Source of the DNA: a virus
Taxonomy: Duplodnaviria > Caudoviricetes
Virus record (IMG/VR): IMGVR_UViG_3300025838_000022
Location: 58,798 to 122,797 of that record
Length of the DNA stretch: 64,000 nucleotides
Reading direction: 5' to 3' (one strand)
In this document: in pieces, positions 1 through 64,000 of the stretch
Numbering within the stretch: position 1 is the first letter of the stretch
How the letters are laid out: every line of letters begins with the position of its first letter
Notes under the pieces: generated by a model
The model's input: the letters and a program-made list of their open reading frames with translations, nothing else
Databases searched by the model: none
Told to the model about the DNA's origin: nothing
Made by a program: the position numbers and the translations under genes

Positions 1-243
1 TACAATCAGATTAGTTCTTTGTTCGGTAAGTATTCTTACCTAGGAACAATCTCGTTTGCTAACTTAAACACAAACATTTTGAACGTTCCTGGCGTTGCCA
101 ACTCAAAAGTGACAAGCGTCTCTGTTGTTGCTTATGATGGCACGATTATCAACACGTTCACAAAAGACTTTAACCTTGCTAGTAACCAATTGCCACAACT
201 CAGCTCGATTAATTTTACGGTTAGAGGGGCAAGCAACTTCTAA
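1..243 (+). CDS. C-terminal part of a baseplate J-like protein (5' truncated by the window edge)
   Basis: Frame is open from base 1 to TAA at 241-243. The C-terminus 'LNVPGVANSKV...DFNLASNQLPQL' resembles baseplate J/wedge ends. Translationally coupled (TAATG) to the next structural gene. Confidence 0.55.
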   Translation, partial: YNQISSLFGKYSYLGTISFANLNTNILNVPGVANSKVTSVSVVAYDGTIINTFTKDFNLASNQLPQLSSINFTVRGASNF

Positions 244-1211
244 TGGCTGGCAACCTGTTCCCAATTAATCTTCACTCCACCTTTTTACAGAAGGTGTCTA
301 ATTTCCCTGAACAGGTATACAACTTCAATGACGGTGATAATCTCACTACATTAATGAAAATCCTTTTGGGTAACAGTGGGACAGGGCAGTTAAACAACAT
401 TCAACTTGTAGCAAGACTTAGTCAGCAACAAATTGAATTTAGTAACTTGGACAACATTCTTGGTATTATTCTTGATATCAGCAGATCTTCTTCTGAAATC
501 TATAAGTTTTCTACCAACCCATTTATTGACCAACTGTTACAAACTCAATGGCAAGAAGTAATTACTAAGGATGCTAGCTACCGAGAACGCCTCCTTGGTG
601 CCGCCGAAGCTTTTCAAATTGGTTGTACGCTTTGGGGGATCCTTACCCTGTGTGAAGCATTAACACAAATGAATTTTTACGTTGTAGAATCCTGGAGAAC
701 CCCCGGGTATGGGCGAGCAATCAACAGCCAAAAAGAAATCGTTTTAATCCCACTAGTTGATAACAATAGTTTTTTTACTTGGGATCAATCAAAAGCTTAT
801 TTAATTCTACAAACAATACAAAAAATTTTATTTTTTGATATGCAAATTAGCTTTGGTACGCCTATTACAACTTTTACTACGTACTCAGGTGCTAATGTAA
901 CTGTTACTACATCAGGCGTCACTGCAGTGCCGAGTGGGTATTGCAATTATTTTTATCTGCAACCAACAGTTAATAGCACACAAATTTCTACGCCAGCAAT
1001 CATTACTCCTGGTGCAAATACACGATACTGGGTGCAAAACAATGCTAACACGCAAGCCCCATGGTTTGCTCACTTGCAAACACAAGAAACATCTATTGAT
1101 TTAACTGGTAATATTATTTCTGCTACTTCATCTGACAATGCACCTAGTGTTAACCAAAGCATTGCTAATTCTTTGATGGAAGTAACATCTACTATGTATG
1201 GTGCACAATAA
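243..1211 (+). CDS. Baseplate wedge/tail structural protein
   Basis: 322 aa; 'LDNILGIIL..R...D.SYRERL' pattern typical of P2 gpI-like wedge proteins; follows the J-like gene. Confidence 0.5.
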   Translation: MAGNLFPINLHSTFLQKVSNFPEQVYNFNDGDNLTTLMKILLGNSGTGQLNNIQLVARLSQQQIEFSNLDNILGIILDISRSSSEIYKFSTNPFIDQLLQTQWQEVITKDASYRERLLGAAEAFQIGCTLWGILTLCEALTQMNFYVVESWRTPGYGRAINSQKEIVLIPLVDNNSFFTWDQSKAYLILQTIQKILFFDMQISFGTPITTFTTYSGANVTVTTSGVTAVPSGYCNYFYLQPTVNSTQISTPAIITPGANTRYWVQNNANTQAPWFAHLQTQETSIDLTGNIISATSSDNAPSVNQSIANSLMEVTSTMYGAQ

Positions 1212-4200
1212 TGTCTATTATTCCTAACAATACAGATCCATTAAAAGATTATGTAACACCAAATGTTAACCCACCATTAACTATTAATGGTTTAGTTTTT
1301 AATAAGATCTACGGTTACACCGGCGTTGTTGATGCATTAAACAATACTACTTCATCATATTATAATGATCCAACAGTTAATACTGTAAGCACAAATAATG
1401 GTTTAATTAGTCTAAATAAAAACATTAACACGTATTGGATTTCTAATACTGATTTTGGTGGTAATAATAGTGCACCAGTTGTTTTAACGTATAATCTTGT
1501 TAATACAATTTACTACAATAATATTTCTTTTGATATTCTTAACGTGCCATGCTACGTAGAACTCTTGGATAATAATGGCAATAATCTACCAGGAGCTTCT
1601 ACGTTCACAATTGTTGGTGGCGATGATATTTTTACCAGAGACAACTGGATCAGATTAAACTATGACGCACCTACCAACCCTTATCCGGCAACAGTTTCGG
1701 GTACTGGTGGCACAAGCACTTTCTCATACCCCTTGACTGGCTTAACAAGTATTAAAGTCAGAATCACCCGAAACAAGCAGGTGCAGACTAGCAGCGCCGC
1801 ATTTGGTCTTGCAAATGTAGCATACTCTGTTGGCCTGCAAAACTTTAGAGTAAAACTAAACGTAAAAGGTTTGTCAGATATCCCATCTGCAGTGGTTAGC
1901 GGAACTCAAAATATTATCACACAAAACGGTTTTGGGTTTGTAGAAAGCTACGCTTACACAGCCAACAACCAAAGCAATATTTTTGTCAACGACTCAACGT
2001 ATTGGAAATCTTCACCGCAACCGACTAAAGACTCTGTTGTTTTCTTTTATGCAAAGATCAGCGACCCCACACCAACTGTTGTAAACCGCTTGTACATCGA
2101 TCCTATTTACAGTGGTTGTAAGTTTAACGTTTACTATACGACGCAAAGTACATCCAGTGGGACTGTAGACCCTGGAACTTTTACATGGACACCAATCCAA
2201 AGAGATTTTTCTCTGCGCAAAGGTATTTATAAAATTCCTAAAATTTCATGCACGTATTTGAAGTTTGAATTTACCTCTTTGGTGCCAGAAGCTTATGATT
2301 TGCCTTTTGACTCTGTGAATAGAACCATCAATGTTTTCCCATATGATGTTGAGCAGTACTACGACAACCTTGAACAGGATATCGCCAATGCCAACGCGGT
2401 GAAGTACTCAACATATGGGAACGCAAACCTTAGAACGCAACCACAGAACAGCAATCAGCTGAGTGCTTCTACCGTTTTTGGTGTTTCTAACAATACAATT
2501 GGGTCACAGAGTAATTGGCAAAGCCTTAGTCAACTTAATACGACACAACTTGGTAGCTTTACTACAACTAGTTTATCAACTAGTTCTCAAATTTTTGATC
2601 CAAGCATTAGTTACAAATTGTTAGATTCCAATGGCAATTATAACCAAACTTCTTATACGCAATTCTTGCAAAGACGCTTTTACAATACAAGAGTTCATAG
2701 CTATGCATCTATCAGTATTAATCAAACATGGCACCAGGCTTACTACGTTGGCATTAGATTTTTAAACTTTTTCTATGAGCAACGGTACGATGACCTACAA
2801 GCAATCCCAGGCCAGTTGATAGCAAAGAATGCTACAACCAGTGGATTTGTTTCTCAGGATGTTAATTACGTCGGTTTGAACCCTGACGATACGGCAACAA
2901 CACCTTGGTTTTCCACAATTGATACTTTTACCAGCTTTAATATCGCTGGACTTACAACTGACTGGAAAAGTTTTATTACACAGGGTGCTCCATTAAGCCA
3001 GGATCCAACCATCCTAAATGGTCCAGTCAATGGGAATTTATCTACAGCACAAATTGCCAGCATGGTCGTTGGCTACGGAACGACTCCACAGTACGTCGGG
3101 AATCTTGGCTCGAGCTCAATTTATTCTGTTTCTGGCACTACAAGTGGACAAACGTATGGTATTAAATCAATCGGGTATAACACAACAAATAATTTGCTAA
3201 ACTACTACGATGCAAACTTCTTGTCTACCAATGGTAACTGGTATGGGTTGGCATCAACAAGCGTAACTGGAACGTCGGTCAACTGGACCCAGACAATCAG
3301 TGGAGCAACCTACAGTGGCACCGCAAGCGGCATTACGGTGAGCGGAGGATCATACGTTGCTGCTTACAACTTTACTTTGCCCAATGTTTACAGCCCAAGC
3401 GGTACAACGCCATGGACTACGCAACTTGGTAGCTCATCGTTGGGTGTTGTTGGATTCGCCAGTTATGTACCAGCAACAGGCATTAATTATTACTTCTTAA
3501 CTAATGTGCAATCTACTGGAACACAAAGTGTAACAATGTACACGCGTTTTATTAACGCTTCTACAAGCGGTGTTATCGCAAACACTACGGTTACTGGTAG
3601 CACAGTATCCCTGTCCGCTGCATCTGGGTCTACTGTTATTACAGCAACTGGTACAAACTATAACTCAAGCATTCCAAGCAATACAATCCAGGTTGTGTTG
3701 AGTGGCTCTGCTGCTGTTCCGTATCAGGTATACCAAGCTGGTGTTTTTTCGACGCCAACCACTCAATGGATAAGCCCTTCTGACCGCACAAATATGCGTG
3801 TTAGTGGTGTTGCAAGAATGTTCTTGCCAGTAACAAACTATGGAACATACCGAATTAGTTTGTATGCAGTAAACACAACAGGAACAACAGTTGAAATTGC
3901 TTACAGAGTGTATCAGGGTAATCAACTGCCTTTGAATACTTGGTTTGATATAGAAGTTTTTAGTTACACGACAATTAACTACACAAGTTTTTATGCTCAA
4001 GTTCAGCAAACTAATACAGCTGTCAATGAGCAATTCTATGTTGCAATGTTGGCTCCTTTCTACCACCCTGTTCGTTATGAATACATCACCCAAAGCGGTG
4101 CTACTAACTGGCAACCCGTTATCTATGGTGTAAACAACCCGAATGTGTTTATCTCGACTGCCTCAGGATTGCCAGCAAGCGGCATTCAGGTACGCATGAC

Positions 4201-4435
4201 AGCATTGGACCCAAATGTCTACATTTCTGGAGTCAGTGTTGTCCCATACTACAAGCAGAACGCTTATTACGCCGGTCTCGATATCAACTACCTTGGAAAT
4301 GGTAAGACAAACGAATGGGAATCGCGTGTCAACGTCGCTAATAAACCATACTTCCAGCTAAACAGCAATTATTACCCGACAAAGTTTGCAATCAACAACA
4401 TTGCCAGTACGGTGACACCCTACATCCTGCATTGA
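1211..4435 (+). CDS. Large Ser/Thr/Asn-rich virion protein (baseplate/tail, beta-sandwich carbohydrate-binding-like domains)
   Basis: 1074 aa, very S/T/N/G-rich; two discoidin-like segments ('YWISNTD..PVVLTYNL', 'YWKSSPQP..VVFFY..VNRLYIDP'); tail-module context. Confidence 0.6.
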   Translation: MSIIPNNTDPLKDYVTPNVNPPLTINGLVFNKIYGYTGVVDALNNTTSSYYNDPTVNTVSTNNGLISLNKNINTYWISNTDFGGNNSAPVVLTYNLVNTIYYNNISFDILNVPCYVELLDNNGNNLPGASTFTIVGGDDIFTRDNWIRLNYDAPTNPYPATVSGTGGTSTFSYPLTGLTSIKVRITRNKQVQTSSAAFGLANVAYSVGLQNFRVKLNVKGLSDIPSAVVSGTQNIITQNGFGFVESYAYTANNQSNIFVNDSTYWKSSPQPTKDSVVFFYAKISDPTPTVVNRLYIDPIYSGCKFNVYYTTQSTSSGTVDPGTFTWTPIQRDFSLRKGIYKIPKISCTYLKFEFTSLVPEAYDLPFDSVNRTINVFPYDVEQYYDNLEQDIANANAVKYSTYGNANLRTQPQNSNQLSASTVFGVSNNTIGSQSNWQSLSQLNTTQLGSFTTTSLSTSSQIFDPSISYKLLDSNGNYNQTSYTQFLQRRFYNTRVHSYASISINQTWHQAYYVGIRFLNFFYEQRYDDLQAIPGQLIAKNATTSGFVSQDVNYVGLNPDDTATTPWFSTIDTFTSFNIAGLTTDWKSFITQGAPLSQDPTILNGPVNGNLSTAQIASMVVGYGTTPQYVGNLGSSSIYSVSGTTSGQTYGIKSIGYNTTNNLLNYYDANFLSTNGNWYGLASTSVTGTSVNWTQTISGATYSGTASGITVSGGSYVAAYNFTLPNVYSPSGTTPWTTQLGSSSLGVVGFASYVPATGINYYFLTNVQSTGTQSVTMYTRFINASTSGVIANTTVTGSTVSLSAASGSTVITATGTNYNSSIPSNTIQVVLSGSAAVPYQVYQAGVFSTPTTQWISPSDRTNMRVSGVARMFLPVTNYGTYRISLYAVNTTGTTVEIAYRVYQGNQLPLNTWFDIEVFSYTTINYTSFYAQVQQTNTAVNEQFYVAMLAPFYHPVRYEYITQSGATNWQPVIYGVNNPNVFISTASGLPASGIQVRMTALDPNVYISGVSVVPYYKQNAYYAGLDINYLGNGKTNEWESRVNVANKPYFQLNSNYYPTKFAINNIASTVTPYILH

Positions 4436-4460
4436 TTTTTAACGAGTTTTGTGCTAGACT
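4432..4460 (+). promoter_or_regulatory. SigA/sigma70-type promoter with extended -10
   Basis: TTGATT-17 nt-TAGACT, with TGC before the -10, directly upstream of the helicase GTG start. Confidence 0.6.
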
Positions 4461-4466
4461 TAGCAC

Positions 4467-6329
4467 GTGGCTTCGGACAAAAAAATCTACATACAGAAAA
4501 GCAAGTTGCTCAACGGGGTGTTGAGGTACAGCTCGCTCAATGACGATTTCAAAAAACTATTCCCTCTAGATGGCTACGGAACGCTTAGAAACCGTGACAA
4601 CATCGATCAATTCCACCAGGCTGCTCAGGACAACGGCTATTCGTTAATCTTTGAAGACGACGCTGCTGAGCAAGATTACAACGAACTACGTGAATGTAGC
4701 ACAACCCCATATGAGGTACGTAGCCCGTTCCTGGATGATCACCAGCTTTTCCCATTCCAGCATGTAGGGCTTAATTACGTATGGAAAAGGCTTCACTCAG
4801 ATAACCCACGCGTTTTGGTGCAGTGGGACACTGGTGCCGGTAAGACTTTGCTGAGCTGCTTGACAAGCCAAAAATTATATGATATGAGCGACGTCGATCT
4901 CATTTTGGTGTTCTGCAAAAAGATCAAGCAGTACGACTGGGAGCAAGAGTTCCGTCGGATGACACACCTTGATGTGACCCGTGTGCCAGAGAAGATGACT
5001 CGTCGCAACCGTCACATGTTCTACAAACAAACCAAGGCCAATGTGCTCGTCCTCAACTACGAGAAGGTTAGGAATGGTAGCCTGACCAGGGTAAAAGGAC
5101 AGAGAAAAAAATCTATGTCTTACGACCGCACGGACCTTCTCCAAGTGCTAGAATTAGTTAAAAACAAAAAAGTACTAATCATCATCGATGAAGCACAAAA
5201 GATCAACAGCGGAGCAAGTCTCCTCGGTGAAGGATTCTTCGAACTAATAAATAAGTCCGAAGGACAGATGATGGCGTTAGCCCTAACAGCTACTCCTTAT
5301 ACCACAAGTCCTCTTAACATTCGTAACATCTTCTCAGTGGTTGATCCAAACATCCCAGAAGTAAGTGACATGAAACGTGATGTATTCAAACGTTTCTATG
5401 GCAAAGAGTTTGGTATGTTCAACAACGGTTTTGTCCAGGAACTGTATGTAAAAGAATGGGATAAAGCAAAGCTACCCCTCCTTGGCAAAAAACATGAGAA
5501 CTGGACTCATATTGCTATGAAGAGTGACCCGATCATCTCTGCTCAGTTCCCAGAAAGTATCCCAAAGAAGATCGTTTACGAGCTCTCAGAGGTGGACCGT
5601 GCAATCTACGATTGGGCTGAAGAACAAGCTCGAGAGCGTTACAACCCAGATAATCCTGTAGCTAACTGGGCATATATTGATACCCTCCGTATGGTATGCA
5701 ACACCTCAGCTGGTTTAAGAAACAGCAACGGTAAGTTCGCTAAGGAAATCGTAGACATGTTTGGTGCTGACATCAGTATTGAACACAGTGCAAAGTACCA
5801 GCTCATTGAGAGCAACCTCGAGGCTTATATCGAAGCCGGTGACAAGGTGGTTCTGTTCACTTTCTGGACCAATGGTACCTTGTTCCCATACCTGGAAGCT
5901 CTTCAGAAAAAGTTCCCAGATATCCCAGTGCTACCTATTTGGGGTGTTGGCATGGATAGTGACACCGTTACAAACAACATTAAGACTTTTAACACGGTCA
6001 AAGGACCGGCCATTCTGATCACTAGTGACGTTGGCCAAGAAGGACTAAACCTTTATGCCCCGTATCTATGGAATATTGAAGTACCAAGAACTTACTCGGA
6101 CTACAAGCAAAGGGCTAATAGAATCAACCGAGCAGACTCTAAAAGCAAGGGAATTAGCCACACTTGGATTTATCGAGCGGTGGCTGCTAACACGATTGAA
6201 GAGCGAGCAGATGCCAAAATCTTGCGCCGACGAGACGAAGCAGAAGCAATTCGCGGAGTAGTTGACGAGAACGTCGACATGTATGATACAATTGACCTAA
6301 CCCCACGAGGGTTTCTATTTGGAGACTGA
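4467..6329 (+). CDS. SNF2-family (SF2) helicase
   Basis: Motifs: WDTGAGKT (I), IIIDEAQ (II), LTATP (III), SDVGQEGLNL (V), QRANRINR (VI). Confidence 0.9.
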   Translation: MASDKKIYIQKSKLLNGVLRYSSLNDDFKKLFPLDGYGTLRNRDNIDQFHQAAQDNGYSLIFEDDAAEQDYNELRECSTTPYEVRSPFLDDHQLFPFQHVGLNYVWKRLHSDNPRVLVQWDTGAGKTLLSCLTSQKLYDMSDVDLILVFCKKIKQYDWEQEFRRMTHLDVTRVPEKMTRRNRHMFYKQTKANVLVLNYEKVRNGSLTRVKGQRKKSMSYDRTDLLQVLELVKNKKVLIIIDEAQKINSGASLLGEGFFELINKSEGQMMALALTATPYTTSPLNIRNIFSVVDPNIPEVSDMKRDVFKRFYGKEFGMFNNGFVQELYVKEWDKAKLPLLGKKHENWTHIAMKSDPIISAQFPESIPKKIVYELSEVDRAIYDWAEEQARERYNPDNPVANWAYIDTLRMVCNTSAGLRNSNGKFAKEIVDMFGADISIEHSAKYQLIESNLEAYIEAGDKVVLFTFWTNGTLFPYLEALQKKFPDIPVLPIWGVGMDSDTVTNNIKTFNTVKGPAILITSDVGQEGLNLYAPYLWNIEVPRTYSDYKQRANRINRADSKSKGISHTWIYRAVAANTIEERADAKILRRRDEAEAIRGVVDENVDMYDTIDLTPRGFLFGD

Positions 6330-6336
6330 TACAACT

Positions 6337-6567
6337 ATGAACAAGTATGAACTAATCAAACATGATGTCGAAAAGTTCCTGATCAGCGGTAATATGCACA
6401 GCACGCTTGTTGGTAAACAGATTACTCTTGGCGGATCAGAACAAAGCACTTTGCAGCAGGCAAAAGAATTTGCTGAATATATTGCTGATTTGATTGAAAA
6501 AGCAGAAAATTACAAAAAAACTTTCAGAACTTCTAGAAAGGGTAATGTAAAACTTAAGGGAAACTAG
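6337..6567 (+). CDS. Hypothetical protein
   Basis: ORF; the ATG at 6337 is the likely start. Confidence 0.5.
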   Translation: MNKYELIKHDVEKFLISGNMHSTLVGKQITLGGSEQSTLQQAKEFAEYIADLIEKAENYKKTFRTSRKGNVKLKGN

Positions 6568-6603
6568 CTCTAGACAGAGAAGAGAGCTATTGTAAAGCTC
6601 CTT

Positions 6604-6678
6604 CCTGTAGGGCCTGGTCTTCCTCGGGGGTCGTAGTCGGCGTTCGTCCTTGACTCCCCCCGAGGCCCTACTGGTTTT
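6604..6678 (+). terminator. Long GC-rich stem-loop followed by a T-tract (terminator-like or structured leader of whiB)
   Basis: GTAGGGCC/GGCCCTAC and CCTCGGGGG/CCCCCGAGG helices, then TTTTG. Confidence 0.5.
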
Positions 6679-6689
6679 GTAAAAAAATC

Positions 6690-7127
6690 ATGGCAAATTC
6701 CATCGACTTAAGCTGGCAACGAGAAGCAGCTTGTAAAAACACCTCATTAGTCAACTATGAGTCGTATTACCCATCCCGTGGCAGAACCTCCGAAGGCAAA
6801 GCAAAAGCTTTGTGCAACACGTGCCCAGTACAAAAAGCTTGCTTAGACCACGCTCTAAAATATGAAGACTATGGCTTCTGGGGTGGTGTAAGTGCTAAGG
6901 GCAGAGAGCGTATGCGTAAGGAATTGGGCATTGAATTGATTGATATTAATTACGAATCAATTATCAAATACGCAAAAGAACGCGAAAAAATTCAAGAAGC
7001 TATACAAAATAACAAGATGAAGCGTGGCCCCAAAAGGAAGCCAAAAAACGTTGACAACAGCTTGACATTTGATCCAACAGCTGAATATAATGACATTGAT
7101 TTAACCATTGATGAACTGGAGTATTAA
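6690..7127 (+). CDS. whiB: WhiB-family Fe-S transcription factor
   Basis: W..EAAC...C..CPV...C..HAL....GFWGG: four Cys plus the G[FV]WGG turn. Confidence 0.92.
   Translation: MANSIDLSWQREAACKNTSLVNYESYYPSRGRTSEGKAKALCNTCPVQKACLDHALKYEDYGFWGGVSAKGRERMRKELGIELIDINYESIIKYAKEREKIQEAIQNNKMKRGPKRKPKNVDNSLTFDPTAEYNDIDLTIDELEY
7062..7091 (+). promoter_or_regulatory. SigA-type promoter for the glycosylation cassette
   Basis: TTGACA-18 nt-TATAAT inside the 3' end of whiB, upstream of the GT4 gene. Confidence 0.65.
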
Positions 7128-8413
7128 TGTCTAATAAGATTCGCGTATTGGCTTGGGGTGACTACGCTTGCGGTACTGGTTTTGGTACTGTGATGAAGAA
7201 CATCATGGGAGAGATTCACAAGACCGGCAAGTATGACATCGACGTTGTCGGTGTTAACTACGATGGTGGTCCATATGACACAAAGCTGTGGCCTGGCAGA
7301 CTGTGGCCAGCTATCAGTGCTCTTCGCACCCAAGGCCCATACGGTGACGTGTTTGGTAGACAGGTATTCCTAGACCTGCTTGCACAGGGCGACTATGACC
7401 TCGTGTTCGTTGTGCAAGACACCTTTATTGTTTTGCCAATCGTTCCACAGATTCTCGAGCTGCAGCGCAACAAGCCAAACAGCTTTAAGACAATCTACTA
7501 CTACCCATTTGACTGCACACCGCGTGAAGAATGGGTCACCCAGTGTGTTGCCAACTTCGACTATCCGGTTGCTTACACCGAGTATGCAAAGAACGAGAGC
7601 CGTAGCTTTATTGGCGCGTTTGCTGACAATCAACACGTTATTTACCATGGTACGAACACAAAGGACTTCCATCCTTTGACTCCAGAGCAGCGTGAAGAAG
7701 CACGTAGAAGTATCTTCCCACAGATGCAGGACCGTTTTATCATTACGAACGTGAACCGCAACCAGGGTCGCAAGGATATTTCACGTAGTTTGATGATTCT
7801 TAAAGAGCTTCGCAACCGTGGTTTGGACAAGCCATTCTTGTACATGCATATGCAGGAAACCGACTTCGGTGGCAGTGTCATGCAAATGGCTAGATCAATT
7901 GGCCTGGACCCATCAAAGGACTTCGCCCTTCCAGACCCTAAGCAATTTGGTGCTCACAGTGGATTCCCAATCGAGTTCCTCAACGGTATCTATAACGCAA
8001 GTGACGCTTACCTCACTACCACCCACGGTGAAGGCTGGGGCCTTAGCATCACAGAGGCAATGGCTGTCAAGCTACCAGTGATTGCACCAGACAACACGTC
8101 TGTACCAGAAATCCTTGGAGACGACCGTGGCTGGAGAATTCCAAGTGGTCACACACCTTCTCACTGGATCATCAAGGAAAACGACAATGAGCGTATGCGT
8201 CCTTTGATGAGTGTTGAAGATGCTGCTAGTGCAATCGAATACATCATGAACAACCCTGATGATGCTGCTAGACGTGCCGAGAATGCATACCAGTGGATCC
8301 AGAAGACTACCTGGGCTGACGTTTGTAAGCAATGGAAGAACTTGTTCGAGGAAGCAAAGGCTAGCCTCGACAAGAAGCGCAGTTTCTTGAATACGCTTAA
8401 TCAAAGCAAGTAA
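7127..8413 (+). CDS. Glycosyltransferase family 4 (GT-B)
   Basis: TGFGTV, 'VNRNQGRKD', 'YNASDAYLTTTHGEGWGLSITEAMA' (E-x7-E motif). Confidence 0.9.
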   Translation: MSNKIRVLAWGDYACGTGFGTVMKNIMGEIHKTGKYDIDVVGVNYDGGPYDTKLWPGRLWPAISALRTQGPYGDVFGRQVFLDLLAQGDYDLVFVVQDTFIVLPIVPQILELQRNKPNSFKTIYYYPFDCTPREEWVTQCVANFDYPVAYTEYAKNESRSFIGAFADNQHVIYHGTNTKDFHPLTPEQREEARRSIFPQMQDRFIITNVNRNQGRKDISRSLMILKELRNRGLDKPFLYMHMQETDFGGSVMQMARSIGLDPSKDFALPDPKQFGAHSGFPIEFLNGIYNASDAYLTTTHGEGWGLSITEAMAVKLPVIAPDNTSVPEILGDDRGWRIPSGHTPSHWIIKENDNERMRPLMSVEDAASAIEYIMNNPDDAARRAENAYQWIQKTTWADVCKQWKNLFEEAKASLDKKRSFLNTLNQSK

Positions 8414-8415
8414 AC

Positions 8416-9183
8416 ATGACAGGGTGTTTTAAGATCTTTCACCTTGATTGGATGAAAGAACGACAGCAGCTTTTTGACAATGCCAGAGAGGTGTTGAGCA
8501 AAGAGTATGAAGAGCTGAATAGCCCTAACTTTTATGTAAACTCGCTTGGCGACATCCCAGGTATGCTTGCACAAACACCTGGGCTCAACTTCCACCCAGA
8601 TGGTTATTGGGATACAGGTAACCCAGCTATTGGTTGGACTAAGGGTGAGATTCCAATCTTTGTTGCTAACTACGTAGCATGGAAAAACTTCCTAGAAACA
8701 GATCATGATTTCTTGATCCTGTGTGAAGACGACATTGTATTCCACAGCTACGGTGTGCCGCTGCTAAAGCACTACATGGCCATGCTTCCAGAAGACTGGG
8801 ACGTATTCTCCTTCTATTGCCCAACTGGTCAGTACTTTAAGTACCGTGATGAAGAGCACAAAATTGGTGACGGGCCAATCAGTCGTGCTTATCAGGATCA
8901 CCATCTTTTATGCTACGTTGTAAGCCGTAAGGGTGCAGAAAACCTTATTAAAGACGCTGAATCTCACATCATCATGGACCCAATCGACTGGTTTATCTTT
9001 TACCAGAACGACATCCTGAACGTCTACACTGTTAAGCCAAGAGAAGAGCATGGTGTTATGAGCGTTGAGCTTGACAGCACCGTAGGCCATAGTGTAAGGT
9101 GTCCTCTGCCAGAGCTTGAACCAGACACTAGCCTCCCACTTGTATCACACTGGCAAAGATGGCACGCGAAAAGGGTTAAGTAA
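8416..9183 (+). CDS. Glycosyltransferase family 25-like
   Basis: 'TKGEI......AW..FLE....LILCEDD', 'LPEDWD', 'CYVVSRKGA..L', 'PIDW'. Confidence 0.75.
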   Translation: MTGCFKIFHLDWMKERQQLFDNAREVLSKEYEELNSPNFYVNSLGDIPGMLAQTPGLNFHPDGYWDTGNPAIGWTKGEIPIFVANYVAWKNFLETDHDFLILCEDDIVFHSYGVPLLKHYMAMLPEDWDVFSFYCPTGQYFKYRDEEHKIGDGPISRAYQDHHLLCYVVSRKGAENLIKDAESHIIMDPIDWFIFYQNDILNVYTVKPREEHGVMSVELDSTVGHSVRCPLPELEPDTSLPLVSHWQRWHAKRVK

Positions 9184-10055
9184 TGAAGATTGCATACAAC
9201 GGTTTTTGGCCACTATTTGATCCAAGTCACAACTGGTTTAACCAAATGTTCCGTGAGTACTTTAAGGGAGAAGACATTGTTTTTAGTGGTGACCCTACCG
9301 ATGCTGATATTCTTGTAAACAGCGTGTTCGGCCCAGCTATCACGGATGGTCCAGCTCGGAAGATACTTTACACGGGAGAGTCATTTAAGCACGGCTATAC
9401 AGATGATCAAATTCTATTGGGGTTTGATAGAACCGACGTAGCTAAGCAAAAGTACCGTTTGCCGATCTGGATTGTATTCACTAATTGGTGGCCTGAAACA
9501 TACACTCCACCATATTATGTTGGTGGGCCAAACTATGTTGTTGACGCTAACAAATTGGTTCTACCACGCACCGAAAAAGAAGTTAATGAGATACTAGGCA
9601 GAGAAAATTTCTGTTGTATCGTTGCGTCTAACCCTGTTGAGAACAGAATCATTGCATATAACCAGCTTTCCGACATTAAACCTGTGGACGGTTATGGCCA
9701 CATCTTTAGGAACCATATTCAAAATCGAAAAGAAGACATTCTAAAACACTACAGCTTTAATATTTGTTTTGAAAATACTATTGTTGATGGCTATGTAACT
9801 GAAAAGCTTTACGAAGCACTGCTCGCTGGTACAATCCCCATTTATTGGGGTGACAAAATGAGCAAAGAAGACTTTAACGAGAAGGCTTTTATTGACTATA
9901 CTTCGATGGACTCAATGGATGATCTCGTTGACCACGTAAAAAAGGTTTATGCGTCCAAAGACCTAATGGCAGAATACCTATCACAACCTATTTGCAATGA
10001 AGTACCAAGCCTCGATGGTCTTTATGAGTTTTTTGATCAAGTTAAGTTAAAATAA
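9183..10055 (+). CDS. Glycosyltransferase family 10 (alpha-1,3/4-fucosyltransferase-like)
   Basis: GT10 motif 'YSFNICFENTIVDGYVTEKLYEALLAGTIPIYWG'. Confidence 0.9.
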   Translation: MKIAYNGFWPLFDPSHNWFNQMFREYFKGEDIVFSGDPTDADILVNSVFGPAITDGPARKILYTGESFKHGYTDDQILLGFDRTDVAKQKYRLPIWIVFTNWWPETYTPPYYVGGPNYVVDANKLVLPRTEKEVNEILGRENFCCIVASNPVENRIIAYNQLSDIKPVDGYGHIFRNHIQNRKEDILKHYSFNICFENTIVDGYVTEKLYEALLAGTIPIYWGDKMSKEDFNEKAFIDYTSMDSMDDLVDHVKKVYASKDLMAEYLSQPICNEVPSLDGLYEFFDQVKLK

Positions 10056-10068
10056 TATAAGGTATATA

Positions 10069-10569
10069 ATGGATAGCAAAGTTTTTAAGAAGTATAAATT
10101 TGATGCAACCGTTTTTTTTGAAACGGGAACGTATCTGGGTAATGCAATTTTGGAAGCCGCTGTAGCAGGGTTTGATGAATTTTATTCTATTGAATTCCAC
10201 CCACCATTTTATGAAGAGACCAAAGAACGTTTTAAGAACAATGATAAAGTGCACCTGTATCAAGGCTCATCAGACAAGGTAATCGCTGAGGTGCTTCCCA
10301 CTATTGAAAAGCGTTGCTTGTTCTGGCTTGATGCTCACGACACATTCCATGTAACAGATGGCAGCTTGCCTACATTTGGTGAGCTTGACATCATCAAAGA
10401 ACACCCTATTAAGAATCACACGATCATCATTGACGACACGCCAGTGTTCTTTGGCGATGGTGTCGAGCTGAACAAGAAACTTCTAGAGATTAATCCTGAT
10501 TATACAATTGAACGCATTCCAAATGCGACTGTTGAAGATTATATTACTGTCGCTTATATCAAGGAGTAG
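10069..10569 (+). CDS. Class I SAM-dependent methyltransferase-like protein
   Basis: 'VFFETGTYLG', 'YSIE', 'LYQGSS', 'FWLDAH', 'IIIDD'. Confidence 0.65.
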   Translation: MDSKVFKKYKFDATVFFETGTYLGNAILEAAVAGFDEFYSIEFHPPFYEETKERFKNNDKVHLYQGSSDKVIAEVLPTIEKRCLFWLDAHDTFHVTDGSLPTFGELDIIKEHPIKNHTIIIDDTPVFFGDGVELNKKLLEINPDYTIERIPNATVEDYITVAYIKE

Positions 10570-10571
10570 TC

Positions 10572-11399
10572 TTGAAAACCAGTATCGTAGTGACATCAAA
10601 AAATGATAACTATGGTGGTTATCTAAATCTTCGCGCTGCTTATGCGTTGAATCAAATGCTTAAGGTCTTTGATGAAGTCGTATACGTTGACTGGTGCTCG
10701 GATGATGACAATAGCTTAATCCACGATGTTAATCTTGATAAAACTGGTCGCCTAAAGCACATCCAGGTTACCAAGAAGGATGTTGCTAATATCAATCCTG
10801 ATCTTCTTGAGATACCAATCGTTGAAGTGCTTGGTAGAAATATTGGCGTTAGAAGGTCTAGTGGAGATTGGATTGTGTCAAGCAACATTGACATTCTCCC
10901 TGATAAACCTAACGTTTCTACACTGAACAAAGACATGATGTACGCAGCGCAACGCAGGAACGTACCACTTGATGTCACATTGAACGCACCAGAAAATTTC
11001 TTTAATTTCCTTCAAGAGAACCGTAACATGTTTGTGCAGGCTCAACGAATTTACGATACACATGCTGGAAGATACGACCCATGGTCTCTTACGGTGTGCT
11101 GTGGAGATTTCCAGCTGGCTCATAAAGATCTATGGCACAAAATGAAGGGCTTTGAAGAGACGCTTCTCTATAGAGATTGCGGTGATAGTAACGTCCTAAA
11201 AAAGGCTACTATTTATGGCAGCGGAGCAGATTTAATCTACTTAGATGTTTTTCACCTTGACCACGATGGTCACTTCTTAAACGTCGGTGGCGTGTCAAAA
11301 AAGAACGATTGGGATGAATCTGTAGGAAACTTTGAGTCTACAACAAATCCTGACACCTGGGGGCTTTCTGATTATCAATTCCATGAGGAGACATTGTGA
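10572..11399 (+). CDS. GT-A fold (GT2-like) glycosyltransferase
   Basis: 'SIVVTSKNDNYGG', 'YVDWCS', 'RNIGVRRSSGDWIVSSNIDI', 'GDFQL', 'GFEE'. Confidence 0.7.
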   Translation: MKTSIVVTSKNDNYGGYLNLRAAYALNQMLKVFDEVVYVDWCSDDDNSLIHDVNLDKTGRLKHIQVTKKDVANINPDLLEIPIVEVLGRNIGVRRSSGDWIVSSNIDILPDKPNVSTLNKDMMYAAQRRNVPLDVTLNAPENFFNFLQENRNMFVQAQRIYDTHAGRYDPWSLTVCCGDFQLAHKDLWHKMKGFEETLLYRDCGDSNVLKKATIYGSGADLIYLDVFHLDHDGHFLNVGGVSKKNDWDESVGNFESTTNPDTWGLSDYQFHEETL

Positions 11400-12301
11400 A
11401 AAAAGTAATTGTAACAACAACTATCAATAGCCCAACGCTAGCTACTAAGAAATTTGCTAAAAAAGAGGGCTGGGAACTTGTAGTCGTTGGTGACACTAAG
11501 ACTCCTCACGAAGAATACAAGAACATTAATTGCACGTATTTAAGTCCAAGCGTTCAAGAAGAATTGTATCCGGAGCTGAGTGAAGCCATTGGTTGGAAGA
11601 CTATTCAGCGTAGGAACATTGGGTTCGTATACGCGTATAACATTGGCGCAGATGTAGTAGCCACAGTGGATGACGACAACATTCCTTACGACAGCTGGGG
11701 CGAAGACATCCTCGTCGGCAAAACAATTGAATGTGACCTTTACGAGCCAGTAAACGACGTGTTCGATCCCTTATCAGTTACCAAGGATAATTATGTATGG
11801 CATAGGGGTTATCCCATTGAATACGTGCCAACAAGACACCGTGTTGAGTACAAGGGTAAAACCCATAGAAAAGTGCTGGTACAGGCAGACCTATGGGACG
11901 GTGACCCTGACATCGACGCACTGGCAAGATTGTCGCACAAGCCAATTGTAAAATACGATATCACACAGCCATATTGTTCTAACAGAATCTCACCCTTCAA
12001 TAGCCAGAATACATTCATCGCCAGGGAAGCACTACCGTACTACTCTGTGTTGCCATTTATTGGTCGAATGGACGATATCTGGGGAGGTTACATCCTACAG
12101 CACCACTTCCCAGGTTCTGTGGTATACAACAGGGCTTCTGTGTACCAGGATAGAAACGTGCAAGATTTAGTTACCAACCTAGAGAATGAAATCGTTGGCT
12201 ACCGAAACACGCTAAGCCTATTAAACGATCTTGAAAACTATAGGAATTACTTGCCAGAAAAATCACTTAATTTCTTGCGCGAGTACGAAAAGCTATTCTA
12301 A
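11396..12301 (+). CDS. STELLO/DUF288-like (RGP-related) glycosyltransferase
   Basis: 'IVTTTINSPT', 'LVVVGDTKTP', 'RRNIGFVYAY', 'VDDDN', 'GDPDIDA', 'PFNSQNT', 'RMDDIW'. Confidence 0.8.
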   Translation: MKKVIVTTTINSPTLATKKFAKKEGWELVVVGDTKTPHEEYKNINCTYLSPSVQEELYPELSEAIGWKTIQRRNIGFVYAYNIGADVVATVDDDNIPYDSWGEDILVGKTIECDLYEPVNDVFDPLSVTKDNYVWHRGYPIEYVPTRHRVEYKGKTHRKVLVQADLWDGDPDIDALARLSHKPIVKYDITQPYCSNRISPFNSQNTFIAREALPYYSVLPFIGRMDDIWGGYILQHHFPGSVVYNRASVYQDRNVQDLVTNLENEIVGYRNTLSLLNDLENYRNYLPEKSLNFLREYEKLF

Positions 12302-13020
12302 TGAACCTGTTGATTCATCAACCATTGGGCCTTGGAGACATCCTGTGGCTGCAACCAATGGTAAATGTATATATTAGCCTTGGTTATGAAGTTTACTTCC
12401 CCGTATCAGACGTATACTATGACATGGTATCTGATTACATTGAGAAGGATCATCTCAACTGGGTAAGGGAATCAGATGAATTCCCAATGAAAAAGTATTA
12501 TGGTTCACCATCGCCGGAATTCATTGGGAATGATGTTTACCTGCCAATATCATTCTCAGATAAAATTTTACCCAACTCAGGCATCATGGCGTCTAAGTAT
12601 TTTTGGTTAAACATGCCCATTGTAAACTGGCATGATAGCTTTAATATCAATAGAAACTATGAACGAGAAGAGTTGTTGTTAAGAAAATACAATTTGTACG
12701 ATGAGTATATTCTTGTCAATAAATCGTTTGCTACAAACCCTATTCATAGAGAAATAAAATTTGTAGAAAAAGCTCCTGTTCATGCGATGAATGTTCAACA
12801 GGATAAAGATAACGGTTTTCACTTGTTTGACTGGATCGGTGCATTGCAAAGTGCCCAGGAAATTCACACGGTAGAGACCTCTATCTGCTATCTTATTGAT
12901 AAGTATTGTACTGAACCAAGCCTTCACATGTATGAGCGTAGGCATGAGGATGGGCAAAGAACTTATTTTAATTCTGTTAACCTAGTTTATAGAAACCCAG
13001 GGTGGATATATGAAAATTGA
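12301..13020 (+). CDS. Putative GT-B-like glycosyltransferase
   Basis: N-terminal 'HQPLGLGDI' and 'LFDW...LQSAQEIHTVETS', in the glycosylation cassette. Confidence 0.5.
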   Translation: MNLLIHQPLGLGDILWLQPMVNVYISLGYEVYFPVSDVYYDMVSDYIEKDHLNWVRESDEFPMKKYYGSPSPEFIGNDVYLPISFSDKILPNSGIMASKYFWLNMPIVNWHDSFNINRNYEREELLLRKYNLYDEYILVNKSFATNPIHREIKFVEKAPVHAMNVQQDKDNGFHLFDWIGALQSAQEIHTVETSICYLIDKYCTEPSLHMYERRHEDGQRTYFNSVNLVYRNPGWIYEN

Positions 13021-13408
13021 AGTGTCTAATGGCGAAGTCTTTGACAAGATCGGCATCCTCAAGATCAAGCAAAGAAAAAACGCAGGCAAAGATAAGATGA
13101 TGGATTATAATATCGAGCAGGAACTAAAAGAACTTCAACAAATTGAACCGCCCATCAACGTATGGGCACTTAAGTACATTGAAGAGCTCGAACAAGTCAA
13201 CGAAAAGCTTTGGGACGTTGAAGACGAGTTGAGGATTTGTGAGGCAAACCAAGACTTCTCAGAAAAATTTATTAATCTTGCTAGGTCTGTATACATTCTC
13301 AACGACAAACGTGCTAAGTTAAAGTATGACATCAACATGCTTACAAAAAGTAAGTTTGTGGAGCACAAAATCCTACCTAATTACGAAGGAACATCCTATG
13401 ACGTTTGA
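13010..13408 (+). CDS. DUF6165-family protein
   Basis: 'IEVSNGE..DK..IL.IK...N..LWDVED.LR..E...F.E.F..LARSVY..ND.RA.LK..IN'. Confidence 0.75.
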   Translation: MKIEVSNGEVFDKIGILKIKQRKNAGKDKMMDYNIEQELKELQQIEPPINVWALKYIEELEQVNEKLWDVEDELRICEANQDFSEKFINLARSVYILNDKRAKLKYDINMLTKSKFVEHKILPNYEGTSYDV

Positions 13409-13589
13409 AGAATGGCTAGAGTTCGGCATCAAGAACGGGTATTGCTCAGAACAGTTTTGCGATACTCACGATGGCCCGCCAATGCATGAGAGCGAAGAAA
13501 AAGCCTGGGAATATGGCGGAGATCCTTGCATGCATATGCTAAGATTGGGTACAATTGAAGACTGGAATATATCTACGGAGGAAGAATGA
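13398..13589 (+). CDS. Hypothetical protein
   Basis: MTFEEW...C..HDG.P...DPC; coupled to neighbouring genes. Confidence 0.55.
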   Translation: MTFEEWLEFGIKNGYCSEQFCDTHDGPPMHESEEKAWEYGGDPCMHMLRLGTIEDWNISTEEE

Positions 13590-14581
13590 AAAAGGCATTA
13601 GTTCTTGGAGCAGGTGGTTTTATTGGTAGCCACATGGTTACTCGTCTAAAGAATGAAGGGTATTGGGTGCGAGGCGTAGACCTCAAGCGTCCGGAGTTCA
13701 GCGAAACAACAGCAGACGAATTCGTAATTGGTGATCTTACAGATCAGAGCACTGTTAGCCGTGTGACGTTGGTTAGCGCGATGGAACCATTCGATGAGAT
13801 TTATCAGTTTGCTGCCGACATGGGCGGTGCTGGTTACATCTTTACCGGTGAGCACGACTCTGCCGTTATGTACAACTCAGGTATCATCAACCTTAACGTT
13901 GCAGAACGCGTACGCAAGATCAATAGCTTTACTGACCAGAACAAGACCAAGATATTTTACAGCAGCAGTGCTTGCATGTATCCAGAGCACAACCAGCTCG
14001 ATCCAAACAACCCTAACTGCACAGAAGACAGCGCATATCCTGCATCCCCTGACAGTGAGTATGGTTGGGAAAAGCTTTTCAGTGAGCGTCTTTACTTGGC
14101 GTACAACCGTAATTGCAACATCCCTGTTCGCATTGCACGCTTCCACAACATCTACGGCGTAGAGGGCACATGGAAGGGTGGTAAGGAGAAGGCTCCTGCT
14201 GCTATGTGCCGTAAGGTTGCCGAGGCTGTTGACGGTGGTACCATTGAGATCTGGGGTGACGGTGAGCAAACCCGCAGCTTCCTCTATATTGACGAGTGCA
14301 TTGAGGCTGTGCGCCGTTTGATGAAGAGCGAATTCATGGGCCCTGTCAACATTGGTAGCGAAGAGATGGTTACTATTAATCAACTTGTCGAAACCGTTGC
14401 AAAGGTGGCCGGTAAGAATATCAATGTTAAGCACATTGACGGCCCCCTTGGTGTGCGTGGGCGTAACAGTGACAACACTCTCATCAGAGAAAAGTTAAAC
14501 TGGGACTACTCGATGTCACTTGAAGAAGGCATTACTAAGACTTACGAATGGATTGAGAGCCAAATCAAACGCAATGCATAA
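13586..14581 (+). CDS. NAD-dependent epimerase, GDP-mannose 3,5-epimerase-like
   Basis: GAGGFIG, AADMGG, SSSAC (catalytic Cys), YGWEK (YxxxK), KEKAPAA: residues diagnostic of the GME subgroup. Confidence 0.85.
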   Translation: MKKALVLGAGGFIGSHMVTRLKNEGYWVRGVDLKRPEFSETTADEFVIGDLTDQSTVSRVTLVSAMEPFDEIYQFAADMGGAGYIFTGEHDSAVMYNSGIINLNVAERVRKINSFTDQNKTKIFYSSSACMYPEHNQLDPNNPNCTEDSAYPASPDSEYGWEKLFSERLYLAYNRNCNIPVRIARFHNIYGVEGTWKGGKEKAPAAMCRKVAEAVDGGTIEIWGDGEQTRSFLYIDECIEAVRRLMKSEFMGPVNIGSEEMVTINQLVETVAKVAGKNINVKHIDGPLGVRGRNSDNTLIREKLNWDYSMSLEEGITKTYEWIESQIKRNA

Positions 14582-14587
14582 GGAATG

Positions 14588-14659
14588 GCTCCTATAGCAT
14601 AGCGGTAGTGTACGGGACTTTTAATCCTTGAGGCCCTGGTTCGAATCCAGGTGGGAGCA
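14588..14659 (+). tRNA. tRNA-Lys(UUU)
   Basis: Acceptor GCTCCTA/TGGGAGC, anticodon loop CTTTTAA, T-loop TTCGAAT. Confidence 0.85.
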
Positions 14660-14680
14660 CCCGAACGAAGCAAACCAAGA

Positions 14681-14708
14681 ACACCTGAGCAAGTGTAAAA
14701 ACTGCTCA
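14681..14708 (+). ncRNA. H-type pseudoknot element between tRNAs
   Basis: ACAC-C-TGAGCA-A-GTGT-AAAAAC-TGCTCA; same architecture as the copies at 54593 and 56936. Confidence 0.6.
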
Positions 14709-14709
14709 A

Positions 14710-14783
14710 CGGGATGTGGCTCAGCTTGGTAGAGCGCCTGGTTTGGGACCAGGATGTCGTCGGTTCAAATCCGGCCATCCCGA
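14710..14783 (+). tRNA. tRNA-Pro(UGG)
   Basis: CGGGATG/CATCCCG acceptor, CCTGG-TTTGGGA-CCAGG anticodon arm. Confidence 0.93.
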
Positions 14784-14790
14784 CACAGTA

Positions 14791-14862
14791 GCCCTTGTAG
14801 CTCAGTGGCAGAGCATCTGTTTTGTAATCAGAGGGTCGGGGGTTCAAATCCCTCCGGGGGCA
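14791..14862 (+). tRNA. tRNA-Thr(UGU)
   Basis: GCCCTTG/CGGGGGC acceptor, loop TTTGTAA, T-loop TTCAAAT. Confidence 0.88.
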
Positions 14863-14905
14863 CGTAGTATAGTATGTACGTACATACACAGAATGAGAGT
14901 GCACT

Positions 14906-15133
14906 ATGAACTTAAAACAAGCAGCAACAATTATGCTAGAGTTGTGCAAGATTCCAGCTGAACCAAAACTGGTAGCGGCGTTTAGTAATTACTCAGCTAA
15001 TAGTATGTGGATTAAGAGTGTGCTAAAGGGTGCAGCCCCTTCGGCAAACACTTTGAATAACCCCGCTTACGAGCAAGCACTCACCGTGTTGCGCGAAAAC
15101 GGAATTGATGTTAATATCTTTGATACCAACTAA
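14906..15133 (+). CDS. Hypothetical protein
   Basis: ORF inside the tRNA region. Confidence 0.55.
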   Translation: MNLKQAATIMLELCKIPAEPKLVAAFSNYSANSMWIKSVLKGAAPSANTLNNPAYEQALTVLRENGIDVNIFDTN

Positions 15134-15146
15134 GTAAGGAAAAGAA

Positions 15147-15443
15147 ATGAAGAGTAGGAATAAGTTCTTACTGGCAGTGCCAGTAATCGTAATTATTATT
15201 GTGTTGGCCATCATCGGCTTCGTGCACATCATTTACCCACAGTGGATCGGTGAGCAAGCAGGTGAATCTGGTTACTTCCAGAAGGCTGTTGGTCTGATCA
15301 CAGACGCACCACACGCAACCGCAGAATTGTTTTACTCAACGGTTGAAGACCTGGTAATCTTGGCCGTAGGTCTTGCCTGGGGTAAGCGACTCTGGCGTAA
15401 GGAACACAAGAAGTTCGATGAGGAACACGACATCAAGCATTAG
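15147..15443 (+). CDS. Membrane protein
   Basis: N-terminal and C-terminal hydrophobic helices; good RBS. Confidence 0.6.
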   Translation: MKSRNKFLLAVPVIVIIIVLAIIGFVHIIYPQWIGEQAGESGYFQKAVGLITDAPHATAELFYSTVEDLVILAVGLAWGKRLWRKEHKKFDEEHDIKH

Positions 15444-15449
15444 TGCCAA

Positions 15450-15522
15450 GCCCTAGTAGCTCAATGGATAGAGCATCGGAGTTCTAACCCGCAGGTTGCA
15501 AGTTCGAGTCTTGCCTGGGGCA
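15450..15522 (+). tRNA. tRNA-Arg(UCU), atypical anticodon arm
   Basis: GCCCTAG/CTGGGGC acceptor, D-arm GCTC/GAGC, loop GTTCTAA, T-loop TTCGAGT; the anticodon stem has two mismatches. Confidence 0.78.
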
Positions 15523-15547
15523 CGCAGTTGACAAGTAAGGAGAAAGT

Positions 15548-15898
15548 ATGGCAGGATTAGGAACGAAATTAGCTAAGCGTGGCGTAGGCTTTGCTGCTGG
15601 ATATGAGCTTTATCAATTCAGCAAACGAATGAAAAAAGAAAGAGAACGCATGAACGAAGAAGAAAAAAATCCAGTTATCGATGGGGAAACAGTAATTGAT
15701 TATCAGTTTATTTTCTATGAGAAGGCTGTTCTAGAAATTCTAGACACAGTATCAAAGCTCATTGAAAAAGTAATTGAGAATGAAGTCGTAATCGAGGATG
15801 AACTTTACGCCAAGGCAAGCAAGATCATCAACGTTATGAAGCATGTATTAAAAACAAAAGAGGAAGGGTTAAAGGTTCAAAATGGAACTGAAGCTTAG
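15548..15898 (+). CDS. Hypothetical protein
   Basis: ORF with an AAGGAG RBS. Confidence 0.6.
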   Translation: MAGLGTKLAKRGVGFAAGYELYQFSKRMKKERERMNEEEKNPVIDGETVIDYQFIFYEKAVLEILDTVSKLIEKVIENEVVIEDELYAKASKIINVMKHVLKTKEEGLKVQNGTEA

Positions 15899-16205
15899 TG
15901 TAAACATTGGTGCAACACTTCAAGTGAAGAATGCACGCGGTGAATGGGATTGGATCAAGCCCGAGGTTGGTTGTGAGATCAAACTCGTTGACGGTGAAAT
16001 CAAGGTGGAATCATTGCCTACGCAGTTCGCTGTCATGTGGGATGAAGTCGTAGGACCTCAGTTCGCAGCTGTAGTGCAGGAGCTTATCAACGAACAGACT
16101 CCAAAGAAGGAAGAAGTCGAAGAGACTACGACTGAAGAGGTTACGACTGAAGAGACTCTCGTAGAAGAAGAGAAGCCAAACGTAGACGAGGATGACTACT
16201 ACTAA
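15882..16205 (+). CDS. Hypothetical protein with acidic tail
   Basis: ORF coupled to neighbours. Confidence 0.6.
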   Translation: MELKLSVNIGATLQVKNARGEWDWIKPEVGCEIKLVDGEIKVESLPTQFAVMWDEVVGPQFAAVVQELINEQTPKKEEVEETTTEEVTTEETLVEEEKPNVDEDDYY

Positions 16206-16329
16206 TGTTTGATGACTTCGATGCATTCGTCGAGAAGCATGGCATCAAAGATGATGAGATTGGTGCAGCATTCGCTGCCTGGATGTCAGGTGCAACTGGA
16301 TGGGATGGAGACTTTGAAAAGGTGGAAGA

Positions 16330-16884
16330 ATGACAGTAATTGCTGCAGCACTAACAACTGATAATGGCATTGTTATTGTCGGTGACTCGGAGCTATCCAC
16401 ACAATTCACTCGTGACAATGATGGATACAGCAAGGTGTGGGTGGATGAGGTAAACGAAGGTTACATTTTTGGTGGAGCCGGTAACCTCAGAGAGCTACAG
16501 ATTATTAAGTACCATGTCGCTTGGCCCTACTACCGTGACATCTACCCTGTAGAAGAGTTCATTGTCAAAGAGGTAGTGCCAAAGATGCGAGATGCATTGG
16601 TTGACAATGGCGTTAAAATGGAAGACTATGAGAGTTCCTTTATAATGGCGTGGGGCGATAACCTCGTGGTCATCGACGAGGACTTCGGTGTCACTATTCC
16701 TCTTAGCGCAAGGTATGCTATTGGCTCAGGCCAGAGCGAAGCTTTCGGTGCCCTTGGCAACGAAGGTGGTTGGACAAAGAATGACGTTATCGAGGCAGCT
16801 CACCGCGCCACGGTTACAGCAATTGGAGTCGGCGGTCCTTTGTACGCTGTAGATACCATCGATTTGACAGTGAGACAAGTATGA
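16330..16884 (+). CDS. Ntn-hydrolase (HslV/proteasome-beta-like) protein
   Basis: N-terminal M-T-V-I (Thr nucleophile), 'GDS', 'GGAG', 'YAIGSG', 'VGGP'. Confidence 0.75.
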   Translation: MTVIAAALTTDNGIVIVGDSELSTQFTRDNDGYSKVWVDEVNEGYIFGGAGNLRELQIIKYHVAWPYYRDIYPVEEFIVKEVVPKMRDALVDNGVKMEDYESSFIMAWGDNLVVIDEDFGVTIPLSARYAIGSGQSEAFGALGNEGGWTKNDVIEAAHRATVTAIGVGGPLYAVDTIDLTVRQV

Positions 16885-16892
16885 ACTACTAT

Positions 16893-16921
16893 TTGACAAT
16901 CCCGTCCCGGGATGCTAGCTT
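16893..16921 (+). promoter_or_regulatory. SigA-type promoter with extended -10
   Basis: TTGACA-17 nt-TAGCTT, preceded by TGC. Confidence 0.65.
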
Positions 16922-16950
16922 TTACATAACAACAAGTAAGGAGACTGCCA

Positions 16951-17640
16951 ATGAAGCAGAACTACATTATGCCCCAGCGGAAGCAACCCGCTACTACCCC
17001 ACTCCGGGAAGTAACGGAACCTACGTTTGGGGAACCTACTAAGCCAGCTACTCGTGCCGAGACTCGTCGCAACAGTGCGAATGAGGCTGGCATTATCGAA
17101 GCTGCCGAGACGTTCAGCCTGCTCAACGAGGTCATGTACACCACCGAGATTGGTGAGGTGCGCCCTCTTGAGCCTGTTGAGGTCGACACACTTGCCTCTG
17201 AGCTCGTAGCTGTCCGTAAGGCTAAGGACATCGTTGAGGGACGTGAGTCTGCTCTCAAGACATTTGCCACCGAGGTGATCAACCTTAAGATCGCCATGGA
17301 TGGTGAGAGCGCAGCCTCTACCAGCGGATACCTGGTTAGCCCAGAGAACGGCATCAAGTTGTCCAAGGAAGTCTCTGGTGGCAAGCTCACCGTCGACATC
17401 GATTTGCTCGAGCAGGTGCTTGATGAGGATCAGTTCCGTTCAGTTGTAAACTTTGTTGAGACCCAGATCACTACTACTCGTCCTGATGGCAGCAAGATGG
17501 TAGAAGCAACCAAGGCATACGAGCTGAACGAAGAAGCTCTTGAGAAGGAACTCAAGCTTGGTAACATTGGCATGGAGCAGGTAGTCAAGGCAACCACTCC
17601 AGGCAAGGTACGGTCAGCCTTCTATGTCCGAAGCCTCTAG
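16951..17640 (+). CDS. Hypothetical protein
   Basis: 229-aa ORF with a strong RBS and phage-like codon usage. Confidence 0.7.
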   Translation: MKQNYIMPQRKQPATTPLREVTEPTFGEPTKPATRAETRRNSANEAGIIEAAETFSLLNEVMYTTEIGEVRPLEPVEVDTLASELVAVRKAKDIVEGRESALKTFATEVINLKIAMDGESAASTSGYLVSPENGIKLSKEVSGGKLTVDIDLLEQVLDEDQFRSVVNFVETQITTTRPDGSKMVEATKAYELNEEALEKELKLGNIGMEQVVKATTPGKVRSAFYVRSL

Positions 17641-17971
17641 AGGACCAAGGAAAAAGCTTCCTCTACGTGACGACGAACTATTGTTCACGACAGCAATGGC
17701 TGCATCATTCTTTGATCTCACCGCAGACTCGTTAAGGAAAAAAGAAAAATACCTTTACGATGTCTCCGGTGGGGTCATGGAATTTGCCAGGACTGAAGGC
17801 GGTAGACGTAGATATAGTCTAAATGACATACTTAAAATAGCTCATTCGTTGCGTAGAGCTAATAAGATGACAGACAGACAGCTTCGTCTAATCGTATTGC
17901 GAGTAGATGCTTTCAAAGAACCTGTGCTTAAGCATAGGAGAAAGTTCCGAAAAGGTAATAATCCATCATGA
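17624..17971 (+). CDS. MerR-type HTH DNA-binding protein
   Basis: 'FTTAMAASFFDLTADSLRK.E...RTEGGRRRYSLNDI'. Confidence 0.75.
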   Translation: MSEASRGPRKKLPLRDDELLFTTAMAASFFDLTADSLRKKEKYLYDVSGGVMEFARTEGGRRRYSLNDILKIAHSLRRANKMTDRQLRLIVLRVDAFKEPVLKHRRKFRKGNNPS

Positions 17972-18918
17972 AAAAATGTTTATTAGTATTTGATGGACAC
18001 AACATATTCATTCGTAGCTTCAGCGGTTTGATGAGACAAGGTCTTACAGCTCCTGATGGATCAGGCACGTGGGGTATCTTTGGTGCGTTTAACGTGGTGG
18101 CTAGTCTTATTAGAAAGTACGAACCTTCTCATGTTCTTATCGCGTTTGACAAAGGACGTAGCGCAAAAAGATTAGCTATTGATCCAGAGTACAAAGCAAA
18201 CCGCAAGCGCAACGAGAACAAGCCAACAAGTCCTGTTAATGATGCATTCTCACAAGACTTCAAACCACAGCTGGCCATGTTCCAGCACCTATGTTCGAAG
18301 AATGGTTTACCATATATGCAGATTCAAGACGTTGAGGCTGACGACATCATTGCTACGGCTGCATTGAGTTTCCAAAACATCTTTGATGACATTGTTATCG
18401 TAAGCGCAGACCACGACTTGCACCAGTTGATTAGAGAAAACATAACGGTTGTCAAGCCAAGCATTAGCTACCGTGACATTGAAGAAGAAGTTTATAACGT
18501 AGAAACGGTAATGGCTGAATGGGGTGTAGAACCCTGGAGGCTGCCTGAGATCTGGGCGTTAATGGGTGACAAGGGTGACAATGTTAAGGGGATCCCAGGC
18601 ATTGGACCTAAGAAAGCTACCAAGTTAATAAGCGAACATGGTGATTTAAGCACAGTGCTTAATTTGGATGATCCTAAAATTTCTGAACATGTAGACACAG
18701 TGCTTAAGGCAAAGCGTTTGATCGAGCTTGGTGTAGACGATGAATTGCCATTCCCACCATTGGGTAACTTACAATTCAATCCAATTTCTCAAGGCGATAA
18801 AGAATCAAAAGACCTAGAGAGGCTGTTAGATTTGCTCGGGTTTGTTCAGGTGAAAGATCGTTGGAAGCAGAATGCACTGTGGCATGATTCACCAAAGTTT
18901 GGCAGGAAGTTAAAATGA
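17968..18918 (+). CDS. 5'-3' exonuclease / flap endonuclease (PolA N-terminal-like)
   Basis: 'FDGHN', 'YKANR', 'EADDII', 'SADHDL', 'LMGDKGDNVKGIPGIGPKKA'. Confidence 0.93.
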   Translation: MKKCLLVFDGHNIFIRSFSGLMRQGLTAPDGSGTWGIFGAFNVVASLIRKYEPSHVLIAFDKGRSAKRLAIDPEYKANRKRNENKPTSPVNDAFSQDFKPQLAMFQHLCSKNGLPYMQIQDVEADDIIATAALSFQNIFDDIVIVSADHDLHQLIRENITVVKPSISYRDIEEEVYNVETVMAEWGVEPWRLPEIWALMGDKGDNVKGIPGIGPKKATKLISEHGDLSTVLNLDDPKISEHVDTVLKAKRLIELGVDDELPFPPLGNLQFNPISQGDKESKDLERLLDLLGFVQVKDRWKQNALWHDSPKFGRKLK

Positions 18919-19985
18919 CAAACTGGGTAATCAACCCTGAGGTTGACATGGTAACCATCCTGGCAGAGTACGGTAGGTTCTTGGAGAACGATTACCGTAT
19001 GATGATAGAGCACCTGGAAGTGCCAAAAGTTTTCCAAGAGTACCCAGAGTCAACAGAGCGTAAGTTTGTAATCGTTGGTGGCAAAGAGACACCGTGGATG
19101 TTATCCAAGAGTGTATTCTTATGCCTAAAGCTAGCTGGTGCTGAAAGCGTTGTTGTAACTACGCCTTTTATCGACGAAAGCTTTATGGTACAGAACGTAC
19201 TAGACAACCACTCCAATGGCATTAGAACCAAGTTATTTACTGCTAACAGTGAAGAATTGATTACAAATATGGAGTGGCGTGATGAAATTGAAAACGCTAC
19301 TGACATCGTTGTATTCGGTGACAAGAAGACCATGGAATTCTTCCGTGAATATGAAACCGTTGATAGGCATGTATGGGAACATGGAGAAAACTTTAGCTTC
19401 GGTATCGTAAGGGAAGAGCACTTAACTCCAACGGTTATCAACCAAATATGTTTTGATTTCTTCTCGTTCTACGGACAAGGTAGTCTTGCACCAAAGTTTT
19501 ACTTCGTGCTGGGTCGACTTAAGAAAAGTATTATCAAACAGTTCAGTGCAAACATGCAAAGCCTTTACGCTCCACTTGTCAATGAGTACCGTGAGAAGCT
19601 AGAGCTCACAAGGAAAAGCGACCTCGTCAGCAACATGCTCAACGCCAACTATGCTGCCAAGTATGTCAAGGTTGGTGATTTGCACTCGGACGTTTTGCGT
19701 GATAACCTCTACGGTGAAGTCTGCCTAATCCCCGTAAATGACCTGGACCAAATCCAAGACTTTATAGATAAATGGCACGACAACATTAGCACAGTAGCTA
19801 TTAACAACAGCGACGATCCCGATGTCTTGGATTTCCTGGAGGATAATCTTATCCTTAGGATCTGTGATGTTGGTGATATGCAGTTCCCAGATTTCTTTGA
19901 GCAATATCATTCAGTAGACGATTACATTGTTTACGTGAAGATGAGCGAAGAAGAAGAATATGAAGACGATCCATTTTATTGGTAG
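18915..19985 (+). CDS. Acyl-CoA reductase (LuxC)/ALDH-fold-like protein, catalytic Cys apparently replaced
   Basis: 'DIVVFGD..T', 'HGENFSFGIV', 'DFFSFYGQGSLAPKFYFV', 'ISTVAI', 'RIC.VG.MQ.P' parallel LuxC motifs. Confidence 0.5.
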   Translation: MTNWVINPEVDMVTILAEYGRFLENDYRMMIEHLEVPKVFQEYPESTERKFVIVGGKETPWMLSKSVFLCLKLAGAESVVVTTPFIDESFMVQNVLDNHSNGIRTKLFTANSEELITNMEWRDEIENATDIVVFGDKKTMEFFREYETVDRHVWEHGENFSFGIVREEHLTPTVINQICFDFFSFYGQGSLAPKFYFVLGRLKKSIIKQFSANMQSLYAPLVNEYREKLELTRKSDLVSNMLNANYAAKYVKVGDLHSDVLRDNLYGEVCLIPVNDLDQIQDFIDKWHDNISTVAINNSDDPDVLDFLEDNLILRICDVGDMQFPDFFEQYHSVDDYIVYVKMSEEEEYEDDPFYW

Positions 19986-19999
19986 TAAGAAAAGGAAAA

Positions 20000-20266
20000 A
20001 TGAATAATAAAATTAGACAAAAAATAACAAAGCATGCTGACTCTTTAACGTTCAGAGTCGTTTTAACAATCGGCGTGTTCGTAGGTCTTATCGTATCAAT
20101 CCCATTTGTTGTCGTCGGTTACCCATTTGTGTTATCATGGAACATCGCGACAACGCTGCTGGATTACAAAAGCGATGAAGAAACAGTCAAGACGACCTTT
20201 GACTTCTTTAATAAGTGGGGCCGTTTCGATGAAAATTTTAACAGTTGGAAGAAGGAAGCAAATTAA
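20000..20266 (+). CDS. Membrane protein
   Basis: Long hydrophobic segment; ATG at 20000 after an AGGA RBS. Confidence 0.55.
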   Translation: MNNKIRQKITKHADSLTFRVVLTIGVFVGLIVSIPFVVVGYPFVLSWNIATTLLDYKSDEETVKTTFDFFNKWGRFDENFNSWKKEAN

Positions 20267-20646
20267 TGAGTGATACACTTTTGTCACAGTCGGGTGATTC
20301 AATGTTCGAGAGAAACATTGCTATCATTGCGAGTAGAAAGCACGAAGTGCAAGTGTTCAGTGATGGGTTCGTCTACGAGGGTTTCCTCTGTGGCATGGAC
20401 ACTAACTGGGTACAGATCTATGGCCACGAAGAGAACGACAAAAACAACATTGACACACAATGGAGATTCTTGTTGCTAGCCAAGACCAACGTGTCAGCTA
20501 TCGGCCCAACTGGCCGTACCTTGCACGACATCGACGAGGTTACTCGTGAATGGATTAGTAAGAAGATCCAGGTTTTCTCAGACGTTTGTGAAAAGTTCTT
20601 GTCAACGAGAGGAATCAAGAATGACAGTAGAAGAGAAAAGCTTTGA
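20266..20646 (+). CDS. Putative Sm/LSm (Hfq-like) fold protein
   Basis: Helix, then 'EVQVFSDG-VYEGFLCGMD-WVQIY...LLLAKTNVSAIGP', matching the Sm1/Sm2 pattern of Hfq. Confidence 0.5.
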   Translation: MSDTLLSQSGDSMFERNIAIIASRKHEVQVFSDGFVYEGFLCGMDTNWVQIYGHEENDKNNIDTQWRFLLLAKTNVSAIGPTGRTLHDIDEVTREWISKKIQVFSDVCEKFLSTRGIKNDSRREKL

Positions 20647-21088
20647 TGGACCTCTAGAGAACTACGACGACGACGATTACGATGTCGTTGTTGAAGTGCA
20701 AGAGATAACCAGCAAAGAAGAGTTAGTAAAAGAGCTAGACTTAACCAGAGCAGATGCCAGGCAACTTCTGTTGTACTTCTGCAGCCGTTTCAAAGAAACA
20801 CATGGCTACGATTACAACGTAGACTGGGTTAAGGAGACATCAATCCTTAAGTCATTCAGGGAACGTTATGGCATTGATGCTGGTCCAATGATCAGACACT
20901 TGTTCGATAAGCACAAGGGCAAGATCAACGATCAGGTTATGACTCTCACAGCCTTTAGCAAAGGTAGCAAGTGGATTCAAGATACCTTGTATATTGAACT
21001 GCAGCAAGATAAGATCAAAGAAGAAAAACGACCAAGTTCAGAAGGGTTAATGAGTACAGATGACTTCCTTAAGCGATTCGCTGTTTGA
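20621..21088 (+). CDS. Hypothetical protein, possible replication initiator/loader partner
   Basis: Immediately upstream of and overlapping the DnaC-like gene. Confidence 0.5.
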   Translation: MTVEEKSFDGPLENYDDDDYDVVVEVQEITSKEELVKELDLTRADARQLLLYFCSRFKETHGYDYNVDWVKETSILKSFRERYGIDAGPMIRHLFDKHKGKINDQVMTLTAFSKGSKWIQDTLYIELQQDKIKEEKRPSSEGLMSTDDFLKRFAV

Positions 21089-21860
21089 TTGGCAAAAAGA
21101 TTACGTTGATCTCAAGTATGAGTTCTTAGACGATGACGAAATCGAATACCTAGAGCAGAAGTACCCACAGTTTGAATCGTTCAACAAGCGTGGTTGCCCA
21201 ACGTGTGATGACCACACATGCGGTGACTGCAAGATTCAGCTGCAGTTGTACAAGCACTACCTGCGTGCAGGCATTGGTCTAAACTACCAGAAGCTTGATT
21301 GGACAGACTTCAATGGTGACGAGAAGGCATCTGACCTTGCTCGCATTTATCTGGGCCAGCACAAAGATTTTGTCAAGGGTGGTATGGGCTTGCTCTACCA
21401 CGGTACATGGGGCACAGGTAAGACGCTGCTCACTAGTCTTGTTGCCAAAGAGTTAGTCAAGCTGGGATACAAGGTGTACTTTGCTACATTTACCCAGATG
21501 GTTGACGAGTTCACCCGTGGTTGGGGAAGCAACGAAGACAAGGCACGCTTCGAGAGCAAGGTCGTTAAGAGCGACGTGTTCTTCCTGGACGACATTGGTA
21601 AGGAGTTCCGCACCAAGAACAACCTCAGTGAAGCAACCTTTGACCACGTGCTGCGTCAGCGTGCGTTGGACAACCGCCCAACCTTCATCACCACGAACAT
21701 GACGATCGAGGAGTTGAACGAGGGCTACGGTAGTGCTATATTCTCTTTGCTCAAGGAACGTATGATTGTGCATGAGATGACCGGCATTGACTACCGTGAG
21801 TATGCACGGAACCGCACTCTTGATGAGATCAAGAACGGTACCACCCGCAAAATTATCTAA
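21060..21860 (+). CDS. dnaC: DnaC/IstB-like helicase loader ATPase
   Basis: Zn motif CxxC..CxxC, Walker A GTWGTGKT, Walker B FFLDDIG, 'PTFITTN'. Confidence 0.88.
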   Translation: MTSLSDSLFDWQKDYVDLKYEFLDDDEIEYLEQKYPQFESFNKRGCPTCDDHTCGDCKIQLQLYKHYLRAGIGLNYQKLDWTDFNGDEKASDLARIYLGQHKDFVKGGMGLLYHGTWGTGKTLLTSLVAKELVKLGYKVYFATFTQMVDEFTRGWGSNEDKARFESKVVKSDVFFLDDIGKEFRTKNNLSEATFDHVLRQRALDNRPTFITTNMTIEELNEGYGSAIFSLLKERMIVHEMTGIDYREYARNRTLDEIKNGTTRKII

Positions 21861-21874
21861 TAGAAAGTAAGAAA

Positions 21875-23155
21875 ATGGACATTGAAAAGTCATTGGTAGC
21901 ACACTTCAGCGACCTCGAAAGCTTTAACGAAATTTGGAATAAGGGTATCCGTAGCGAGCACTTCTTCGACCCAGGCGTCCGAGAGCTGTTTGAATACAGC
22001 CTGGACTACTACGTGCGCAGTGAGTTCAAACAAACGGTTACGCAGGACTTTCTTGAGTCAAAGTTTGATGATTATTTTGCTCGTAACAACTGGCCAGACG
22101 AAAAGTATTTGGTCGGTGTGCTCATTGAAGAGATGGTCACAAAGTATCGGAAGTCCACCACACAGAGTATTCTGCTCAAGGCAGCTAATGCTCTTGAAGA
22201 AGATCCAGAGGCTGGTATCTCACTAGCTTTGAGCAGCTTGTCAAAGATTCAGAGCGACACTAGCACTCGTGAGCGCATTGAAATCTATGGTGAAGGCTAC
22301 GAGCGTCGTGTCAACGATTACATCGATGAAGTGGCTAACCCCATGCGAGACAAGAAGGGAATCTACCTGGGATGGGACCAGCTAAACGATCACATGTACG
22401 GCATCCAGAAGGGTGAGCTTGCTGTGGTAGTTGGTATCCCCAACGTAGGTAAGTCATGGATTGGTTCGGTGATTGCGCTGGAAGCAGCACGACGCAAGAA
22501 CAAAGTGTACTTTGCATCGCTTGAACTTCGTAAAGAGCTGACCCTGATGCGCCTTGACTGCCTTGCCAGCGGTGTGCCTTACAGCCGTTACGAACGTGGA
22601 CAACTGACCCCCAATGAGCTGAAGCGTCTCAAGGAAGCACGTGAAGAGATCATGGAGTTCGGTGAGTACTTGCTTATTGACTCGCCTAGCAAGAAGTCTG
22701 AGCGTACTGTGCTCGAGCTGTACTCCAAGGCTAAGCACTGGGGTGCTGACCTCATGGTGGGTGACCAGTTGTCATGGATTACCAGCGAGAAGAACTTTGG
22801 TTCATCGAGCAACTACCAGTCTCTTCAGATGGCTGAAGTCATCAACGACGTTGCCTCTGTCAACCGTGAGATGGGCATGGCATCCGTGTGGCTGGCACAG
22901 TTCAACCGTGAAGCTACCAAGAGCAAGAAGGGCCGTGGTGGCCTGGGGAACATTGGTCTGTCATCACAGATTGAACAAGTGGTCGACATCGCCCTTGGTA
23001 TCGGTTGCACGGCTGAGATGAAGCGCCAGGAGGCACTGGTTATGGACATCATGAAGTCACGTCGTAGCGACCTCAAGTCATGGATGATGGGGTTCGAGTT
23101 GCGCGACCGTACCAGCTTGAGTATAGTTAGAGAATACGAAGAAGCAGGAGAGTAA
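21875..23155 (+). CDS. dnaB: DnaB-like replicative helicase
   Basis: GIPNVGKS, 'FASLE', 'VGDQL', 'LAQFNR', 'IEQVVD', 'KSR'. Confidence 0.9.
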   Translation: MDIEKSLVAHFSDLESFNEIWNKGIRSEHFFDPGVRELFEYSLDYYVRSEFKQTVTQDFLESKFDDYFARNNWPDEKYLVGVLIEEMVTKYRKSTTQSILLKAANALEEDPEAGISLALSSLSKIQSDTSTRERIEIYGEGYERRVNDYIDEVANPMRDKKGIYLGWDQLNDHMYGIQKGELAVVVGIPNVGKSWIGSVIALEAARRKNKVYFASLELRKELTLMRLDCLASGVPYSRYERGQLTPNELKRLKEAREEIMEFGEYLLIDSPSKKSERTVLELYSKAKHWGADLMVGDQLSWITSEKNFGSSSNYQSLQMAEVINDVASVNREMGMASVWLAQFNREATKSKKGRGGLGNIGLSSQIEQVVDIALGIGCTAEMKRQEALVMDIMKSRRSDLKSWMMGFELRDRTSLSIVREYEEAGE

Positions 23156-23157
23156 GA

Positions 23158-23583
23158 ATGCAAACATTTGTTCCATACGCAAATTTCAGTCAGACAGCAA
23201 AGGTGCTAGATATGAAGCGTTTGGGGAAGCAAAGGGTAGAAACGCTGCAGATCATGAAGGCACTGCTAGACCCATCGTACGGTTGGCAGAACCACCCAGC
23301 TGTAAAAATGTGGCGTGGTCACGAGATGTATTTGTTCATCTACCAGGAAGCAATCTGTAACGAGTGGACATCACGTGGTTACAAGGACACTTGCCTTGAG
23401 AAGACCCGTGCGCTGATTGAACAGCAGAACGTTGGCATTGGCAAGCCATCGTGGTTGGGTAGAGAAGATATTCACGAAAGTCACCGTAGCAACTTGACTC
23501 GTAAGTTCCCTGAATGGTACAGTCAATTTTGGGACGAGTCAGAAGACCTCCCTTACGTATGGCCCGAGGAGGTCTTGGTATGA
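23158..23583 (+). CDS. MSMEG_6728-family (pyrimidine-dimer glycosylase-like) protein
   Basis: 'MQTFVPY...LD.KRLGKQRVETLQI...GW.NHPAV.MWRG...H.SH.SNL.RK...Y.WP'. Confidence 0.88.
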   Translation: MQTFVPYANFSQTAKVLDMKRLGKQRVETLQIMKALLDPSYGWQNHPAVKMWRGHEMYLFIYQEAICNEWTSRGYKDTCLEKTRALIEQQNVGIGKPSWLGREDIHESHRSNLTRKFPEWYSQFWDESEDLPYVWPEEVLV

Positions 23584-23969
23584 TTGTTTGTTCAGACTGC
23601 ATGCAGCCAGTAGGTTTGCACAAAGACAATAGAAGTTACTACCACTTGCCACCAATGAAAGATCACTGCGATGTAAACTTTGTCTTTGGTCTCGACCTCG
23701 GTAAAACGCCTAAAACTACTATCAAGATCCTAAGGGAAATTGCAGAAGAAAATAGACAGTTGATTGATCGAATTGATCGTGCCATGGTTCACCTTGAGAA
23801 AAAAGACATTAGCAGTGCAATGGTTACGCTTGAGGGTAAAGATTCACAGCACTGCATAGATTGCGGTGGAAGTTTCTATTTTGAAGATGAGAAACACTAT
23901 CCAACTCATTGCCCCAACGGTTGCTGTTGGCATGGTGTTGATGAAGTATACGAGGAGTGTGAACGATGA
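23580..23969 (+). CDS. Cys-rich hypothetical protein
   Basis: Several CxxC motifs; coupled start at 23580. Confidence 0.5.
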   Translation: MIVCSDCMQPVGLHKDNRSYYHLPPMKDHCDVNFVFGLDLGKTPKTTIKILREIAEENRQLIDRIDRAMVHLEKKDISSAMVTLEGKDSQHCIDCGGSFYFEDEKHYPTHCPNGCCWHGVDEVYEECER

Positions 23970-24039
23970 ATATACAGCTAGCCCATGTTTTGTTGGCATT
24001 TTCTGCTGGTTATTTTTTACGTGCTTTCATTTCAAGACG

Positions 24040-24192
24040 ATGACAAGAGAACAACTATATGAAAAGCACCAACCTATCTTCCAGAACCAAGGTAGGAAAG
24101 GTAACGTTAATTACTGTTTTGGCTGCAAGGGACCAAACAATACGTTGATCCAAACGTGGCCATGTGATGTTATAAGGGCTCTCGATGCGTAA
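24040..24192 (+). CDS. Small Zn-binding protein (paralog of 35442-35693)
   Basis: EKHQP...CxxC...WPCDVI..LDA. Confidence 0.55.
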   Translation: MTREQLYEKHQPIFQNQGRKGNVNYCFGCKGPNNTLIQTWPCDVIRALDA

Positions 24193-24327
24193 GAATGAAA
24201 AAGGTTTCTGGGAATGTAGACTACCCATTAACCCAATGAAACACCCAAGTAAGTTGTATGAACAGGCATTAAACGACCTAAGCCCAAGGGATCGTGAGTT
24301 CATGGAAAAAATTAAGGACGATTTGAA

Positions 24328-25347
24328 ATGGCTGAAGGACAGCTAAAAGAGATCTTCGCAGGCCTCGATGCACACGTAGTGCTCCAGGACATGCTTGGCG
24401 TGGGAGAAATCAACGAGAACGGCGATGAGCTGATCCACCGTTGTCCTCTACCATTTGGTAACCACCGTAACGGTGATGCCAACCCTTCATCAAGCCTGAA
24501 CAAAGAGACGCTGTTGTTCAACTGCTTTACCTGCGGTGGCGGTAGCGTCATTTGGCTTGTACAGCACTGCTTAAACATAACCCGTGAAGAAGCCATAGCC
24601 AAGCTCATGGGCGAGGTGCGTGGCACAAACATCATCCATGTAGAGGATTTCATCAAGCGTCTAGAAGGCATCTTTGAAGAAGACCACATTGAGCGCAATG
24701 ATATCCCTGTATACAGTGACACGCTCCTTCGTCGTTGGGAGAGAGTGTGTGGCTACCTCACAGACAGAGGTGTGTCAGAGGCGGTGCAGCGGGAGATGCG
24801 CACGGGCGTGGAGGAGAATCGGTCCGAATTTTCTAAATCCAGCACAGGCGAGCACATGGTGACCCTTGACAGGGTCGTACTCCCTCACTTCATGAATGGC
24901 AATCTCATTGGTTGGGTAGCTCGCAAGATACAAAACGTCGATGGGGTTCCCAAGTACCGTAATTCCAAAGGGTTCCCTCGTGGAGCATGGCTGTATAATT
25001 TGGACAACGCCAGGGCGTACGATGAGGTGTACGTTGTTGAGAGCCCCATGAGTGTGCTCGTGCTGAAGAGTAGGGGCATTGACAATGTGGTGGCCACGTT
25101 CGGCGCAAAAGTTGACAAGCAGCAGCTCAACCTGCTCCGCAATTTTTCGAGAGTTAATATCTTTATGGACGGTGACACTCCTGGTCGGATGGCTACGCAG
25201 CACCTTATAGAAAGTTTAGGAACTTATACAAAATTGTCTATAATTGAGACACCTGACGACGAAGATCCTGCTACACTTACTTCTATCCCCCAACCAATAA
25301 GTTCTTTTGAGTACCAGTTACAGCACTGCTTGACTCGCAGTAGTTAG
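24328..25347 (+). CDS. dnaG: DNA primase (Zn finger plus TOPRIM)
   Basis: CPLPFGNH..D..PS...FNCFTC; 'PKY.NS', 'VVES', 'VATFG', 'MDGD..G'. Confidence 0.92.
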   Translation: MAEGQLKEIFAGLDAHVVLQDMLGVGEINENGDELIHRCPLPFGNHRNGDANPSSSLNKETLLFNCFTCGGGSVIWLVQHCLNITREEAIAKLMGEVRGTNIIHVEDFIKRLEGIFEEDHIERNDIPVYSDTLLRRWERVCGYLTDRGVSEAVQREMRTGVEENRSEFSKSSTGEHMVTLDRVVLPHFMNGNLIGWVARKIQNVDGVPKYRNSKGFPRGAWLYNLDNARAYDEVYVVESPMSVLVLKSRGIDNVVATFGAKVDKQQLNLLRNFSRVNIFMDGDTPGRMATQHLIESLGTYTKLSIIETPDDEDPATLTSIPQPISSFEYQLQHCLTRSS

Positions 25348-25359
25348 AGCTGCTACACT
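25330..25359 (+). promoter_or_regulatory. SigA-type promoter with extended -10
   Basis: TTGACT-18 nt-TACACT, preceded by TGC, upstream of the SSB gene. Confidence 0.65.
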
Positions 25360-25422
25360 CATTAGAAGCAGTACCAAAACCAAAAATACAGCCCTAGGGC
25401 TTCTGAACAGAAAGACACTAAA

Positions 25423-26277
25423 ATGGCATTAGCTAAAGGCATGGCTGCCGTAAAAGCCAGCATTGAACGCTCCCAGCAGGGTAGCGGAGGTCCCAAGACG
25501 TACGACCAGACCAACTGGTTCTACTGGACCGCAGGAGAGGCCAAGGCCCTCCGATTCCTCACGGACAGCAACGACATCTTCGTTGTGCCAGTTCACGAGA
25601 ACGTCCCCACCCACGACGGTAAGAAGAAGACATTCGTCTGCCGTTCGGTGTTCGACGCTAAGTGTGAGCTCTGCGCTCGTGAGAAGGGTACCCCTGGTGC
25701 CTACCGTCGTGACGTGGGCTACGGCGTTGCCGTGCTCCGCGAAGAAGTCAAGGTTGAAGGTAAAACCACTGGCTACCGTGACGTTACGTCTGAGTACACC
25801 GAGGTTGTTGACGGTAAGACTGTCACCAAGAAGAAGCCATACGTGGGTATTGTTGCCCAGGGCATGCGCAACTTCTGGAACCAGATTGCCGTGATCTCCG
25901 AGAAGTACGGTTCACTCCGTGACCGTGAGATCGAGATCCTTCGACAGGGTGCCGGTACTGACACCACGTACATGGCGTTTGCTCTTCCCGAGATGGTCAT
26001 CACGGACAAGAATGGTAACCCCAACATCGATGAGCGTTACGCTAAGTTCATGCCAGATGTTGAGGCATTCCTTAACCGTATCGGTAGCCAGGAGTACTAC
26101 GATGCTCAGCTGCACGGTATCGTGAAGGAAAAGAGCGACAATAAGTCCTTCACCAACACCAGCTCGTCTGCTAGCTTTGAGTCAGATGACGACGAGTACG
26201 GTGAAGACGAGTACGTCTCGATTGATGAAGAGACCACTGCTGACCGCCTCAAGCGCAAGCTTGCAGCTCAGCAATAA
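25423..26277 (+). CDS. Single-stranded DNA-binding protein (gp32-like)
   Basis: 'LRFL', H..C...CxxC Zn site, 'R.GAGTDTTY', acidic C-terminal tail; lies between primase and polymerase. Confidence 0.75.
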   Translation: MALAKGMAAVKASIERSQQGSGGPKTYDQTNWFYWTAGEAKALRFLTDSNDIFVVPVHENVPTHDGKKKTFVCRSVFDAKCELCAREKGTPGAYRRDVGYGVAVLREEVKVEGKTTGYRDVTSEYTEVVDGKTVTKKKPYVGIVAQGMRNFWNQIAVISEKYGSLRDREIEILRQGAGTDTTYMAFALPEMVITDKNGNPNIDERYAKFMPDVEAFLNRIGSQEYYDAQLHGIVKEKSDNKSFTNTSSSASFESDDDEYGEDEYVSIDEETTADRLKRKLAAQQ

Positions 26278-26364
26278 GTTTGCTTAATACCCTCCTCAGG
26301 TAAGCAAATGACTGGTACACCCAGGGTGTTCTCGATGACACTCTGCACCCTGGGTGTGCTAGTC
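26278..26364 (+). other. Tandem intergenic hairpins (8-bp and 19-bp stems) between ssb and dnaE
   Basis: TTTGCTTA/TAAGCAAA and GACTGGTACACCCAGGGTG/CACCCTGGGTGTGCTAGTC, with G.U pairs on the + strand. Confidence 0.65.
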
Positions 26365-26384
26365 GACTATAGTAAGGACTCGTT

Positions 26385-29300
26385 ATGACAGACAATCTTG
26401 TTCACCTTCACGTTCACACCGAGCACTCATTTTTGGACGGTCTCTCTACCGTCGATCAATTGGTCAACCGAGTGGTGGACCTTGGCCAAAGTGCAGTGGC
26501 CATTACCGACCACGGCGAATGCTCTGGTCACCTGCGCCTACAACACGCTGCCGATAAGTCTGGCATTAAACCCCTGTTCGGTATGGAGGGATACTTCACC
26601 GAGAACCGTTTCGACAAGAGCGGTAAGAAGGGTGAGAACTACGACCACATGACCATTGTGGCCATGAATAACCAAGGCTTGGAAAACCTCTGGGCGTTGT
26701 CAAGCTTGGCGTACATTGAAGGTAGCTACTACGGCAATGCTCGCTTTGACTGGGAGCTCCTTGAGAAGTACAACGAAGGGCTTATCGTTACCGGTGGCTG
26801 TATGGGTGGATGCATTGGCAAACACCTTAAGGATGATGGCAACTACTCCAAGGCTGTAGAGCGCATTGGTCGTTATCAGGCCATCTTTGGTGACCGCTTC
26901 CACCTTGAACTGCACACCTACCTCGACCCTGAGAGCAACGAATGGAACATGCGAGTGGCAGAGGCTGCCCTCGACTTCAGCGTGCCCATGATTACTGTGA
27001 GCGATGCACACTACGCAGCACCCGACCAGTGGTATGCGCACGAGCTGATGACTGCTGTGCAAATGGGTAAAACCATGAACGACCCCACACGGTTTAGTTA
27101 TGGCCCTAACCAGTTGTGCTTGTTCTCAGAAGAAGAGACACGTAGCCGTTTGAGCTACTTGCCAGAAAGCATCGTTGATCAGGCAATTAAGCGTACGTCA
27201 GAGATTGCTGACATGTGCGATGCTCGAGTTCCTGGCGCACGCAAGATGCCAGTGTTTTACAACACCGCCAAGATGGACGAGCGCAAGCTACGTGAGACTG
27301 CCGAGGAAGGTTTTAATCGAAAGATCGTTGGCCAAGTGGCCGATGATATTCTACAAAAATACCGTGACCGTCTTGACTACGAGCTAGATGTTGTTATCAC
27401 CCGTGGATTCCCGGGGTACTTCTTAACCGTACAAGACATTATTAATTGGAGTAAAAATGAAAACTTTTTGGTTGGTCCTAGCCGCGGTTCAGTCGGCGGA
27501 AGCCTTCTTGCTTACGTTATGGACATCACTGAAGTCGATCCGATCCCCTCTGGCCTTATTTTTGAGCGGTTTCTTAATCCTGAGCGCGTCTCTATGCCTG
27601 ATATTGACATTGATATGCCCAAGCTAGAGCGGGGCATGGTACGTGATTATCTTGAACGAAAGTATGGACGCTACAACATTGCCTCGATTGGCACGCTTAA
27701 CACACTAGGACCAAAGCAATCAATCAAAGATGCTTGTCGTGGCCTGGGCATTAACAAGGATGACACGCAAAAGATGTGTGACATCATTGACGACGACTGG
27801 AACATCAAGAACCGTGGTGCAACATGGGATGATGTCATGGATAAGTATGGTCCTGACTACTCACCATGGATTGCACGTTATCCAAAGCTGTTTGAGAACC
27901 TGCCAGAGTTTGTTAACCACATTCGCCACGCTAGTGCTCACGCTGCAGGTATCGTTGTCAGCAAAGACTCGCTTATTGGTGCCATGCCACTGCGTTACAA
28001 CCCAAGCAACGATGATATCCGTACGCAATTCGACATGGGTGACGTTGATGAGCTTGGTTTTGTAAAGATTGACTTGCTTGGTCTTCGTACGCTGAGTACG
28101 CTCATGGCCGCATTAGACCTAATCAAGGAGAACAACGGTGGCACCTTACCTTTCCGTCATTTCTATGAATGGAATTACGAATGGTCAAAGTATTACGACG
28201 ACCCAGCTGTCTGGGACTCAATCGGCACCGGTCACAATATTGGGCTATTTCAAATCGAGACAGGTTCCCTTAGAAGTTTGGTTAAGCGGTTCCAACCACG
28301 AAGCATAGAAGACCTGTGCACCATGATTGCCATCTACCGCCCTGGCATCACCAGAGCTGTGGACTCCGAGACGGGGTTGAACCTGCTCGAGATGTACATG
28401 CAGAAGCGTGAGGGAAAGCGCCCCGTCAAATTTAAACACAGTAAGCTAAGTGCAATACTTGGTGTATCGTACGGAAGCTTTGTTTACCAGGAACAGATCA
28501 TGGAAACGTGCGTAGCACTAGCTGGTTACACCATTGTGGAGACTGACCGTGTGCGCAAAGCTGTGGCAAAGTCTAATTATGAAGACATGGTGGAAGAGGC
28601 CGAGATCTTCGTAAAGAAGTGCGTGGAGAACGGTGTCGACGAGGACACAGCAAAGTCTATTTTTGATGACATGCGTGCATTCGGTATGTATGGGTTCAAC
28701 AAGAGCCATGGTTATGGCTACTCCATGCTTGCCTACTGGACTGCTTGGATGAAGCACTACTACCCACGTGAATACATGACTGCGTTGTTCCGCACCAACC
28801 CATCTGACAACGTGGTGTACACACGGGAAGCTCGACGTATGGGTATCCAGGTGCTTGGACCAGACATTAACGAAAGTGGTAGCAATTTTACCTTGACAAA
28901 GAACGGTAGTATCCGTTATGGTCTGAACAGTGTTAAGTATGTAGCTAACGCTGCAGCCGAGATACAAAAGCTTGGGCCGTTCAAGAGCATGGAAGACTTC
29001 ATCGCTCGTGTTCCTACCCGTCGAATTAACAAGCGTGTTATTATCTCTATGATTCGTGCTGGTGTATTTGACAGTATTTGTGGTGACCCCAGGACTGCGC
29101 TGTATGAATATTGTAAAGACCGTAAAGAGTTCAAAAAGAAAATAAATGAACAATGCCCTGAAGACTGCCCTTATTGTGCTGGACGCGATAACTTTTTTGA
29201 TTGTTATGCGACCAACGAAGAAAAGATTGACGATAGAGGAGCAAATGAACAAGAGCTCCTTGGCACTATGGTTAGTATCGATCCCCTGGCTGATTATATT

Positions 29301-29678
29301 GATGTAATCGAAGAGGAACACAACTTCCCTGGCGAGAAGAAGATGTTCAAGGGTGAGAAGGCTATGATTGGTGGCATTCTCACTCAGGTGAAGCAATTGG
29401 TCACCAAGAAGGGTAAGAACCCGGGTTCAGAGATGTGCCAGCTTTGGGTAGAGCTTCCTATTACTACCACAGAAGAGGACTTGTTGCTTGATGAAGAAAT
29501 CGAAGAGGTCTCTACGAAAGATGAAAGCGTTCAAATCGTGGCTTTCCCCGATACGTACAAAAGAGTCCGAGAAAGCCTTGAGATCGGCACGCCGGTCCTG
29601 GTGGAAGTAGAGAAGCTCAAGGACGGTCTCAGCCTCCGCAACTTGTTCCGGCTTGACAAGCTCAAAGAGACCTGCTAG
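26385..29678 (+). CDS. dnaE: DNA polymerase III alpha subunit
   Basis: PHP 'HLHVHTEHSFLDG', 'AITDHG', 'SRGSVGGS', 'PDIDID', 'KIDLLGL', 'YQEQ', 'FNKSH'; no intein seen. Confidence 0.97.
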   Translation: MTDNLVHLHVHTEHSFLDGLSTVDQLVNRVVDLGQSAVAITDHGECSGHLRLQHAADKSGIKPLFGMEGYFTENRFDKSGKKGENYDHMTIVAMNNQGLENLWALSSLAYIEGSYYGNARFDWELLEKYNEGLIVTGGCMGGCIGKHLKDDGNYSKAVERIGRYQAIFGDRFHLELHTYLDPESNEWNMRVAEAALDFSVPMITVSDAHYAAPDQWYAHELMTAVQMGKTMNDPTRFSYGPNQLCLFSEEETRSRLSYLPESIVDQAIKRTSEIADMCDARVPGARKMPVFYNTAKMDERKLRETAEEGFNRKIVGQVADDILQKYRDRLDYELDVVITRGFPGYFLTVQDIINWSKNENFLVGPSRGSVGGSLLAYVMDITEVDPIPSGLIFERFLNPERVSMPDIDIDMPKLERGMVRDYLERKYGRYNIASIGTLNTLGPKQSIKDACRGLGINKDDTQKMCDIIDDDWNIKNRGATWDDVMDKYGPDYSPWIARYPKLFENLPEFVNHIRHASAHAAGIVVSKDSLIGAMPLRYNPSNDDIRTQFDMGDVDELGFVKIDLLGLRTLSTLMAALDLIKENNGGTLPFRHFYEWNYEWSKYYDDPAVWDSIGTGHNIGLFQIETGSLRSLVKRFQPRSIEDLCTMIAIYRPGITRAVDSETGLNLLEMYMQKREGKRPVKFKHSKLSAILGVSYGSFVYQEQIMETCVALAGYTIVETDRVRKAVAKSNYEDMVEEAEIFVKKCVENGVDEDTAKSIFDDMRAFGMYGFNKSHGYGYSMLAYWTAWMKHYYPREYMTALFRTNPSDNVVYTREARRMGIQVLGPDINESGSNFTLTKNGSIRYGLNSVKYVANAAAEIQKLGPFKSMEDFIARVPTRRINKRVIISMIRAGVFDSICGDPRTALYEYCKDRKEFKKKINEQCPEDCPYCAGRDNFFDCYATNEEKIDDRGANEQELLGTMVSIDPLADYIDVIEEEHNFPGEKKMFKGEKAMIGGILTQVKQLVTKKGKNPGSEMCQLWVELPITTTEEDLLLDEEIEEVSTKDESVQIVAFPDTYKRVRESLEIGTPVLVEVEKLKDGLSLRNLFRLDKLKETC

Positions 29679-29681
29679 TCT
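29653..29681 (+). promoter_or_regulatory. SigA-type promoter with extended -10
   Basis: TTGACA-17 nt-TAGTCT, preceded by TGC. Confidence 0.65.
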
Positions 29682-29706
29682 GACTTCCAGTAAGAAAGGA
29701 GTGCGA

Positions 29707-29850
29707 ATGTCTCGCAAAATAAACTTAAAGAAGTGGCAATGCCCAAAGTGCAAAGACGAAGTACAGGCGCTAGCCAGTGCAGTTGCACACCGTTGTCCAA
29801 GTAACAAAACAGCTTTCACCGCATATGTGCTCATCGAGGAGGATGAATAA
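29707..29850 (+). CDS. Small Zn-ribbon protein
   Basis: WQCPKC...HRCP; AGAAAGGAG RBS. Confidence 0.55.
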   Translation: MSRKINLKKWQCPKCKDEVQALASAVAHRCPSNKTAFTAYVLIEEDE

Positions 29851-30155
29851 TGCAGTACGCAGACCTAGAGAACAGCAACATCAAGCTGCTGGCCCACGAA
29901 GAAAACGAGTGCATGAGCCCCAGTGCCTGCACGATCCACAACCGCACAGACCACCACATGAGAAGCTTTAAACAGTTTTACCGTTTTGATCGTGGTATCA
30001 TGGAGCGGATCTGCAGCCACGGCATTGGCCACCCAGATCCAGATGATTTTAAGATCATCAACGGCAACGACAAAGGTGAGCACGGATGCGATGGTTGCTG
30101 TATTAGATTTGCAACCGAAGAAGAATACCTTGATTCACAAAAGCATGGTGAGTAG
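29850..30155 (+). CDS. Cys/His-rich hypothetical protein
   Basis: CTIH...ERICSHGIGHPDPD...HGCDGCC. Confidence 0.65.
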   Translation: MQYADLENSNIKLLAHEENECMSPSACTIHNRTDHHMRSFKQFYRFDRGIMERICSHGIGHPDPDDFKIINGNDKGEHGCDGCCIRFATEEEYLDSQKHGE

Positions 30156-30269
30156 TGCAGATTACAATTGACATTGACCCAAGAACGTATGCTAATATGA
30201 TGCGTGAAGCTGTGTATTATAGAATTAACGACCCAGAAGAATTTATCGAAACAAAATTGGAGGAGCTAT

Positions 30270-30641
30270 ATGGCTAAGGATGATAAGTACCAGTACGAAA
30301 AGAATCCGTGGAAGGATCCATACAAGGACATCTGGAAGAAGGACTGGCACGAGAAGAAGTGTGACTGCAAGAAGTGCTCGCCCGAATGCGAGAGATGCAA
30401 ATCAATGTCTGCGCACCCCAGCTCACAGCCAGTTGTAGAGCCAGTGCTCACCGTAGAGGAAGCTCTCGAAGCGTACCGTAAGGCTAAGCTTGCACACATT
30501 ACCGCTCAGAACAATGCACGTAAGGCTAAGGAAGCGTTGGCTGCTCTTGATAAGGAGACCATCGACACTTACTCCGCAGAGATTTTGGCTAAGGCTGCTC
30601 TCGAGCGTGCACTGAGCGAAGAGGCCAAGAACAATGGCTAG
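30270..30641 (+). CDS. Hypothetical protein (Cys cluster plus coiled coil)
   Basis: GGAGG RBS before the ATG at 30270. Confidence 0.6.
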   Translation: MAKDDKYQYEKNPWKDPYKDIWKKDWHEKKCDCKKCSPECERCKSMSAHPSSQPVVEPVLTVEEALEAYRKAKLAHITAQNNARKAKEALAALDKETIDTYSAEILAKAALERALSEEAKNNG

Positions 30642-31749
30642 AGGTACAGACGCAATCGATAAGCTGATTGCTGACCTGAACAAGTTTACCCCTGAGGGAT
30701 CAACCAAGCCGTTGGTCCTTCGGGGTAACAACATTGAAAAGGTCAATGCCATCCCCTGCTTTACTCCTGCCCTGGCATACCTGCTTGGTATCGGTGGGTG
30801 GCCCGAGGGTAAGCTCATTGAGTTCTTCGGTAAGGAGCACTCGGGTAAGACTTCGTTCGCCATCATGGCACTGAAGGACTGCTACGACTATTACAAGGGC
30901 GAGAAAATGGTTGCCATCATCGACCTCGAGCACCGCTTTAACCCTGAGTGGGCAGAGAAGCTTGGTCTGAAGATCGATGAGAACCTCATCGTGGTACAAC
31001 CACCAGACGCCGAGACCGGTACTGATATGATGGTTGCACTTATTAAGAGCAAGCAGATTGGTGCCATTGTCTGGGACTCCGTTGGTGCAGCAGCTACCAA
31101 GCACAGCATGCAGCAGCTCACAGACAAGAACGACAAGATGGGTGGCAACGCTGCAGTGATGAAGCGTAACGTCCAGACGGTTGCTCCGTTGGCCAACCTC
31201 TACGGTGTTACCTGCTTCTACTTGAACCAGCTCCGTGCTGACATGGATGGATACAACCGTCCTATGACCCCAGGTGGCCACGCAGTCAAGCATGCTATGA
31301 GCGTACGCATCTACCTACGCCCAGGAAGTGAAAAGTACTTTGACAAGATCAATGGCGAGAACACTCAGGTTGGCAATCCTATCGTTGTTAAGACGGTGAA
31401 GAACAGCTACGGCCCTCCCTTCCGTGAGGGTTGGACTGACTTCTACAGCCAGCCATGTGTCTACTTGGACCACCCAGGTATTGACACGCGTAGAGACCTT
31501 GCACGTATGGGTATCCTCTTGGGGGTAGCTAACCGTGCAGGAGCATGGTTCACCTGGCGTGACATCAAGGCGCAAGGCCGTGACTCGTTCTTCGAGCAGA
31601 TCTGGAACAGTGGTAAGGCAGACGAGTTCGAGGCAGAGATCATCGATGCCATCAAGAAGGGTTCAGGCATTACAGAGGTTGAAGGCGATGAGTTCTTTGG
31701 TCGCCCTTTGACCGCAGACACTGACGACCTACATGATCCTGAGGTCTAA
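30634..31749 (+). CDS. recA: RecA recombinase
   Basis: 'GGWPEGKLIEFFGKEHSGKT', 'IDLEH', 'VWDSV', 'NQLR', 'TPGG.A.KH', 'KN', 'GAWF'. Confidence 0.95.
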   Translation: MARGTDAIDKLIADLNKFTPEGSTKPLVLRGNNIEKVNAIPCFTPALAYLLGIGGWPEGKLIEFFGKEHSGKTSFAIMALKDCYDYYKGEKMVAIIDLEHRFNPEWAEKLGLKIDENLIVVQPPDAETGTDMMVALIKSKQIGAIVWDSVGAAATKHSMQQLTDKNDKMGGNAAVMKRNVQTVAPLANLYGVTCFYLNQLRADMDGYNRPMTPGGHAVKHAMSVRIYLRPGSEKYFDKINGENTQVGNPIVVKTVKNSYGPPFREGWTDFYSQPCVYLDHPGIDTRRDLARMGILLGVANRAGAWFTWRDIKAQGRDSFFEQIWNSGKADEFEAEIIDAIKKGSGITEVEGDEFFGRPLTADTDDLHDPEV

Positions 31750-31906
31750 GAACAGTGAAACAAGAAACAGCTAACGTCATGGTCCGCATCGTGATTGAAG
31801 CTATGCAAGAAGTTGGCGTTACAGACGAGCAACTCGAAAAGATGAGTGAGATTGTGCCAAGAAAATTTAAAGAAGCAACCCTTATTATGAAAGCAGGTAT
31901 GTTGTA

Positions 31907-32107
31907 ATGCAAGTTGGAGACACTGTAGTAGACATTAGATCAGTTGGCACCATCGTTGGGGTGTCTAAAGCTGGTAATCCCGTTGTTGAATGGGAGCAAG
32001 GCACCATTGATTACAGGGATTTCGAAGAAGTCACACCAGAACTATTGGTTCTTGTGAACATGCCAAAGCCGAATGAGGAGCTTGACCCATCAAAGGACAC
32101 AGAATGA
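31907..32107 (+). CDS. Hypothetical protein (SH3/KOW-like)
   Basis: 'MQVGDTV....GTIV..' beta-rich small ORF. Confidence 0.45.
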   Translation: MQVGDTVVDIRSVGTIVGVSKAGNPVVEWEQGTIDYRDFEEVTPELLVLVNMPKPNEELDPSKDTE

Positions 32108-32448
32108 TTGAGCACGAAGAAGAATACGAAGGCGTAACCATTTACGTTGATGCTAACGATAGCTGGCCCAGCAACCTTGCTGGAGTTCGTATCCTAGAGC
32201 AGACAGCTATGCGAATGGAAGACGGTCGAGTTAAGATTATTGGTGACCCAGTGTGGAGTCTTGAGGCCAATGACTGATTACGTACCCAAAAAGTCTACGT
32301 GTAAAAACTGCTTTAGAAAATTTGCCAACACAAACGAAATTATGCAGGGTGCTGATGGCACATGGGTACACACATTTATTAACGGTCAGCACTACCCTAC
32401 CAAGTGCAACCTATGGGAAAATTGGGTAGCAGAACCTATGGAGGAATC

Positions 32449-32808
32449 ATGAGCAGTATCGGTAAAGGCAAAGAATCTTTGCTATCAAAATATGAAAAGC
32501 CGGTTGAGCCTACAGAGTTTGAAAAGGTGCTGCAAGAGATCCATGATCTCCACACCAAGAAACAGTCTGATTACGGTCGTCCAGAAGAGGGCGACCCCTT
32601 TGCTAACGTACGTGCCAGCGAAGACTTTGGCATCCCTGGATGGTTGGGCGCCGTAATCAGAGCAAACGATAAGGTTCGCCGCATCCAGAAGTATGCTCGT
32701 GGCGGTACCATGGTAAATGAATCAGTAGAAGATTCATTACTTGACGCAGCTGTTTATTTTATGATAGCCTTATGCCTGTTCAGGGAGCACAATGGAATCA
32801 ACACGTGA
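32449..32808 (+). CDS. DUF1599 / nucleotide-modification-associated domain 1 protein
   Basis: 'KKQSDYG...DPFAN...IRANDKVRRI...NESVEDSLLDAAVY'. Confidence 0.78.
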   Translation: MSSIGKGKESLLSKYEKPVEPTEFEKVLQEIHDLHTKKQSDYGRPEEGDPFANVRASEDFGIPGWLGAVIRANDKVRRIQKYARGGTMVNESVEDSLLDAAVYFMIALCLFREHNGINT

Positions 32809-33055
32809 GAGCATAGAAAAGTGGCTCAAAGAATTTAGAGCTAGAGATAAAGAGCGCACGTCTGTCATTGAACTCGATTTGTCTGATGAAGAGCTTGCGC
32901 AGCTTACTAGAGCCTCAGAAGCACTTGGTATGAGCATTGATGAATACTGTAACTATGCTCTAGAGAAGGCTGTGTTCTCAAAACTTTGCCCAACCTGTCG
33001 TCAGTACCGGCCTGAACGTGATTCTATCTGTAATAAATGTGGTGAGGTTGACTAA
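32792..33055 (+). CDS. Hypothetical protein (ribbon-helix-helix-like plus Zn ribbon)
   Basis: 'ELDLSDEELAQL..A....GMSIDEY', followed by CPTC/CNKC. Confidence 0.45.
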   Translation: MESTRESIEKWLKEFRARDKERTSVIELDLSDEELAQLTRASEALGMSIDEYCNYALEKAVFSKLCPTCRQYRPERDSICNKCGEVD

Positions 33056-33194
33056 TGGAATATACGACAGGGTACTTGCTTAACCGGATTGGTGAGCTCA
33101 ACGATAAGCTAAATAGGATTGAAGAGATCCTTCTGCTTACTGAGATCAACCCATTGCTAAAGCTCTCAATGATTAATGGCGTGATTGATAAGAA

Positions 33195-33620
33195 ATGAAA
33201 CGCAACCTTTGGAAGAAAGTAAAGCGAGAAGGTGACTGCTGGGTGTGGACCGGTAGCACGGCTAACCGTGGCTATGGTAGCATCCACCACAACGGCAGGA
33301 ACGGCTACTTGCCTCACCGTTTGTCATGGGAGCTTTTGCGTGGGCCTATCCCTGAAGGACTAGTGCTCGACCACATGTGTCAGAACCGTCGATGTGTGAA
33401 CCCAAACCACCTCGACCCAGTGACAAACCGTGTTAACATTCTGCGTGGTAAGAGTATTGCAGCGCAGAACTTCATCAAGACTGAGTGCGTCAATGGCCAC
33501 CCATTTGACAAGAAGAACACAAAAATCAGGAAGGACAATTCTAGATCATGTCGTCAGTGCGAGAGAGATCGTCTAAAGAAATTTCGAGAAAACCAAAAAC
33601 TAAAAAAGCATCAAAGGTAA
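33195..33620 (+). CDS. HNH homing endonuclease
   Basis: 'CWVWTG...GYG...HRLSW...IPEGLVLDHMCQNRRCVNPNHL..VT...N..RG', C-terminal C..GH..CxxC. Confidence 0.9.
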   Translation: MKRNLWKKVKREGDCWVWTGSTANRGYGSIHHNGRNGYLPHRLSWELLRGPIPEGLVLDHMCQNRRCVNPNHLDPVTNRVNILRGKSIAAQNFIKTECVNGHPFDKKNTKIRKDNSRSCRQCERDRLKKFRENQKLKKHQR

Positions 33621-33622
33621 AG

Positions 33623-33802
33623 ATGGGCAAAAAGCTAGATAGAGCAATCGATAGCATTTATGCTTTAACTGTTGAAGCATACGGTAAAGTAGAGCACCAC
33701 GGTAGCGAGCATGACTTCGGGTACGCTCAGGGATTGACCGAAGCAATGAAAATCTTACGTGAAGTTCAAAGAGACAAGACTATAAAGTTCCCAAGGTTCT
33801 AA
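33623..33802 (+). CDS. Hypothetical protein
   Basis: Small ORF in operon context. Confidence 0.45.
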   Translation: MGKKLDRAIDSIYALTVEAYGKVEHHGSEHDFGYAQGLTEAMKILREVQRDKTIKFPRF

Positions 33803-34131
33803 TGGAAACTGAAGGTTATTGGCACAACGAATGCAAGAAGCTCCAGGATGAGCTTCGTCAAGTGTATCAACAGGTTAATTATTATGTTGTTGAGAATACA
33901 AAGCTACGTGAAGAGAATGTAGAGTTAAGGAAGAGCCTAGATGGATTGCAAGAATTGCAATAAAGAATTGAAGCTGGGTTCTAGATGGTTTATCCATAAG
34001 GATAGCAACGACTCATGGTGCTACCCATTGATCAATCAGTTCTCATGGGAATACAAAATGGCTACACCAAATGAATAGTCCGTGCGTAACCTTGGTTATG
34101 CTGTTAACGTTATAAGGGATAAGGACTTTTA

Positions 34132-34569
34132 ATGTCACTATTTACGCAGCGGTTTAGTCAACGCCAAGAGCGAGAGCTCGAAGAGCAATGGCCTCTTGCA
34201 CGTCGCACCGTAGGATCTGGTAACAAGTGGGAGAAGGGTGACCTCTCCACTAAAGAGCAGCACATGATGGAGTTTGTTATCGAAGCAAAGTCCACCCAGG
34301 CTGCATCTTTCAGTATCACCAAGAAAATCTGGGATACTATCAAGGGGCAGGCACAGGATCGTAGCTGGTTGGCTAGGCCAGTGTTAGCGGTACGCTTATA
34401 TGGTGCAACCAACCAGAAGGCTGAGTGGGGTGGAGAGATTGCTCATACCCCTGAGACACTCCCGGTAGAATTAGATCTTATCTGTATGGACAAGGATGAC
34501 TTTCTTGAGCTATACTATGACTACATACGTTTGAAGGAGCAAGATGCTAGTAACGATGCTAACGAATAA
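34132..34569 (+). CDS. PD-(D/E)XK nuclease, Holliday-junction resolvase-like
   Basis: 'SQRQE..L......GSG....KGD....IEAKST...SFSI'. Confidence 0.75.
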   Translation: MSLFTQRFSQRQERELEEQWPLARRTVGSGNKWEKGDLSTKEQHMMEFVIEAKSTQAASFSITKKIWDTIKGQAQDRSWLARPVLAVRLYGATNQKAEWGGEIAHTPETLPVELDLICMDKDDFLELYYDYIRLKEQDASNDANE

Positions 34570-34689
34570 GATCGTTGACCTAGTATTTATGGTGCTCGCA
34601 GCTTTTCTTATTGAACGAGTAACTAAAAGGAGAAAGAATGGATGAGCAGCAATTGCAGTTTGATCTAAGATTTGATGACGAGCAAGAAG

Positions 34690-35442
34690 ATGAGTAGTTT
34701 TCTTGAGCGTACGCTAGCTGCGTACCAGAACGACGAGCCTATTACCAAGTACATCGAAGAAGCATTGATGCTTGGTGACGTGTTCCCTGAAGAGTACCCT
34801 GTTAAGGTATTTAACAAGGAACGAAAATTTGATAACATGTATCACCCTTCTTCAGACGTAACAGCGGGTGAGTTGCGCTTATATTATAGGTTCCATCCCG
34901 AAGAAAGGTTAAAATGTCAAGAAGAAAGAATAACACCCACCCTCGCTATGACTTTCCAGGTTGGCTCGGTTTTTCATTCAGTCATTCAGAATTTGCTAAT
35001 TCACATGGGCTTTACTTCGCTAGACAAGGTAGAAGTGAAGTTCAGAAACGAAGAGCGGATGATTGCTGGAGCAGTGGATGTATTGGAGCTCACAACTCCT
35101 GAGGGCACGTTCCTAGTAGACATCAAGAGTACCAACCAGCTTCCCAAGGAAGCGAGCGAGCAATACGCCATGCAGCTCAGAGTGTATCAGGACAACTGCC
35201 CTGGTGCGCCTGACCGCATGGCTTTGCTATTTATTCAGAAGGCTTACCCTCACAAGATCAAGACGATCGAGGTCAAGAAGGACCAGGAAGCCCTGGATAA
35301 GCTATATGACAAGTGGTCACGTGTGCGCGTAGCCATCAGTAAGAATGATCCTTCTGAACTTAAGCATTGTTGTAATGGCCCTACGGATGAAGTATACTTA
35401 GGTTGTCCCGCACGTAAGATCTGTCACTACTGGAATAAGTAA
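34690..35442 (+). CDS. Cas4/RecB-like PD-(D/E)XK exonuclease
   Basis: 'HPSS', 'G..FH', 'E', 'G.VD', 'VDIKS', 'QL.VY', C-terminal Cys cluster (CC...CP...C). Confidence 0.8.
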   Translation: MSSFLERTLAAYQNDEPITKYIEEALMLGDVFPEEYPVKVFNKERKFDNMYHPSSDVTAGELRLYYRFHPEERLKCQEERITPTLAMTFQVGSVFHSVIQNLLIHMGFTSLDKVEVKFRNEERMIAGAVDVLELTTPEGTFLVDIKSTNQLPKEASEQYAMQLRVYQDNCPGAPDRMALLFIQKAYPHKIKTIEVKKDQEALDKLYDKWSRVRVAISKNDPSELKHCCNGPTDEVYLGCPARKICHYWNK

Positions 35443-35693
35443 TGACCGCCCAAGAACGCCAAGCCCTACGAGAGAAGCACCAGCCTCAACCGCACACGGA
35501 ATGGTTTCCGGTGTGCGCCACCTGCAACACCCAATCACCCTGCGACGTAATCAAGGTATTGGACGCGCTCGATGAGGCAGACCGGCGAGCAGTGGCAAAC
35601 TACGAACGTGGATACGATGACGGTTATAAGGGGTCTGTTGCCGACGCCGAATGGGATCACTGGGCTGATGGAGTGGACGATGACCAACCCTAA
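35442..35693 (+). CDS. Small Zn-binding protein (paralog of 24040-24192)
   Basis: EKHQP...CATC...PCDVIKVLDA. Confidence 0.6.
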   Translation: MTAQERQALREKHQPQPHTEWFPVCATCNTQSPCDVIKVLDALDEADRRAVANYERGYDDGYKGSVADAEWDHWADGVDDDQP

Positions 35694-36021
35694 TAAGGCC
35701 AAGGGTAGCAAGTGGGAGCTTGACGTTGCTAGATACTTCAATGAGCGTGGTTTCCCAGAAGTAGAACGTCGCTACGGCGCGGGAGCTACCCTAGACAAGG
35801 GTGACATCAATGGTGTCAAGGATACTGTTGTAGAGGCTAAGAACTGGAAGAAGATCGAGCTGTCCACTATCATGGATGAGGCACTAGTAGAGCAGAATAA
35901 TGCTAAGAAGCGGTTCGGCATCAGTGTCATTAAGCGACGCAACCGCAACGTTAAAGACGCTTACGTGGTCATGACTTTAGAACAATGGATCGATTTATAT
36001 TCTTTTTTCGTGAATAATTAA
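35680..36021 (+). CDS. Holliday junction resolvase (archaeal Hjc-like, actinophage type)
   Basis: 'NKAKGSKWE..VA.Y....GF...ERR...G..DKGDI.G.....EAKN'. Confidence 0.85.
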   Translation: MTNPNKAKGSKWELDVARYFNERGFPEVERRYGAGATLDKGDINGVKDTVVEAKNWKKIELSTIMDEALVEQNNAKKRFGISVIKRRNRNVKDAYVVMTLEQWIDLYSFFVNN

Positions 36022-36092
36022 TCATCCAAAGTTATTGATACATTAAATTAATGTAATATATACTAGTATTGATACAAGAGATTGGATGACGA

Positions 36093-36665
36093 ATGAGTTC
36101 AAATAGTGGTCTGCGCCGTGGCTTAGACTCGCTTACAGAGCCAGAGATGGATGCACCCCATGACGATAAGTTTGGGGATCTTCACCGATTCGTTGTACGG
36201 TCTTTTCGTTGGGAAGGCAAGCCCGAAGAGAAGGAAATGCTCGAGAGTATCGAGCAAGTTGTGGATAATTTCATCGACGAATACATCCAACCGGCTGAAG
36301 TAATCATTGCCAGATTTAATACAGATAGTGGCCTTACTGGTGCCGAAGGCGACCGTCTATTCCTCAACCTCCAGAGCGCAATCGTTGCAATCGAGGAAGA
36401 GGTTACTAGACGTTATTTAAAGGCACAATTCTCCTACTACATGTTGGATGATAAGTATAACGCAGCTTATGTTAAGCATGCGAAAGGAACAACAAACGAT
36501 TTGAATGCGAGAGCCCGTATGGAAACTCGTGATGATCGCTTGTTCTACTTTGTTCAGTATAGCGCATGGCGGATTATTAACGACAAGGTTAATAGTCTAA
36601 AGGCTACGCAAAGACATATACAAAACCAACTGTATCGTAGGGGTAACGGTGGGCAATACTCCTAG
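36093..36665 (+). CDS. Helical hypothetical protein (possible UvsY-like recombination mediator)
   Basis: Long amphipathic helices; recombination-gene neighbourhood. The function is an inference. Confidence 0.4.
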   Translation: MSSNSGLRRGLDSLTEPEMDAPHDDKFGDLHRFVVRSFRWEGKPEEKEMLESIEQVVDNFIDEYIQPAEVIIARFNTDSGLTGAEGDRLFLNLQSAIVAIEEEVTRRYLKAQFSYYMLDDKYNAAYVKHAKGTTNDLNARARMETRDDRLFYFVQYSAWRIINDKVNSLKATQRHIQNQLYRRGNGGQYS

Positions 36666-37011
36666 AAAAAGCAGAAAACAAGAAGTCATCCGTGGAAAGA
36701 TGACCTGGCAGATACTCGAGCGTCTTCTCAATAACTACTGGGAATGGCAAGAGGTATACCGCACAACAGGTAACCCGGAATTACAGCTTCTTAACGGTGT
36801 CACCGTAAACATTTATGACATCCTCAAGGGGATTGACAAGCTGCCGCCGAGACAAAAGCAGGCAGTTGTATTATCATGTTTAGAAAACCGTAAAGAAGTT
36901 GAAGTAGCTAGAATCATGGGCTTTACCAAGTGGTCATCTCAGGTTGGTATGTACAAGAGAAAAGCCCTACAACAACTATGTAACACGATATGGGCTAATG
37001 AGAATGACTGA
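36649..37011 (+). CDS. Sigma-70 region-4-like HTH protein
   Basis: 'IDKLPPRQKQAVVL.......EVARIMG......V.....KAL..L'. Confidence 0.78.
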   Translation: MGNTPRKSRKQEVIRGKMTWQILERLLNNYWEWQEVYRTTGNPELQLLNGVTVNIYDILKGIDKLPPRQKQAVVLSCLENRKEVEVARIMGFTKWSSQVGMYKRKALQQLCNTIWANEND

Positions 37012-37360
37012 CGATGGCAGACCTAATCCAGAGCAAGACTTTATTGATTTAGAAGAAAAATATAAGGATCGACTCCCACAAAACTGGGAGGAGATGAGTA
37101 GACCCTCAAAGCTGGACTGGTTTGCTCACCGTATCCTGCTCGATTTGCGCGAAGAAACTGGTCGAGAAGGCTCAAAAGACTGGGGATTCCTCAGCGATTA
37201 CCAGCTAGAACGACGCCGACGCCGAGAGGTGCAGAGCAAGCTCAATGGTTGGGACGACATCCCACCAAGGCAGGGTGTCTTCAGACGTGTTTACGTAGAC
37301 CAAAATAGGCTATTGATTAACAGAGAGGACGGGGATCAAAATGGACAGAAGAACCCGTGA
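37004..37360 (+). CDS. Hypothetical protein
   Basis: Coupled ORF. Confidence 0.55.
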   Translation: MTDDGRPNPEQDFIDLEEKYKDRLPQNWEEMSRPSKLDWFAHRILLDLREETGREGSKDWGFLSDYQLERRRRREVQSKLNGWDDIPPRQGVFRRVYVDQNRLLINREDGDQNGQKNP

Positions 37361-38057
37361 ATACAAAGATCTAGTTAAGATGACCCCTACCACCGAGGAC
37401 CTCCTAAGCGAGGAAATCGATGGTGAATTGTTTCTTTACAAGTCATCCCCGCTGTGTAAGGTATGTAACACAAGCGATGATCTAAAGAACATCATCGACT
37501 CATTGCTGCTGTTCCCAAAGTCTTATAAGGAAGTGTTGTTGGCGATCCAACCACTCCAGGACAAGCTTGGGTTGACAGAGAGTGAGCGTATCAACTATGA
37601 AAACATTCGTAACCACCAGAAGAACCACTTGCCATTCGAGAAGAAGCTTGTGCGTGACATCGTAGAGAAGCGTGCGAGAGAAAAGAACCGCAGCATTCTG
37701 GATGCCGGTGAGCGTTTGCTTACAGCTGAAGCTTTTTATGAAGTGATTGTGGCCAAAGGCTGGGAAGATATTGCCCAGGGCTACGAGAAACCAACGTTAA
37801 CACAGACAATGCACGCTATGGAGATGCTCCAGAAGCTCGAGAAGGAAGGACAGGACAATTACAGGCCAGAAGACCTTATTAATCAGCTTGACATTATTCT
37901 ATTGGCTATCCGTGATGTTCTTCCACCAGCTATGAAAGAAGAGCTTTTTCTCAAGATCGAAGAGTATCAGAATGGCAATGTCACTTCAAAAGCAAAGAAA
38001 ATTAAGCCAGCTGAGATTGAAGCTGAGTATATTGACGAAGATTTCCTGGAAGAATAG
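37341..38057 (+). CDS. Zn-binding HTH protein, possible terminase small subunit
   Basis: CKVC...IRNHQKNH followed by long helices; upstream of the late/packaging region. Confidence 0.4.
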   Translation: MDRRTREYKDLVKMTPTTEDLLSEEIDGELFLYKSSPLCKVCNTSDDLKNIIDSLLLFPKSYKEVLLAIQPLQDKLGLTESERINYENIRNHQKNHLPFEKKLVRDIVEKRAREKNRSILDAGERLLTAEAFYEVIVAKGWEDIAQGYEKPTLTQTMHAMEMLQKLEKEGQDNYRPEDLINQLDIILLAIRDVLPPAMKEELFLKIEEYQNGNVTSKAKKIKPAEIEAEYIDEDFLEE

Positions 38058-38129
38058 CCATAAAATACGTTGGTTTTATGTAAAGAACACTGTAAAACGC
38101 AGCAGTTATTGTAACTATAGGGGTATATT

Positions 38130-38678
38130 ATGGCACGCAGACCTTGGATGAGAAGATTTATTCAGGCCAGACCTGATGAATACGAAGACTACATCCCTTA
38201 CATTGATCAATACCGTGAGCGCAAGTACGGCTTCAACGACCCCAATGCTGCTGACCCTTTTGACGCTAGTAAATATGATCGCAATGCCACGCAAGACCTT
38301 ATGCAATTGACTGAAAGCCCAAGCCTTTTCTATAAGCAGAAGAAACTGCGTGATACAAACGACCAATCAAACCGTGGTAAGGTCCAAGGTAATATCACTG
38401 GTGCTCCTGCTGTCTATTCATCCATCCCTGATGCTGTCATCGCACCATATGGTGGTACTGGTAATGATTTGATTAAGTTTAAAGGTAATACACGAAGCGG
38501 TGCTGTCATGTGCAGACGATGCGGTTGTGACGTTTCCCCTTCTAAAACTAAAGCTATTAAAACTGATATCAATGGTCAGACTGTTTACTGGAGAGTATGC
38601 AAGGGTGGCTGTGAAAATTACAACATGGAAAATAACCCCAACGGTGCGCAGAGAAGAAACAAGCCTAGGGGTGAATAG
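38130..38678 (+). CDS. Hypothetical late protein with Zn ribbon
   Basis: CRRC...CKGGC. Confidence 0.6.
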   Translation: MARRPWMRRFIQARPDEYEDYIPYIDQYRERKYGFNDPNAADPFDASKYDRNATQDLMQLTESPSLFYKQKKLRDTNDQSNRGKVQGNITGAPAVYSSIPDAVIAPYGGTGNDLIKFKGNTRSGAVMCRRCGCDVSPSKTKAIKTDINGQTVYWRVCKGGCENYNMENNPNGAQRRNKPRGE

Positions 38679-38680
38679 TT

Positions 38681-39550
38681 ATGTCTTCTAAAGAATTAAT
38701 CCTTAAAACTGCTGAGAAGTATGAGGCTTTAAAAGATAAGATCCTTGATTACACCAAAAGTCCGGGTGACTACAGCATCAAGTACCTTTACTCAAACCTG
38801 GCTAAAAATGCGCACATGGTTGCAAATTCCAATGATTTCCCAAACATTGGCGTAAACAAAACGTCTTCCACTGACCCAAAGACCAACAAAATTTCTACTT
38901 CTTTTAACTTTAGTAATTCACCAGAATTCAGCAAGGCTTTTAATCAGAACCGTGGTGCTTTATCTCAGCTGGCAAACATCCCATTGAACATTAAAGACGA
39001 AGCAGCCCGTAAAAATTACACACCGTGCTTAAAACTTATGGCACACCCGAACGAGGGTGAAACTCTTACTGATTATTTGAATAGAAAAAAGGGTAGGACG
39101 CCATCGTACAAAGACAGACTGTCAAAAGGCATTGACAGTGAAAACCTTCAGCGTTGTCAGAGTGTTTATTGCAGAAATTGCAAAGAATGTAAGCCTCACC
39201 AGGAAGAACTTGTCAAAGCTATCAATGGTATCCTGGATACAAAGCCAGGCAGTGACGACAGACGCCAAATGCACATTAAGAATTTGTTTACAACGCTTGA
39301 CAGCTGGGCTGCTCACCAAGACTCCCGTGGTAACGACAAGGATACATGCAAATCATCTGGAACATTGGAAGGTGATCCATACTTCAACGATGCAAAGGCC
39401 CACAACATGGCCGCATCTGAGATGAGAGTGCTCAAAATCAAGCTACAAAATGCTTATGAAGACGACTATATGAAAAGCGACCAGAAGGGTGGCGGGATCC
39501 ATCGTGACTTCTTTGGTGAAACATACGGTAAGAACAGGGATGTTTACTAA
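38681..39550 (+). CDS. Hypothetical late protein (possible head-internal protein)
   Basis: Charged 289-aa ORF; N-terminal 'ILKTA'. Confidence 0.55.
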   Translation: MSSKELILKTAEKYEALKDKILDYTKSPGDYSIKYLYSNLAKNAHMVANSNDFPNIGVNKTSSTDPKTNKISTSFNFSNSPEFSKAFNQNRGALSQLANIPLNIKDEAARKNYTPCLKLMAHPNEGETLTDYLNRKKGRTPSYKDRLSKGIDSENLQRCQSVYCRNCKECKPHQEELVKAINGILDTKPGSDDRRQMHIKNLFTTLDSWAAHQDSRGNDKDTCKSSGTLEGDPYFNDAKAHNMAASEMRVLKIKLQNAYEDDYMKSDQKGGGIHRDFFGETYGKNRDVY

Positions 39551-42078
39551 TGAAACTAACTGAAATTTTTCGCAAGAAGCAAGCCTCTGCATTTTCTAGC
39601 GAGGTTGACCCGTTTACAACGCTTAATCACTGGGTTAATCCCGGATCGCTTATCGGTAAAGGCTATGAACGTAAGACAAGAAGCACTGAAGATGACCAGG
39701 GTGTTTTTAGAACAACAAAAGAAGTTCGTCCATTTGACAGAACTTTGCCACCAATCTCCCTTGCTAGCCCTAGCGAGTGCAACTGTTCACAAATTCTCGG
39801 CATCCAGGACAAAACCACTAAGGGATTGCGAGTAAACCCAAACGATACCCCAGAAGATGTTGAAGAACGATTAAAGGGTATTAAGAATCTTCACGAAAAA
39901 ACATTCAGCCCAGACATTTTGCGAGATGCTGACGCGTACCGTGATGGTTGGACTCCAGATAACATCGAGACAACCAAGCAATTCCACAAGGAAGTGGTAG
40001 ATAAGTGGCTTGGATTGATGAGAGAACCAGACGATACAAAGCGCCTTAACAACGTTAACATTCTTGCTAAGCTTACAAGAAAGCAGCCTCTCGCTGACTC
40101 GGGAGACGAGTTCAATAACCACTTCTTGATGCACCTTTACAACGCTGGTGATGCTAGCGAGCGCATTACCAAACCAGTCGAAGAGGGCGGCCTTGGCGTT
40201 GAACACCTCGGTAGGAATTTCCGTGAGAGCCAGGGCGTGGCACAACGTGCAGAAGTTGCAGCACGTAAAATGCCAAACTATAACAAGGATAACTGTGGTG
40301 TTTGCGAGCAGTACAAGAACATGTATCAGAGCGACATCCTGAAGTACAAGCAGGAGAACGAGAACTCAAAGGCTAGTGGCGAAGGCGGCAAAGCTTTATT
40401 CCCTGACGACGAGAACAAGTCTGCCATGGAAATCTACCGTGATGTGTACCATGAATTTATGACTAGTCAACGTCGTAAGACTGCCGACAACCCCACGATT
40501 GCTTCTGCTTACAACACGCTGGAAAAGTTTAACCAGCACCAGAAGGAAGCACACAACGTAACGTTTAGCAACATGTACGACAAGTACACGCCTGTTGCTG
40601 ATGACAATGACACCAGAACATACGCAAAGAACCTCTTTGAAAACATTAGAGGTCTTGGCAATGGTTGGAAGCTGCGTGACCGCACCCGCACCCCTAGAGA
40701 GAAGACAAATCCTTTTTCAGATTCAGACAGCAGAAACCGTCCTGGATTCTGGGGGCCTGAAGTTTCTGATGTTGAAAAAGCTGTTGCTAAGAAGATGAAT
40801 TACCCAACAACTACAAACCTTACTGGTATAGGTCTCAATGTAAAAATGGAGACAGAGGCTGACGGTAAGATTCTTAGCCTTATCAAGCCTGAGGGTACAC
40901 CGGCTGGTGAAGGTTCTTATTTCACAAAGTCACCAGCATACGAGCGCACAATTGGTTTGCAGGAATACGATCCATCGGCAGACCCACGCCGTAAGTTGTT
41001 TGATAAGCCGCTTGAAGACGTGGAGCACCCAGAGATCACAAGAGAAGACCTACGCAAGCTTGATATCCCACGTTTCCACAAGTATGTATTCCAAAAGGCT
41101 GGGTTCTACCCAAGAATGAAGTCGCAGGAAGACTATCAAAGCTCGCTTAGCCGTGCTGGTTTTGACCTTAAAATAAAATTTGAAAAAGAACGCAAAAAGA
41201 CTAGACCAGATGTAACCCCATATTCATGGGACCAATTTATTAATCTTCTTGGCAACGAGCACGATAAAGCAGCTACCGAAGCGGAGAAAAGAATCAAGAG
41301 AAGCAGACTGCCAGGTATGGTAGGCCCAACAGCATCAAAGAAAAGAGACATCGAAATGCCAACTTTTAATTCAAGAAATAGCAAGGAAGCACACGTTCCT
41401 TTTGATCCCAATGCAATCGACTTCCATGGTATTGGCGGAGCAATGTGGCATGGTATCAAGGATGTTGGCCACATGTTGAACACACCAATTAACCAAGTCA
41501 GAGACTTGCTGCACTATAAGAATGAGTTTGGTAGTGCTAATGGTCGTGCACAGGATGCAGCATACCAACTTCTTGGTGAAGGTATCGCTGCTGACCAATT
41601 GTTGAAAAGAAAATTTGATACTAGCCTCAGAGAGCAGGCTGGACGACCTCTTGACTTTGCAAAGCGTAAGCTCTATGACCGCAGAGATCTCAATACAAGA
41701 AAGCGTATTTGGGACGCTTGGCCGCAAGAAACAAAAGCGATGATGGTTGATACCCATGGCCGTTCGGCTAACCCCTACCACCCGAACCACGATTTGTCAC
41801 TTGGATATTCATTGGATGAAGATGGCGGTATTACAAGAACATCTAGCATTATTGCATCGTTATCTGATAAAATTGCTGGTGGCGACACAAGAGGCAAGGC
41901 TAAAGACCCAAAAAGCTTTACATACTATGATGCGTTCTCAAGCAACACACCAGTGTATAGAGGCCCTGACATTAACAAAGAATGCGAGCGTTGTGGTATC
42001 CCAATCACAGGCAACAAGAGCGTTAAGTTGTGCAGAGACTGCCGTGATGTGTTGTCAGCCAAACCATCAGAAGACTAA
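39550..42078 (+). CDS. Large charged hypothetical protein (possible head-internal polyprotein)
   Basis: 842 aa; KQA/KTA/KEA/KIA sites; internal 'MPTFNSRNSKEA'; C-terminal Zn ribbon. Confidence 0.6.
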   Translation: MKLTEIFRKKQASAFSSEVDPFTTLNHWVNPGSLIGKGYERKTRSTEDDQGVFRTTKEVRPFDRTLPPISLASPSECNCSQILGIQDKTTKGLRVNPNDTPEDVEERLKGIKNLHEKTFSPDILRDADAYRDGWTPDNIETTKQFHKEVVDKWLGLMREPDDTKRLNNVNILAKLTRKQPLADSGDEFNNHFLMHLYNAGDASERITKPVEEGGLGVEHLGRNFRESQGVAQRAEVAARKMPNYNKDNCGVCEQYKNMYQSDILKYKQENENSKASGEGGKALFPDDENKSAMEIYRDVYHEFMTSQRRKTADNPTIASAYNTLEKFNQHQKEAHNVTFSNMYDKYTPVADDNDTRTYAKNLFENIRGLGNGWKLRDRTRTPREKTNPFSDSDSRNRPGFWGPEVSDVEKAVAKKMNYPTTTNLTGIGLNVKMETEADGKILSLIKPEGTPAGEGSYFTKSPAYERTIGLQEYDPSADPRRKLFDKPLEDVEHPEITREDLRKLDIPRFHKYVFQKAGFYPRMKSQEDYQSSLSRAGFDLKIKFEKERKKTRPDVTPYSWDQFINLLGNEHDKAATEAEKRIKRSRLPGMVGPTASKKRDIEMPTFNSRNSKEAHVPFDPNAIDFHGIGGAMWHGIKDVGHMLNTPINQVRDLLHYKNEFGSANGRAQDAAYQLLGEGIAADQLLKRKFDTSLREQAGRPLDFAKRKLYDRRDLNTRKRIWDAWPQETKAMMVDTHGRSANPYHPNHDLSLGYSLDEDGGITRTSSIIASLSDKIAGGDTRGKAKDPKSFTYYDAFSSNTPVYRGPDINKECERCGIPITGNKSVKLCRDCRDVLSAKPSED

Positions 42079-42089
42079 GAAAGAAGACA

Positions 42090-42590
42090 ATGACTACTAA
42101 TGCAAACGATCTGCCCGGTATTAGACCAGAGGATGTAAAGCAGACACCTGAACAACAGGCACAGATTGCTGCGTTCCTTGCTGATCAGAAGCGTGAAGAA
42201 GAAGAGCTCGGCAAGGAACAACCGATTGAGCTTATGGAATCAGAGCTTATGGACGTATGGCATCTGCTCCAGGAACTACAGTACAAATATGGCAACCGTC
42301 CTGGCACCTTTGCTAACCTCACGTCGCTTCGCAACGAGGCAGATGAAAAGTTTGCTGCGCTTGGATTCCAGGTTGTAGTCGACTGGGTTATGCCTGGCCT
42401 GATGCAGATTAATGGGCAGAACCGCCCAGAGCCACCAACTATTACCATTGTTGGCCGACTCGACGGGTCAGAGTACAACCCTGAGCAGAACCGTTACGAG
42501 ACGGGTGCAGGTGTTGCTGACGCATACTATGATGCTAAGCGTCAGTCTCTTGGCATGAGCAACAAGAAGCTCATTCTTCCTGGGAAATAA
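42090..42590 (+). CDS. Hypothetical protein
   Basis: 166-aa ORF with phage-like codon usage. Confidence 0.65.
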   Translation: MTTNANDLPGIRPEDVKQTPEQQAQIAAFLADQKREEEELGKEQPIELMESELMDVWHLLQELQYKYGNRPGTFANLTSLRNEADEKFAALGFQVVVDWVMPGLMQINGQNRPEPPTITIVGRLDGSEYNPEQNRYETGAGVADAYYDAKRQSLGMSNKKLILPGK

Positions 42591-42592
42591 TC

Positions 42593-43753
42593 ATGTCTAT
42601 TGTTGATGATGGTGAAGACTTTTACAATTTGTTTTTAGCATCATCACGCATTGACGACCACGTTCTTGACTATGAAGACGAAGATCACCCAAACGTTTTA
42701 GCTTTCAAAGATGCTAAAGACAAAGATCATCAGTTAACGTTTGATGCAAGCGATGGTACGCATGAGTTTATCCCACGATCTTTTGGCGGTTATGGCAATA
42801 GCAGAAAAAAGATGGTCACATCCTGCAATGGATATTGTTTAACACACGAAACTTATGAAGGCCATTCACCTGCAAAAGTTGACAATATCAGAGATGTTAA
42901 ACCAAAAACATTAAAAGACGTTCCTCTTTCTCGTTTTGAACAAAGCATGAAAGACTACTACGATAGTAAATATTTTTTTACGCCTAATAGCCAAGTTACG
43001 CCAAGCAAACGAGACTATGATGATGCTCGATCTGCTGACATTGATTCGCAAACGTTTGATAACGCTGCTTATAAACGTGTGATGATGCTTGGTGCCTCAA
43101 AAGATAACGTTGTTGAAGCTTTGAAGAAACACGTTCCTATTGAAGACTATGAAAAAGCTTTGCTTGGCAATGGCTATGATCATGAAAAAGCTATGAAAGA
43201 TACTGCTTACCGTGATAAAAAAGAAGACGGTACGCCAGATATTAGCCCCTATCACAGCCATTATGCAAAAATGGTTAAGGTAAATAAAAAGATTACTGAG
43301 AGCGCGCCAGTTGTTCTAGATAAAAATAGAATGTTTTCAGACAGCGATTACAACAACGAAGTGCAAAAGCTTTTTAAGCATCACCTTGCTAGGTTAAACA
43401 GTGGCAATGACACTATGGACCCACAAGATAGAAAATGGATGCTAAGCGAATGCACAAAACTAAACCCAGATTTAAAAATGGACTACGATGGTCCAATGGC
43501 TGATCCTATCTTAGATGCGAACAGCTACAACAGGATTGTTAAAAATCTTATGGCTCATCATTCTTTGAAGAACTTTCACACCACTAGCATTGGTGGGCAA
43601 ATCATTAACAATAGAAAAATGAATGCTGTCCTAAATCTTGCTAGCCACAGGGACTATGCGTTTGAATTTAGTGGCATCGATGACAAGCATGAAAAAGAAA
43701 GAATTGGGTTGAACCCGCCGCAAATGCAGATCAGATATGAAGAGGGCAAATAA
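42593..43753 (+). CDS. Hypothetical late protein
   Basis: 386-aa D/K-rich ORF. Confidence 0.6.
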   Translation: MSIVDDGEDFYNLFLASSRIDDHVLDYEDEDHPNVLAFKDAKDKDHQLTFDASDGTHEFIPRSFGGYGNSRKKMVTSCNGYCLTHETYEGHSPAKVDNIRDVKPKTLKDVPLSRFEQSMKDYYDSKYFFTPNSQVTPSKRDYDDARSADIDSQTFDNAAYKRVMMLGASKDNVVEALKKHVPIEDYEKALLGNGYDHEKAMKDTAYRDKKEDGTPDISPYHSHYAKMVKVNKKITESAPVVLDKNRMFSDSDYNNEVQKLFKHHLARLNSGNDTMDPQDRKWMLSECTKLNPDLKMDYDGPMADPILDANSYNRIVKNLMAHHSLKNFHTTSIGGQIINNRKMNAVLNLASHRDYAFEFSGIDDKHEKERIGLNPPQMQIRYEEGK

Positions 43754-44514
43754 TGAGTGAGTTCGCATCAGGCTGGGACGACAGCGAGTTCGATAGACCA
43801 GAGGGTGAGCGCATTCACCGTGTTGTTCCGCCGCTAATGGTTGGATTCGACCTTGAAACAACTGGCTTGGACGTTAAGCATGACCAGCCAATCTCTTATG
43901 GTTTTACAGAGTACCGCGACGGTAAGCAGACGGGCGTCAAGCATCACTTCATTGTCAAGCCAACCGTGCCAATCCATGAGAAAGCATCAGCTGTAAACGG
44001 TTGGACAGCGGAAAAGCTAGAGAGAAGCCACAACGGCGAAATCGTTGAGGACTTTAACGGTAACAAGTATGCTCCTGCGCTAGACCCAAGAGTCGGCGTT
44101 CAAAAGGCAGCGAGCATCTTGGCAGATTACCAGAAGCAGGGCGCAGTTATTGTCGGTGCTAACCACCACAAGTTTGACTTCCCTATGCTCTCTAATACAT
44201 ATAAAACGCTCAACGCATTCCCTATCGAGACAACTGGCCTGGTGCCACCACGTGTAACCGATGAGAAAAAGCCAAAGGTTATTTACGACCCAACGGCTAT
44301 TAAAACAATTGACGTTATTGAGCACGATAGAAGACTAGACCCAGAGCAGTACCCTTCTAATCACCCATCGTACCGTAGTCGATCACTAGAAAACCTTACA
44401 AAATACTACGGCGTTGAGCCAAGTACCCACATTGCTAGCGATGACGCCCGCGCATCAGTCGACGTGTACCTTAGGCAGGTTGAGAGAAATAAAAAAGGGA
44501 TTATGAACCTATGA
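43753..44514 (+). CDS. DEDDh (DnaQ-like) 3'-5' exonuclease
   Basis: ExoI 'FDLETTG', ExoII 'N..KFD', ExoIII 'HIASDD'. Confidence 0.88.
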   Translation: MSEFASGWDDSEFDRPEGERIHRVVPPLMVGFDLETTGLDVKHDQPISYGFTEYRDGKQTGVKHHFIVKPTVPIHEKASAVNGWTAEKLERSHNGEIVEDFNGNKYAPALDPRVGVQKAASILADYQKQGAVIVGANHHKFDFPMLSNTYKTLNAFPIETTGLVPPRVTDEKKPKVIYDPTAIKTIDVIEHDRRLDPEQYPSNHPSYRSRSLENLTKYYGVEPSTHIASDDARASVDVYLRQVERNKKGIMNL

Positions 44515-44792
44515 GCGATTGGAACCTCCGTTACGCCACTGTTGGTGAGAGTGGCATCGATTATGCACAGGCTGTCCCATGCACAAAGGATAGTAAATGC
44601 GGTTTTTGCAACCATTTAAACAAGGTTGAGGCTGCTAATAAGGATGAAAACGGCAGAGCTGTTGATAAAGATCACGCCAGCATCATTAAAATGATCAAAA
44701 AGTTGCATAAAGATGGTGTATACGTAAATAATGAGCCATATTTTACACCAATTTTAACTAAGGCTGCCAGCAAAAGGAGCAAAAATGCGTAA
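44511..44792 (+). CDS. Small protein with WNLRYA leader
   Basis: MSDWNLRYA-; CxxxxxCxxC. Confidence 0.65.
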   Translation: MSDWNLRYATVGESGIDYAQAVPCTKDSKCGFCNHLNKVEAANKDENGRAVDKDHASIIKMIKKLHKDGVYVNNEPYFTPILTKAASKRSKNA

Positions 44793-45066
44793 GGTATCTA
44801 GAGCAGATGAGTCATACGATGTTAACTTCCGCACAACATTGAAAGATGATGTTGTTGAAACTGTAGTTAAGACAGCTGGCGTGTGGCCTAATCAAAGAGA
44901 TTACGATGTTCACAAAGAGCACCTCAATGAACTGTTGCAACATAACATCGATGGTGTCAAGTGGCACACAAAACAAGGTGACCACCGTGCTGCGCAAAAG
45001 CATGCTGCCGTTGTTGGTGCTATCACTGGCACGCTTGCTGCGATTGATCAGCTTGAGAAACAATAA
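44785..45066 (+). CDS. Hypothetical protein
   Basis: Coupled ORF; internal 'VKTAG'. Confidence 0.6.
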   Translation: MRKVSRADESYDVNFRTTLKDDVVETVVKTAGVWPNQRDYDVHKEHLNELLQHNIDGVKWHTKQGDHRAAQKHAAVVGAITGTLAAIDQLEKQ

Positions 45067-45239
45067 TGTCTTGGTTAGAGCGTTACGCTAGCGATAAGCC
45101 ATGGGACGAAGAGGATCCCGATCACGGTGAGCACAGCAAGCTAACACCAAAACAAAAAGCAAAAGCAAAGGCTCGTGCAAAAGCGCATGGTCGTCACTAC
45201 CCAAACTGGGTGGACAATGCTTGGGCCTCTAAACAATAG
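45066..45239 (+). CDS. 57-aa protein with WLERYA leader (below the ORF-track cutoff)
   Basis: ATG 45066 to TAG 45239: MSWLERYASDKPW...KAKAKARAKAHGRHYPNWVDNAWASKQ. Confidence 0.7.
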   Translation: MSWLERYASDKPWDEEDPDHGEHSKLTPKQKAKAKARAKAHGRHYPNWVDNAWASKQ

Positions 45240-45248
45240 GAGATAATT

Positions 45249-45800
45249 ATGAATTGGAACCTCCGTTACGCTAAGGACAAGGAAGAAAGCAGCAAGGGAT
45301 TCAAGCCACCGGCAGGTGTGCAATCAGCTGCTCGCCATGCTCTTAAGCTTATTGAAGATGGTAAAGCTGGTGATGGTTTTACTAGCGTTGGCCGTGGTCG
45401 TGCCCACCAACTTGCTAACGGTGAGACGCTTAGCCTAGCTACAGTTAAGCGTATGCACTCATACTTTTCACGTCACCGTGTTGACAAGAAGGGTAAGGAC
45501 TGGAACAACGACAGTCCCGGTAAGGTTGCATGGCTTGCATGGGGCGGTGACGCTGGTGCATCATGGGCTGCAAGCATTGTAAAGAAGCATGGCGGTGGTG
45601 ACAACAAGAAGGAAGCTGCCAGGTACAGAGATGAGAAATGCTTAGAATGCCGAGAAAAAAATCGGCAAAAAGACAGCCCCTTTTGTGGCCAAGAATGCCA
45701 GAGCGAATATACATTTCACAGAGAGTTTGGACCAGAAGGGTGGCACGAAACTCGTTACCCTGGACCACCAGAACCTCGTAGAGAACCAGAAGAACTCTAA
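45249..45800 (+). CDS. Head-associated protein with WNLRYA leader
   Basis: Domain 'PP.GV..AA..AL...G.T.VG..RA.QLA.GE.LS..TVKRM.SYFSRH..DK...AW.AWGGDAG..WA', which I recall from phage head-morphogenesis proteins. Confidence 0.65.
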   Translation: MNWNLRYAKDKEESSKGFKPPAGVQSAARHALKLIEDGKAGDGFTSVGRGRAHQLANGETLSLATVKRMHSYFSRHRVDKKGKDWNNDSPGKVAWLAWGGDAGASWAASIVKKHGGGDNKKEAARYRDEKCLECREKNRQKDSPFCGQECQSEYTFHREFGPEGWHETRYPGPPEPRREPEEL

Positions 45801-46045
45801 TGAACTTCAACGAGCGTTACGCTAAAGAAAAAAATAAAAAGAAGGATCACTACCAGTATATCAAGAAGCGTGGTGACCAATGGGTCATCATCCAAAAGGG
45901 TACCGGTAAGGTGCTCTCTCACCACGACACGCGTGAGAAGGCTATTGCTGCATTCCATGCAATGATGGCCTCTAAGCATGGTAACATTAATTTAGACCCA
46001 AGTGACTGGCGCAACGATTACATGGATCTCGACGCAGACTGGTGA
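45800..46045 (+). CDS. Small basic protein with FNERYA leader
   Basis: 'IKKRGDQWVI..K.TGKVL..H.T.EKA'. Confidence 0.65.
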   Translation: MNFNERYAKEKNKKKDHYQYIKKRGDQWVIIQKGTGKVLSHHDTREKAIAAFHAMMASKHGNINLDPSDWRNDYMDLDADW

Positions 46046-46048
46046 TAC

Positions 46049-48046
46049 ATGCCAAAGATTACAAAGAATAGTAATGCTAACATCCTGCGTGGACAGCAAG
46101 ACTTCTTTGAGATAGCCAAGAAAAGCCTCAAAGAAAAGGCTGACCTACCTGATATTGTCACGTTTGCTGAGCACTCGAGCTTCCTGGGTGGTAGCAAGCT
46201 TTTCCCACGTCAGCGAACGCTTCTTAAACTTATCATGCTTGAGACAGAGAATCTCACAGACTATGACTACGAAGTCATTGATAAGTGGACAAAGAATTTT
46301 GATTTCAACGGTGATAGAATAGGCGTAAGCCCGGACATCCTTGACCGGATCGAATACTTGAAAGAAAATGGTTACAAGCATTTCCGTGAAGTGGTAAACA
46401 TCACGGGTCGTCGTGGTGGTAAGGGCCACATCGGCGGAATCCTGGGTGCATATAAGAACTGGGAACTGCTTATGCTTGACGACCCCCAGTATTACTACAA
46501 CATTGACAAGTCTAAGGACCTTTACCTTTTCTGCGTTGCTACGAACATTGAACAGGCTAAGAAATATCAGTTTGCTGACCTTGCGAACACGATCATCAAT
46601 GCTCCATGCTTCCAGCCATATATCGCTGACGCTAAGGAACACTTCCTAGCTTTGCGTACGCCTGCTGACATCAGACGCATCGCTGCATTTGAATCGAGAG
46701 ACATCAGACCTAGCCGTTTGATCGCTAGTATCCGTAACATGGCTGTGACGAGTAACTCTAAAGCCTCGCGTGGTGCTGCTGCCTTCGGCGTTATGTTTGA
46801 CGAGTTTGCACACATGTTGGTTGGTACGGGTGGTGCAAGAACGTCTGACGAAGTATACAACGCTATTACTCCTGCATTGGACCAGATGGGTAAAGATGGT
46901 TTGATTTACGTGCCGACGTCGCCATTTACCAAGGTGGGTAAGGCATACAGTCTATACGAGGCTGCGCTAGAAAAAGATGAAGATGGCACTCCAAAGTATC
47001 CAAACATGATGATGGCACAGCTACCATCGTGGGGGCCATATGAAGACTGGGATGACCCAAGATTTGTATCGTTCTACCGCCGTGCACCTCAGAGCTACGA
47101 CGAACAGATGAAATCCATGGAAAAGCGTGAGCCTGACACGTTTAGGGTTGAGCGTTTGAGCCAATGGGCTGAAGTTACCAACGCCTACCTCAATCCAAAA
47201 ATGGTTGAGCGTATGTTTGATCCGTTTATTGATGCTAATGGTGAGCTTCGAGAGCTTGAGCTACAGCACGAAGGCAAATTTAGTATTGTTTACACGGGCC
47301 ACTGCGACCCATCAAAATCTGGTGCTAACACAGCAGCCATGATTGGTCACGTAGAAAAGATCGCTGACCCTGAAGATGGTGAAGAGTGGTACCATGTTAT
47401 TATTGACTGGATCAAGGTATGGGACCCAGAAAATTACCCTGATAATCAGATCGACTACGAAGAAATTGAAGAAGAATTGGTAGATACGTTGTGCAATTTC
47501 CGTACAACTAAAGTATTCTCGTTTGACCAGTACGGTGCGTTTGTTACATTGCCACGTTTGAAAAAGCGTTTGCAACAGGTTAGACCTGCCCACCAAGTTA
47601 AAGTGCGTGAGGAAAAATTTACCAAAGAAAGTAACATGCGCCGTGCTGAGCGGTTCAAATCTGCATTGGGTATGAATTGGGTACACTCGTTCCGTGATGT
47701 GTATGGCCCTAATGGTAGCAGTTTGCTGGAACAAGAGCTAAAGTTCTTGCAAGAGGTCAATGGTCGAGTTAAGAAGCAAGATATTGGACCTATCCGCACA
47801 GAAGACTTAGCAGACTGCCTCATGGTTATTGTTGATTCTCTGCTCGAAGATAACTTCGTTAAGCTAGAGATGCGAGATAAACTTGGTCAGACACAGTTGT
47901 TGTCTGGTTCTCAGGGTGGTTATCACACCCGTAATGCAAGCGATATGCAACCTGTCTCTGCTAGAGATAGGCTACGTGTGTTTGGTGCTCAACGTGCACA
48001 AAGAGATTACGGGGGTATGTCCCGTGGAAGGTCAGGTAGACGATGA
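46049..48046 (+). CDS. terL: Terminase large subunit
   Basis: Walker A GRRGGKG, Walker B VMFDEFAH, 'TSP' coupling motif, nuclease acids (HCDPS, FDQ, EDLAD). Confidence 0.9.
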   Translation: MPKITKNSNANILRGQQDFFEIAKKSLKEKADLPDIVTFAEHSSFLGGSKLFPRQRTLLKLIMLETENLTDYDYEVIDKWTKNFDFNGDRIGVSPDILDRIEYLKENGYKHFREVVNITGRRGGKGHIGGILGAYKNWELLMLDDPQYYYNIDKSKDLYLFCVATNIEQAKKYQFADLANTIINAPCFQPYIADAKEHFLALRTPADIRRIAAFESRDIRPSRLIASIRNMAVTSNSKASRGAAAFGVMFDEFAHMLVGTGGARTSDEVYNAITPALDQMGKDGLIYVPTSPFTKVGKAYSLYEAALEKDEDGTPKYPNMMMAQLPSWGPYEDWDDPRFVSFYRRAPQSYDEQMKSMEKREPDTFRVERLSQWAEVTNAYLNPKMVERMFDPFIDANGELRELELQHEGKFSIVYTGHCDPSKSGANTAAMIGHVEKIADPEDGEEWYHVIIDWIKVWDPENYPDNQIDYEEIEEELVDTLCNFRTTKVFSFDQYGAFVTLPRLKKRLQQVRPAHQVKVREEKFTKESNMRRAERFKSALGMNWVHSFRDVYGPNGSSLLEQELKFLQEVNGRVKKQDIGPIRTEDLADCLMVIVDSLLEDNFVKLEMRDKLGQTQLLSGSQGGYHTRNASDMQPVSARDRLRVFGAQRAQRDYGGMSRGRSGRR

Positions 48047-48453
48047 ATTGGAACACTCGCTACGCTAAAGATGATGCAAAGAAACGCATCATGAATGAAT
48101 TAAAACAAAAATATCCAGGTAAAAGAGTAATCGATGACGCGGGTAGCTATTTTGCCTTGTTAGAAGAAGCTAGTGATCACCCTGAATATGATAGAGCTAC
48201 TCAGGTTGTGACAGCACCTACCCCTCCGCACAAGCACGAACACACTACACACATTTATAAAGCAATTGATACTCCTTTTAATGTTCATGTAGATAAAAAA
48301 GTTGTTAGAGTTAATCCTGGTGAAAGTTTTACTGTTAAACCCAATACTGTTCACTGGTTGTCTAACGACCCTGGGACAGAATGCTGGTTGGAAGTAATGT
48401 CAAGCCCGGGCATTCCTGATAAGAACCCAGACGTTGTTAAGGTTAAGCAATGA
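48043..48453 (+). CDS. Cupin-domain protein with WNTRYA leader
   Basis: 'PPHKHEHTTHIY' and 'PGESFTVKPNTVHW' cupin motifs. Confidence 0.75.
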   Translation: MNWNTRYAKDDAKKRIMNELKQKYPGKRVIDDAGSYFALLEEASDHPEYDRATQVVTAPTPPHKHEHTTHIYKAIDTPFNVHVDKKVVRVNPGESFTVKPNTVHWLSNDPGTECWLEVMSSPGIPDKNPDVVKVKQ

Positions 48454-48773
48454 ACTGGAACTTACGTTACGCTAGTGAAAAAACAGCCGGAGAAATTTGG
48501 GATCTGTTTAAAGATGTAGGCGTTGGTTTTAGAGATGCATTCTCGCCCAACCGCGATGCTTTTGGCAATCTAAGAAAAAACCCTTCACAATGCAAAAAAT
48601 GTGATAAAGATTTCTTTGATGCAAAAAAGCCTAAGCACAATATGTCAGACAGAGAATACTGGACTCTTTTTCAAACAGGTCAACATCACCTAATACCGAT
48701 GCAGCAACGCAGTGATAAGCATGACGATCTTTGTGTAGATTGCGATGAAAAAAGCAGTTGGATGGACAAATAA
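48450..48773 (+). CDS. Small Zn-binding protein with WNLRYA leader
   Basis: MNWNLRYASEKTAG; CKKC...CVDC. Confidence 0.65.
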   Translation: MNWNLRYASEKTAGEIWDLFKDVGVGFRDAFSPNRDAFGNLRKNPSQCKKCDKDFFDAKKPKHNMSDREYWTLFQTGQHHLIPMQQRSDKHDDLCVDCDEKSSWMDK

Positions 48774-48774
48774 G

Positions 48775-48969
48775 TTAGTCTAACATAGCATGAACGGTGA
48801 TGCACCAATATTGATCGCCCGTGATAGCTTCCCACATAGCTATATTCTCATGCTTTTTCCACTCTGCACCTAGCACAGCAGCTTTAGCCTTATCTAAATT
48901 TGCATAGAGACCTGAGATTTCCATGCTATTGTAGCTTGTATCGTAGAGTAAAGCGTAGATTAGTTGCAC
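48775..48969 (-). CDS. Hypothetical protein (last gene of the leftward arm)
   Basis: Converges with the + strand late operon, with a 1-nt gap. Confidence 0.55.
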   Translation of the reverse strand: MQLIYALLYDTSYNSMEISGLYANLDKAKAAVLGAEWKKHENIAMWEAITGDQYWCITVHAMLD

Positions 48970-48970
48970 A

Positions 48971-49657
48971 TCACTCCTTTAGCTTGGTTTGTAGTAAGTC
49001 TGCTTCGTTACCTGCTTCCCTACCGTGCTCATAACCTGATTCTGAGCTGAGATTACGGCGGTAGCCGGGGTCACGATCAATACCCTGATAAAATTCTTCT
49101 ATAGCGTGTTCTTTGTCGCGTATCATTAGGCTAACCGAAGAGTCAACCTTAACTTGATCTGCTATGGTTTTGTCTTTGATAGTTTTAAGACGCTCTGAAA
49201 TTGATAAACAATAACCGCCAAAGAAACTTGTAATCCACGTCCGCTTATGGAACGTAGTATCACTATTCTGCTTAGCTTTAGCTAGCTTGGCGGGCATTTC
49301 GCTAATCATATGCACCACAAGCGTATTGTACAATGCTAAACATAGCTGAATATCATCTTCAGTACCATACAGGTAACAGTAACCGTCACCTCGTAGCACT
49401 CTACAGAAGTTATTCTTAGCTATAGCATTGAGTAAGACACTTTTATCCACATCGTACGGCGCTGGAGTGTCGACCTTCCTACTACCTATGCCGGAACTGG
49501 TATCGCGGTTGTAAAGTCGACTCTGCTCGATCTGATATTTAGTAATCAGTTCTTGAGCCAGTGCCTGAGCTGCTTCTGCTTCGCCAGGGAATGGGGAGCG
49601 ACCGGCTAAGGTCAACAGCTTTTCAATGCGGGACACAATGTCTGATAAATCACTCAT
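48971..49657 (-). CDS. DUF2786-domain protein
   Basis: 'RIEKLL.LA......EAEAA...AQELITKY.I'; C-terminal 'GY..G..AG'. Confidence 0.82.
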   Translation of the reverse strand: MSDLSDIVSRIEKLLTLAGRSPFPGEAEAAQALAQELITKYQIEQSRLYNRDTSSGIGSRKVDTPAPYDVDKSVLLNAIAKNNFCRVLRGDGYCYLYGTEDDIQLCLALYNTLVVHMISEMPAKLAKAKQNSDTTFHKRTWITSFFGGYCLSISERLKTIKDKTIADQVKVDSSVSLMIRDKEHAIEEFYQGIDRDPGYRRNLSSESGYEHGREAGNEADLLQTKLKE

Positions 49658-49744
49658 ACTAATATCCCTTCTTGTTGTTAATCTACCATCGTCAATTAGA
49701 GGACAACAACCTCCCCTAAGACCCCTATGCGGGGGTTTCGGCGT

Positions 49745-49984
49745 TTAATGCTCTAATGTCTCATCAAGGCAGTTAGCTACAGCATGTAACAGCTTACACT
49801 GCTCTTCCATAGCGTTCATAGCCTTGCGATACAACTCGAGAACCTTCTCGTACACGTCGATATCTAAGTTGCCCTTGTACTCGTCATACAACCTGAAGCC
49901 ATCAAGCAACTCATCAAACCGACCTGCTAGTTCATGCAACTGAACCACTGCAGCGTGTGCTTGGAACAACTTACTATCTTCCAT
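49745..49984 (-). CDS. Hypothetical protein
   Basis: ORF preceded by the GCAGTAAATAAACA element. Confidence 0.55.
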   Translation of the reverse strand: MEDSKLFQAHAAVVQLHELAGRFDELLDGFRLYDEYKGNLDIDVYEKVLELYRKAMNAMEEQCKLLHAVANCLDETLEH

Positions 49985-50083
49985 ATATTTACTTTCTACT
50001 TGTTTATTTACTGCGATTTATAACACTTAGCAGGCACCAACTTTTGTGCAATACTTAGTGTATGTAATGATAGGAGTTAGTTT

Positions 50084-52248
50084 TTATACTTCTACTGTTG
50101 CATCCTCCATGTTGATAAGGTTGAGACGTTTGCCACAAGCGGGGCACCATGCGAACATGAGTTCCTTTTTGCGGGAGGTTGCTTCGACAAGCGTATCACA
50201 CTCATCGATGTCGTCGCAAACGTAGGTAAACTTGGTCCATTTATCCATTACTCTTCCTCCTTGTTTCCGGTTACACTGTAACCCTTCTCTACTACAAACC
50301 AGTCGTCGTTCCATCCGTCGACCCATTCTGGACTTGACTCATCCGGCTCAGGGTGGTTGGCATACAACCAATCCCACCCTTCCTCAAAGCTGTCAAACTC
50401 AATACCATCGAACAGGATGTTGTTCATCCAGTCACGGATAAGATACTTACTCATTGTGCTCCTTATCTTGTTTCTACATCATTGTTTAAGATCCACTCAC
50501 GAACATCATCGTATGTTCCTTCTGGATCTTCTGCCATTGCTTGATAAAGATCTTCAGGTAGATCATGAACATTGAAGATAAGCAAGTTAGTTGCGTCTCC
50601 CCAATTGCCATCAGCAGCTAGATAGATCATCTCTTGATCCATTATTCTTCCTCTTCTTTTTCTAACTCAAGGGTAAGCTCAAACCACAGCTCACCAATGT
50701 CTACGCCGAGACTGCACTCGTACCATTCTACTGCATCTGACCACTCTGGAAGAGTGAGCCCACGACTCTCGCAGAACTCAGTGAACTGGCCTTGATCCCA
50801 CCAGTCTACCATGAGCTCTTGCTCGGGTTGGTATCGAGATTGCAACACCTCGATAATCTTACTTACTTGCACTATATCTCCTCTTCTGCTTCTGTGATAG
50901 TCCATTCATCCCAATCGATATTGTCCCACCAGAAGTCAGACTCTGTTGACTTGTCAATCAGTTGCTGACGATCCAGCCAATCATTTAATTTCTCATTTGC
51001 TTCTTCAGGACTGTTTGCCTTAATAGCAATGTCCATAGAAACTCTTGTGTAATACTCTTTCATTATACCTCCCAGCATTCATCGCACGTACCATCATCAC
51101 ATTCGTCACATGGGTGCTTTAATGGAGTATCTAACTCCATACCACATGTTAAACAAATAGGATATTTCTTACTCATTATGCCTCCTCTACTTGTTCAAAG
51201 CGCCAGTCAGCAAACTCCCAATAATATGGTGATGTTAAAGACGCATCAGCCTCAGACAAATGATCCATCATATCTTGAGCTGCTTGTTCTAACTCTTTAG
51301 GGTCAGTTGAATCAACGTGGAACTCAATCTCTACCGTTATTCTAGTTACTGTTCCTGGTTTTTCCCATTCTTCAATAACCTCTTCAACATCTTCTACTGT
51401 TTGTATTGCTTTCTTCTTAGATGCGTAAGCCACTATTCCTCCTCAGTATGTGTACAACATGAACCACAATCGCCACAGTCGCCACAACGACCATCACGGC
51501 TTGCTAGCTCATAAGCATCACCACAGGTGTCACACTCACCTAGTTCTTCAATGTCATCCATCATGCTTCCTTCCCTTCTTCTATTGTGAACTCTTCGTCC
51601 GCCAGGAATGCGTAAACGCGTTTGAGATTATGGATAGCGTGTTCAAAACTACCATTTCTCTCCGCATCTTTAATGCACCACCTAGTTAAGACAATTGCTG
51701 TTTCTAATGTTTCTGCATCCATTATTCCTCCTTTAGGAAATTAGTTAGTGGTTCGCCTGCAAAGTCCTGCATTGCTTCTTCTGTACCACAAGGTGAACAG
51801 ATACGTGATTTGTTGTCTAACCTAGACAAGGCGGGAAACCCTGTGTAGATTTGCTTACAACGCGGGCAGTTCTTTGGCTCATTGACCTTGTCATACAATG
51901 CTGCTTGCATTTGTATGTGTAGATCACCGAGGAACCCACGGAGCTCCATGTCCGCAGTCATCTCAGCATCTTCCATGTCAGCTTCTATAACCTCTAGAAG
52001 ATAACGCAATTGTTTCTCACTCAGATTCATTATTATCCTTTACTTGGTACCACATCATCTTGCCTACTTGGCTACCCAACTCACTATAAACTAACTGGCG
52101 AGCTGTTTTCTCAGCATCTTCCTGAGTCTCTGCTTCCAACACTACGGTTAACCCGCATGTTACTTCATATACTTTCATAGTTCTTCCTCCATCATATCGA
52201 TTACTTCATTGAGTTGGTCACAACGATCTAGTAATTTCTCAATCACTA
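50084..52248 (-). other. Cluster of about a dozen small, mostly acidic early-type ORFs
   Basis: Tightly packed ORFs (e.g. 50248-50454, 50872-51063, 51176-51433, 51722-52030, 52017-52178) with GGAG/AAGG RBSs. Confidence 0.55.
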
Positions 52249-52304
52249 GCATAGCTTCCATCATGTTTGTTGGCAGTGTCATACCATAATCACTTAATTG
52301 TATT

Positions 52305-52556
52305 TTAGACATACTTCATTCCTTTCTCTCGCTTGCGTTTAGATATGCGTCGTTCTTTGGGAGCCTGACCCCCATAGATACCATCCTTAATGCTGTTATC
52401 TAATGCATAGTCAAGACATTGTTTCTTAATTATACAAGCATTGCATATTTCCCTAACTGCTTTCATGTTTGCAATAGCAGTAGGACCTTTCTCGATAAAG
52501 AACATGTTTACATCTTTACCTCGACAGTTGGCTTGCTCACGCCATTCTTCACTCAT
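52305..52556 (-). CDS. whiB: Second WhiB-family transcription factor
   Basis: WREQANC...MFF...CNAC...C..YAL...GIYGG...ER. Confidence 0.9.
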   Translation of the reverse strand: MSEEWREQANCRGKDVNMFFIEKGPTAIANMKAVREICNACIIKKQCLDYALDNSIKDGIYGGQAPKERRISKRKREKGMKYV

Positions 52557-52565
52557 ACTTGCTCC

Positions 52566-52907
52566 TTAATTTCCATAGATACTTACAAACTCATCGAATG
52601 TAAGTTCAGGGCCGGAATGTCCATTGTCTACAACAGTAATTGTGCTGTCGTTATAATCAACACGTACTAAACGCCATGTGTCACCACGCTCACCAAGGCT
52701 AATACCATAGCCAGTTTCTTCCATGACTTCATCTTTGATCATCTGTGAGAAGATAATGCGGTTGAGGTACTCGTCGTCATCCCAACGACTACGACCCCTG
52801 TCCAAAGCTTTGGCTACAACCCAAGGCAATCCTTCAGCGCCCCAATGCGTATACAGAAAGATACTACCTTCTGACATAACTAGCTCTACTTGTCCACGGT
52901 CACCCAT
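52566..52907 (-). CDS. Conserved phage hypothetical protein
   Basis: 'MGDRG....IFLYTHWG...RWDD.EYL.RIIF..M...G.GI'. Confidence 0.65.
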   Translation of the reverse strand: MGDRGQVELVMSEGSIFLYTHWGAEGLPWVVAKALDRGRSRWDDDEYLNRIIFSQMIKDEVMEETGYGISLGERGDTWRLVRVDYNDSTITVVDNGHSGPELTFDEFVSIYGN

Positions 52908-52961
52908 GTTCTTACTACCTTTCTTGTTTGTTTACTGCGTGTTAGCTATTTGCTAACGTTT

Positions 52962-53510
52962 CTACCACGAACTGCGGTAGTAGACATCAACCCCATGCCT
53001 AATAGCATCACGGGCAATTTCAATAACTGCTAAATCTTGTTCCTTGTACTCATCACTAGAGTCATCACCAAAGAAGAACCCTGTTGTTGGTGGCAATTCA
53101 CCTAATTTAACTGCCATCTCTAGTTGGTCAAGGTCACCCATGTTCAACCTTATATACTGGTTGTTGAACATACGTTTCTTATTAAGAGATGCAGCAGCAG
53201 AGATGTACTGTTGTTCAAGGATTAATTGTTGCATTTGATCTTCCATTGTTGCTTTCTCAAGCAGTTCAGGAGTAGCCTTATCCTTATCAACCTCACCAAC
53301 AACCTTAGCAACTACAGAGTCAGGGAAATCTGTCTGACCTTTATAGCCTTGAGCATCAGCCTTGATATTGAATAGTTTCTCCATCCAACCTTCAAGGTTA
53401 GGATGCTTACGCCAAGTGCAGATACCAAGGTAACCAGCTTCTGGTGATACATCAAAATCGGTGTTATCAGGGTGCGCCTGCACACCGTATAGGTACTGGT
53501 CAAGTCCCAT
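52962..53510 (-). CDS. Conserved phage hypothetical protein
   Basis: 'MGLDQY...WRKH..L.GWM...LP.T.GFFFG...YY.SSW'. Confidence 0.7.
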   Translation of the reverse strand: MGLDQYLYGVQAHPDNTDFDVSPEAGYLGICTWRKHPNLEGWMEKLFNIKADAQGYKGQTDFPDSVVAKVVGEVDKDKATPELLEKATMEDQMQQLILEQQYISAAASLNKKRMFNNQYIRLNMGDLDQLEMAVKLGELPPTTGFFFGDDSSDEYKEQDLAVIEIARDAIRHGVDVYYRSSW

Positions 53511-53515
53511 AATGT

Positions 53516-54157
53516 TTACTTACTTTCTTCTGGTCGAGGGCAATCCCCAAACCAATCATCCATGTCGTCTACAAAGCTACAAAGACAGTTGTCTGCTATG
53601 TCTCGTGATTCGTAGTCGGCATGGCTCGCGGGTATATCCCACTCTCCGACAACATTTAACGTGTTGCCATCGTAATTAAGTTCACCACCCCATCCTTGTT
53701 CTTCTTCATAAAACCAATCAAACGTAACTTTTAGTTTAAGTTCTTCGATCTTATTAGCAAGTGCTTCAATGATTTTATCTGGTGGTGACCAAGCAGTATT
53801 AAAGTTGTAAGTAATACTGTTTAAATCGTCATCGATATCATCCATATCAAATGTATCTGATTGCTCAACATTATAAGCGTTCCACTTGGTACCCCAGTTG
53901 CGGATATTCCAATCGTACCAATGATTAGTAGAATGAAGCAATCTATCTTTAAAGTCTTCATACTTAGGTTCTACACCATAGTATTCATCCCATACAGATT
54001 TATCTGGTGCTATTAAACTGTAAAAATTAAAGGATGAAATACTATTATCACCATTAATGTGTTGGCATTCATGAGGCATGTTAAGCAGCAACTTTAATTT
54101 TGTAAGGTCTCTAAAGTTGCCAGTTAATGTTACTGTGTTATATACATGATTGGGCAT
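53516..54157 (-). CDS. DUF1281/YubB-like protein
   Basis: 'MPNH..N', 'WYDWNI.NWGTKWN', 'F.TAWSPP'. Confidence 0.75.
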   Translation of the reverse strand: MPNHVYNTVTLTGNFRDLTKLKLLLNMPHECQHINGDNSISSFNFYSLIAPDKSVWDEYYGVEPKYEDFKDRLLHSTNHWYDWNIRNWGTKWNAYNVEQSDTFDMDDIDDDLNSITYNFNTAWSPPDKIIEALANKIEELKLKVTFDWFYEEEQGWGGELNYDGNTLNVVGEWDIPASHADYESRDIADNCLCSFVDDMDDWFGDCPRPEESK

Positions 54158-54170
54158 GCATATTCCTTTC

Positions 54171-54563
54171 TTACTCGGTTACAATCTCAATTACGTCATC
54201 ACCCGCAATTGCTTTCTTCATAACATCGTTGGCTCGTTTAAGAACCATAGCAGCCTTATCAAACGTAAGACCAAGCGTGTGGCCTTTGTTGTCAACACCA
54301 CCAGTGATGATAATGTCACCAACAATAAGATCAGTCATACCATATGAGTCAACCCATAGAGCAGAACCAAACGCATTGATTTCTGGTTCATTAACCAACT
54401 TACCTTCATCGTCAATCCACATGTCGACATCCAATGATGGCAGGTGAATGCATTGGATTGTACCTCCTCCAATGGCTGCCTTAATTGTCTCATATGATTT
54501 AGACTCATCAAAGTCAACAACATCAAGGTTGTTGTCTGAGGTAACGGTAATTGCATACTTCAT
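54171..54563 (-). CDS. DUF3846-family protein
   Basis: 'IGGGTI..I.......MWIDDEGKL...N......D.IVGDIIITG'. Confidence 0.78.
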   Translation of the reverse strand: MKYAITVTSDNNLDVVDFDESKSYETIKAAIGGGTIQCIHLPSLDVDMWIDDEGKLVNEPEINAFGSALWVDSYGMTDLIVGDIIITGGVDNKGHTLGLTFDKAAMVLKRANDVMKKAIAGDDVIEIVTE

Positions 54564-54592
54564 TTTGTGTCCTAACTGTTTGTGGGTTTAAT

Positions 54593-54622
54593 GGAGCAGT
54601 TTCACCACATGCCCCAGGTGGT
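54593..54622 (-). ncRNA. H-type pseudoknot leader element
   Basis: - strand ACCAC-CT-GGGGCA-T-GTGGT-GAAAC-TGCTCC. Confidence 0.65.
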
Positions 54623-54632
54623 TACTACATTA

Positions 54633-55262
54633 CTACTGAGGCCAACCGATTTGAATTTCCTTACCATTGATAACAATGGTCTTAGGCTGCTGAACAACTA
54701 CAGGTTCAACAACCTCAGGTTCCTTAGCTGCCTCATCAGTCATACTAGACGCCTGAGCAATAATGTTAATCATCTCTTGAACATCATCTCTTGTTGGCGT
54801 CGTTGGCCAACTAGGTGTTGATACAACTGGAACAGTTGCAACTGCTGGAGTGATAGCAGTTAATGGTGGTGGAGTAGCAGGCGGAGTGTATCCCATCTTG
54901 CCTACTCGCACACTGCTAGTGTTGCTAGCGTTAGGCATCCATACCTCTGCACGGCCATCGTCAACACACCTAGCAAGCATGCTTTCCAAGAACCATTTAC
55001 GCGCTTCAGTCTGTGTGTCAAAGCATTCACGCACCGTATTAACTAGGTGCTCAATGGTTGCCTTAGCGATCTCAGGCGTTTCAAATGTCAGGGCGGCGAA
55101 TGTATGATTAGCTCGACCCTTTGGATGCCATGATTTTCGTATCTCAACTTTGCATGGTACCTTGTTACTCACCGTGAAAGCGTAGTCAATCACGTCACGG
55201 GTGCGGTTGGAGTTCCAACCACGACCGTCCTTTTTCTTAAGCCAAACCATGTCTTTTGACAC
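54633..55262 (-). CDS. Hypothetical protein (paralog of 56078-56491) with P/T-rich tail
   Basis: Shared 'RK....AN......F.....AK......FDT..E...WF' core. Confidence 0.6.
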   Translation of the reverse strand: MSKDMVWLKKKDGRGWNSNRTRDVIDYAFTVSNKVPCKVEIRKSWHPKGRANHTFAALTFETPEIAKATIEHLVNTVRECFDTQTEARKWFLESMLARCVDDGRAEVWMPNASNTSSVRVGKMGYTPPATPPPLTAITPAVATVPVVSTPSWPTTPTRDDVQEMINIIAQASSMTDEAAKEPEVVEPVVVQQPKTIVINGKEIQIGWPQ

Positions 55263-55459
55263 AGATTACCTTCCTACTTGACCTGTTAATAATAGCAGGC
55301 GGTCAATTCTGCCTACGCTACTTGCGTATTAATACTCACCATCTTTAATTGCTTTGAGCAATACATGTGTGTATGACCATGCTTCCTGGTCTTGCATTGC
55401 AAGCAAAAGCATCTCAATATGCGTAAGCATATCAATTACTTCTTGACGTGGTATATCAC

Positions 55460-55645
55460 TCATACATTCTCCTTACTTGGGGTGCAGTCACCATTCTCAA
55501 TGAGCGCCATTGCCATACGACCGTAATGCCCTTGCAAACGCCAGGCCATACCGTTATTAATAAGCTCTTGGAACAGCTCAATGATTTCTAGTCCATTGAG
55601 TTCATCCTGCTCATAAGCAATAATTTTACTAGTTAAATCAATCAT
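55460..55645 (-). CDS. Conserved small phage protein
   Basis: 'IIAYE..EL......LFQELI..G.AW.LQGHYGR.A..LIE.G'. Confidence 0.65.
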   Translation of the reverse strand: MIDLTSKIIAYEQDELNGLEIIELFQELINNGMAWRLQGHYGRMAMALIENGDCTPSKENV

Positions 55646-56031
55646 TCGGTCTCCCAACCATACTCACGTAATACTTTCTTTTGTAAATCTTTATGCATTA
55701 CTTCATTCATACTTTTAAACTCTTGCTCATTGTTTGGTAGTTGTGATATAAAATCAATATCAAACACACCTGCCAAGTTATTGGTAAACACAACAAGGTT
55801 ATTAAGGATCTCGTTGCTTGCATTAATAGCAAGAGGAATAGACTGTTTATATGCATCTGATTCAATAAATGATTTAAACTGCTCAGGAATTTCACCTAGT
55901 AACTCTTGCCTGTGTACCTCAAGAGTTGTGTTGACAGTAAAGAATACTTTAACAAGGTCAACTAGCTTTAGTAGTTCTTCCTTGATAATAGCAAGCTTTA
56001 CTTCATCTGACAATTGGATTTCATTATCCAT
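55642..56031 (-). CDS. Hypothetical protein
   Basis: ORF with an AGAAAG RBS. Confidence 0.55.
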   Translation of the reverse strand: MDNEIQLSDEVKLAIIKEELLKLVDLVKVFFTVNTTLEVHRQELLGEIPEQFKSFIESDAYKQSIPLAINASNEILNNLVVFTNNLAGVFDIDFISQLPNNEQEFKSMNEVMHKDLQKKVLREYGWETE

Positions 56032-56077
56032 GATATTCTTTCTGACCTTGTTGTTTTACCTGATAAGCGGTCAATTA

Positions 56078-56491
56078 TCAGATTGGGTAACCAGCATGGA
56101 TTGAACTTGGCAAAGAAGTTCTTTGTTCTGGTAAAGGAGCATCTTTATAGTCATTTAATTGTTTAATAAACCATTCTTCTCCTTCTTTAATAGTATCAAA
56201 CATAATAGTTGAAGCATATAATAAAGAATCTAAAAAAGATTTTGCAACATAACTGCTTCTAAATTCTTTTCTCATAACAACAACGTTAGCTACTTTCTTA
56301 CCTTCAGCACATTTTCTGACTATAAGAACAGCGTTCTTATTGATAATGCCACCATGCTGACCAGCTTTTAAAGTAAAAGATAAATCTACTTGGTGTGAAT
56401 ACCAACGGTGATTTGGTTTGGTCCTTGCTGTCCAAATCAAATCATCATACGCATAAGAACGTCTCCATTGTAATTGTCTACCTACCATCAT
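56078..56491 (-). CDS. Hypothetical protein (paralog of 54633-55262)
   Basis: Shares the paralog core motif; AT-rich coding sequence. Confidence 0.55.
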   Translation of the reverse strand: MMVGRQLQWRRSYAYDDLIWTARTKPNHRWYSHQVDLSFTLKAGQHGGIINKNAVLIVRKCAEGKKVANVVVMRKEFRSSYVAKSFLDSLLYASTIMFDTIKEGEEWFIKQLNDYKDAPLPEQRTSLPSSIHAGYPI

Positions 56492-56720
56492 TCTCCTTGG
56501 GTACAAACATATTGATTGCTTCTTCAATTGCTCGCTTAGCTATTTGCTTATTAACTTCTCCATTCTCTGAATCAATAGCCATCATCATGCCATCCATGTC
56601 ATTGGCTAATCCCTGAAGTAACTCTTCAAACTTTTTGTGAAACAACTTTGATTGTTCAGGGTCATCAAACGTAATGTTAATTTGCAAGTTAGGTCCTTGT
56701 TGGTTGCATTCAATCTGCAT
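56478..56720 (-). CDS. Hypothetical protein
   Basis: ORF immediately downstream of the putative large ncRNA. Confidence 0.55.
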   Translation of the reverse strand: MQIECNQQGPNLQINITFDDPEQSKLFHKKFEELLQGLANDMDGMMMAIDSENGEVNKQIAKRAIEEAINMFVPKENDGR

Positions 56721-56739
56721 AATACTTCTTTCTTACTAG

Positions 56740-57497
56740 TGGATTAGGTGGGCCCGTTGGACGTTCGGGTGGAGCCCATACCCTACACACCGTAACCTCG
56801 GTGTCTCAGTCCAGCTCAGTGCTGGCAACCCCGTCTATTCAATAGGCTTCAGGTTACCTACATAAGCTTCCCCTTATGTTGAGTCCGTGTCTGCATCACA
56901 TCGCGCATATGCTGTCCATGCAGACACAAGAAAGGGGGACAGTTTAACCACATGTCCCAGGTGGTTTGAGCGTCTTCACCGGTACTCGCGCTCACTAGCA
57001 CAATGGTTCCTATCTCTACCTACCAATAAGTATAGATTCTCACGCTCCTCTGCGTGTGTTCTTTAAGGCATCCACTAATCTCCTGCACCGGCTTCCCCCA
57101 TGTGCTGAGTGTGTTAACTTATAATCTCGTAGGATCATATTCCGGTACATCATAAGCTAACAACAGTTCCCGTACACACAATAAAGCATGTACGGGATCG
57201 CCAGTTAAGCTAGCGCAGCTACCACTTTAAAGCCGGTGGCCATGGCATAAGTGGACAGGTTTAAGGAGAGCCTCCGATCCTATGCACACTTCCTTATGCA
57301 CTAAGCATTCTTTAACGCAGTTTTTGATCTGCGAGTACATAGTTCTCTGACCATAGCACCATCCAAGCAACCATACTCCGTATCAATGGCCTAGCAGCCC
57401 CGTCTTTTCAAGAGGTACGGCTGTCTCCGGATAGGGTTTTGACGATAACCCTCCACATCGTCTTACTACTAACTACGCTTGTGAGAAACGCGTGAAG
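56740..57497 (-). ncRNA. Putative large structured non-coding RNA (about 750 nt)
   Basis: No ORF of 60 aa or more on either strand; more than 12 helices, long-range pairings and 3 pseudoknots; G.U pairs favour the - strand. Confidence 0.65.
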
Positions 57498-57665
57498 TTA
57501 GTCGTTAGAGCTAGTGCCCAATACTGCGCGGGCATTGTTGATCATGTCGTCGTAGCTAGGCATTGAAGACAAGTCAATGCCCATAGGCTTAAGCGCATTA
57601 GTAATCTCTTCGATTACATAAAGCAAGTTCAAGCCAAGCTTTCGATAACCTTCTGCTTCAGTCAT
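57498..57665 (-). CDS. Hypothetical protein
   Basis: Probable ATG at 57665 after an AGAAGGTGAG RBS. Confidence 0.45.
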   Translation of the reverse strand: MTEAEGYRKLGLNLLYVIEEITNALKPMGIDLSSMPSYDDMINNARAVLGTSSND

Positions 57666-57666
57666 G

Positions 57667-58044
57667 TTACTCACCTTCTTTCTCGAGCCAGTGGTCCTGG
57701 TGACCACAGCCATCCTTGGTGCCATCACACTCAGGGTGGTGCTCATTGTGGATAGCAAACGGCGCACCAAGAACCTTGATGGCTTCCTTCTGCATCATGT
57801 CATACAGAATGTTGACCTGGTTAAGCGCAAGGCGCAGACCCAGAGGGAACACAACGGAGAGCTTCTCCAAGTCTTCCTTGGATACCTCATCCTCGGTAAG
57901 GATGTTGGCTACACCAATGAAAGGCTGAAGCACAGTACCCATCTTGGTACCCCAATCCTTGATGGCATTGAGGAACTCTGCGTGAGCAACACGTGCAAGT
58001 GTTGCATCGTCAAGTGCAATGTCACCGAAGTTAAAGTCTTCCAT
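57667..58044 (-). CDS. Hypothetical protein
   Basis: ATG at 58044 after AAGGAG. Confidence 0.6.
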   Translation of the reverse strand: MEDFNFGDIALDDATLARVAHAEFLNAIKDWGTKMGTVLQPFIGVANILTEDEVSKEDLEKLSVVFPLGLRLALNQVNILYDMMQKEAIKVLGAPFAIHNEHHPECDGTKDGCGHQDHWLEKEGE

Positions 58045-58160
58045 GATATCTCCTTGTTGTTTATTGTTGCACCTATTTGGTGCATCTGGGTGTAGCCACA
58101 CCTCATACGTGTGTGACTACACCCAGGCACTTGGGTATCTAGTTACCCAAAGACTTCGTG

Positions 58161-59624
58161 CTACAGACGACCAAGAAGCGCCTTGCGGATAGGACCGGCA
58201 GGCTTGTTGATAAGCTTACCAGCCTTGAACATCTTGACCGCTTCCTCGACGGAAGGGATCATGATGATCTTGTGCTTCTTGACCAGCTGAGCGCACTGGA
58301 GGATAATGTCGTCGTTCTGACCGCCACCGTCAGAGGTGACTTCACCATCTGAGACCCAGACGATTGGCTCGTTGGGGTGACGGTTCTTGATACCCCACAC
58401 CAGAGCAGGACCGTCGACGCCGTTGCCAGCACCACCGATATTTGGGATCTCACGTACACGCCAGCCACGTTTGGCGAGGAGCCACGCATTGGCAGAGGTG
58501 TAGTGAGTCTGACTGTATGCGAGGATGGTCGCAGCAGGCGCTGCCTCGACAATCGCTTCGATGTCTTGCTGTGACAGAGACATAGAACCTGAGATGTCGA
58601 CGATGACCATGCCACCCTTGACGCGTACCTTATTGGTAAAGATACGACGCTCGGGGTCAGTGTACCAACGGCTAACGTTGCCGAGCTTACGACCGACCAA
58701 GGCAGGCTTGCGCTTACGATTCATGAACCCCTCGACCTGGACAGACAGTGGAAGCGTGTCGTCAATGACAAGCTCCGCAAAGTCTCCATCCTCGTCGTGT
58801 GGGAACTCGTAGTCGTCAGGCAAGTCGTCCTCGAGTGGAGTCTGGTCAGGGTCAAGACGGTTAGCATCTTGCTCCGCCTGACCATACTCCTCAAGGATCT
58901 TGTCTTCCTCCTCCTGGCGCTGTTGGGCAACGCTGCTAGGAGAACGCCTACCGTTGGCATAGTTGGCAATCTCAGAGGCTGCAACAAGAGTGTTGTTGTA
59001 ACCCCTCGGACCCACTACGTCGCTGCTGTAGTGGTATGGCATGGTAGAGCCAAGGTCACCCGGTGTACCGTCAAAGATACTAGTGAGACGACCAGCAAGC
59101 TTACGCAGCATGTCGCTCCAATCTGGGTTCACAGAGCGTACGCCAGCAGCAAACGAATCGAATGCTGACTTGTTGGCGTAGTTACGCACGGTGAATTCAA
59201 CTGCATCTTCCCAGTCGTTAGGGCTGCCAGCAGTTGCCATACGGATACCTGACTTCTTCTCCGCACCGGTGGAGTCAAGCTCAAGACCCTTGATCTTGGC
59301 AAAAGGCTCAGTAACAGCGTTGATACGAGCCTCCTCCGCAAGATTGAGAAGAGCCCTGGTGACACCATTGTGCTTGTAAGACTCAGCCACTACCTTGGCA
59401 ACCTCCTCAGTCTGAAGACCGACGCGGGCGCGGATGAGCTCACGCAGCTGCGTACGACGGGACCAGTCGTCCCCCCGAAGGGGGACGGCCAGTACCTTCG
59501 CAGCCCAGTCGACACCTACACCCATCTGGCCCGTAGTGGGCTCGACAGTCCAGGTAGTCGTCTCGGCTATGTCGTCACGGAACGCAGTGATTGCCCCTAC
59601 AAGGGGCTTCTGCTCGTCAGCCAT
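58161..59624 (-). CDS. VWA (MIDAS) domain protein, partner of the MoxR ATPase
   Basis: 'IVDISGSM' (DxSxS), 'WVSDG'; N-terminal peptidase-like region with 'EEARIN'. Confidence 0.8.
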   Translation of the reverse strand: MADEQKPLVGAITAFRDDIAETTTWTVEPTTGQMGVGVDWAAKVLAVPLRGDDWSRRTQLRELIRARVGLQTEEVAKVVAESYKHNGVTRALLNLAEEARINAVTEPFAKIKGLELDSTGAEKKSGIRMATAGSPNDWEDAVEFTVRNYANKSAFDSFAAGVRSVNPDWSDMLRKLAGRLTSIFDGTPGDLGSTMPYHYSSDVVGPRGYNNTLVAASEIANYANGRRSPSSVAQQRQEEEDKILEEYGQAEQDANRLDPDQTPLEDDLPDDYEFPHDEDGDFAELVIDDTLPLSVQVEGFMNRKRKPALVGRKLGNVSRWYTDPERRIFTNKVRVKGGMVIVDISGSMSLSQQDIEAIVEAAPAATILAYSQTHYTSANAWLLAKRGWRVREIPNIGGAGNGVDGPALVWGIKNRHPNEPIVWVSDGEVTSDGGGQNDDIILQCAQLVKKHKIIMIPSVEEAVKMFKAGKLINKPAGPIRKALLGRL

Positions 59625-60382
59625 TACAGCGACACTTCCGTGCTAAGGGTGCCGATACGGATGGCGTCGATGATGGGCTCAGCCATCTTACCGAACACCA
59701 GCTTGGCAGCACGCTCAGTGGTGAACAGAGGGCTGTTACGCAGCGTCTGGAATTCCTTCCAGGCACGGAGCGAAGCACGCTCACCGGGACGACCAGCGAC
59801 GATGGTGGCAGCCAGCATGCGCAACTCTGGCGGCAATGCAGAGACCAACGCAGCTGGGTGAGCAGCGTCAATCTTGATTGCAACCGGGAAGCGGTCACGC
59901 AGCGGACCCTCAATCTCGTTGGGGTCCTCGAAGTTGGTGGTCATGATGGCAGAGAAGCCCTCACGCGGTAAGTGAACCTCACCGGTGTAAGGGTTCTTCC
60001 AGACCGCCGACTCCGGGCTGTCAAGGAACTTCATCAGCGTGGTGACAACGTCACCGCTGGCACGGTTGATCTCGTCAACAACGAGACGACCGCCAACAGT
60101 ACCGTCACCATCCCAGGTGATTGGCCCGATGCCCTTGACGTAGTTGAAACCACCACGCTCGTTGGGAAGCATAGAACCAACGATGTCAGCGTTGGTCATG
60201 TCCTCGGAGCAGAGGAGGGTCTCGAACCCAGCTGCATTGATGTGCAGGGTCTGGGCTGAATACGTCTTGCCAGTGCCGGGGGGACCGTAGAGGATGACAC
60301 GCTTGCAACCTGCAGCGAGCACATCGTTAAGGTCAATGAAGCACTGGGGAATCGGGATTCCCTCGATGAATTCAGTGGTCAT
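59624..60382 (-). CDS. MoxR/CbbQ-like AAA+ ATPase
   Basis: GPPGTGKT, 'VVDEINRA', 'MTTN', 'LRDRF'; coupled (TAATG) to the VWA gene. Confidence 0.88.
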   Translation of the reverse strand: MTTEFIEGIPIPQCFIDLNDVLAAGCKRVILYGPPGTGKTYSAQTLHINAAGFETLLCSEDMTNADIVGSMLPNERGGFNYVKGIGPITWDGDGTVGGRLVVDEINRASGDVVTTLMKFLDSPESAVWKNPYTGEVHLPREGFSAIMTTNFEDPNEIEGPLRDRFPVAIKIDAAHPAALVSALPPELRMLAATIVAGRPGERASLRAWKEFQTLRNSPLFTTERAAKLVFGKMAEPIIDAIRIGTLSTEVSL

Positions 60383-60452
60383 AATATGTTTCTCCCTGTG
60401 TTTAACGGTGCTTGGGAACACCGGGCACATACCTGGGTTGGTATGTGAACCG

Positions 60453-60523
60453 TACTGCAGGTGGGAATTGAACCCACAACCTACCTGGTTAACCAGGTTG
60501 CTCTACCATTGAGCTACTGCAGT
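60453..60523 (-). ncRNA. tRNA-like RNA with a non-canonical 6-nt palindromic anticodon loop
   Basis: ACTGCAG TA GCTC AATGGTA GAGC A ACCTG GTTAAC CAGGT AGGTT GTGGG TTCAATT CCCAC CTGCAGT A. Confidence 0.8.
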
Positions 60524-60529
60524 GACCTA

Positions 60530-61003
60530 CTACTTGGCTATAGCCTGGATCAGCATGGCCTTCGACTTGTTGTCGAATGAGATGGTTGCTGTCTTGTAAC
60601 CACGCTTGATAGCTTCACGGTACATTCGAGTACGCATGTTGTCATGTCCGAACTTCTTGAATGGAATCAACGATTCAAGGTCGGAGTACGGGACAACATG
60701 GGTCTGACCGTCAAGGATGGCGTCGAGCCACACCTTGTGCTGCTTCCAACGGATGTGCGTTGCTGCACGCATTGGCTTCTTGTGAGTAGCCTTGACTGCG
60801 TTGACTGCCTTGACAATCTCGTCAACAGCAATCGCCCGTGGAGCTGGTGTTGGTGCGGGAGTCTCGTTGTGACTGCTCGTCTTGAATGATTCGATGAGCT
60901 CGATCACCTTGATAACTTCACCGCGAGTGGCAGGACGCTCAAGTACCGTGTCAGTTGCAGCCAACACGCTCTTGATTGTCTCACTCATCTTGTTAACGCT
61001 CAT
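60530..61003 (-). CDS. Hypothetical protein
   Basis: ORF with an AAGGAG RBS. Confidence 0.6.
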   Translation of the reverse strand: MSVNKMSETIKSVLAATDTVLERPATRGEVIKVIELIESFKTSSHNETPAPTPAPRAIAVDEIVKAVNAVKATHKKPMRAATHIRWKQHKVWLDAILDGQTHVVPYSDLESLIPFKKFGHDNMRTRMYREAIKRGYKTATISFDNKSKAMLIQAIAK

Positions 61004-61149
61004 GGATTTCTCCTTGATGTTTGCCCTTACTGGTTTACTACAGAGTAGCAGGGGTGATGACTACTCCGATGCACACACGAATAGCCATGATACTCGTGTG
61101 TACATCGCAGTAGCCGGGCAATACAACACCCGGCCCTGCTTGTTGCTAA

Positions 61150-61467
61150 CTACAAGAACTCGACGGGGTCACGGTCCTCAAAGATTGCTTCGAGGTCAGC
61201 GTACGTATAGTCCTCAGGGTTCTCCTGATAACGCTTGAGTGCAGCCTCAATGCGTTCATCCTGGTTACTATCTCCGTCATCTTCCTCGTCATCGGAAATG
61301 TTCTCGAAGATAGGAACAGCCCAGTCAGGAACCCATACTTCGTCCTGACCATAAGCAATTGATTCCTTAGTTGCTTCGTGCAAGCACTCTAGAAGCGCCC
61401 TCTGGACATTGTTCCAACGTTCAGCAAGTTCCTTACTGATCGGTGGGTTGTCAACTGGTTCACTCAT
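61150..61467 (-). CDS. Acidic hypothetical protein
   Basis: ATG at 61467 after AAGGAGG. Confidence 0.6.
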   Translation of the reverse strand: MSEPVDNPPISKELAERWNNVQRALLECLHEATKESIAYGQDEVWVPDWAVPIFENISDDEEDDGDSNQDERIEAALKRYQENPEDYTYADLEAIFEDRDPVEFL

Positions 61468-61523
61468 TGCACCCTCCTTAGGTGAGTGGGCCCGTTTCGG
61501 TGGAACCCATACCGCCTGTGTTG

Positions 61524-62075
61524 TTACAGGTTGCAAACGTACTCGTCTGCACTCCACTCGGGAGTAAAGCCGTTGTTACGTTTGTAATACCACATCGCTA
61601 CCTTTGACTGTTCATCACCGGTAGCCTGTGAAGCTAACGCTGGTAAACCAGGTATGTTCGCCCGTGCGTAGTCCCAAATGTATGGGACGAACTGATACCA
61701 ACCAGCAGCACCACTGTGTATCTCAACAGAGTGCAGATGGTTACGGCTCTCCTGATAACGAATGCAGTCAAACTTTTCTTGCACTGTCATCGGCAATCGC
61801 CGCAACGGGTCAGTTGCATCGGGCCATGTGGCTGTTGGATCGCTGGATTCAGTGTTCCATCGCTGTAAAGGTCGAGCTACCACATGTGGTTGGCTCATCA
61901 CATACGCTTGAAGATTTAGCGGTGTGACATCCTGCACCTGAAATGCTGGGGCAGGTAACCTTGGTGTCACAAAACTAACAACGCGTTGGGTATGACCCGC
62001 AGCGTGTACGTTATTGATGTAGACACCTACAACAATAAAAGCACTGGATAACAGCAAACTTGTCAGTTTACGCAT
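61524..62075 (-). CDS. Secreted Rpf-like / lytic transglycosylase
   Basis: Signal-peptide-like N-terminus (MRKLTSLLLSSAFIVVGV...HAA); 'CIRYQES', 'GAAGWYQF...W', 'A.QAT..EQ..VA', 'W...C'. Confidence 0.75.
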   Translation of the reverse strand: MRKLTSLLLSSAFIVVGVYINNVHAAGHTQRVVSFVTPRLPAPAFQVQDVTPLNLQAYVMSQPHVVARPLQRWNTESSDPTATWPDATDPLRRLPMTVQEKFDCIRYQESRNHLHSVEIHSGAAGWYQFVPYIWDYARANIPGLPALASQATGDEQSKVAMWYYKRNNGFTPEWSADEYVCNL

Positions 62076-62189
62076 GTACCCTGTACCTTTCATGTTAGTT
62101 GGTGGGATTCTGTGCTGGCTCCCACCGGGCCAGTTTACATCACGTGCGTGAGATATGTGTGGAGTTAGGTTCCACACACAGGGGCGGGG

Positions 62190-62486
62190 CTATGCCCACT
62201 CCTGTTTCTCACCCACGTAACGAGCATAGATGGTGTGAGTACCGTCTTCCATACGTCGTGATGTCACCTGGTAGGGCAACAGCTTACGGTTGATACCCTT
62301 CAATGCTTTGATGTTGATTCCACAAAGAGTGCAAAGCACAGTGGGGCTGGTAGGTGATTTGAGTTGAGTTGAGTACTCGAACCAGACACCTGGGTTGCTC
62401 ATGAGCACCTCACGACGCTCTTGAGCATTGTTGCGTGAACCACGCTTGATTGGGCCGGGCGCAGCCTGCTTCATTGTAATGGCCAT
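62190..62486 (-). CDS. Hypothetical protein
   Basis: 'L.SNPG.W.....YARYVG'; strong RBS. Confidence 0.6.
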   Translation of the reverse strand: MAITMKQAAPGPIKRGSRNNAQERREVLMSNPGVWFEYSTQLKSPTSPTVLCTLCGINIKALKGINRKLLPYQVTSRRMEDGTHTIYARYVGEKQEWA

Positions 62487-62578
62487 GATAACTCCTTATC
62501 AGTTGGCAATCTGTAGCTTACTTAGCTACGTTCTCAACCCCACCACTCACTATGGAGTGGTGAGGCCTTTGAGAATTG

Positions 62579-62854
62579 TTATTCGGCGTCACCGTCTTCT
62601 AACATCTGTGCCCAGATGCCAAACATCTCGTCGACGTCCTGTCCGATGGGCCGCTTGTACGCCTTGATGCGATCGAGAATCTCTCTCGAACGCCCCATGG
62701 CTTGATCCATTATCTCGTCGCTGAATGGAAGTTCGCTATCCATTGATTTGATTGCTTCGTTCATGGCAGACATCGTTGTCTCAAACGTACCCAGGATTGT
62801 ACGAATATCTTCATCCGTAAATCCTGCGTCAATTAAACGTTGGGTGTTAAGCAT
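62579..62854 (-). CDS. Hypothetical protein
   Basis: ATG at 62854 after AGGAG. Confidence 0.55.
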   Translation of the reverse strand: MLNTQRLIDAGFTDEDIRTILGTFETTMSAMNEAIKSMDSELPFSDEIMDQAMGRSREILDRIKAYKRPIGQDVDEMFGIWAQMLEDGDAE

Positions 62855-63314
62855 GTTGTCTCTCCTGTATTGCTTTGATGTCACCCCAGCCGTAAAGGTC
62901 TGGGTGGTACAGTGCTTGTCCTTGATTGAACATCACATGTTTGAATGACATCCCAATCTTGCCCGGTATGTCCTGACAAGTCGGAAGTTGTATGATGTCG
63001 AGGTTAAGTTGCTCCTCGCGTACCACACGCTTGAGATTGTGTAAGTAGCCCATAACAATCTCAAGAGGATTACTTACAGCGCAGACATTCAGTGCTGGAA
63101 TGTCCTGCTTGAGAACTGGTAGGTTGTGCTCCATAACCCAGGTACCACCTGAGTCTGCAGCCTTCAGCATGATTGCTGTGTAGACGTCCCAGCAGTCGAT
63201 GATTGCTAGATGGAAGTGGTACAGCTTGTCGAACCGGTACTTGAAACAAGTTGGTTCGAGCATGTCTGTGCCCTCTTCCATGGATATGTCATGTATAGTT
63301 AATTCATCACTCAT
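62847..63314 (-). CDS. Hypothetical protein
   Basis: 155-aa ORF. Confidence 0.6.
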   Translation of the reverse strand: MSDELTIHDISMEEGTDMLEPTCFKYRFDKLYHFHLAIIDCWDVYTAIMLKAADSGGTWVMEHNLPVLKQDIPALNVCAVSNPLEIVMGYLHNLKRVVREEQLNLDIIQLPTCQDIPGKIGMSFKHVMFNQGQALYHPDLYGWGDIKAIQERQHA

Positions 63315-63368
63315 GGCGTGACTCTTTCTTACTAAATGTGTAGCTATTTGCTACGGGTACTGCTTTTG

Positions 63369-63665
63369 TTACTGCACCTTGCGCTTTGAGATACGCACTA
63401 AATGCGCTTCTTGACCCATCTTCTCACCGTCGATGATGTCATACTCGATGAATGAAGCGACGTAGTCACCATCTTCATCAAGATCCCACCCCCTGCTAAT
63501 GGGCAAGACTTCCTTGCCGGGCCGGGGGGTTGAGTACCACTTCTCCACCGCAATTTGGGCATCCTTCAATTCCTTGAATAGACCAAACCAATGGATGGAC
63601 AAGATATTGATACCCTGTTCGTGAGCGTGGGCGCTAACCGTTGTTTCTACTGCCCATACCTTCAT
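63369..63665 (-). CDS. Hypothetical protein
   Basis: ORF after AGGAGG. Confidence 0.55.
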   Translation of the reverse strand: MKVWAVETTVSAHAHEQGINILSIHWFGLFKELKDAQIAVEKWYSTPRPGKEVLPISRGWDLDEDGDYVASFIEYDIIDGEKMGQEAHLVRISKRKVQ

Positions 63666-63871
63666 CAGCATTCCTCCTGTTCAATTGTTTCATCATCAGT
63701 GCAACAACAAGGCGTTATCGTACCATCTTCAAGCTTGTAGTACTCACAGTCACAATAACTGCAGTAATGTTTTTCTACAGCATCAGGATATGGATGAAAT
63801 GGTTCTTTCTCATCTGGCATTGACAAACCACCGAACGAATCCGGGGCACTGCTTGGTTTTACTACTTCCAC
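63665..63871 (-). CDS. Small Cys-rich protein
   Basis: GTG start after AAGGAG; CSYC...CCC. Confidence 0.5.
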   Translation of the reverse strand: MEVVKPSSAPDSFGGLSMPDEKEPFHPYPDAVEKHYCSYCDCEYYKLEDGTITPCCCTDDETIEQEEC

Positions 63872-64000
63872 AGGGATCTCCTTGTGTTTGTTTACTGCTA
63901 CCCTACTTGGGTATTGTTACTTCTTCCATTGTATTTCTCCTTGTTTGTTTGAGGTGGGTTAGTCCTCGTTTGACCCATGAGACCCACGAACAAATGTTCC

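What the first reader, a model, noticed from the sequence alone, without database searches (positions are those of the whole stretch)
14681..61514. Dispersed family of compact H-type pseudoknots with covarying stems and a conserved AAC-ending loop 3
Seen: five intergenic copies share the layout S1-L1(1-2 nt)-S2-L2(1 nt)-S1'-L3(ending AAC)-S2'. They are 14681-708(+) ACAC C TGAGCA A GTGT AAAAAC TGCTCA; 54593-622(-) ACCAC CT GGGGCA T GTGGT GAAAC TGCTCC; 56936-66(-) AACCAC CT GGGACA T GTGGTT AAAC TGTCCC; 56749-83(-) GGGT A TGGGCTC C ACCC GAACGTCCAAC GGGCCCA; and 61487-514(-) CGGT A TGGGTTC C ACCG AAAC GGGCCCA. Both stems change sequence yet stay paired, so covariation is visible within one genome. 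All lie on the transcribed strand; three sit just upstream of an RBS and one abuts the 5' end of tRNA-Pro. Inference: this is a reusable cis-RNA module. It could be a nuclease roadblock (Actinobacteria have the 5'-3' exoribonuclease RNase J), a protein-binding translational operator like the T4 gene 32 pseudoknot, or a small-ligand aptamer.
Basis: partly seen in the sequence, partly recalled or inferred. Interest (0 to 1): 0.82.

Follow-up and report, generated by a model that had tools for sequence, protein, structure and literature searches.

The report
Compact phage RNA pseudoknot punctuation module
The five small RNA knots are real members of two widespread, uncatalogued phage pseudoknot types that sit just behind genes, tRNAs and phage tmRNA tags. 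They probably act as tough dividers or protective end-caps within long transcripts, though no function has been tested.

Summary
All five pseudoknots are in the sequence as described. The layout alone is chance-level, at about 100 descriptor hits per genome. Comparative evidence is what makes them real.

- **Orthologues:** each copy has one in related uncultured phages, with structure-preserving changes, including paired one-base deletions in both strands of both stems.
- **Two sequence types:** type A (three copies) recurs in about 40 distinct IMG/VR contigs and in cultured Lentibacter phage ICBM2. Type B (two copies) recurs in over 100 contigs and in 28 Cluster A mycobacteriophage records, including Bxb1.
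- **tmRNA link:** most type B copies are the 3'-terminal pseudoknot that follows the tag stop codon of phage-borne permuted tmRNAs.
- **Covariation:** unconstrained stem positions show all Watson-Crick and wobble pair types.
- **Position:** stand-alone copies lie a median 9.5 nt after the upstream stop codon. The upstream gene is often a major capsid or ribonucleotide reductase gene. The next 12 nt are G-poor.
- **Bacteria:** in a few genomes the same knot plus a U-tract ends genes.
- **Catalogues:** no Rfam family or paper matches.

My reading is a nuclease- and helicase-resistant boundary module that mainly serves the upstream RNA's 3' end. This is inferred, not shown. RNase J blocking and protein-operator roles remain open, and an aptamer is unlikely. 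Earlier notes of this scan describe similar knots on other DNA.

The parts
14681..14708 (+). Type A pseudoknot (A3): ACAC C UGAGCA A GUGU AAAAAC UGCUCA. It lies in the tRNA-Lys to tRNA-Pro spacer and ends 1 nt before tRNA-Pro.
   Evidence: An orthologue in relative G005 sits after tRNA-Lys and 4 nt before the next tRNA. Its S2 is UGGGUA/UGCCCA, which gives an A-U to G-C compensatory change. The same S2 as in the window copy occurs in Lentibacter phage ICBM2.
54592..54622 (-). Type A pseudoknot (A1): ACCAC C UGGGGCA U GUGGU GAAAC UGCUCCA. It lies 10 nt after the TAG stop codon of the 209-aa ORF (54633-55262) and 28 nt before the ATG of the DUF3846 gene (54171-54563).
   Evidence: Orthologues in G001 (GCAC C UGGGUA U GUGU CUAAAC UGCCCA) and G004 (UCAC..GUGA) keep both stems through paired deletions and swaps, while the flanks stay nearly identical.
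56936..56966 (-). Type A pseudoknot (A2): AACCAC CU GGGACA U GUGGUU AAAC UGUCCC. It lies inside the 780-nt ORF-free region and is followed by a U-rich tail and a strong hairpin.
   Evidence: Orthologues in G001 and G006/L231 (AGCAC CU GGGUA U GUGUU UAAAC UGCCC) keep both stems.
56749..56783 (-). Type B pseudoknot (B1) with the long, tmRNA-style loop 3: GGGU A UGGGCUC C ACCC GAACGUCCAAC GGGCCCA. It lies 28 nt before the ATG at 56720.
   Evidence: The G001 orthologue has a C-G to U.G change and a loop change. It aligns without gaps with 61 terminal pseudoknots from viral contigs, most of them from tmRNA genes.
61487..61514 (-). Type B pseudoknot (B2) with a short loop 3: CGGU A UGGGUUC C ACCG AAAC GGGCCCA. 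It lies 9 nt after the TAA stop codon of the 217-aa ORF (61524-62177) and 19 nt before the ATG at 61467.
   Evidence: Orthologues behind the same ...VCNL* gene occur in G001 (loop 3 UGAC; C-G and G.U swaps), G004 and other contigs, with an S1 outer pair of C-G, U-A or G-C.
54633..54635 (-). Stop codon (TAG, immediately followed by TAA) of the ORF upstream of A1.
   Evidence: This is part of the recurring arrangement of stop codon, short spacer, then pseudoknot.
61524..61526 (-). Stop codon (TAA) of the ORF upstream of B2.

Best explanation
WHAT IT IS (shown). The five elements are copies of a very compact H-type RNA pseudoknot of 26-35 nt.
- Layout: S1 of 4-6 bp, a 1-2 nt loop 1, S2 of 5-7 bp starting (U)GGG, one junction base, and a crossing strand that ends in AAC.
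- It comes in two sequence types.
- Both types are widespread in phages of different host phyla and are kept by compensatory change.
- Type B is also the last structure of phage-borne two-piece tmRNAs.

HOW IT WORKS (inferred). The knot folds on its own right behind the end of an RNA unit, which may be a protein ORF stop codon, a tmRNA tag stop codon or a tRNA trailer. It is followed by a G-poor, unstructured spacer.
- I think it is a mechanically tough boundary element.
- After the transcript ends or is cut in the spacer (by RNase E, or by RNase P where a tRNA follows), the knot caps the 3' end of the upstream RNA.
- The cap would stop 3'-to-5' exonucleases. This would raise the yield of the upstream gene relative to downstream genes and keep neighbouring units from misfolding into each other.
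- With a U-tract added, the same knot serves as a terminator.
- The minimal loops and the conserved AAC, which probably forms minor-groove triples with S1, are what I expect gives such a small fold its resistance.
For: Real structure:
- All five window copies have orthologues that keep both stems.
- In type A (43 sequences), the S1 outer pair, which the search pattern did not constrain, reads AU 8, CG 8, GU 8, GC 6, UA 6, UG 2 and unpaired 5. No shuffle out of 500 reaches the observed covariation score.
- In type B (62 sequences), pair 4-20 reads GU 49, CG 6, GC 4, AU 3. Pair 13-34 reads UG 28, CG 19, UA 13, AU 1.
- An invariant U.G wobble, together with strand-specific placement, points to RNA rather than duplex DNA.

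3'-boundary role:
- In permuted tmRNAs the knot is the final structure, 7-10 nt after the tag stop codon. The RF01849 model ends 3 nt after it.
- Of 73 non-redundant stand-alone copies, 60 lie behind a long same-strand ORF, at a median 9.5 nt from its stop codon. The next start codon is further and more variable, at a median 27 nt.
- Of 20 upstream ORFs tested, 5 are major capsid proteins from five different PHROG families and 2 are RNR large subunits.
- Some copies lie between convergent genes or just before a terminator hairpin.
- In seven CPR and Bdellovibrionales genomes the knot lies 5-12 nt after a protein stop codon and is followed by a U-tract.
- The 12 nt after the knot contain only about 10% G.
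Against: - No transcript ends, half-lives or nuclease assays exist, so the direction of protection is inferred from position alone.
- Short phage spacers force any element to lie near both a stop codon and an RBS.
- 48 of 73 copies also have an SD and a start codon within 80 nt downstream, so a 5'-UTR role is not excluded.
- In the tRNA spacer (A3), a 3' cap on the tRNA-Lys trailer has no obvious benefit.
- Four of the five window copies have no U-tract, so they are not terminators.
- The capsid enrichment rests on 20 ORFs, and my gene calls were crude.
- The high sequence conservation of S2, loop 1 and the junction base may instead mean a specific protein or ribosome partner.
Confidence: 0.42

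Rival explanations
1. 5'-to-3' exonuclease roadblock: a bacterial counterpart of viral xrRNAs such as coremin. RNase J, approaching from the 5' side, stalls at S1, which is braced by the AAC crossing strand. This protects the downstream cistron or tRNA.
For: - The host is probably actinobacterial (two WhiB genes), and Actinobacteria have RNase J (established knowledge).
- The layout and the UUAAAC-like crossing strand resemble the coremin and xrRNA-WCC elements. Those elements stall Xrn1 and ribosomes in vitro (PMC10520033 and PMC10321173).
- 48 of 73 copies have an RBS and start codon 17-70 nt downstream.
- Several copies sit 1-4 nt before a tRNA.
Against: - Copies at the very 3' end of transcripts would protect nothing downstream. 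These include tmRNA ends, the CPR copies with a U-tract, and copies between convergent genes.
- Placement behind capsid genes fits protection of the upstream message better.
- Coremin needs a second hairpin, and none is conserved here.
- According to PMC10321173, ordinary frameshifter pseudoknots do not stall Xrn1.
- Carriers infect several host phyla. I did not check which of these hosts have RNase J.
Confidence: 0.18
2. Protein- or ribosome-binding operator. The knot is a nucleation or docking site, like the T4 gene 32 pseudoknot, for a phage or host RNA-binding protein or for ribosomal protein S1. Binding would control or enhance translation from the unstructured spacer and RBS that follow, forming a post-transcriptional regulon.
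For: - The order of pseudoknot, G-poor unstructured spacer and RBS mirrors the gene 32 leader (gene 32 from established knowledge and PMC10690425).
- S2, loop 1 and the junction base are strongly conserved in sequence, more than a mere roadblock should need.
- In Cluster A mycobacteriophages the knot is followed 3-4 nt later by a stoperator-like 13-mer.
Against: - The same knot occurs in phages of unrelated hosts and gene content, in tRNA spacers, at tmRNA 3' ends and before terminators. No translation start follows in those places.
- No co-occurring protein gene was found. This was not searched systematically.
- The distance to the start codon is variable (17-70 nt).
Confidence: 0.15
3. Translational insulator. 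A knot placed at the ribosome's mRNA entrance when the stop codon is in the A site blocks read-through, sliding or re-initiation. This would uncouple a heavily translated gene from its downstream neighbour.
For: - The spacing to the stop codon is tight (4-17 nt in most copies). The knot holds the same position after the tmRNA tag stop codon.
- Tandem stop codons lie upstream of several copies.
- Coremin-type knots block scanning ribosomes and stimulate frameshifting (PMC10321173).
Against: - The copies in tRNA spacers and inside the ORF-free RNA region are not translated.
- Spacer length and reading frame are not conserved between orthologues (1-nt indel), so no recoding product is made.
Confidence: 0.1
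4. Small-ligand aptamer: a preQ1-I-like mini-riboswitch.
For: It has the same strand order as the class I preQ1 aptamer, with an A-rich crossing strand (established knowledge).
Against: - No Rfam riboswitch family matches, even at E up to 5.
- The junction is a single base, which leaves no room for a pocket.
- Loop 3 varies from 4 to 14 nt.
- The copies precede or follow unrelated genes, tRNAs and tmRNAs.
Confidence: 0.02
5. Chance folds or DNA-level sites such as operators or att sites.
For: - The bare layout is common by chance.
- Nested folding is no better than shuffles.
- tmRNA 3' ends are frequent att sites (PMC11915505).
Against: - Compensatory changes occur in both stems in orthologues and across about 100 unrelated copies.
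- Wobble pairs would be mismatches on the other strand.
- The orientation is always that of transcription.
- The window's region shows no integrase context. The ten neighbouring proteins I scanned gave no integrase match.
Confidence: 0.02

Closest known systems
3'-terminal pseudoknot of permuted (two-piece) tmRNA, alpha-type (tail of Rfam RF01849)
   Same: - Type B has the same S1 core (GGU/ACC), the same strand order and an ...AACAGAAC-type crossing strand.
- It holds the same place, 7-10 nt after a stop codon.
- In more than 60 distinct viral-contig sequences, type B is that tmRNA pseudoknot.
   Different: - The window has no tmRNA: no tRNA-like domain and no tag ORF.
- The S2 sequence differs from the alphaproteobacterial consensus (GGAGG/CCUCC).
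- Stand-alone copies have loop 3 shortened to 4-9 nt and sit between ordinary genes.
- Type A has no tmRNA counterpart that I found.
Coremin motif (xrRNA-C) and its Watson-Crick variant xrRNA-WCC of RNA viruses (PMC10520033, PMC10321173)
   Same: - Both are tiny H-type or H-type-like folds with a 4-bp S1 and a 1-nt loop 1.
- Both have a crossing strand of the type UUAAAC just before S2'.
- Both are dispersed in UTRs and intergenic spacers.
- Coremin has a documented ability to stall an exonuclease and ribosomes.
   Different: - Coremin's hairpin loop is 4-6 nt with a YGAD or YGNNAD consensus, and its S2 is 3 bp or non-canonical.
- Coremin requires a second hairpin directly downstream.
- Here the loop is 8-9 nt, S2 is 5-7 Watson-Crick or wobble pairs, and no second hairpin is conserved.
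- The carriers here are DNA phages, so the relevant nucleases are bacterial. Resistance has not been tested.
T4/T2 gene 32 autoregulatory mRNA pseudoknot
   Same: The architecture is nearly identical: S1 of 5-6 bp, a 1-nt loop 1, S2 of 7 bp and a crossing strand of about 7 nt. Both are followed by an unstructured leader and an RBS (established knowledge).
   Different: - The gene 32 knot is a single copy in the leader of the ssDNA-binding protein gene, where it nucleates gp32 binding.
- Here the element is multi-copy, behind unrelated genes, in tRNA spacers and at tmRNA ends.
- There is no sequence similarity.
- No Rfam model of the gene 32 knot exists for a formal test (PMC10690425).
3' stabiliser hairpins at cistron boundaries (E. 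coli REP elements; T7 RNase III-processed 3' hairpins and the T-phi hairpin behind the capsid gene)
   Same: The position is the same: just behind highly expressed genes inside polycistronic transcripts. The proposed effect, blocking 3' exonucleases, is also the same (established knowledge; functional analogy only).
   Different: Those are simple hairpins. This is a pseudoknot with conserved loops, and the analogy is inferred from context.

Membership tests
Permuted (two-piece) tmRNA (RF01849 / RF04321) | tRNA-like domain: acceptor and T arm with CCA, on an acceptor piece | tested here: not met
   ARAGORN and Rfam find no tmRNA in the window or in the whole 122.8-kb genome. Only spurious calls appear at a lowered ARAGORN threshold.
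Permuted (two-piece) tmRNA (RF01849 / RF04321) | Tag reading frame ending ...(L/I/V)AA followed by a stop codon just upstream of the terminal pseudoknot | tested here: not met
   B2 follows a 217-aa ORF that ends ...VCNL*. B1 follows small hairpins and a UAG, with no tag-like frame.
Permuted (two-piece) tmRNA (RF01849 / RF04321) | Terminal H-type pseudoknot with a GGU/ACC S1 core and a crossing strand ending in AAC | tested here: met
   B1 aligns without gaps with 61 terminal pseudoknots from viral contigs, most of them at the ends of tmRNA genes. B2 is the same with a short loop 3.
Coremin / xrRNA-C | 4-bp hairpin with a YGAD (or YGNNAD) loop | tested here: not met
   The S1 hairpin loop is 8-9 nt (C UGGGYA U or A UGGGYUC C) and forms 5-7 standard pairs. 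The family definition comes from PMC10520033.
Coremin / xrRNA-C | Conserved spacer (GUUAAACUAC type) after the hairpin | tested here: inconclusive
   In type A the crossing strand is mostly NUAAAC followed by U, which is similar over about 7 nt. Type B shares only the AAC.
Coremin / xrRNA-C | A second hairpin directly downstream, required for resistance | tested here: not met
   The 12 nt after the knot are G-poor and not conserved. Only A2 happens to be followed by a hairpin.
Coremin / xrRNA-C | Stalls a 5'-to-3' exonuclease | not testable with these tools
   This needs RNase J or Xrn1 digestion assays.
T4/T2 gene 32 pseudoknot operator | Located in the 5' leader of the ssDNA-binding protein gene and bound by that protein | tested here: not met
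   The downstream genes are a DUF3846 protein, unknown small proteins and tRNA-Pro. Binding cannot be tested here.
T4/T2 gene 32 pseudoknot operator | Compact H-type fold with a 1-nt loop 1 spanning a 6-7 bp S2 | tested here: met
preQ1-I riboswitch (RF00522) | A match to the family model, and a multi-nucleotide loop 2 that forms the ligand pocket | tested here: not met
   There is no Rfam hit at E up to 5 over 54400-61700. The junction is a single base, and loop 3 varies in length from 4 to 14 nt.
wcaG RNA (RF01761) | A match to the family covariance model | tested here: not met
   No match in the whole genome at E up to 10. There was none in the window scans either.
Intrinsic (Rho-independent) terminator | A GC-rich stem directly followed by a U-tract | tested here: not met
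   Four of the five window copies have no U-run, and A2 has only a U-rich tail. Across the family, 17 of 133 copies have a U-rich tail. The seven bacterial copies do have U-tracts.
Pistol ribozyme (RF02679) | P2 and P3 helices and a cleavage site downstream of the P1-loop pseudoknot | tested here: not met
   There is no Rfam hit. The conserved unit ends at S2', with no further helices.

The most novel reading that the evidence does not exclude
The two types are faces of one general viral 'RNA punctuation knot'. This would be a minimal, triplex-braced pseudoknot that physically stops exonucleases, and perhaps ribosomes. It would be shared by phages of Actinobacteria, Alphaproteobacteria and other hosts, built into phage tmRNAs, and mechanistically equivalent to the coremin-type xrRNAs of eukaryotic RNA viruses. 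That would make it the first prokaryotic-virus class of exonuclease-resistant RNA.
Probability: 0.3. Interest if true: 0.85.

Novelty: new variant of a known kind. Interest (0 to 1): 0.72.

Why it matters
If the reading holds, phages of very different hosts share a 28-nt RNA device that sets the boundaries and lifetimes of segments within long transcripts. That would explain how capsid and other high-demand messages are favoured.

It would also:
- link a so far unexplained part of two-piece tmRNA to a general RNA-stability function;
- give bacteria-infecting viruses a counterpart to the exonuclease-resistant RNAs of eukaryotic viruses.

The motif is missing from Rfam, so it goes unannotated. 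In Lentibacter phage ICBM2 an annotated gene start runs over it.

It is directly testable, because cultured phages carry it: Bxb1 and other Cluster A phages on M. smegmatis, and Lentibacter phage ICBM2. A tiny self-folding stabiliser or insulator would also be a useful synthetic-biology part.

Tried and rejected
- **First type A scan:** an exact-pattern scan built on the window's own S1 found 18 IMG/VR loci. None had the partner strand, so these were chance matches. A second pattern built from the orthologue consensus worked.
- **tmRNA in this genome:** none at default settings. ARAGORN at a lowered threshold gave only spurious calls inside ORFs.
- **B1 as the end of a tag-coding RNA:** rejected. 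There is no tag-like frame, and the upstream part is made of small hairpins.
- **Read-through or frameshift extension:** rejected. The orthologue spacer has a 1-nt indel, and tandem stop codons are present.
- **Rfam:** only tRNAs were found, by gathering and E-value scans of the window and by a scan of seven bacterial loci. wcaG gave no match.
- **Nested thermodynamic folding:** z-scores from -2.9 to +0.7, which is uninformative for a pseudoknot.
- **Literature:** exact motif strings and keyword searches returned nothing relevant.
- **BLAST of type A 35-mers against cultured phages:** mostly chance-level, except for the Lentibacter phage hit.
- **Crude greedy gene caller:** noisy, because spurious ORFs overlapped some knots. 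I use its orientation classes only qualitatively.
- **Loose IUPAC scan of Bxb1 and JC27:** no better than its own control.
- **Earlier-findings look-ups by sequence:** nothing found.


Full report
**Setting.** The window is the last 64 kb of a 122,797-bp IMG/VR viral contig.
- GC content is about 45%.
- The phage encodes a DnaE-type polymerase whose best cultured relatives are actinophages, at about 35% identity.
- It has nine tRNAs and two WhiB genes above the Pfam cut-off. Its host is therefore probably an actinobacterium.
- No cultured phage is close at the DNA level.

The layout by itself is not evidence. A generic descriptor finds 101 such folds on the two strands of the genome. Only six of these have a crossing strand ending in AAC: the five claimed copies and one antisense hit inside an ORF.

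With a looser descriptor plus the GGG start of S2, the genome gives 9 hits against 3.85 +/- 1.56 in simulated genomes. The four minus-strand copies are the top scores. Nested folding picks S2 and is no better than shuffles, as expected for a pseudoknot.

**Two sequence types.**
- Type A: three copies, at 14681, 54592 and 56936. Consensus NCAC-C-UGGGYA-U-GUGN-(N)nAAAC-UGCCC(A).
- Type B: two copies, at 56749 and 61487. Consensus NGGU-A-UGGGYUC-C-ACCN-(N)nAAC-GGRCCCA.

In both types the conserved unit begins and ends with the knot, and the flanks are unrelated.

**Orthologues.** Five related uncultured phages were reached through neighbouring proteins and patterns.

In G001, about 86% identical and colinear with the window, all four minus-strand knots are present.
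- At A1 the flanks are almost identical, but the knot has changed from ACCAC/GUGGU and UGGGGCA/UGCUCCA to GCAC/GUGU and UGGGUA/UGCCCA. That is one base lost from each strand of each stem.
- G004 has UCAC/GUGA at the same site.
- A2 changes both stems in G006.
- B2 keeps pairing through C-G and G.U swaps. Its loop 3 becomes UGAC, and the spacer to the stop codon gains a base. This rules out a read-through product.
- A3 recurs in G005 after tRNA-Lys and 4 nt before the next tRNA, with an A-U to G-C compensatory change.

- 85 of the 120 hits have the partner strand, which the pattern did not require.
- Rfam and ARAGORN show that most of these are the last structure of permuted, two-piece tmRNA genes. 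The knot lies 7-10 nt after tag stop codons such as ...YALAA*, and the RF01849 model ends 3 nt after it.
- A second scan for short crossing strands found 27 loci. Most of these copies sit between ordinary genes, and a few lie just downstream of a tmRNA gene.
- In a gapless alignment of 62 sequences, pair 4-20 is paired in 62 of 62 (GU 49, CG 6, GC 4, AU 3). Pair 13-34 is paired in 61 of 62 (UG 28, CG 19, UA 13, AU 1). The last three loop-3 bases, AAC, are at least 90% conserved without being imposed by the search.
- Among the short-loop copies, the S1 outer pair is a standard pair in 17 of 19. It is A-U, C-G, G-C, U-A, G.U or U.G (read).

**Wider family, type A.** A pattern taken from the orthologue consensus found 61 loci. 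About 40 distinct sequences carry the unrequired CCC of S2'. The unconstrained S1 outer pair shows all six standard pair types and is paired in 38 of 43. None of 500 shuffles reaches the observed covariation score.

**Cultured carriers.**
- Type B occurs in 28 Cluster A mycobacteriophage records. In Bxb1 it is at 1637-1664, before gp3. In JC27 it lies between genes 73 and 72. Each is followed 3-4 nt later by a 13-mer that, from my own knowledge, matches the Bxb1-type stoperator.
- Type A occurs in Lentibacter phage vB_LenP_ICBM2, downstream of the ribonucleotide reductase gene. Its S2 is identical to that of window copy A3.

The motif therefore crosses host phyla. In 185,579 bacterial and archaeal species genomes, type B is rare. 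About seven real copies turned up, in CPR bacteria and Bdellovibrionales. The many tmRNAs that carry it are therefore probably phage genes.

**Context.**
- Of 73 non-redundant stand-alone copies, 60 follow a long same-strand ORF, at a median 9.5 nt after its stop codon. 48 have an SD and a start codon at a median 27 nt downstream.
- Of 20 upstream ORFs scanned, five are major capsid proteins of five different PHROG families. Two are RNR large subunits, and several belong to one DUF932 lineage.
- Some copies lie between convergent genes or just before a terminator hairpin.
- The seven bacterial copies each lie 5-12 nt after a protein stop codon and are followed by a U-tract.
- U-rich tails are a minority in phages, at 17 of 133. 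The 12 nt after the knot are about 10% G.

**Interpretation.** The structure is an RNA feature, for three reasons: the invariant wobble pairs, the strand specificity, and the covariation in both crossing stems.

The one thing all contexts share is the end of an RNA unit. I therefore favour a tough boundary element that caps the upstream RNA against 3' exonucleases after termination or cleavage in the G-poor spacer, and that also insulates neighbouring folds. With a U-tract added, it doubles as a terminator. This is inference from position.

The rivals are:
- an RNase J roadblock protecting the downstream RNA;
- a protein or S1 operator of the gene 32 kind;
- a translational insulator at the stop codon.

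A ligand aptamer is unlikely. The junction is a single base, loop 3 varies from 4 to 14 nt, the neighbouring genes are unrelated, and no Rfam riboswitch matches.

**Comparison with known systems.**
- The closest relative by homology is the terminal pseudoknot of permuted tmRNA. The window has no tmRNA, so the copies are not tmRNA genes.
- By architecture the knot matches the T2/T4 gene 32 pseudoknot.
- By architecture and crossing-strand sequence it resembles the coremin and xrRNA-WCC elements. It fails coremin's defining loop consensus and its second-hairpin requirement.
- wcaG, pistol and preQ1-I do not match.
- No paper or Rfam family describes either type.

**Earlier notes of this scan.** AI notes on other genomes describe small uncatalogued pseudoknots between viral tRNAs and just after phage genes. 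They may be the same motif. They show no sequence, so I could not check. They did supply the coremin and wcaG leads that I tested here.

Noticed in passing
window 56720-57498 (-): A 780-nt ORF-free region that is dense in hairpins and holds knots A2 and B1. The 3' half (56720-57110) is about 86% conserved in relative G001. One hairpin is swapped for unrelated sequence there, and the 5' part (57110-57467) does not align. There is no Rfam match. It is possibly a structured RNA, or an array of RNA modules, capped by a knot at each end.
   Followed up: partly
window 60452-60523 (-): A tRNA-like gene scoring 59.9 bits to RF00005. Its acceptor, D and T arms are normal, but its anticodon loop has 6 nt. 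ARAGORN calls it tRNA-?(Stop|Leu) with anticodon 'ta'.
   Followed up: partly
window 52347-52544 (-) and 6714-6914 (+): Two WhiB-family genes above the Pfam cut-off. They point to an actinobacterial host despite the genome's 45% GC.
   Followed up: partly
window 54623-54640 (-): A tandem repeat, GTAGTAAT GTAGTAAC, sits between the upstream ORF and knot A1 and places stop codons in two frames. A similar GTAGTA(A/T) repeat precedes the orthologous knots in G001 and G004 and some type B copies (L143, L155).
   Followed up: no
L022-L140 (IMG/VR loci), e.g. L079:869-1235, L091:521-827: Dozens of distinct permuted (two-piece) tmRNA genes lie on viral contigs, with tags such as ANDEAYALAA and ANDNFAPTGYALAA. 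Their terminal knot sequence is almost absent from 185,579 species genomes, so they look phage-encoded. Several contigs (L052, L088, L145) carry a second, short-loop type B knot 30-270 nt downstream of the tmRNA.
   Followed up: partly
L277:1601-1645 (Bxb1 1637-1681); L278:1501-1545 (JC27): In Cluster A mycobacteriophages the type B knot is followed 3-4 nt later by a 13-mer of the CTTGA(C/T)(A/T)CGTAAC type. From my own knowledge this is the Bxb1-type stoperator. A repressor site therefore sits next to an RNA knot.
   Followed up: no
L287:382-460 (Lentibacter phage ICBM2, gp26): The annotated start of the 'glutaredoxin' CDS lies upstream of the type A knot, so the CDS runs through it. An ATG with an SD about 30 nt after the knot looks like the real start.
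   Followed up: no
window 8375-8404 (-): A sixth descriptor hit with a GAAAC crossing strand (UUGA UU AAGCGUA U UCAA GAAAC UGCGCUU). It is antisense inside the ORF at 7127-8413 and is probably chance.
   Followed up: no
L172, L173, L182, L195, L202, L203, L210 (CPR and Bdellovibrionales genomes): The type B knot plus a U-tract sits 5-12 nt behind unrelated protein genes. These look like pseudoknotted intrinsic terminators in bacteria. No known RNA lies nearby by Rfam.
   Followed up: partly

What the first reader, a model, noticed from the sequence alone, without database searches (positions are those of the whole stretch)
44511..48773. Six small genes around the terminase share an N-terminal (W/F)xxRYA leader: candidate capsid-targeting/cargo-loading system
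Seen: 44511 MSDWNLRYA, 45066 MSWLERYA (57 aa, missing from the ORF track), 45249 MNWNLRYA, 45800 MNFNERYA, 48043 MNWNTRYA and 48450 MNWNLRYA. The bodies after the motif are unrelated: Zn-binding peptides, a head-associated domain, a basic beta-hairpin domain and a cupin. Codons vary synonymously (CTC/TTA, CGT/CGC, AAT/AAC), so the peptide rather than the DNA appears conserved. Known: T4 internal proteins IPI-III share a short N-terminal capsid-targeting sequence that the prohead protease removes. Inference: this is an analogous but sequence-distinct address tag, probably cut after [R/K]-x-A, that loads diverse cargo into the head for injection (anti-defence or host takeover). It could be usable for protein packaging.
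Basis: partly seen in the sequence, partly recalled or inferred. Interest (0 to 1): 0.85.

Follow-up and report, generated by a model that had tools for sequence, protein, structure and literature searches.

The report
Shared head-loading tag on phage proteins
An uncultured freshwater phage of actinobacteria starts nearly every small gene beside its terminase with the same 8-residue peptide (M-x-W/F-N-x-R-Y-A), which most likely marks unrelated proteins for loading into the capsid and trimming by the head protease, although no cut or packaging has been shown.

Summary
[WFY]xxRYA occurs six times in all six frames of the window. Each copy sits directly after an ATG, at the stated coordinates. 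Conservation is at the peptide level: Arg is encoded by CGT 22, AGA 21, CGC 5, AGG 2 and CGA 1 across relatives.

In about 20 related IMG/VR phages the tag heads at least 30 unrelated protein families. It also lies inside fused polyproteins, at domain junctions.

The tag ends in [R/K]-x-A. That motif bounds the variable N-terminal piece of the major capsid protein from this phage to mycobacteriophage Bxz1 relatives. N-terminal [RK][YFT]A is enriched in head-side genes (13/39) and terminase-flank genes (7/8), and absent from tail genes (0/28). The only recognisable protease has the T4 gp21/herpesvirus-assemblin fold. One cargo domain is fused to prohead protease or portal in other phages.

Best reading (about 0.55): a T4-CTS-like head-loading and cleavage tag, sequence-distinct and cutting after Ala. 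Cleavage, packaging and injection are all inferred.

The scan has noted comparable leader sets before on other DNA, mostly T4-like phages, and an unchecked first-reader note exists for this genome's head region. New variant of a known kind.

The parts
44511..44792 (+). Tagged ORF 1 (93 aa, Cys-rich). The tag MSDWNLRYA is 44511-44537.
   Evidence: Orthologs in relatives keep the tag (MDWNLRYA, MTEWNIRYA).
44785..45066 (+). ORF with the second leader type (MRKVSRADESYDVNFRTT). Relatives read MRKVSRAEE..LNFRTA, and often this is the first unit of a polyprotein.
45066..45239 (+). Tagged ORF 2 (57 aa, acidic then basic, phrog_34011). The tag MSWLERYA is 45066-45089.
45249..45800 (+). Tagged ORF 3 (183 aa). 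The tag MNWNLRYA is 45249-45272. It is followed by a conserved helical domain (residues about 16-115, phrog_2859) and a C-terminal Cys cluster.
   Evidence: In other phages the domain is fused to prohead protease, XkdF, portal, MuF or zincin.
45800..46045 (+). Tagged ORF 4 (81 aa, DUF2188). The tag MNFNERYA is 45800-45823. It has the C-terminal tail DPSDWRNDYMDLDADW.
46049..48046 (+). Large terminase subunit. It carries no tag.
48043..48453 (+). Tagged ORF 5 (136 aa, Cupin_2). The tag MNWNTRYA is 48043-48066.
   Evidence: An ortholog has MVNWSIRYA (L022).
48450..48773 (+). Tagged ORF 6 (107 aa, two CxxC pairs). The tag MNWNLRYA is 48450-48473, followed by SEKTA.
43753..44514 (+). DnaQ-like 3'-5' exonuclease. 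It has no tag here, but its homologs in relatives start MFNAKYA, MFNSK.. or MYNSRYA.

Best explanation
The peptide M-x-(W/F)-(N/S)-x-R-Y-A, usually followed by K/S-E/D-K, is a lineage-specific protein tag. It ends in the motif [R/K]-x-A, which I infer to be the cutting site (after Ala) of the phage's own head-maturation protease. That protease has the T4 gp21/herpesvirus-assemblin fold and lies at genome 28429-29088, outside the window. Proteins that carry the tag are proposed to enter the assembling prohead, possibly by docking to the protease or the core, and to be trimmed there. This is how T4 handles its internal proteins through the capsid targeting sequence.

In relatives the same units are encoded as fused polyproteins with the tag at every domain junction. 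Cutting at the tag would release the same products as the separate genes of this phage.

Shown: peptide-level conservation, modularity, the distribution over gene classes, the internal copies, the protease fold, and fusion of one cargo domain to head proteins elsewhere. Inferred: cleavage after Ala, which protease does it, loading into the head, and delivery into the host.
For: (1) Peptide, not nucleic acid. In 55 unique tagged starts, P3 Arg is encoded by CGT 22, AGA 21, CGC 5, AGG 2, CGA 1. Tyr is TAC 33/TAT 18 and Ala is GCT 33/GCA 10/GCC 7. 54% of same-residue codon pairs differ. The DNA flanks do not align and there is no Rfam hit.
(2) Modularity. At least 30 unrelated body clusters carry the tag in relatives. 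They include a cupin, an amidase (PF01425), a DnaQ-like exonuclease, DUF2188 and a ParB-C-like protein.
(3) Gene-class bias. [RK][YFT]A occurs within the first 30 residues in 13/39 head-side genes (2.5 expected) and 7/8 terminase-flank genes. It occurs in 0/28 tail genes, 3/56 replication/glycosylation genes and 1/40 early-strand genes.
(4) The MCP N-terminal piece varies in length (11-20 aa) and sequence but always ends R-[TVI]-A before the conserved [KV][KRG]SDDY. Finch has LQRVA|KASDEY and the Bxz1-like phage Pleione has GLGRFA|KASDDY. Some MCPs start MPFTKSGARVA, like the tagged gene at genome 602, MPFTKDKWSYRYA.
(5) The scaffold-like 464-aa protein has conserved sites VMRFA|S (31/32 sequences) and QKVA|S (32/32) in an otherwise very variable alignment.
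(6) Internal copies. Polyproteins P0001-P0015 have SSF[DN][DE]RYAxEK at the junction about 16-22 residues before the conserved phrog_2859 domain, and at earlier junctions in the longer ones. DUF2188 is preceded by the tag at a fixed spacing whether the tag is N-terminal or internal, in some cases with a relic Met (KEAS-MNWNDRYAGKDK), and by ..SSRTA| in the tag-free phage G004.
(7) The protease is phrog_18299. Its model has pLDDT 81.6, with Z 10.1 (rmsd 2.4 A, 114 aligned) to VZV protease and Z 9.8 (rmsd 2.6 A, 126 aligned) to T4 gp21. His82 and Ser140 are invariant. No radical-SAM gene, late-gene zincin or MuF domain was found in the genome as held.
(8) The domain of the 45249 ORF is fused to prohead protease, XkdF, portal, MuF or zincin in other phages.
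(9) The tag lies outside the fold: residues 1-10 have pLDDT 54, the domain over 90.
Against: There is no direct evidence for cleavage, virion presence or injection. The sites in MCP and portal share only R/K-x-A, which carries little information. In orthologs the portal site is loose (RTA, KSA, RKA, KTS, RRE). Some tags have Ser or Ile at P1 (RYS, RYI), which is odd for a strictly Ala-specific cutter. The tag sits on a DnaQ-like exonuclease at the end of the replication module and on an amidase, which are not obvious capsid cargo. The tag is more conserved (M-N-W-N upstream, K-E-K downstream) than a cutting site alone needs, so it may be primarily a binding motif that is never removed. The genome as held is about 82% complete, so another protease or partner could be missing.
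Confidence: 0.55

Rival explanations
1. The peptide is a docking motif that is not cleaved. Each unit carries a short linear motif that binds one common partner (portal, scaffold, packaged DNA, terminase or a host protein). The motif is kept in front of every domain whether the domains are encoded separately or fused.
For: The conserved stretch is longer than a cutting site needs (M-N-W-N..R-Y-A-K-E-K). Its spacing to the following domain is constant. Variants with Ser or Ile at P1 persist. A weak helix is predicted over residues 4-13.
Against: The last three residues coincide with the R-x-A that bounds the variable N-terminal piece of the MCP over a wide phylogenetic range, and with conserved sites in the scaffold-like protein. 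In G004 the same domain is preceded only by ..RTA, so the minimal conserved element looks like a cutting site.
Confidence: 0.2
2. The peptide is a polyprotein-processing signal that has nothing to do with the capsid. Another protease, of the host or of the phage but not recognised here, cuts at the motif in the cytoplasm. N-terminal copies are left over from fission of polyprotein genes.
For: Internal copies lie at junctions. A relic Met sits inside some fused forms. The tag occurs on an exonuclease and an amidase. Distant homologs are polyvalent proteins with their own zincin domains.
Against: No zincin or other protease was found in this genome apart from the head protease. N-terminal tags are under strong purifying selection in at least 30 families, which relics would not be. 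The motif is enriched in head-side genes and absent from tail, replication and early genes. One cargo domain is fused to head proteins elsewhere.
Confidence: 0.1
3. The peptide is the recognition sequence of a modifying enzyme, like a RiPP leader. One enzyme binds the shared peptide and modifies many substrates.
For: An earlier finding of this scan on other DNA (e1-127136) ended this way for a different shared leader. The bodies are diverse and many are small and Cys-rich.
Against: There is no radical-SAM gene in the genome and no enzyme gene is consistently next to the tagged genes in the loci examined. The bodies are folded domains such as a cupin, an amidase and a helical domain.
Confidence: 0.05
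4. The conserved element is in the nucleic acid: a box overlapping the start codons that serves translational coupling, regulation or recombination of gene cassettes.
For: Five of six starts overlap the preceding stop. CGTTACGCT is over-represented in the window (22 matches with up to 1 mismatch, 9 expected).
Against: Arg alternates between the CGN and AGR codon families and Ser between TCN and AGY, and 54% of same-residue codon pairs differ. Conserved internal copies lie far from any start. Nothing is conserved upstream of the ATG. There is no Rfam match.
Confidence: 0.02

Closest known systems
T4 capsid targeting sequence (CTS, MKTYQEFIAE) of internal proteins IPI-III and Alt, removed by prohead protease gp21 (my knowledge; reviewed in PMC9026906 and PMC9958956)
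   Same: A short (8-10 aa) N-terminal leader is shared by unrelated small proteins. It ends in the presumed cutting motif of a gp21-fold head protease. The genes sit in variable hot-spots of a late region.
   Different: There is no sequence similarity. P1 would be Ala, not Glu. The phage lineage is related to cluster C mycobacteriophages, E3 and Finch, not to T4. The tag is also used internally in polyproteins. Nothing has been shown experimentally.
Propeptides of head and ejection proteins of giant phages (phiKZ, 201phi2-1, SPN3US), cut by the prohead protease at a short motif (PMC5694885, PMC7411985, PMC10052503)
   Same: Many head proteins, including ejection proteins, are trimmed at one short consensus by a gp21-like protease.
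   Different: Those propeptides vary in length and sequence apart from the three-residue motif ending in Glu. Here the whole 8-11-residue tag is conserved.
Herpesvirus assemblin maturation and release sites (cut after Ala, before Ser; my knowledge)
   Same: The protease fold is the same (Z 10.1 to VZV protease). P1 would be Ala and P1' is often Ser or Lys.
   Different: This is an analogy only. The specificity of the phage enzyme is inferred from conserved motifs.
Polyvalent proteins of phages and conjugative elements (Iyer et al. 2017, PMC5512222)
   Same: Homologs of the 45249 domain occur in multidomain proteins with zincin and MuF domains, encoded among late genes and predicted to be packaged and injected. 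Relatives of this phage encode 2-5-unit polyproteins.
   Different: In this window every unit is a separate gene. The junction tag, and the equivalence of split and fused forms, did not turn up in the passages of that paper that my term search returned; I did not read it in full.
P1 Dar antirestriction proteins, packaged through N-terminal determinants and processed (PMC9024508; my knowledge)
   Same: Accessory proteins are loaded into the head in an assembly-linked manner.
   Different: No shared consensus tag is known for the Dar proteins.
Encapsulin cargo-loading peptides (my knowledge)
   Same: A short peptide addresses diverse cargo to the interior of an HK97-fold shell.
   Different: Those peptides are usually C-terminal and not cleaved, and they bind the shell protein itself.

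Membership tests
T4-type capsid targeting sequence system | One short N-terminal leader shared by otherwise unrelated proteins | tested here: met
   Six ORFs in the window and at least 30 body clusters in relatives.
T4-type capsid targeting sequence system | The leader ends in the cutting motif of the phage's prohead protease | tested here: inconclusive
   R/K-x-A bounds the MCP N-terminal piece and recurs in the scaffold-like protein. No cleavage data exist.
T4-type capsid targeting sequence system | The phage encodes a prohead protease of the gp21/assemblin fold | tested here: met
   phrog_18299, E 7e-26. Z 9.8 to T4 gp21 (5jbl) and Z 10.1 to VZV protease.
T4-type capsid targeting sequence system | Sequence relationship to the T4 CTS, or a motif ending (L/I)-x-E | tested here: not met
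   The consensus is M-N-W/F-N/S-x-R-Y-A. No Glu at P1.
T4-type capsid targeting sequence system | Tagged proteins are present in virions with the leader removed | not testable with these tools
   The phage is uncultured.
Polyvalent proteins (PMC5512222) | Two to fifteen unrelated domains in one polypeptide | tested here: not met
   The window ORFs are single units. Relatives do have 2-5-unit fusions.
Polyvalent proteins (PMC5512222) | Encoded among virion or late genes, with links to MuF, portal or peptidase domains | tested here: met
   The genes flank the terminase. Homologs of the 45249 domain are fused to MuF (PF04233), zincin, prohead protease and portal. There is no MuF domain in this genome.
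RiPP-like leader with a co-encoded maturase | A modifying enzyme (for example radical SAM) encoded with the tagged genes | tested here: not met
   No PF04055 match in the genome. No constant enzyme neighbour.

The most novel reading that the evidence does not exclude
The tag is a portable combined address and cutting code of an actinophage lineage. One 8-11-residue peptide both recruits a protein to the prohead and specifies cutting after Ala by an assemblin-fold protease. This would let the phage encode its injected arsenal interchangeably as separate genes or as beads-on-a-string polyproteins. A weaker form of the same code (R/K-x-A) would operate in cultured cluster C mycobacteriophages and in Rhodococcus and Gordonia phages, where it could be tested and used to package foreign proteins.
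Probability: 0.35. Interest if true: 0.8.

Novelty: new variant of a known kind. Interest (0 to 1): 0.62.

Why it matters
If the reading holds, T4-style protein loading extends to a quite different phage group, relatives of the large actinobacteriophages. It would have a new tag and an Ala-type cutting site like that of herpesviruses. It would also link two ideas so far treated apart: capsid-targeting leaders on small proteins, and polyvalent proteins delivered with the DNA. The same units appear split with N-terminal tags or fused with internal tags. It would give a simple sequence rule for listing the probable injected proteins of these abundant freshwater phages: a cupin, an amidase, an exonuclease, Zn-ribbon peptides and a widespread helical domain of unknown fold. 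It would also offer a candidate tag for packaging proteins into actinophage capsids.

Tried and rejected
(1) Host Prp/L27-type leader, as on the phage 80alpha capsid and scaffold proteins (LNLQFFA|). This was my first idea, from memory. I dropped it because the two WhiB genes and the terminase and MCP relatives point to an actinobacterial host. To my knowledge that system is not found there, and the motif differs.
(2) Co-folding the protease with a tagged protein.
(3) A co-occurrence test for a partner gene, using the tag-free relative G004. That genome is too divergent: most accessory genes are absent, so the test is uninformative.
(4) Literature search for N-terminal processing of cluster C, Myrna or E3 capsid proteins. 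The papers found give no cleavage data.
(5) PDB fold search for the conserved domain of the 45249 ORF. No match.
(6) Pfam and PHROG searches on the large head-side proteins (genome 602-22382). No hits.
(7) The site KYA|S inside the protease itself lies in a Cys cluster, and I did not count it as a cutting site.
A narrower pattern was used instead.


Full report
OBSERVATION

The six ORFs are real and start exactly as described. A six-frame scan finds [WFY]..RYA six times in the 64-kb window. All six copies lie directly behind an ATG, at 44511, 45066, 45249, 45800, 48043 and 48450. Plain RYA occurs 21 times.

The window is the right-hand 64 kb of a 122.8-kb virus record. That record holds two more N-terminal copies, at genome 602 (MPFTKDKWSYRYA) and 4865 (MEWSRRYA).

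The 57-aa ORF belongs to phrog_34011. The 183-aa ORF holds a phrog_2859 domain. The 81-aa ORF is DUF2188, and the 136-aa ORF is a cupin. The bodies fall into separate clusters.

A seventh flanking gene (44785-45066) carries another leader. In relatives it reads MRKVSRAEE..LNFRTA; here it is degenerate. Only the terminase itself is untagged.

PEPTIDE OR NUCLEIC ACID

The terminase picked up 21 related IMG/VR contigs from freshwater metagenomes, with TerL 65-97% identical. They carry the same leader on many different ORFs.

Over 55 unique tagged starts, the P3 Arg is encoded by CGT 22, AGA 21, CGC 5, AGG 2 and CGA 1. Tyr is TAC 33/TAT 18. Ala is GCT 33/GCA 10/GCC 7. Ser uses both TCN and AGT. 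In total, 54% of codon pairs that encode the same residue differ.

Nothing upstream of the ATG is conserved, and no Rfam family matches. The conservation is therefore in the peptide. The consensus is M-N-(W>F)-(N>S)-x-R-Y-A-(K/S)-(E/D)-K.

A scan of all IMG/VR for ATGAAYTGGAAYNNNCGNTAYGC found only 20 stretches. Judging by their metagenome ids, nearly all come from the same set of freshwater metagenomes as this lineage. The tag is lineage-specific.

WHAT THE PHAGE IS

The terminase, portal, MCP, sheath and other virion genes are related (about 30-65% identity) to those of Rhodococcus phages Finch and E3, Gordonia phages and cluster C mycobacteriophages. Two WhiB genes indicate an actinobacterial host.

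By comparison with Finch and PHROGs:
- the portal is genome 25012-27354;
- the head-maturation protease is 28429-29088;
- the MCP is 31752-32768.

WHERE THE TAG OCCURS

At least 30 unrelated body families carry the tag in the sampled relatives. They include an amidase (PF01425), the DnaQ-like exonuclease that is untagged in this genome, and a ParB-C-like protein.

The tagged genes lie in two hot-spots: around the terminase, and upstream of the portal.

In this genome I counted the last three residues of the tag, generalised to [RK][YFT]A, within the first 30 residues of each protein:
- head-side genes: 13 of 39 (2.5 expected);
- terminase-flank genes: 7 of 8;
- tail genes: 0 of 28;
- replication/glycosylation genes: 3 of 56;
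- genes on the early strand: 1 of 40.

An unchecked first-reader note on the neighbouring window of this genome (e1-5914750) listed similar leaders in the head region. This count partly tests that note.

LINK TO HEAD MATURATION

The N-terminal piece of the MCP varies in length (11-20 residues) and in sequence among about 80 relatives. It always ends R-[TVI]-A in front of the conserved [KV][KRG]SDDY. Finch has LQRVA|KASDEY. The Bxz1-like phage Pleione has GLGRFA|KASDDY, and its portal has NRLRKA|G.

Some MCPs of the lineage begin MPFTKSGARVA. This resembles the tagged gene at genome 602 (MPFTKDKWSYRYA).

The very variable 464-aa scaffold-like protein keeps VMRFA|S in 31 of 32 sequences and QKVA|S in 32 of 32.

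The protease model (pLDDT 81.6) matches VZV protease (Z 10.1, rmsd 2.4 A, 114 residues aligned) and T4 gp21 (Z 9.8, rmsd 2.6 A, 126 residues aligned). His82 and Ser140 are invariant. To my knowledge, herpesvirus enzymes of this fold cut after Ala.

No other protease, radical-SAM enzyme or MuF domain was found in the genome as held, which is about 82% complete.

INTERNAL COPIES

In relatives the units that are separate genes here are often fused. Proteins P0001-P0015 (up to 704 aa, some seen on many contigs) carry SSF[DN][DE]RYAxEK at the junction that lies about 16-22 residues before the conserved phrog_2859 domain, and the longer ones carry it at earlier junctions too. The spacing is the same as behind the N-terminal tag.

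DUF2188 is preceded by the tag at a fixed distance, whether the tag is N-terminal or internal. Some fused forms keep a relic Met (KEAS-MNWNDRYAGKDK). Others have only ..[RK]TA| or ..ESA|KK.

In the tag-free relative G004 (complete genome with terminal repeats, MCP 92% identical), DUF2188 sits inside a 477-aa protein directly behind ..HTSSRTA|.

A gene start with a tag and an internal junction with a tag are thus interchangeable. This is what one expects if an endoprotease cuts at the motif and releases the same units. It also rules out any explanation tied to translation initiation.

IS THE CARGO IN THE HEAD?

The domain of the 45249 ORF is about 60% identical over about 100 residues to parts of hundreds of longer phage proteins. 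Among them are polyvalent proteins with zincin and MuF domains.

In the BFVD library the same fold is fused to proteins named prohead protease, XkdF, portal (a Halorubrum virus, and Mu gp29-like), Dps and ParB. In other phages this domain is therefore covalently tied to components of the prohead. Here it stands alone behind the tag.

In its model the tag (residues 1-10, pLDDT 54) lies outside the folded domain (pLDDT over 90). The domain has no match in the PDB.

Polyvalent proteins encoded among late genes have been proposed to be packaged and injected (PMC5512222).

MECHANISM PROPOSED

Tagged proteins or polyproteins are made late. They join the assembling prohead core through the tag, perhaps by docking to the protease. 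They are cut after the Ala of R-Y-A when the protease becomes active. They then stay in the head with the DNA and enter the host with it.

The tag is much more conserved on cargo than the bare R-x-A on MCP and portal. This fits an address function on top of a cutting site, because structural proteins reach the prohead by their own assembly. This whole paragraph is inference.

WEAK POINTS

- No cut, no virion protein and no injection has been shown.
- R/K-x-A alone carries little information, and the portal site is loose in orthologs.
- Some tags have Ser or Ile at P1.
- An exonuclease and an amidase are unexpected cargo.

The main rival is a docking motif that is never cleaved. A capsid-independent processing signal and an enzyme-recognition leader are less likely. 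A nucleic-acid element is nearly excluded.

COMPARISON AND NOVELTY

The closest known system is the T4 capsid targeting sequence with gp21. Next come the propeptides of phiKZ/SPN3US-type phages (PMC5694885, PMC7411985, PMC10052503).

This case differs in four ways: the sequence of the tag, the presumed P1 residue (Ala, as for herpesvirus assemblins), the phage lineage, and the use of the tag at internal junctions of polyproteins.

The scan has reported comparable leader sets on other DNA, mostly T4-like phages, two of them with an Ala/Ser-cutting motif. The general idea is therefore not new. I class this as a new variant of a known kind, with moderately high interest. The R-x-A part of the code can be tested in cultured mycobacteriophages.

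Noticed in passing
window 45995-46042 (C-terminus of the 45800 ORF): The tail DPSDWRNDYMDLDADW recurs at the C-terminus of the homologous DUF2188-bearing proteins of relatives and of several database polyproteins (P0006, P0011, P0012, P0014 end ..W[RN].(E/D)Y..L(D/N)(A/S)DW). In this genome it closes the last ORF before the terminase. It may be a second short motif, for example a contact with terminase or portal.
   Followed up: partly
window 42090-42590 (+): A conserved 166-aa protein (MTTNANDLPGIRPEDVK..) has no Pfam or PHROG match. In the tag-free relatives L015 and L016 its homolog lies directly upstream of the terminase. In tagged phages the tagged genes sit between the two. It is a candidate small terminase, and the tagged genes look like insertions into the TerS-TerL junction.
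   Followed up: partly
L001 8387-8911 (genome coordinates, outside the window): A ferritin-like/Dps protein (PF00210) is encoded among the head-side genes, with a conserved N-terminal extension (MEEWNGFRVV..). In BFVD a Dps is fused to the same helical domain as the 45249 ORF. It may be a packaged Dps, reminiscent of encapsulin cargo.
   Followed up: partly
window 45294-45590 (domain of the 45249 ORF): This helical domain of about 100 residues is very widespread in phages (481 longer homologs, about 60% identity). It has no Pfam family and no PDB fold match. It is fused to prohead protease, XkdF, portal, MuF, zincin, Dps or ParB in other phages.
   Followed up: partly
proteins P0018, P0019, P0020, P0024 (database homologs): Polyvalent proteins with zincin domains repeat the stretch AKAYKRKYATREEAARAAANARWGN at their domain junctions. 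Its K-R-K-Y-A core resembles the R-Y-A of the tag, so it may be a related junction signal in other phages.
   Followed up: no
L019 659-3394 and L024 10001-12739: The terminase of two relatives is 911-912 aa instead of 665 aa, with an in-frame insertion of about 247 residues. Several cluster C mycobacteriophage terminases also match in two pieces. This is likely an intein or a similar insertion.
   Followed up: no
window 6690-7127 (+) and 52305-52556 (-): Two WhiB-family genes (PF02467, E 4e-17 and 1.5e-18) point to an actinobacterial host.
   Followed up: yes
window 43753-44514: The DnaQ-like exonuclease has lost the leader that its homologs carry in relatives. Compare MFNAKYANSEEFDNSIFERPEG in L004 with MSEFASGWDDSEFDRPEG here.
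   Followed up: partly
L001 14700-16745 and L001 13840-14667 (genome coordinates): Large Cys-rich proteins with many CxxC pairs lie upstream of the portal and have FNS- or FDAKFA-type N-termini. The G004 homolog contains a DUF2188 unit. These look like polyprotein or polyvalent head proteins without any family match.
   Followed up: partly

Follow-up and report, generated by a model that had tools for sequence, protein, structure and literature searches.

The leftward arm of an uncultured phage, which has a genome of roughly 150 kb and infects freshwater actinobacteria, carries short hairpins that differ in their stems and share the pentaloop AARTA (AARUA in RNA). Are these hairpins selected elements, do they act as DNA or as RNA, and what might they do for the genes they precede? 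We addressed these questions in a 64,000-nucleotide stretch of DNA (hereafter the window; bases 58798-122797 of a 122,797-base record that is ~82% complete), in the record as a whole, and in the genomes of relatives. Positions below are those of the window.

Six intergenic hairpins on the sense strand

Our script scan of the window gave six AARTA hairpins on the minus strand and none on the plus strand (Table 1), exactly those listed in a preliminary description of this DNA. All are intergenic, with stems of 5-6 perfect pairs and the loop AARTA in 6/6 cases, and each forms in the MFE structure of its leader and in the centroid structure alike. The spacing to the start codon was tight (23-33 nt, with one case at 51) compared with the spacing from the upstream stop codon, which ranged from 0 to 76 nt; the preliminary account of varied, perfectly paired stems and a conserved loop about 25-50 nt ahead of a start agrees well with the measured 23-51 nt. 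In the four leaders that were scored (h1, h3, h4 and h6), the Shine-Dalgarno sequence lies 12-18 nt from the hairpin, and the stretch between the two is unpaired and A/C-rich. The genes downstream of h1-h6 matched no Pfam family, and in PHROGs they fell at most into families of unknown function.

Table 1. AARTA hairpins and neighbouring folds in the leftward arm
Feature	Form	Coordinates	Strand	Context
h1	TACCC-AAGTA-GGGTA	63899..63913	-	27 nt ahead of GTG start at 63871
h2	GTAGC-AAATA-GCTAC	63340..63354	-	upstream stop 14 nt earlier; ATG at 63314 25 nt later
h3	GTAGCT-AAGTA-AGCTAC	62513..62529	-	26 nt ahead of ATG at 62486
h4	TGCACC-AAATA-GGTGCA	58068..58084	-	23 nt ahead of ATG at 58044
h5	TACGC-AAGTA-GCGTA	55314..55328	-	first base directly after upstream stop codon; 51 nt ahead of GTG at 55262
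h6	GTTAGC-AAATA-GCTAAC	52941..52957	-	upstream stop 4 nt earlier; ATG at 52907 33 nt later
fold before h3	strong hairpin without U-tail	62531..62575	-	1 nt between its end and h3
folds before h4	two hairpins following the vWA gene	58086..58151	-	second (58086-58126) ends 1 nt before h4

No further AARTA hairpin with a stem of at least 5 pairs was found on either strand of the whole record, while 300 first-order Markov simulations of that record yielded 0.69 on average and never more than 3, against the 6 observed. The preliminary description had named equal frequency inside coding sequences or on the opposite strand as what would speak against a function; in this search for stems of 5-6 pairs around AARTA, all six hits were sense-strand and intergenic, and not one lay in either of those places. 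Relaxed scans that allowed G.U pairs, one stem mismatch or an ARRTW loop added no convincing member, and AAGTA and AAATA were the top loops among 221 perfect hairpins of 5 bp and 5 nt on the same strand. The AARTA pattern was picked after the fact, and a close relative (L009, see below) serves as the independent repeat. Of the dozen long spacers in the arm, no more than about half contain the hairpin, the rest being occupied by pseudoknot-like or other folds.

The leaders also contain other structures. The whole h3 leader folds at -44.4 kcal/mol (z = -5.5) and that of h4 at -56.1 kcal/mol (z = -7.7); the hairpins upstream of h4 show compensatory changes as well as G.U to A-U changes relative to L009. 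The longer leader of h5 is occupied by a second conserved structure, and four of the six sites have neither a tRNA-like element nor a strong hairpin upstream. The flank motif GCAGTA was mildly enriched in the arm and showed no enrichment genome-wide (28 versus 30 per strand). An in-frame stop codon within the loop (AAR-TAR) was considered and rejected, as the sites do not agree in their frame with respect to the gene before them. A kissing-loop partner, a phage RNA loop complementary to AARUA, was not supported: the 777-nt non-coding region holds a single TACTT, which is located in a stem and occurs at chance frequency, and no other hairpin with a TAYTT pentaloop exists in the genome record.

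Rfam identified only tRNA over positions 52500-64000, both at gathering scores and at E<=1. A DNA search of cultured phages returned no further members, tblastn with the vWA protein gave no matches, and a leader-plus-loop DNA pattern run against IMG/VR recovered the known relative and one match without a hairpin, nothing else.

Conservation of stems and loops among relatives

L009, which shares 85% amino acid identity with this phage, carries eight AARTA hairpins, 8/8 on the sense strand and all with the loop AAGTA. Six of them are orthologous to those described here, including h1 at 4374 (same stem and loop), h2 at 6041 (loop AAGTA) and h3 at 6868; in a 97% relative, L020, the h3 loop is AAATA. 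The orthologous stems of this phage and L009 were identical at 66/66 positions, compared with 288/347 (83%) in the rest of the spacers, which indicates at the sequence level that the stems are kept by purifying selection. The loops were identical at 27/30 positions, and all three differences are exchanges between A and G at position 3. Loop positions 1, 2, 4 and 5 were accordingly unchanged in 24/24 cases at the six orthologous sites (p about 0.01 under spacer-like drift), and these positions look to be under purifying selection as well. The first hairpin copy of L009 comes after a 450-bp AT-rich non-coding region.

In more distant relatives (45-57%), we fixed the slots equivalent to h4 and h6 by gene context, independently of the hairpin, and a small hairpin was always present in both. 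At the h6 slot (7 relatives), all four inner pairs form in 7/7 and five of the six pairs change on both sides, giving a covariation score of 0.73 versus 0.25 in shuffles (0/500). At the h4 slot (8 relatives), 40/40 cells are paired, two pairs change on both sides and one pair changes from A-U to G.U in two relatives, while the loops there have 3-6 nt and are unrelated to AARUA. The hairpin of the distant relatives usually begins two bases behind a covarying tRNA-like minihelix, and such minihelices were found 26 times in sense orientation and 0 times in antisense. Behind other minihelix cassettes, the equivalent slot holds GNRA tetraloops (GGGA, GAGA, GTGA, GAAA and GCAA), and the GNRA tetraloop is typically an RNA feature. 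Loop flavour is genome-specific, being AAGTA in this phage and AAGTT or AGGTT in L017 and L022. Given the wobbles, the compensatory stem changes and the GNRA loops in relatives, the element most likely acts as RNA rather than DNA. These data support the hairpins being real, selected, strand-specific RNA elements that mark a set of early leaders.

Candidate roles of the hairpins

We tentatively prefer to read the hairpin as a 5'-boundary cap, which would protect or insulate the cistron that follows it once the early transcript has been cleaved. The hairpins would be cis-acting RNA stem-loops within early polycistronic transcripts, each forming the 5' edge of a translation-initiation region that would consist of the hairpin, the unpaired stretch, the Shine-Dalgarno sequence and the start codon. 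Cleavage of the long transcript between cistrons, or its decay from the upstream side, would leave the hairpin at or near the new 5' end, where it may shield the downstream message against 5'-end-dependent nucleases and hold the ribosome-binding site clear of strongly folded upstream RNA. The likely cutter in the distant relatives is the machinery that processes tRNAs, given that a tRNA-like minihelix ends two bases before the hairpin there. This 2-nt gap, together with the 1-nt gap behind the strong hairpins at h3 and h4, is an indirect sign that the hairpin may lie near an RNA 5' end, as a stabiliser would. Nevertheless, a stem of 5-6 bp is a weak barrier, and both the four sites with no such upstream element and the long spacers with no hairpin count against a cap. 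Moreover, a passive cap needs no fixed loop, yet positions 1, 2, 4 and 5 appear to be held at all six orthologous sites. As the loop is kept at AARUA in this phage and its close relative, a separate factor that reads it may exist in the two.

The main alternative is a loop-specific operator: a phage or host RNA-binding protein would recognise AARUA on any stable stem and co-regulate the translation or decay of early messages across the regulon, which we regard as possible, if rather unlikely. One loop sits on seven different stems, four of its five positions are unchanged at every orthologous site against a spacer identity of 83%, and every genome has its own loop flavour. A precedent is the translational operator of T4 gene 43, in which a small hairpin precedes the ribosome-binding site and the sequence of its loop is important (PMC3014915). 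Against an operator stand the unrelated loops, GNRA tetraloops included, in the relatives' slots behind other minihelix cassettes, and the equally dissimilar 3-6-nt loops in their h4 slot. The distance of 12-18 nt to the Shine-Dalgarno sequence in the four scored leaders makes simple occlusion unlikely. Family searches yielded no candidate binding protein. A site for a translational regulator, as suggested earlier, or for a post-transcriptional one may still be present, because loop positions 1, 2, 4 and 5 look selected. The operator would resemble those of T4 gp43 or the MS2-type hairpins while spanning a whole regulon. The T4 operator serves one gene and is read by that gene's own product, whereas the element studied here precedes 6-8 unrelated genes; the small hairpin upstream of the ribosome-binding site and a loop apparently under selection are common to both.

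Cap and loop reader could also be parts of one scheme. Minihelices, pseudoknot leaders and capping hairpins may together form a modular RNA code that punctuates the early operons of this phage lineage, in which host tRNA-processing enzymes would cut the minihelices and a dedicated factor would read AARUA to set the stability or translation of the early regulon; we consider this unlikely, though worth stating. Cutting at tRNA-like minihelices would resemble the tRNA-punctuation model of mitochondria, and we know of no phage system described with such modular RNA punctuation.

The remaining explanations fare worse. That the hairpin is a promoter, serving a phage-specific polymerase or sigma factor either as extruded single-stranded DNA in the manner of N4 or as duplex, had been among the first suggestions and is now improbable. 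It would account for the many copies, most of them 23-33 nt before a start and hence yielding short leaders, for the purine that is usually next after the stem, for the AT-rich region before the first L009 copy, and for an arm that sigma-70-type promoters do not explain. Sigma-70-like matches were at chance level (17 versus 16.5 expected) and none was positioned to serve a hairpin, in keeping with the earlier remark that the leaders hold no clear SigA promoters; a host -10 box within the hairpin was rejected as well, since TANNNT fits just 3/7 distinct sites by inspection. Against a promoter are the G.U wobbles at orthologous sites and the GNRA loops in the relatives' equivalent slots, and the constant 2-nt spacing to a tRNA-like fold that exists only as RNA is hard to explain at the DNA level. 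The 123 kb revealed neither a T7-like nor a multisubunit polymerase, nor a sigma region 2, with 18% of the genome lying outside the record; PF00940 had no match in the record (82% of the genome), nor in any control genome, which makes that search uninformative, and the largest ORF in the record encodes 1149 aa. The early promoters of N4, likewise short hairpins with variable stems ahead of early genes, have a 3-nt loop, work as DNA and require a giant virion RNA polymerase, whereas the loop here has 5 nt, the wobbles are of the RNA type and the 82%-complete record gives no sign of a giant polymerase.

Antitermination of the lambda type, in which the hairpins would be boxB-like nut sites where a bound N-like protein lets RNA polymerase pass the terminators of the arm, had been proposed on the shape of the element and is quite improbable. 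The shape does fit, with a 5-bp stem and a purine-rich pentaloop on the sense strand of an early-operon transcript, as does the A/G variation at a single loop position, which recalls nutL versus nutR; h3 and h4 also lie directly behind strong hairpins that are possible terminators, albeit without U-tails. Most of the other hallmarks of boxB that we examined are missing. The loops of lambda boxB are GNRA-like and begin with G (GAAAA, GAAGA and GACAA), whereas the loop is AAATA or AAGTA, starting with A, at all 14 sites of the two phages. A loop-anchored alignment of these 14 sites showed no boxA-like block upstream, and flank columns reached >=75% only in the closing C, the closing G and two isolated columns downstream. 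The stems differ from site to site, and the 6-8 sites are each tied to a start codon at 23-51 nt rather than forming one promoter-proximal site per operon. No arginine-rich small protein is conserved between this record (82% complete) and L009: L009 has a basic ORF that this record lacks, and a direct reading of the L009 DNA suggests that L009 does not conserve the arginine-rich N-terminus of a 98-aa protein.

An operator in duplex DNA, bound by a dimeric repressor at inverted repeats of 15-17 bp with half-sites about one helical turn apart, is very improbable, as the half-sites vary between sites while the pairing stays perfect, the asymmetric centre keeps a constant orientation to transcription at 7-8 independent sites, and the orthologs show G.U wobbles.

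Known systems and significance

The closest parallels to a 5'-boundary cap are the ompA-type 5'-terminal stabiliser stem-loops of bacterial and phage mRNAs, reportedly described by Emory, Bouvet and Belasco in 1992. Both are small hairpins with arbitrary stem sequence, followed by an unstructured leader and a ribosome-binding site, and the hairpin of our relatives lies 1-2 nt from the predicted processing site. When structure is weighed against sequence, stems covary freely and loops vary in distant relatives, yet this clade holds its loop constant; that fixed loop and the recurrence at many cistrons of one operon, for an element predicted from sequence, set it apart from the ompA type. Intercistronic C(UUCG)G hairpins of T4, which Tuerk and colleagues are said to have reported in 1988, similarly combine a conserved loop with variable stems between cistrons, and our relatives use hyperstable GNRA loops; AARUA, however, is not among the known hyperstable loops. 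The PeSL cassettes of T4-type phages pair a strong sigma-70 promoter with a G/C-rich terminator stem (PMC2839356). They too are repeated short regulatory cassettes ahead of early genes that are small orphans, in a variable region of a large myovirus, and the region studied here varies by indels relative to L009, but both the promoter and the terminator stem are absent. A role as recombination linker was rejected, as the one indel examined against L009 joins at an ATGA microhomology and not at the hairpins.

Freshwater actinobacteria are some of the most abundant bacteria of lakes, and to our knowledge nothing is known of gene control in their large uncultured phages. The element, an RNA signal of 15-17 bases whose loop is fixed and which labels a specific group of early genes, provides a testable handle on it, and sister lineages couple the hairpin to tRNA-like minihelices. 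If cutting is confirmed, it would extend tRNA-style punctuation to the messages of a bacterial virus. Confirmed cutting would, in addition, yield short and portable RNA parts with which cistrons in actinobacteria could be stabilised or insulated.

Hairpins in the leaders of the early arm

The virus record comprises 122,797 bases, is estimated to be 82% complete and ends ~90 bases past h1; the window is its final 64 kb. From ~48.9 kb to the window end, the genes of the arm, called early on the basis of gene content, lie on the - strand; most of them are small and belong to no known family. A script scan of the window recovered exactly the six hairpins of the preliminary description (h1 to h6), all on the - strand, with five or six Watson-Crick pairs and the loop AAATA or AAGTA. 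With a stem of at least five pairs, no further member was found on either strand of the whole record (Markov simulations gave a chance expectation of 0.69 AARTA hairpins on average, and three at most), and a relaxed pattern added nothing convincing. Among the 221 perfect hairpins (stem of at least 5 bp, loop of 5 nt) on the hairpin-bearing strand, AAGTA and AAATA are the top loops.

The strand and position bias was borne out, as all six hairpins lie in spacers between genes, 23-33 nt upstream of the next start codon (51 nt in one case), and the gap to the Shine-Dalgarno sequence is 12-18 nt in four script-scored leaders. Since the gap to the preceding stop codon varies from 0 to 76 nt, the hairpin is to be assigned to the gene that follows. 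In all six leaders, the MFE fold and the centroid fold both contain the hairpin, with the bases 3' of it unpaired; h3 and h4 are each preceded by a very stable hairpin that lacks a U-tail and stops one base short of them. No Rfam family matched the hairpins.

The WhiB-family regulator encoded in the arm supports an actinobacterial host, and no cultured relative of the phage was found. The gene pair for an AAA ATPase and a 487-aa protein, putatively vWA-like as judged by reading its sequence, is the best conserved of the arm and served as the query for finding relatives. Other features of the arm and its relatives are listed in the table.

Features of the window and of related contigs (L009, 85% relative; L020, 97% relative; other L numbers, further related contigs)
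Feature	Location	Remarks
Hairpins h1 to h6	window 63899-63913, 63340-63354, 62513-62529, 58068-58084, 55314-55328, 52941-52957 (-)	
WhiB-family regulator	window 52305-52556 (-)	PF02467, E 1.5e-18; just downstream of h6 gene
MoxR/CobS-like AAA ATPase (AAA_5) and 487-aa protein	window 58161-60382 (-)	ATPase overlaps start of 487-aa protein
tRNA-shaped gene	window 60453-60523 (-)	59.9 bits as tRNA; abnormal anticodon loop; given no identity by ARAGORN; kept in L009 and L020; followed by two hairpins in AAA ATPase gene leader
ORF-free gap, 777 nt	window 56721-57497 (-)	deep predicted fold, -274 kcal/mol; no Rfam match, no loop complementary to AARUA
Pseudoknot-like folds replacing AARUA hairpin	window leaders 54570-54632, 61468-61523, 56740-56790, 63940-64000 (-)	similar leader folds in L022, L023
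Hairpin TTGTCT-AGGTT-AGACAA	window 51813-51829 (-)	within 102-aa ORF; stem altered yet paired in L009 (17722) and L017 (4989)
Weak Sigma70 region-4-like match	window 36832-36978 (+)	18.8 bits, below cut-off; 136-aa ORF
AT-rich non-coding region, 450 bp	L009:3025-3497	repeated TGTTTCACGTGAAACA palindromes; upstream of first hairpin and first gene of hairpin-bearing stretch; may be control region or origin; related region in L012-L014; window's record stops before equivalent
Three genes and one hairpin, absent in window	L009:4857-5720 vs window 63662-63676	includes very basic 94-aa ORF; junction is ATGA start/stop microhomology
Duplicated h1 leader	L009:4362-4457 and 5354-5455	
Minihelices between early genes	L010, L012, L016, L017, L022, L023, L025, L026	e.g. 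L022:12080-12152, L012:9446-9518

Conservation of the hairpins in related phages

The viral contig L009 (its phage is also represented by metagenome contig L021) shares 85% protein identity with the hairpin-bearing arm and is collinear with it. It carries eight sense-strand hairpins of the AARTA type, each with the loop AAGTA; six are orthologous to h1-h6, and the others lie further upstream, past the end of the window's record. The first, 27 nt ahead of the first gene, stands where the AT-rich non-coding region ends. When the six orthologous spacers of the two phages were aligned, stems were identical at 66/66 positions and loops at 27/30, versus 288/347 (83%) for all other spacer positions. 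All three loop differences are A-G exchanges at position 3, which is also switched in the h3 loop of L020. These identities, with loop changes confined to position 3, suggest purifying selection on the stems and on loop positions 1, 2, 4 and 5, whereas either purine is apparently tolerated at position 3.

Two leader positions (slots), set by gene context only, could be followed into relatives at 45-57% identity. In the h6 slot, before the MGDRGQVE gene, all seven distinct sequences carry a small pentaloop hairpin with differing stems; the four inner pairs form in every one, and at five of six pairs both sides have changed. Covariation scored 0.73, compared with 0.25 for shuffles (0/500), and pairing is lost when the partner is shifted by one to three columns. 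In the h4 slot, after the putative vWA gene, 40/40 cells are paired; two pairs changed on both sides, and two relatives, L023 and L010, have G.U in place of one A-U pair. At the equivalent position after other tRNA-like minihelix cassettes, these relatives carry GNRA tetraloops (GGGA, GAGA, GTGA, GAAA, GCAA). The orientation of the asymmetric loop relative to transcription is constant.

Possible roles of the hairpin

We tentatively regard as most likely that the hairpin is a cap at the 5' boundary of the downstream message. The early transcript would be cut or nibbled from upstream, leaving the hairpin at or beside the new 5' end, where it would guard the cistron that follows against 5'-end-dependent decay and hold the ribosome-binding site clear of heavily folded upstream RNA. 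Actinobacteria possess both RNase J and RNase E. The analysis itself establishes selection on structure, covariation of the RNA type, a tie to the start codon and, in relatives, closeness to folds of the processing type, whereas the cut, the protection and any reader of the loop are inferred. In its proposed function, the hairpin is most like 5' stabiliser stem-loops and the conserved-loop intercistronic hairpins of T4. Against a cap are the absence of an obvious cutter at four of six sites, the shortness of the stem, and a loop conserved beyond what a passive cap requires. Due to this excess, an operator recognised through its loop by a specific protein stays a serious, if rather unlikely, rival, for which the T4 gene 43 operator (PMC3014915) is the nearest analogue.

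The other readings fare worse. Wobble pairs and GNRA loops are hallmarks of RNA helices and, together with the constant loop orientation, argue against a duplex-DNA operator; they also weaken the earlier suggestion of hairpin promoters. No partner enzyme for such promoters was detected: searches of the record (82% complete), whose largest ORF is 1149 aa, turned up neither a T7-like nor a multisubunit polymerase, nor a sigma region 2. A PF00940 search gave no match in the record, but it was silent in all control genomes too and carries little weight. Matches to sigma-70-like promoters are at chance level, in agreement with the remark that clear SigA promoters are lacking. The proposed lambda-type boxB site is contradicted by the type of loop, the missing boxA and the copy number, and no N-like protein was found in the 82%-complete record; the hairpin is similar in look, not a family member.

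tRNA-like minihelices upstream of the hairpin

In distant relatives, a tRNA-like minihelix usually precedes the small hairpin, separated from it by precisely two bases or by an ACCA. The minihelix comprises an acceptor-like stem of 6-7 pairs and a T arm whose loop is TTCRANT, and has no anticodon arm; an A-rich leader follows the hairpin. ARAGORN did not call the minihelices as tRNAs. All 26 that were counted lie on the sense strand, the antisense strand having none; 9 of 11 pairs in their consensus covary, and a fold of this type exists in RNA only. A fold of this shape is the least that RNase P and RNase Z need to recognise a substrate. At the h1-h6-type sites of the window phage and L009, the minihelix is absent and only the hairpin is retained. 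The logic of a cassette placed before orphan genes is common to the hairpin and PeSLs (PMC2839356), whose promoter and terminator are both absent at the window hairpins. If the transcripts of the relatives are cut after the discriminator base of the minihelix, the message would begin one base before the hairpin. The minihelices look like tRNA-style punctuation of phage operons.
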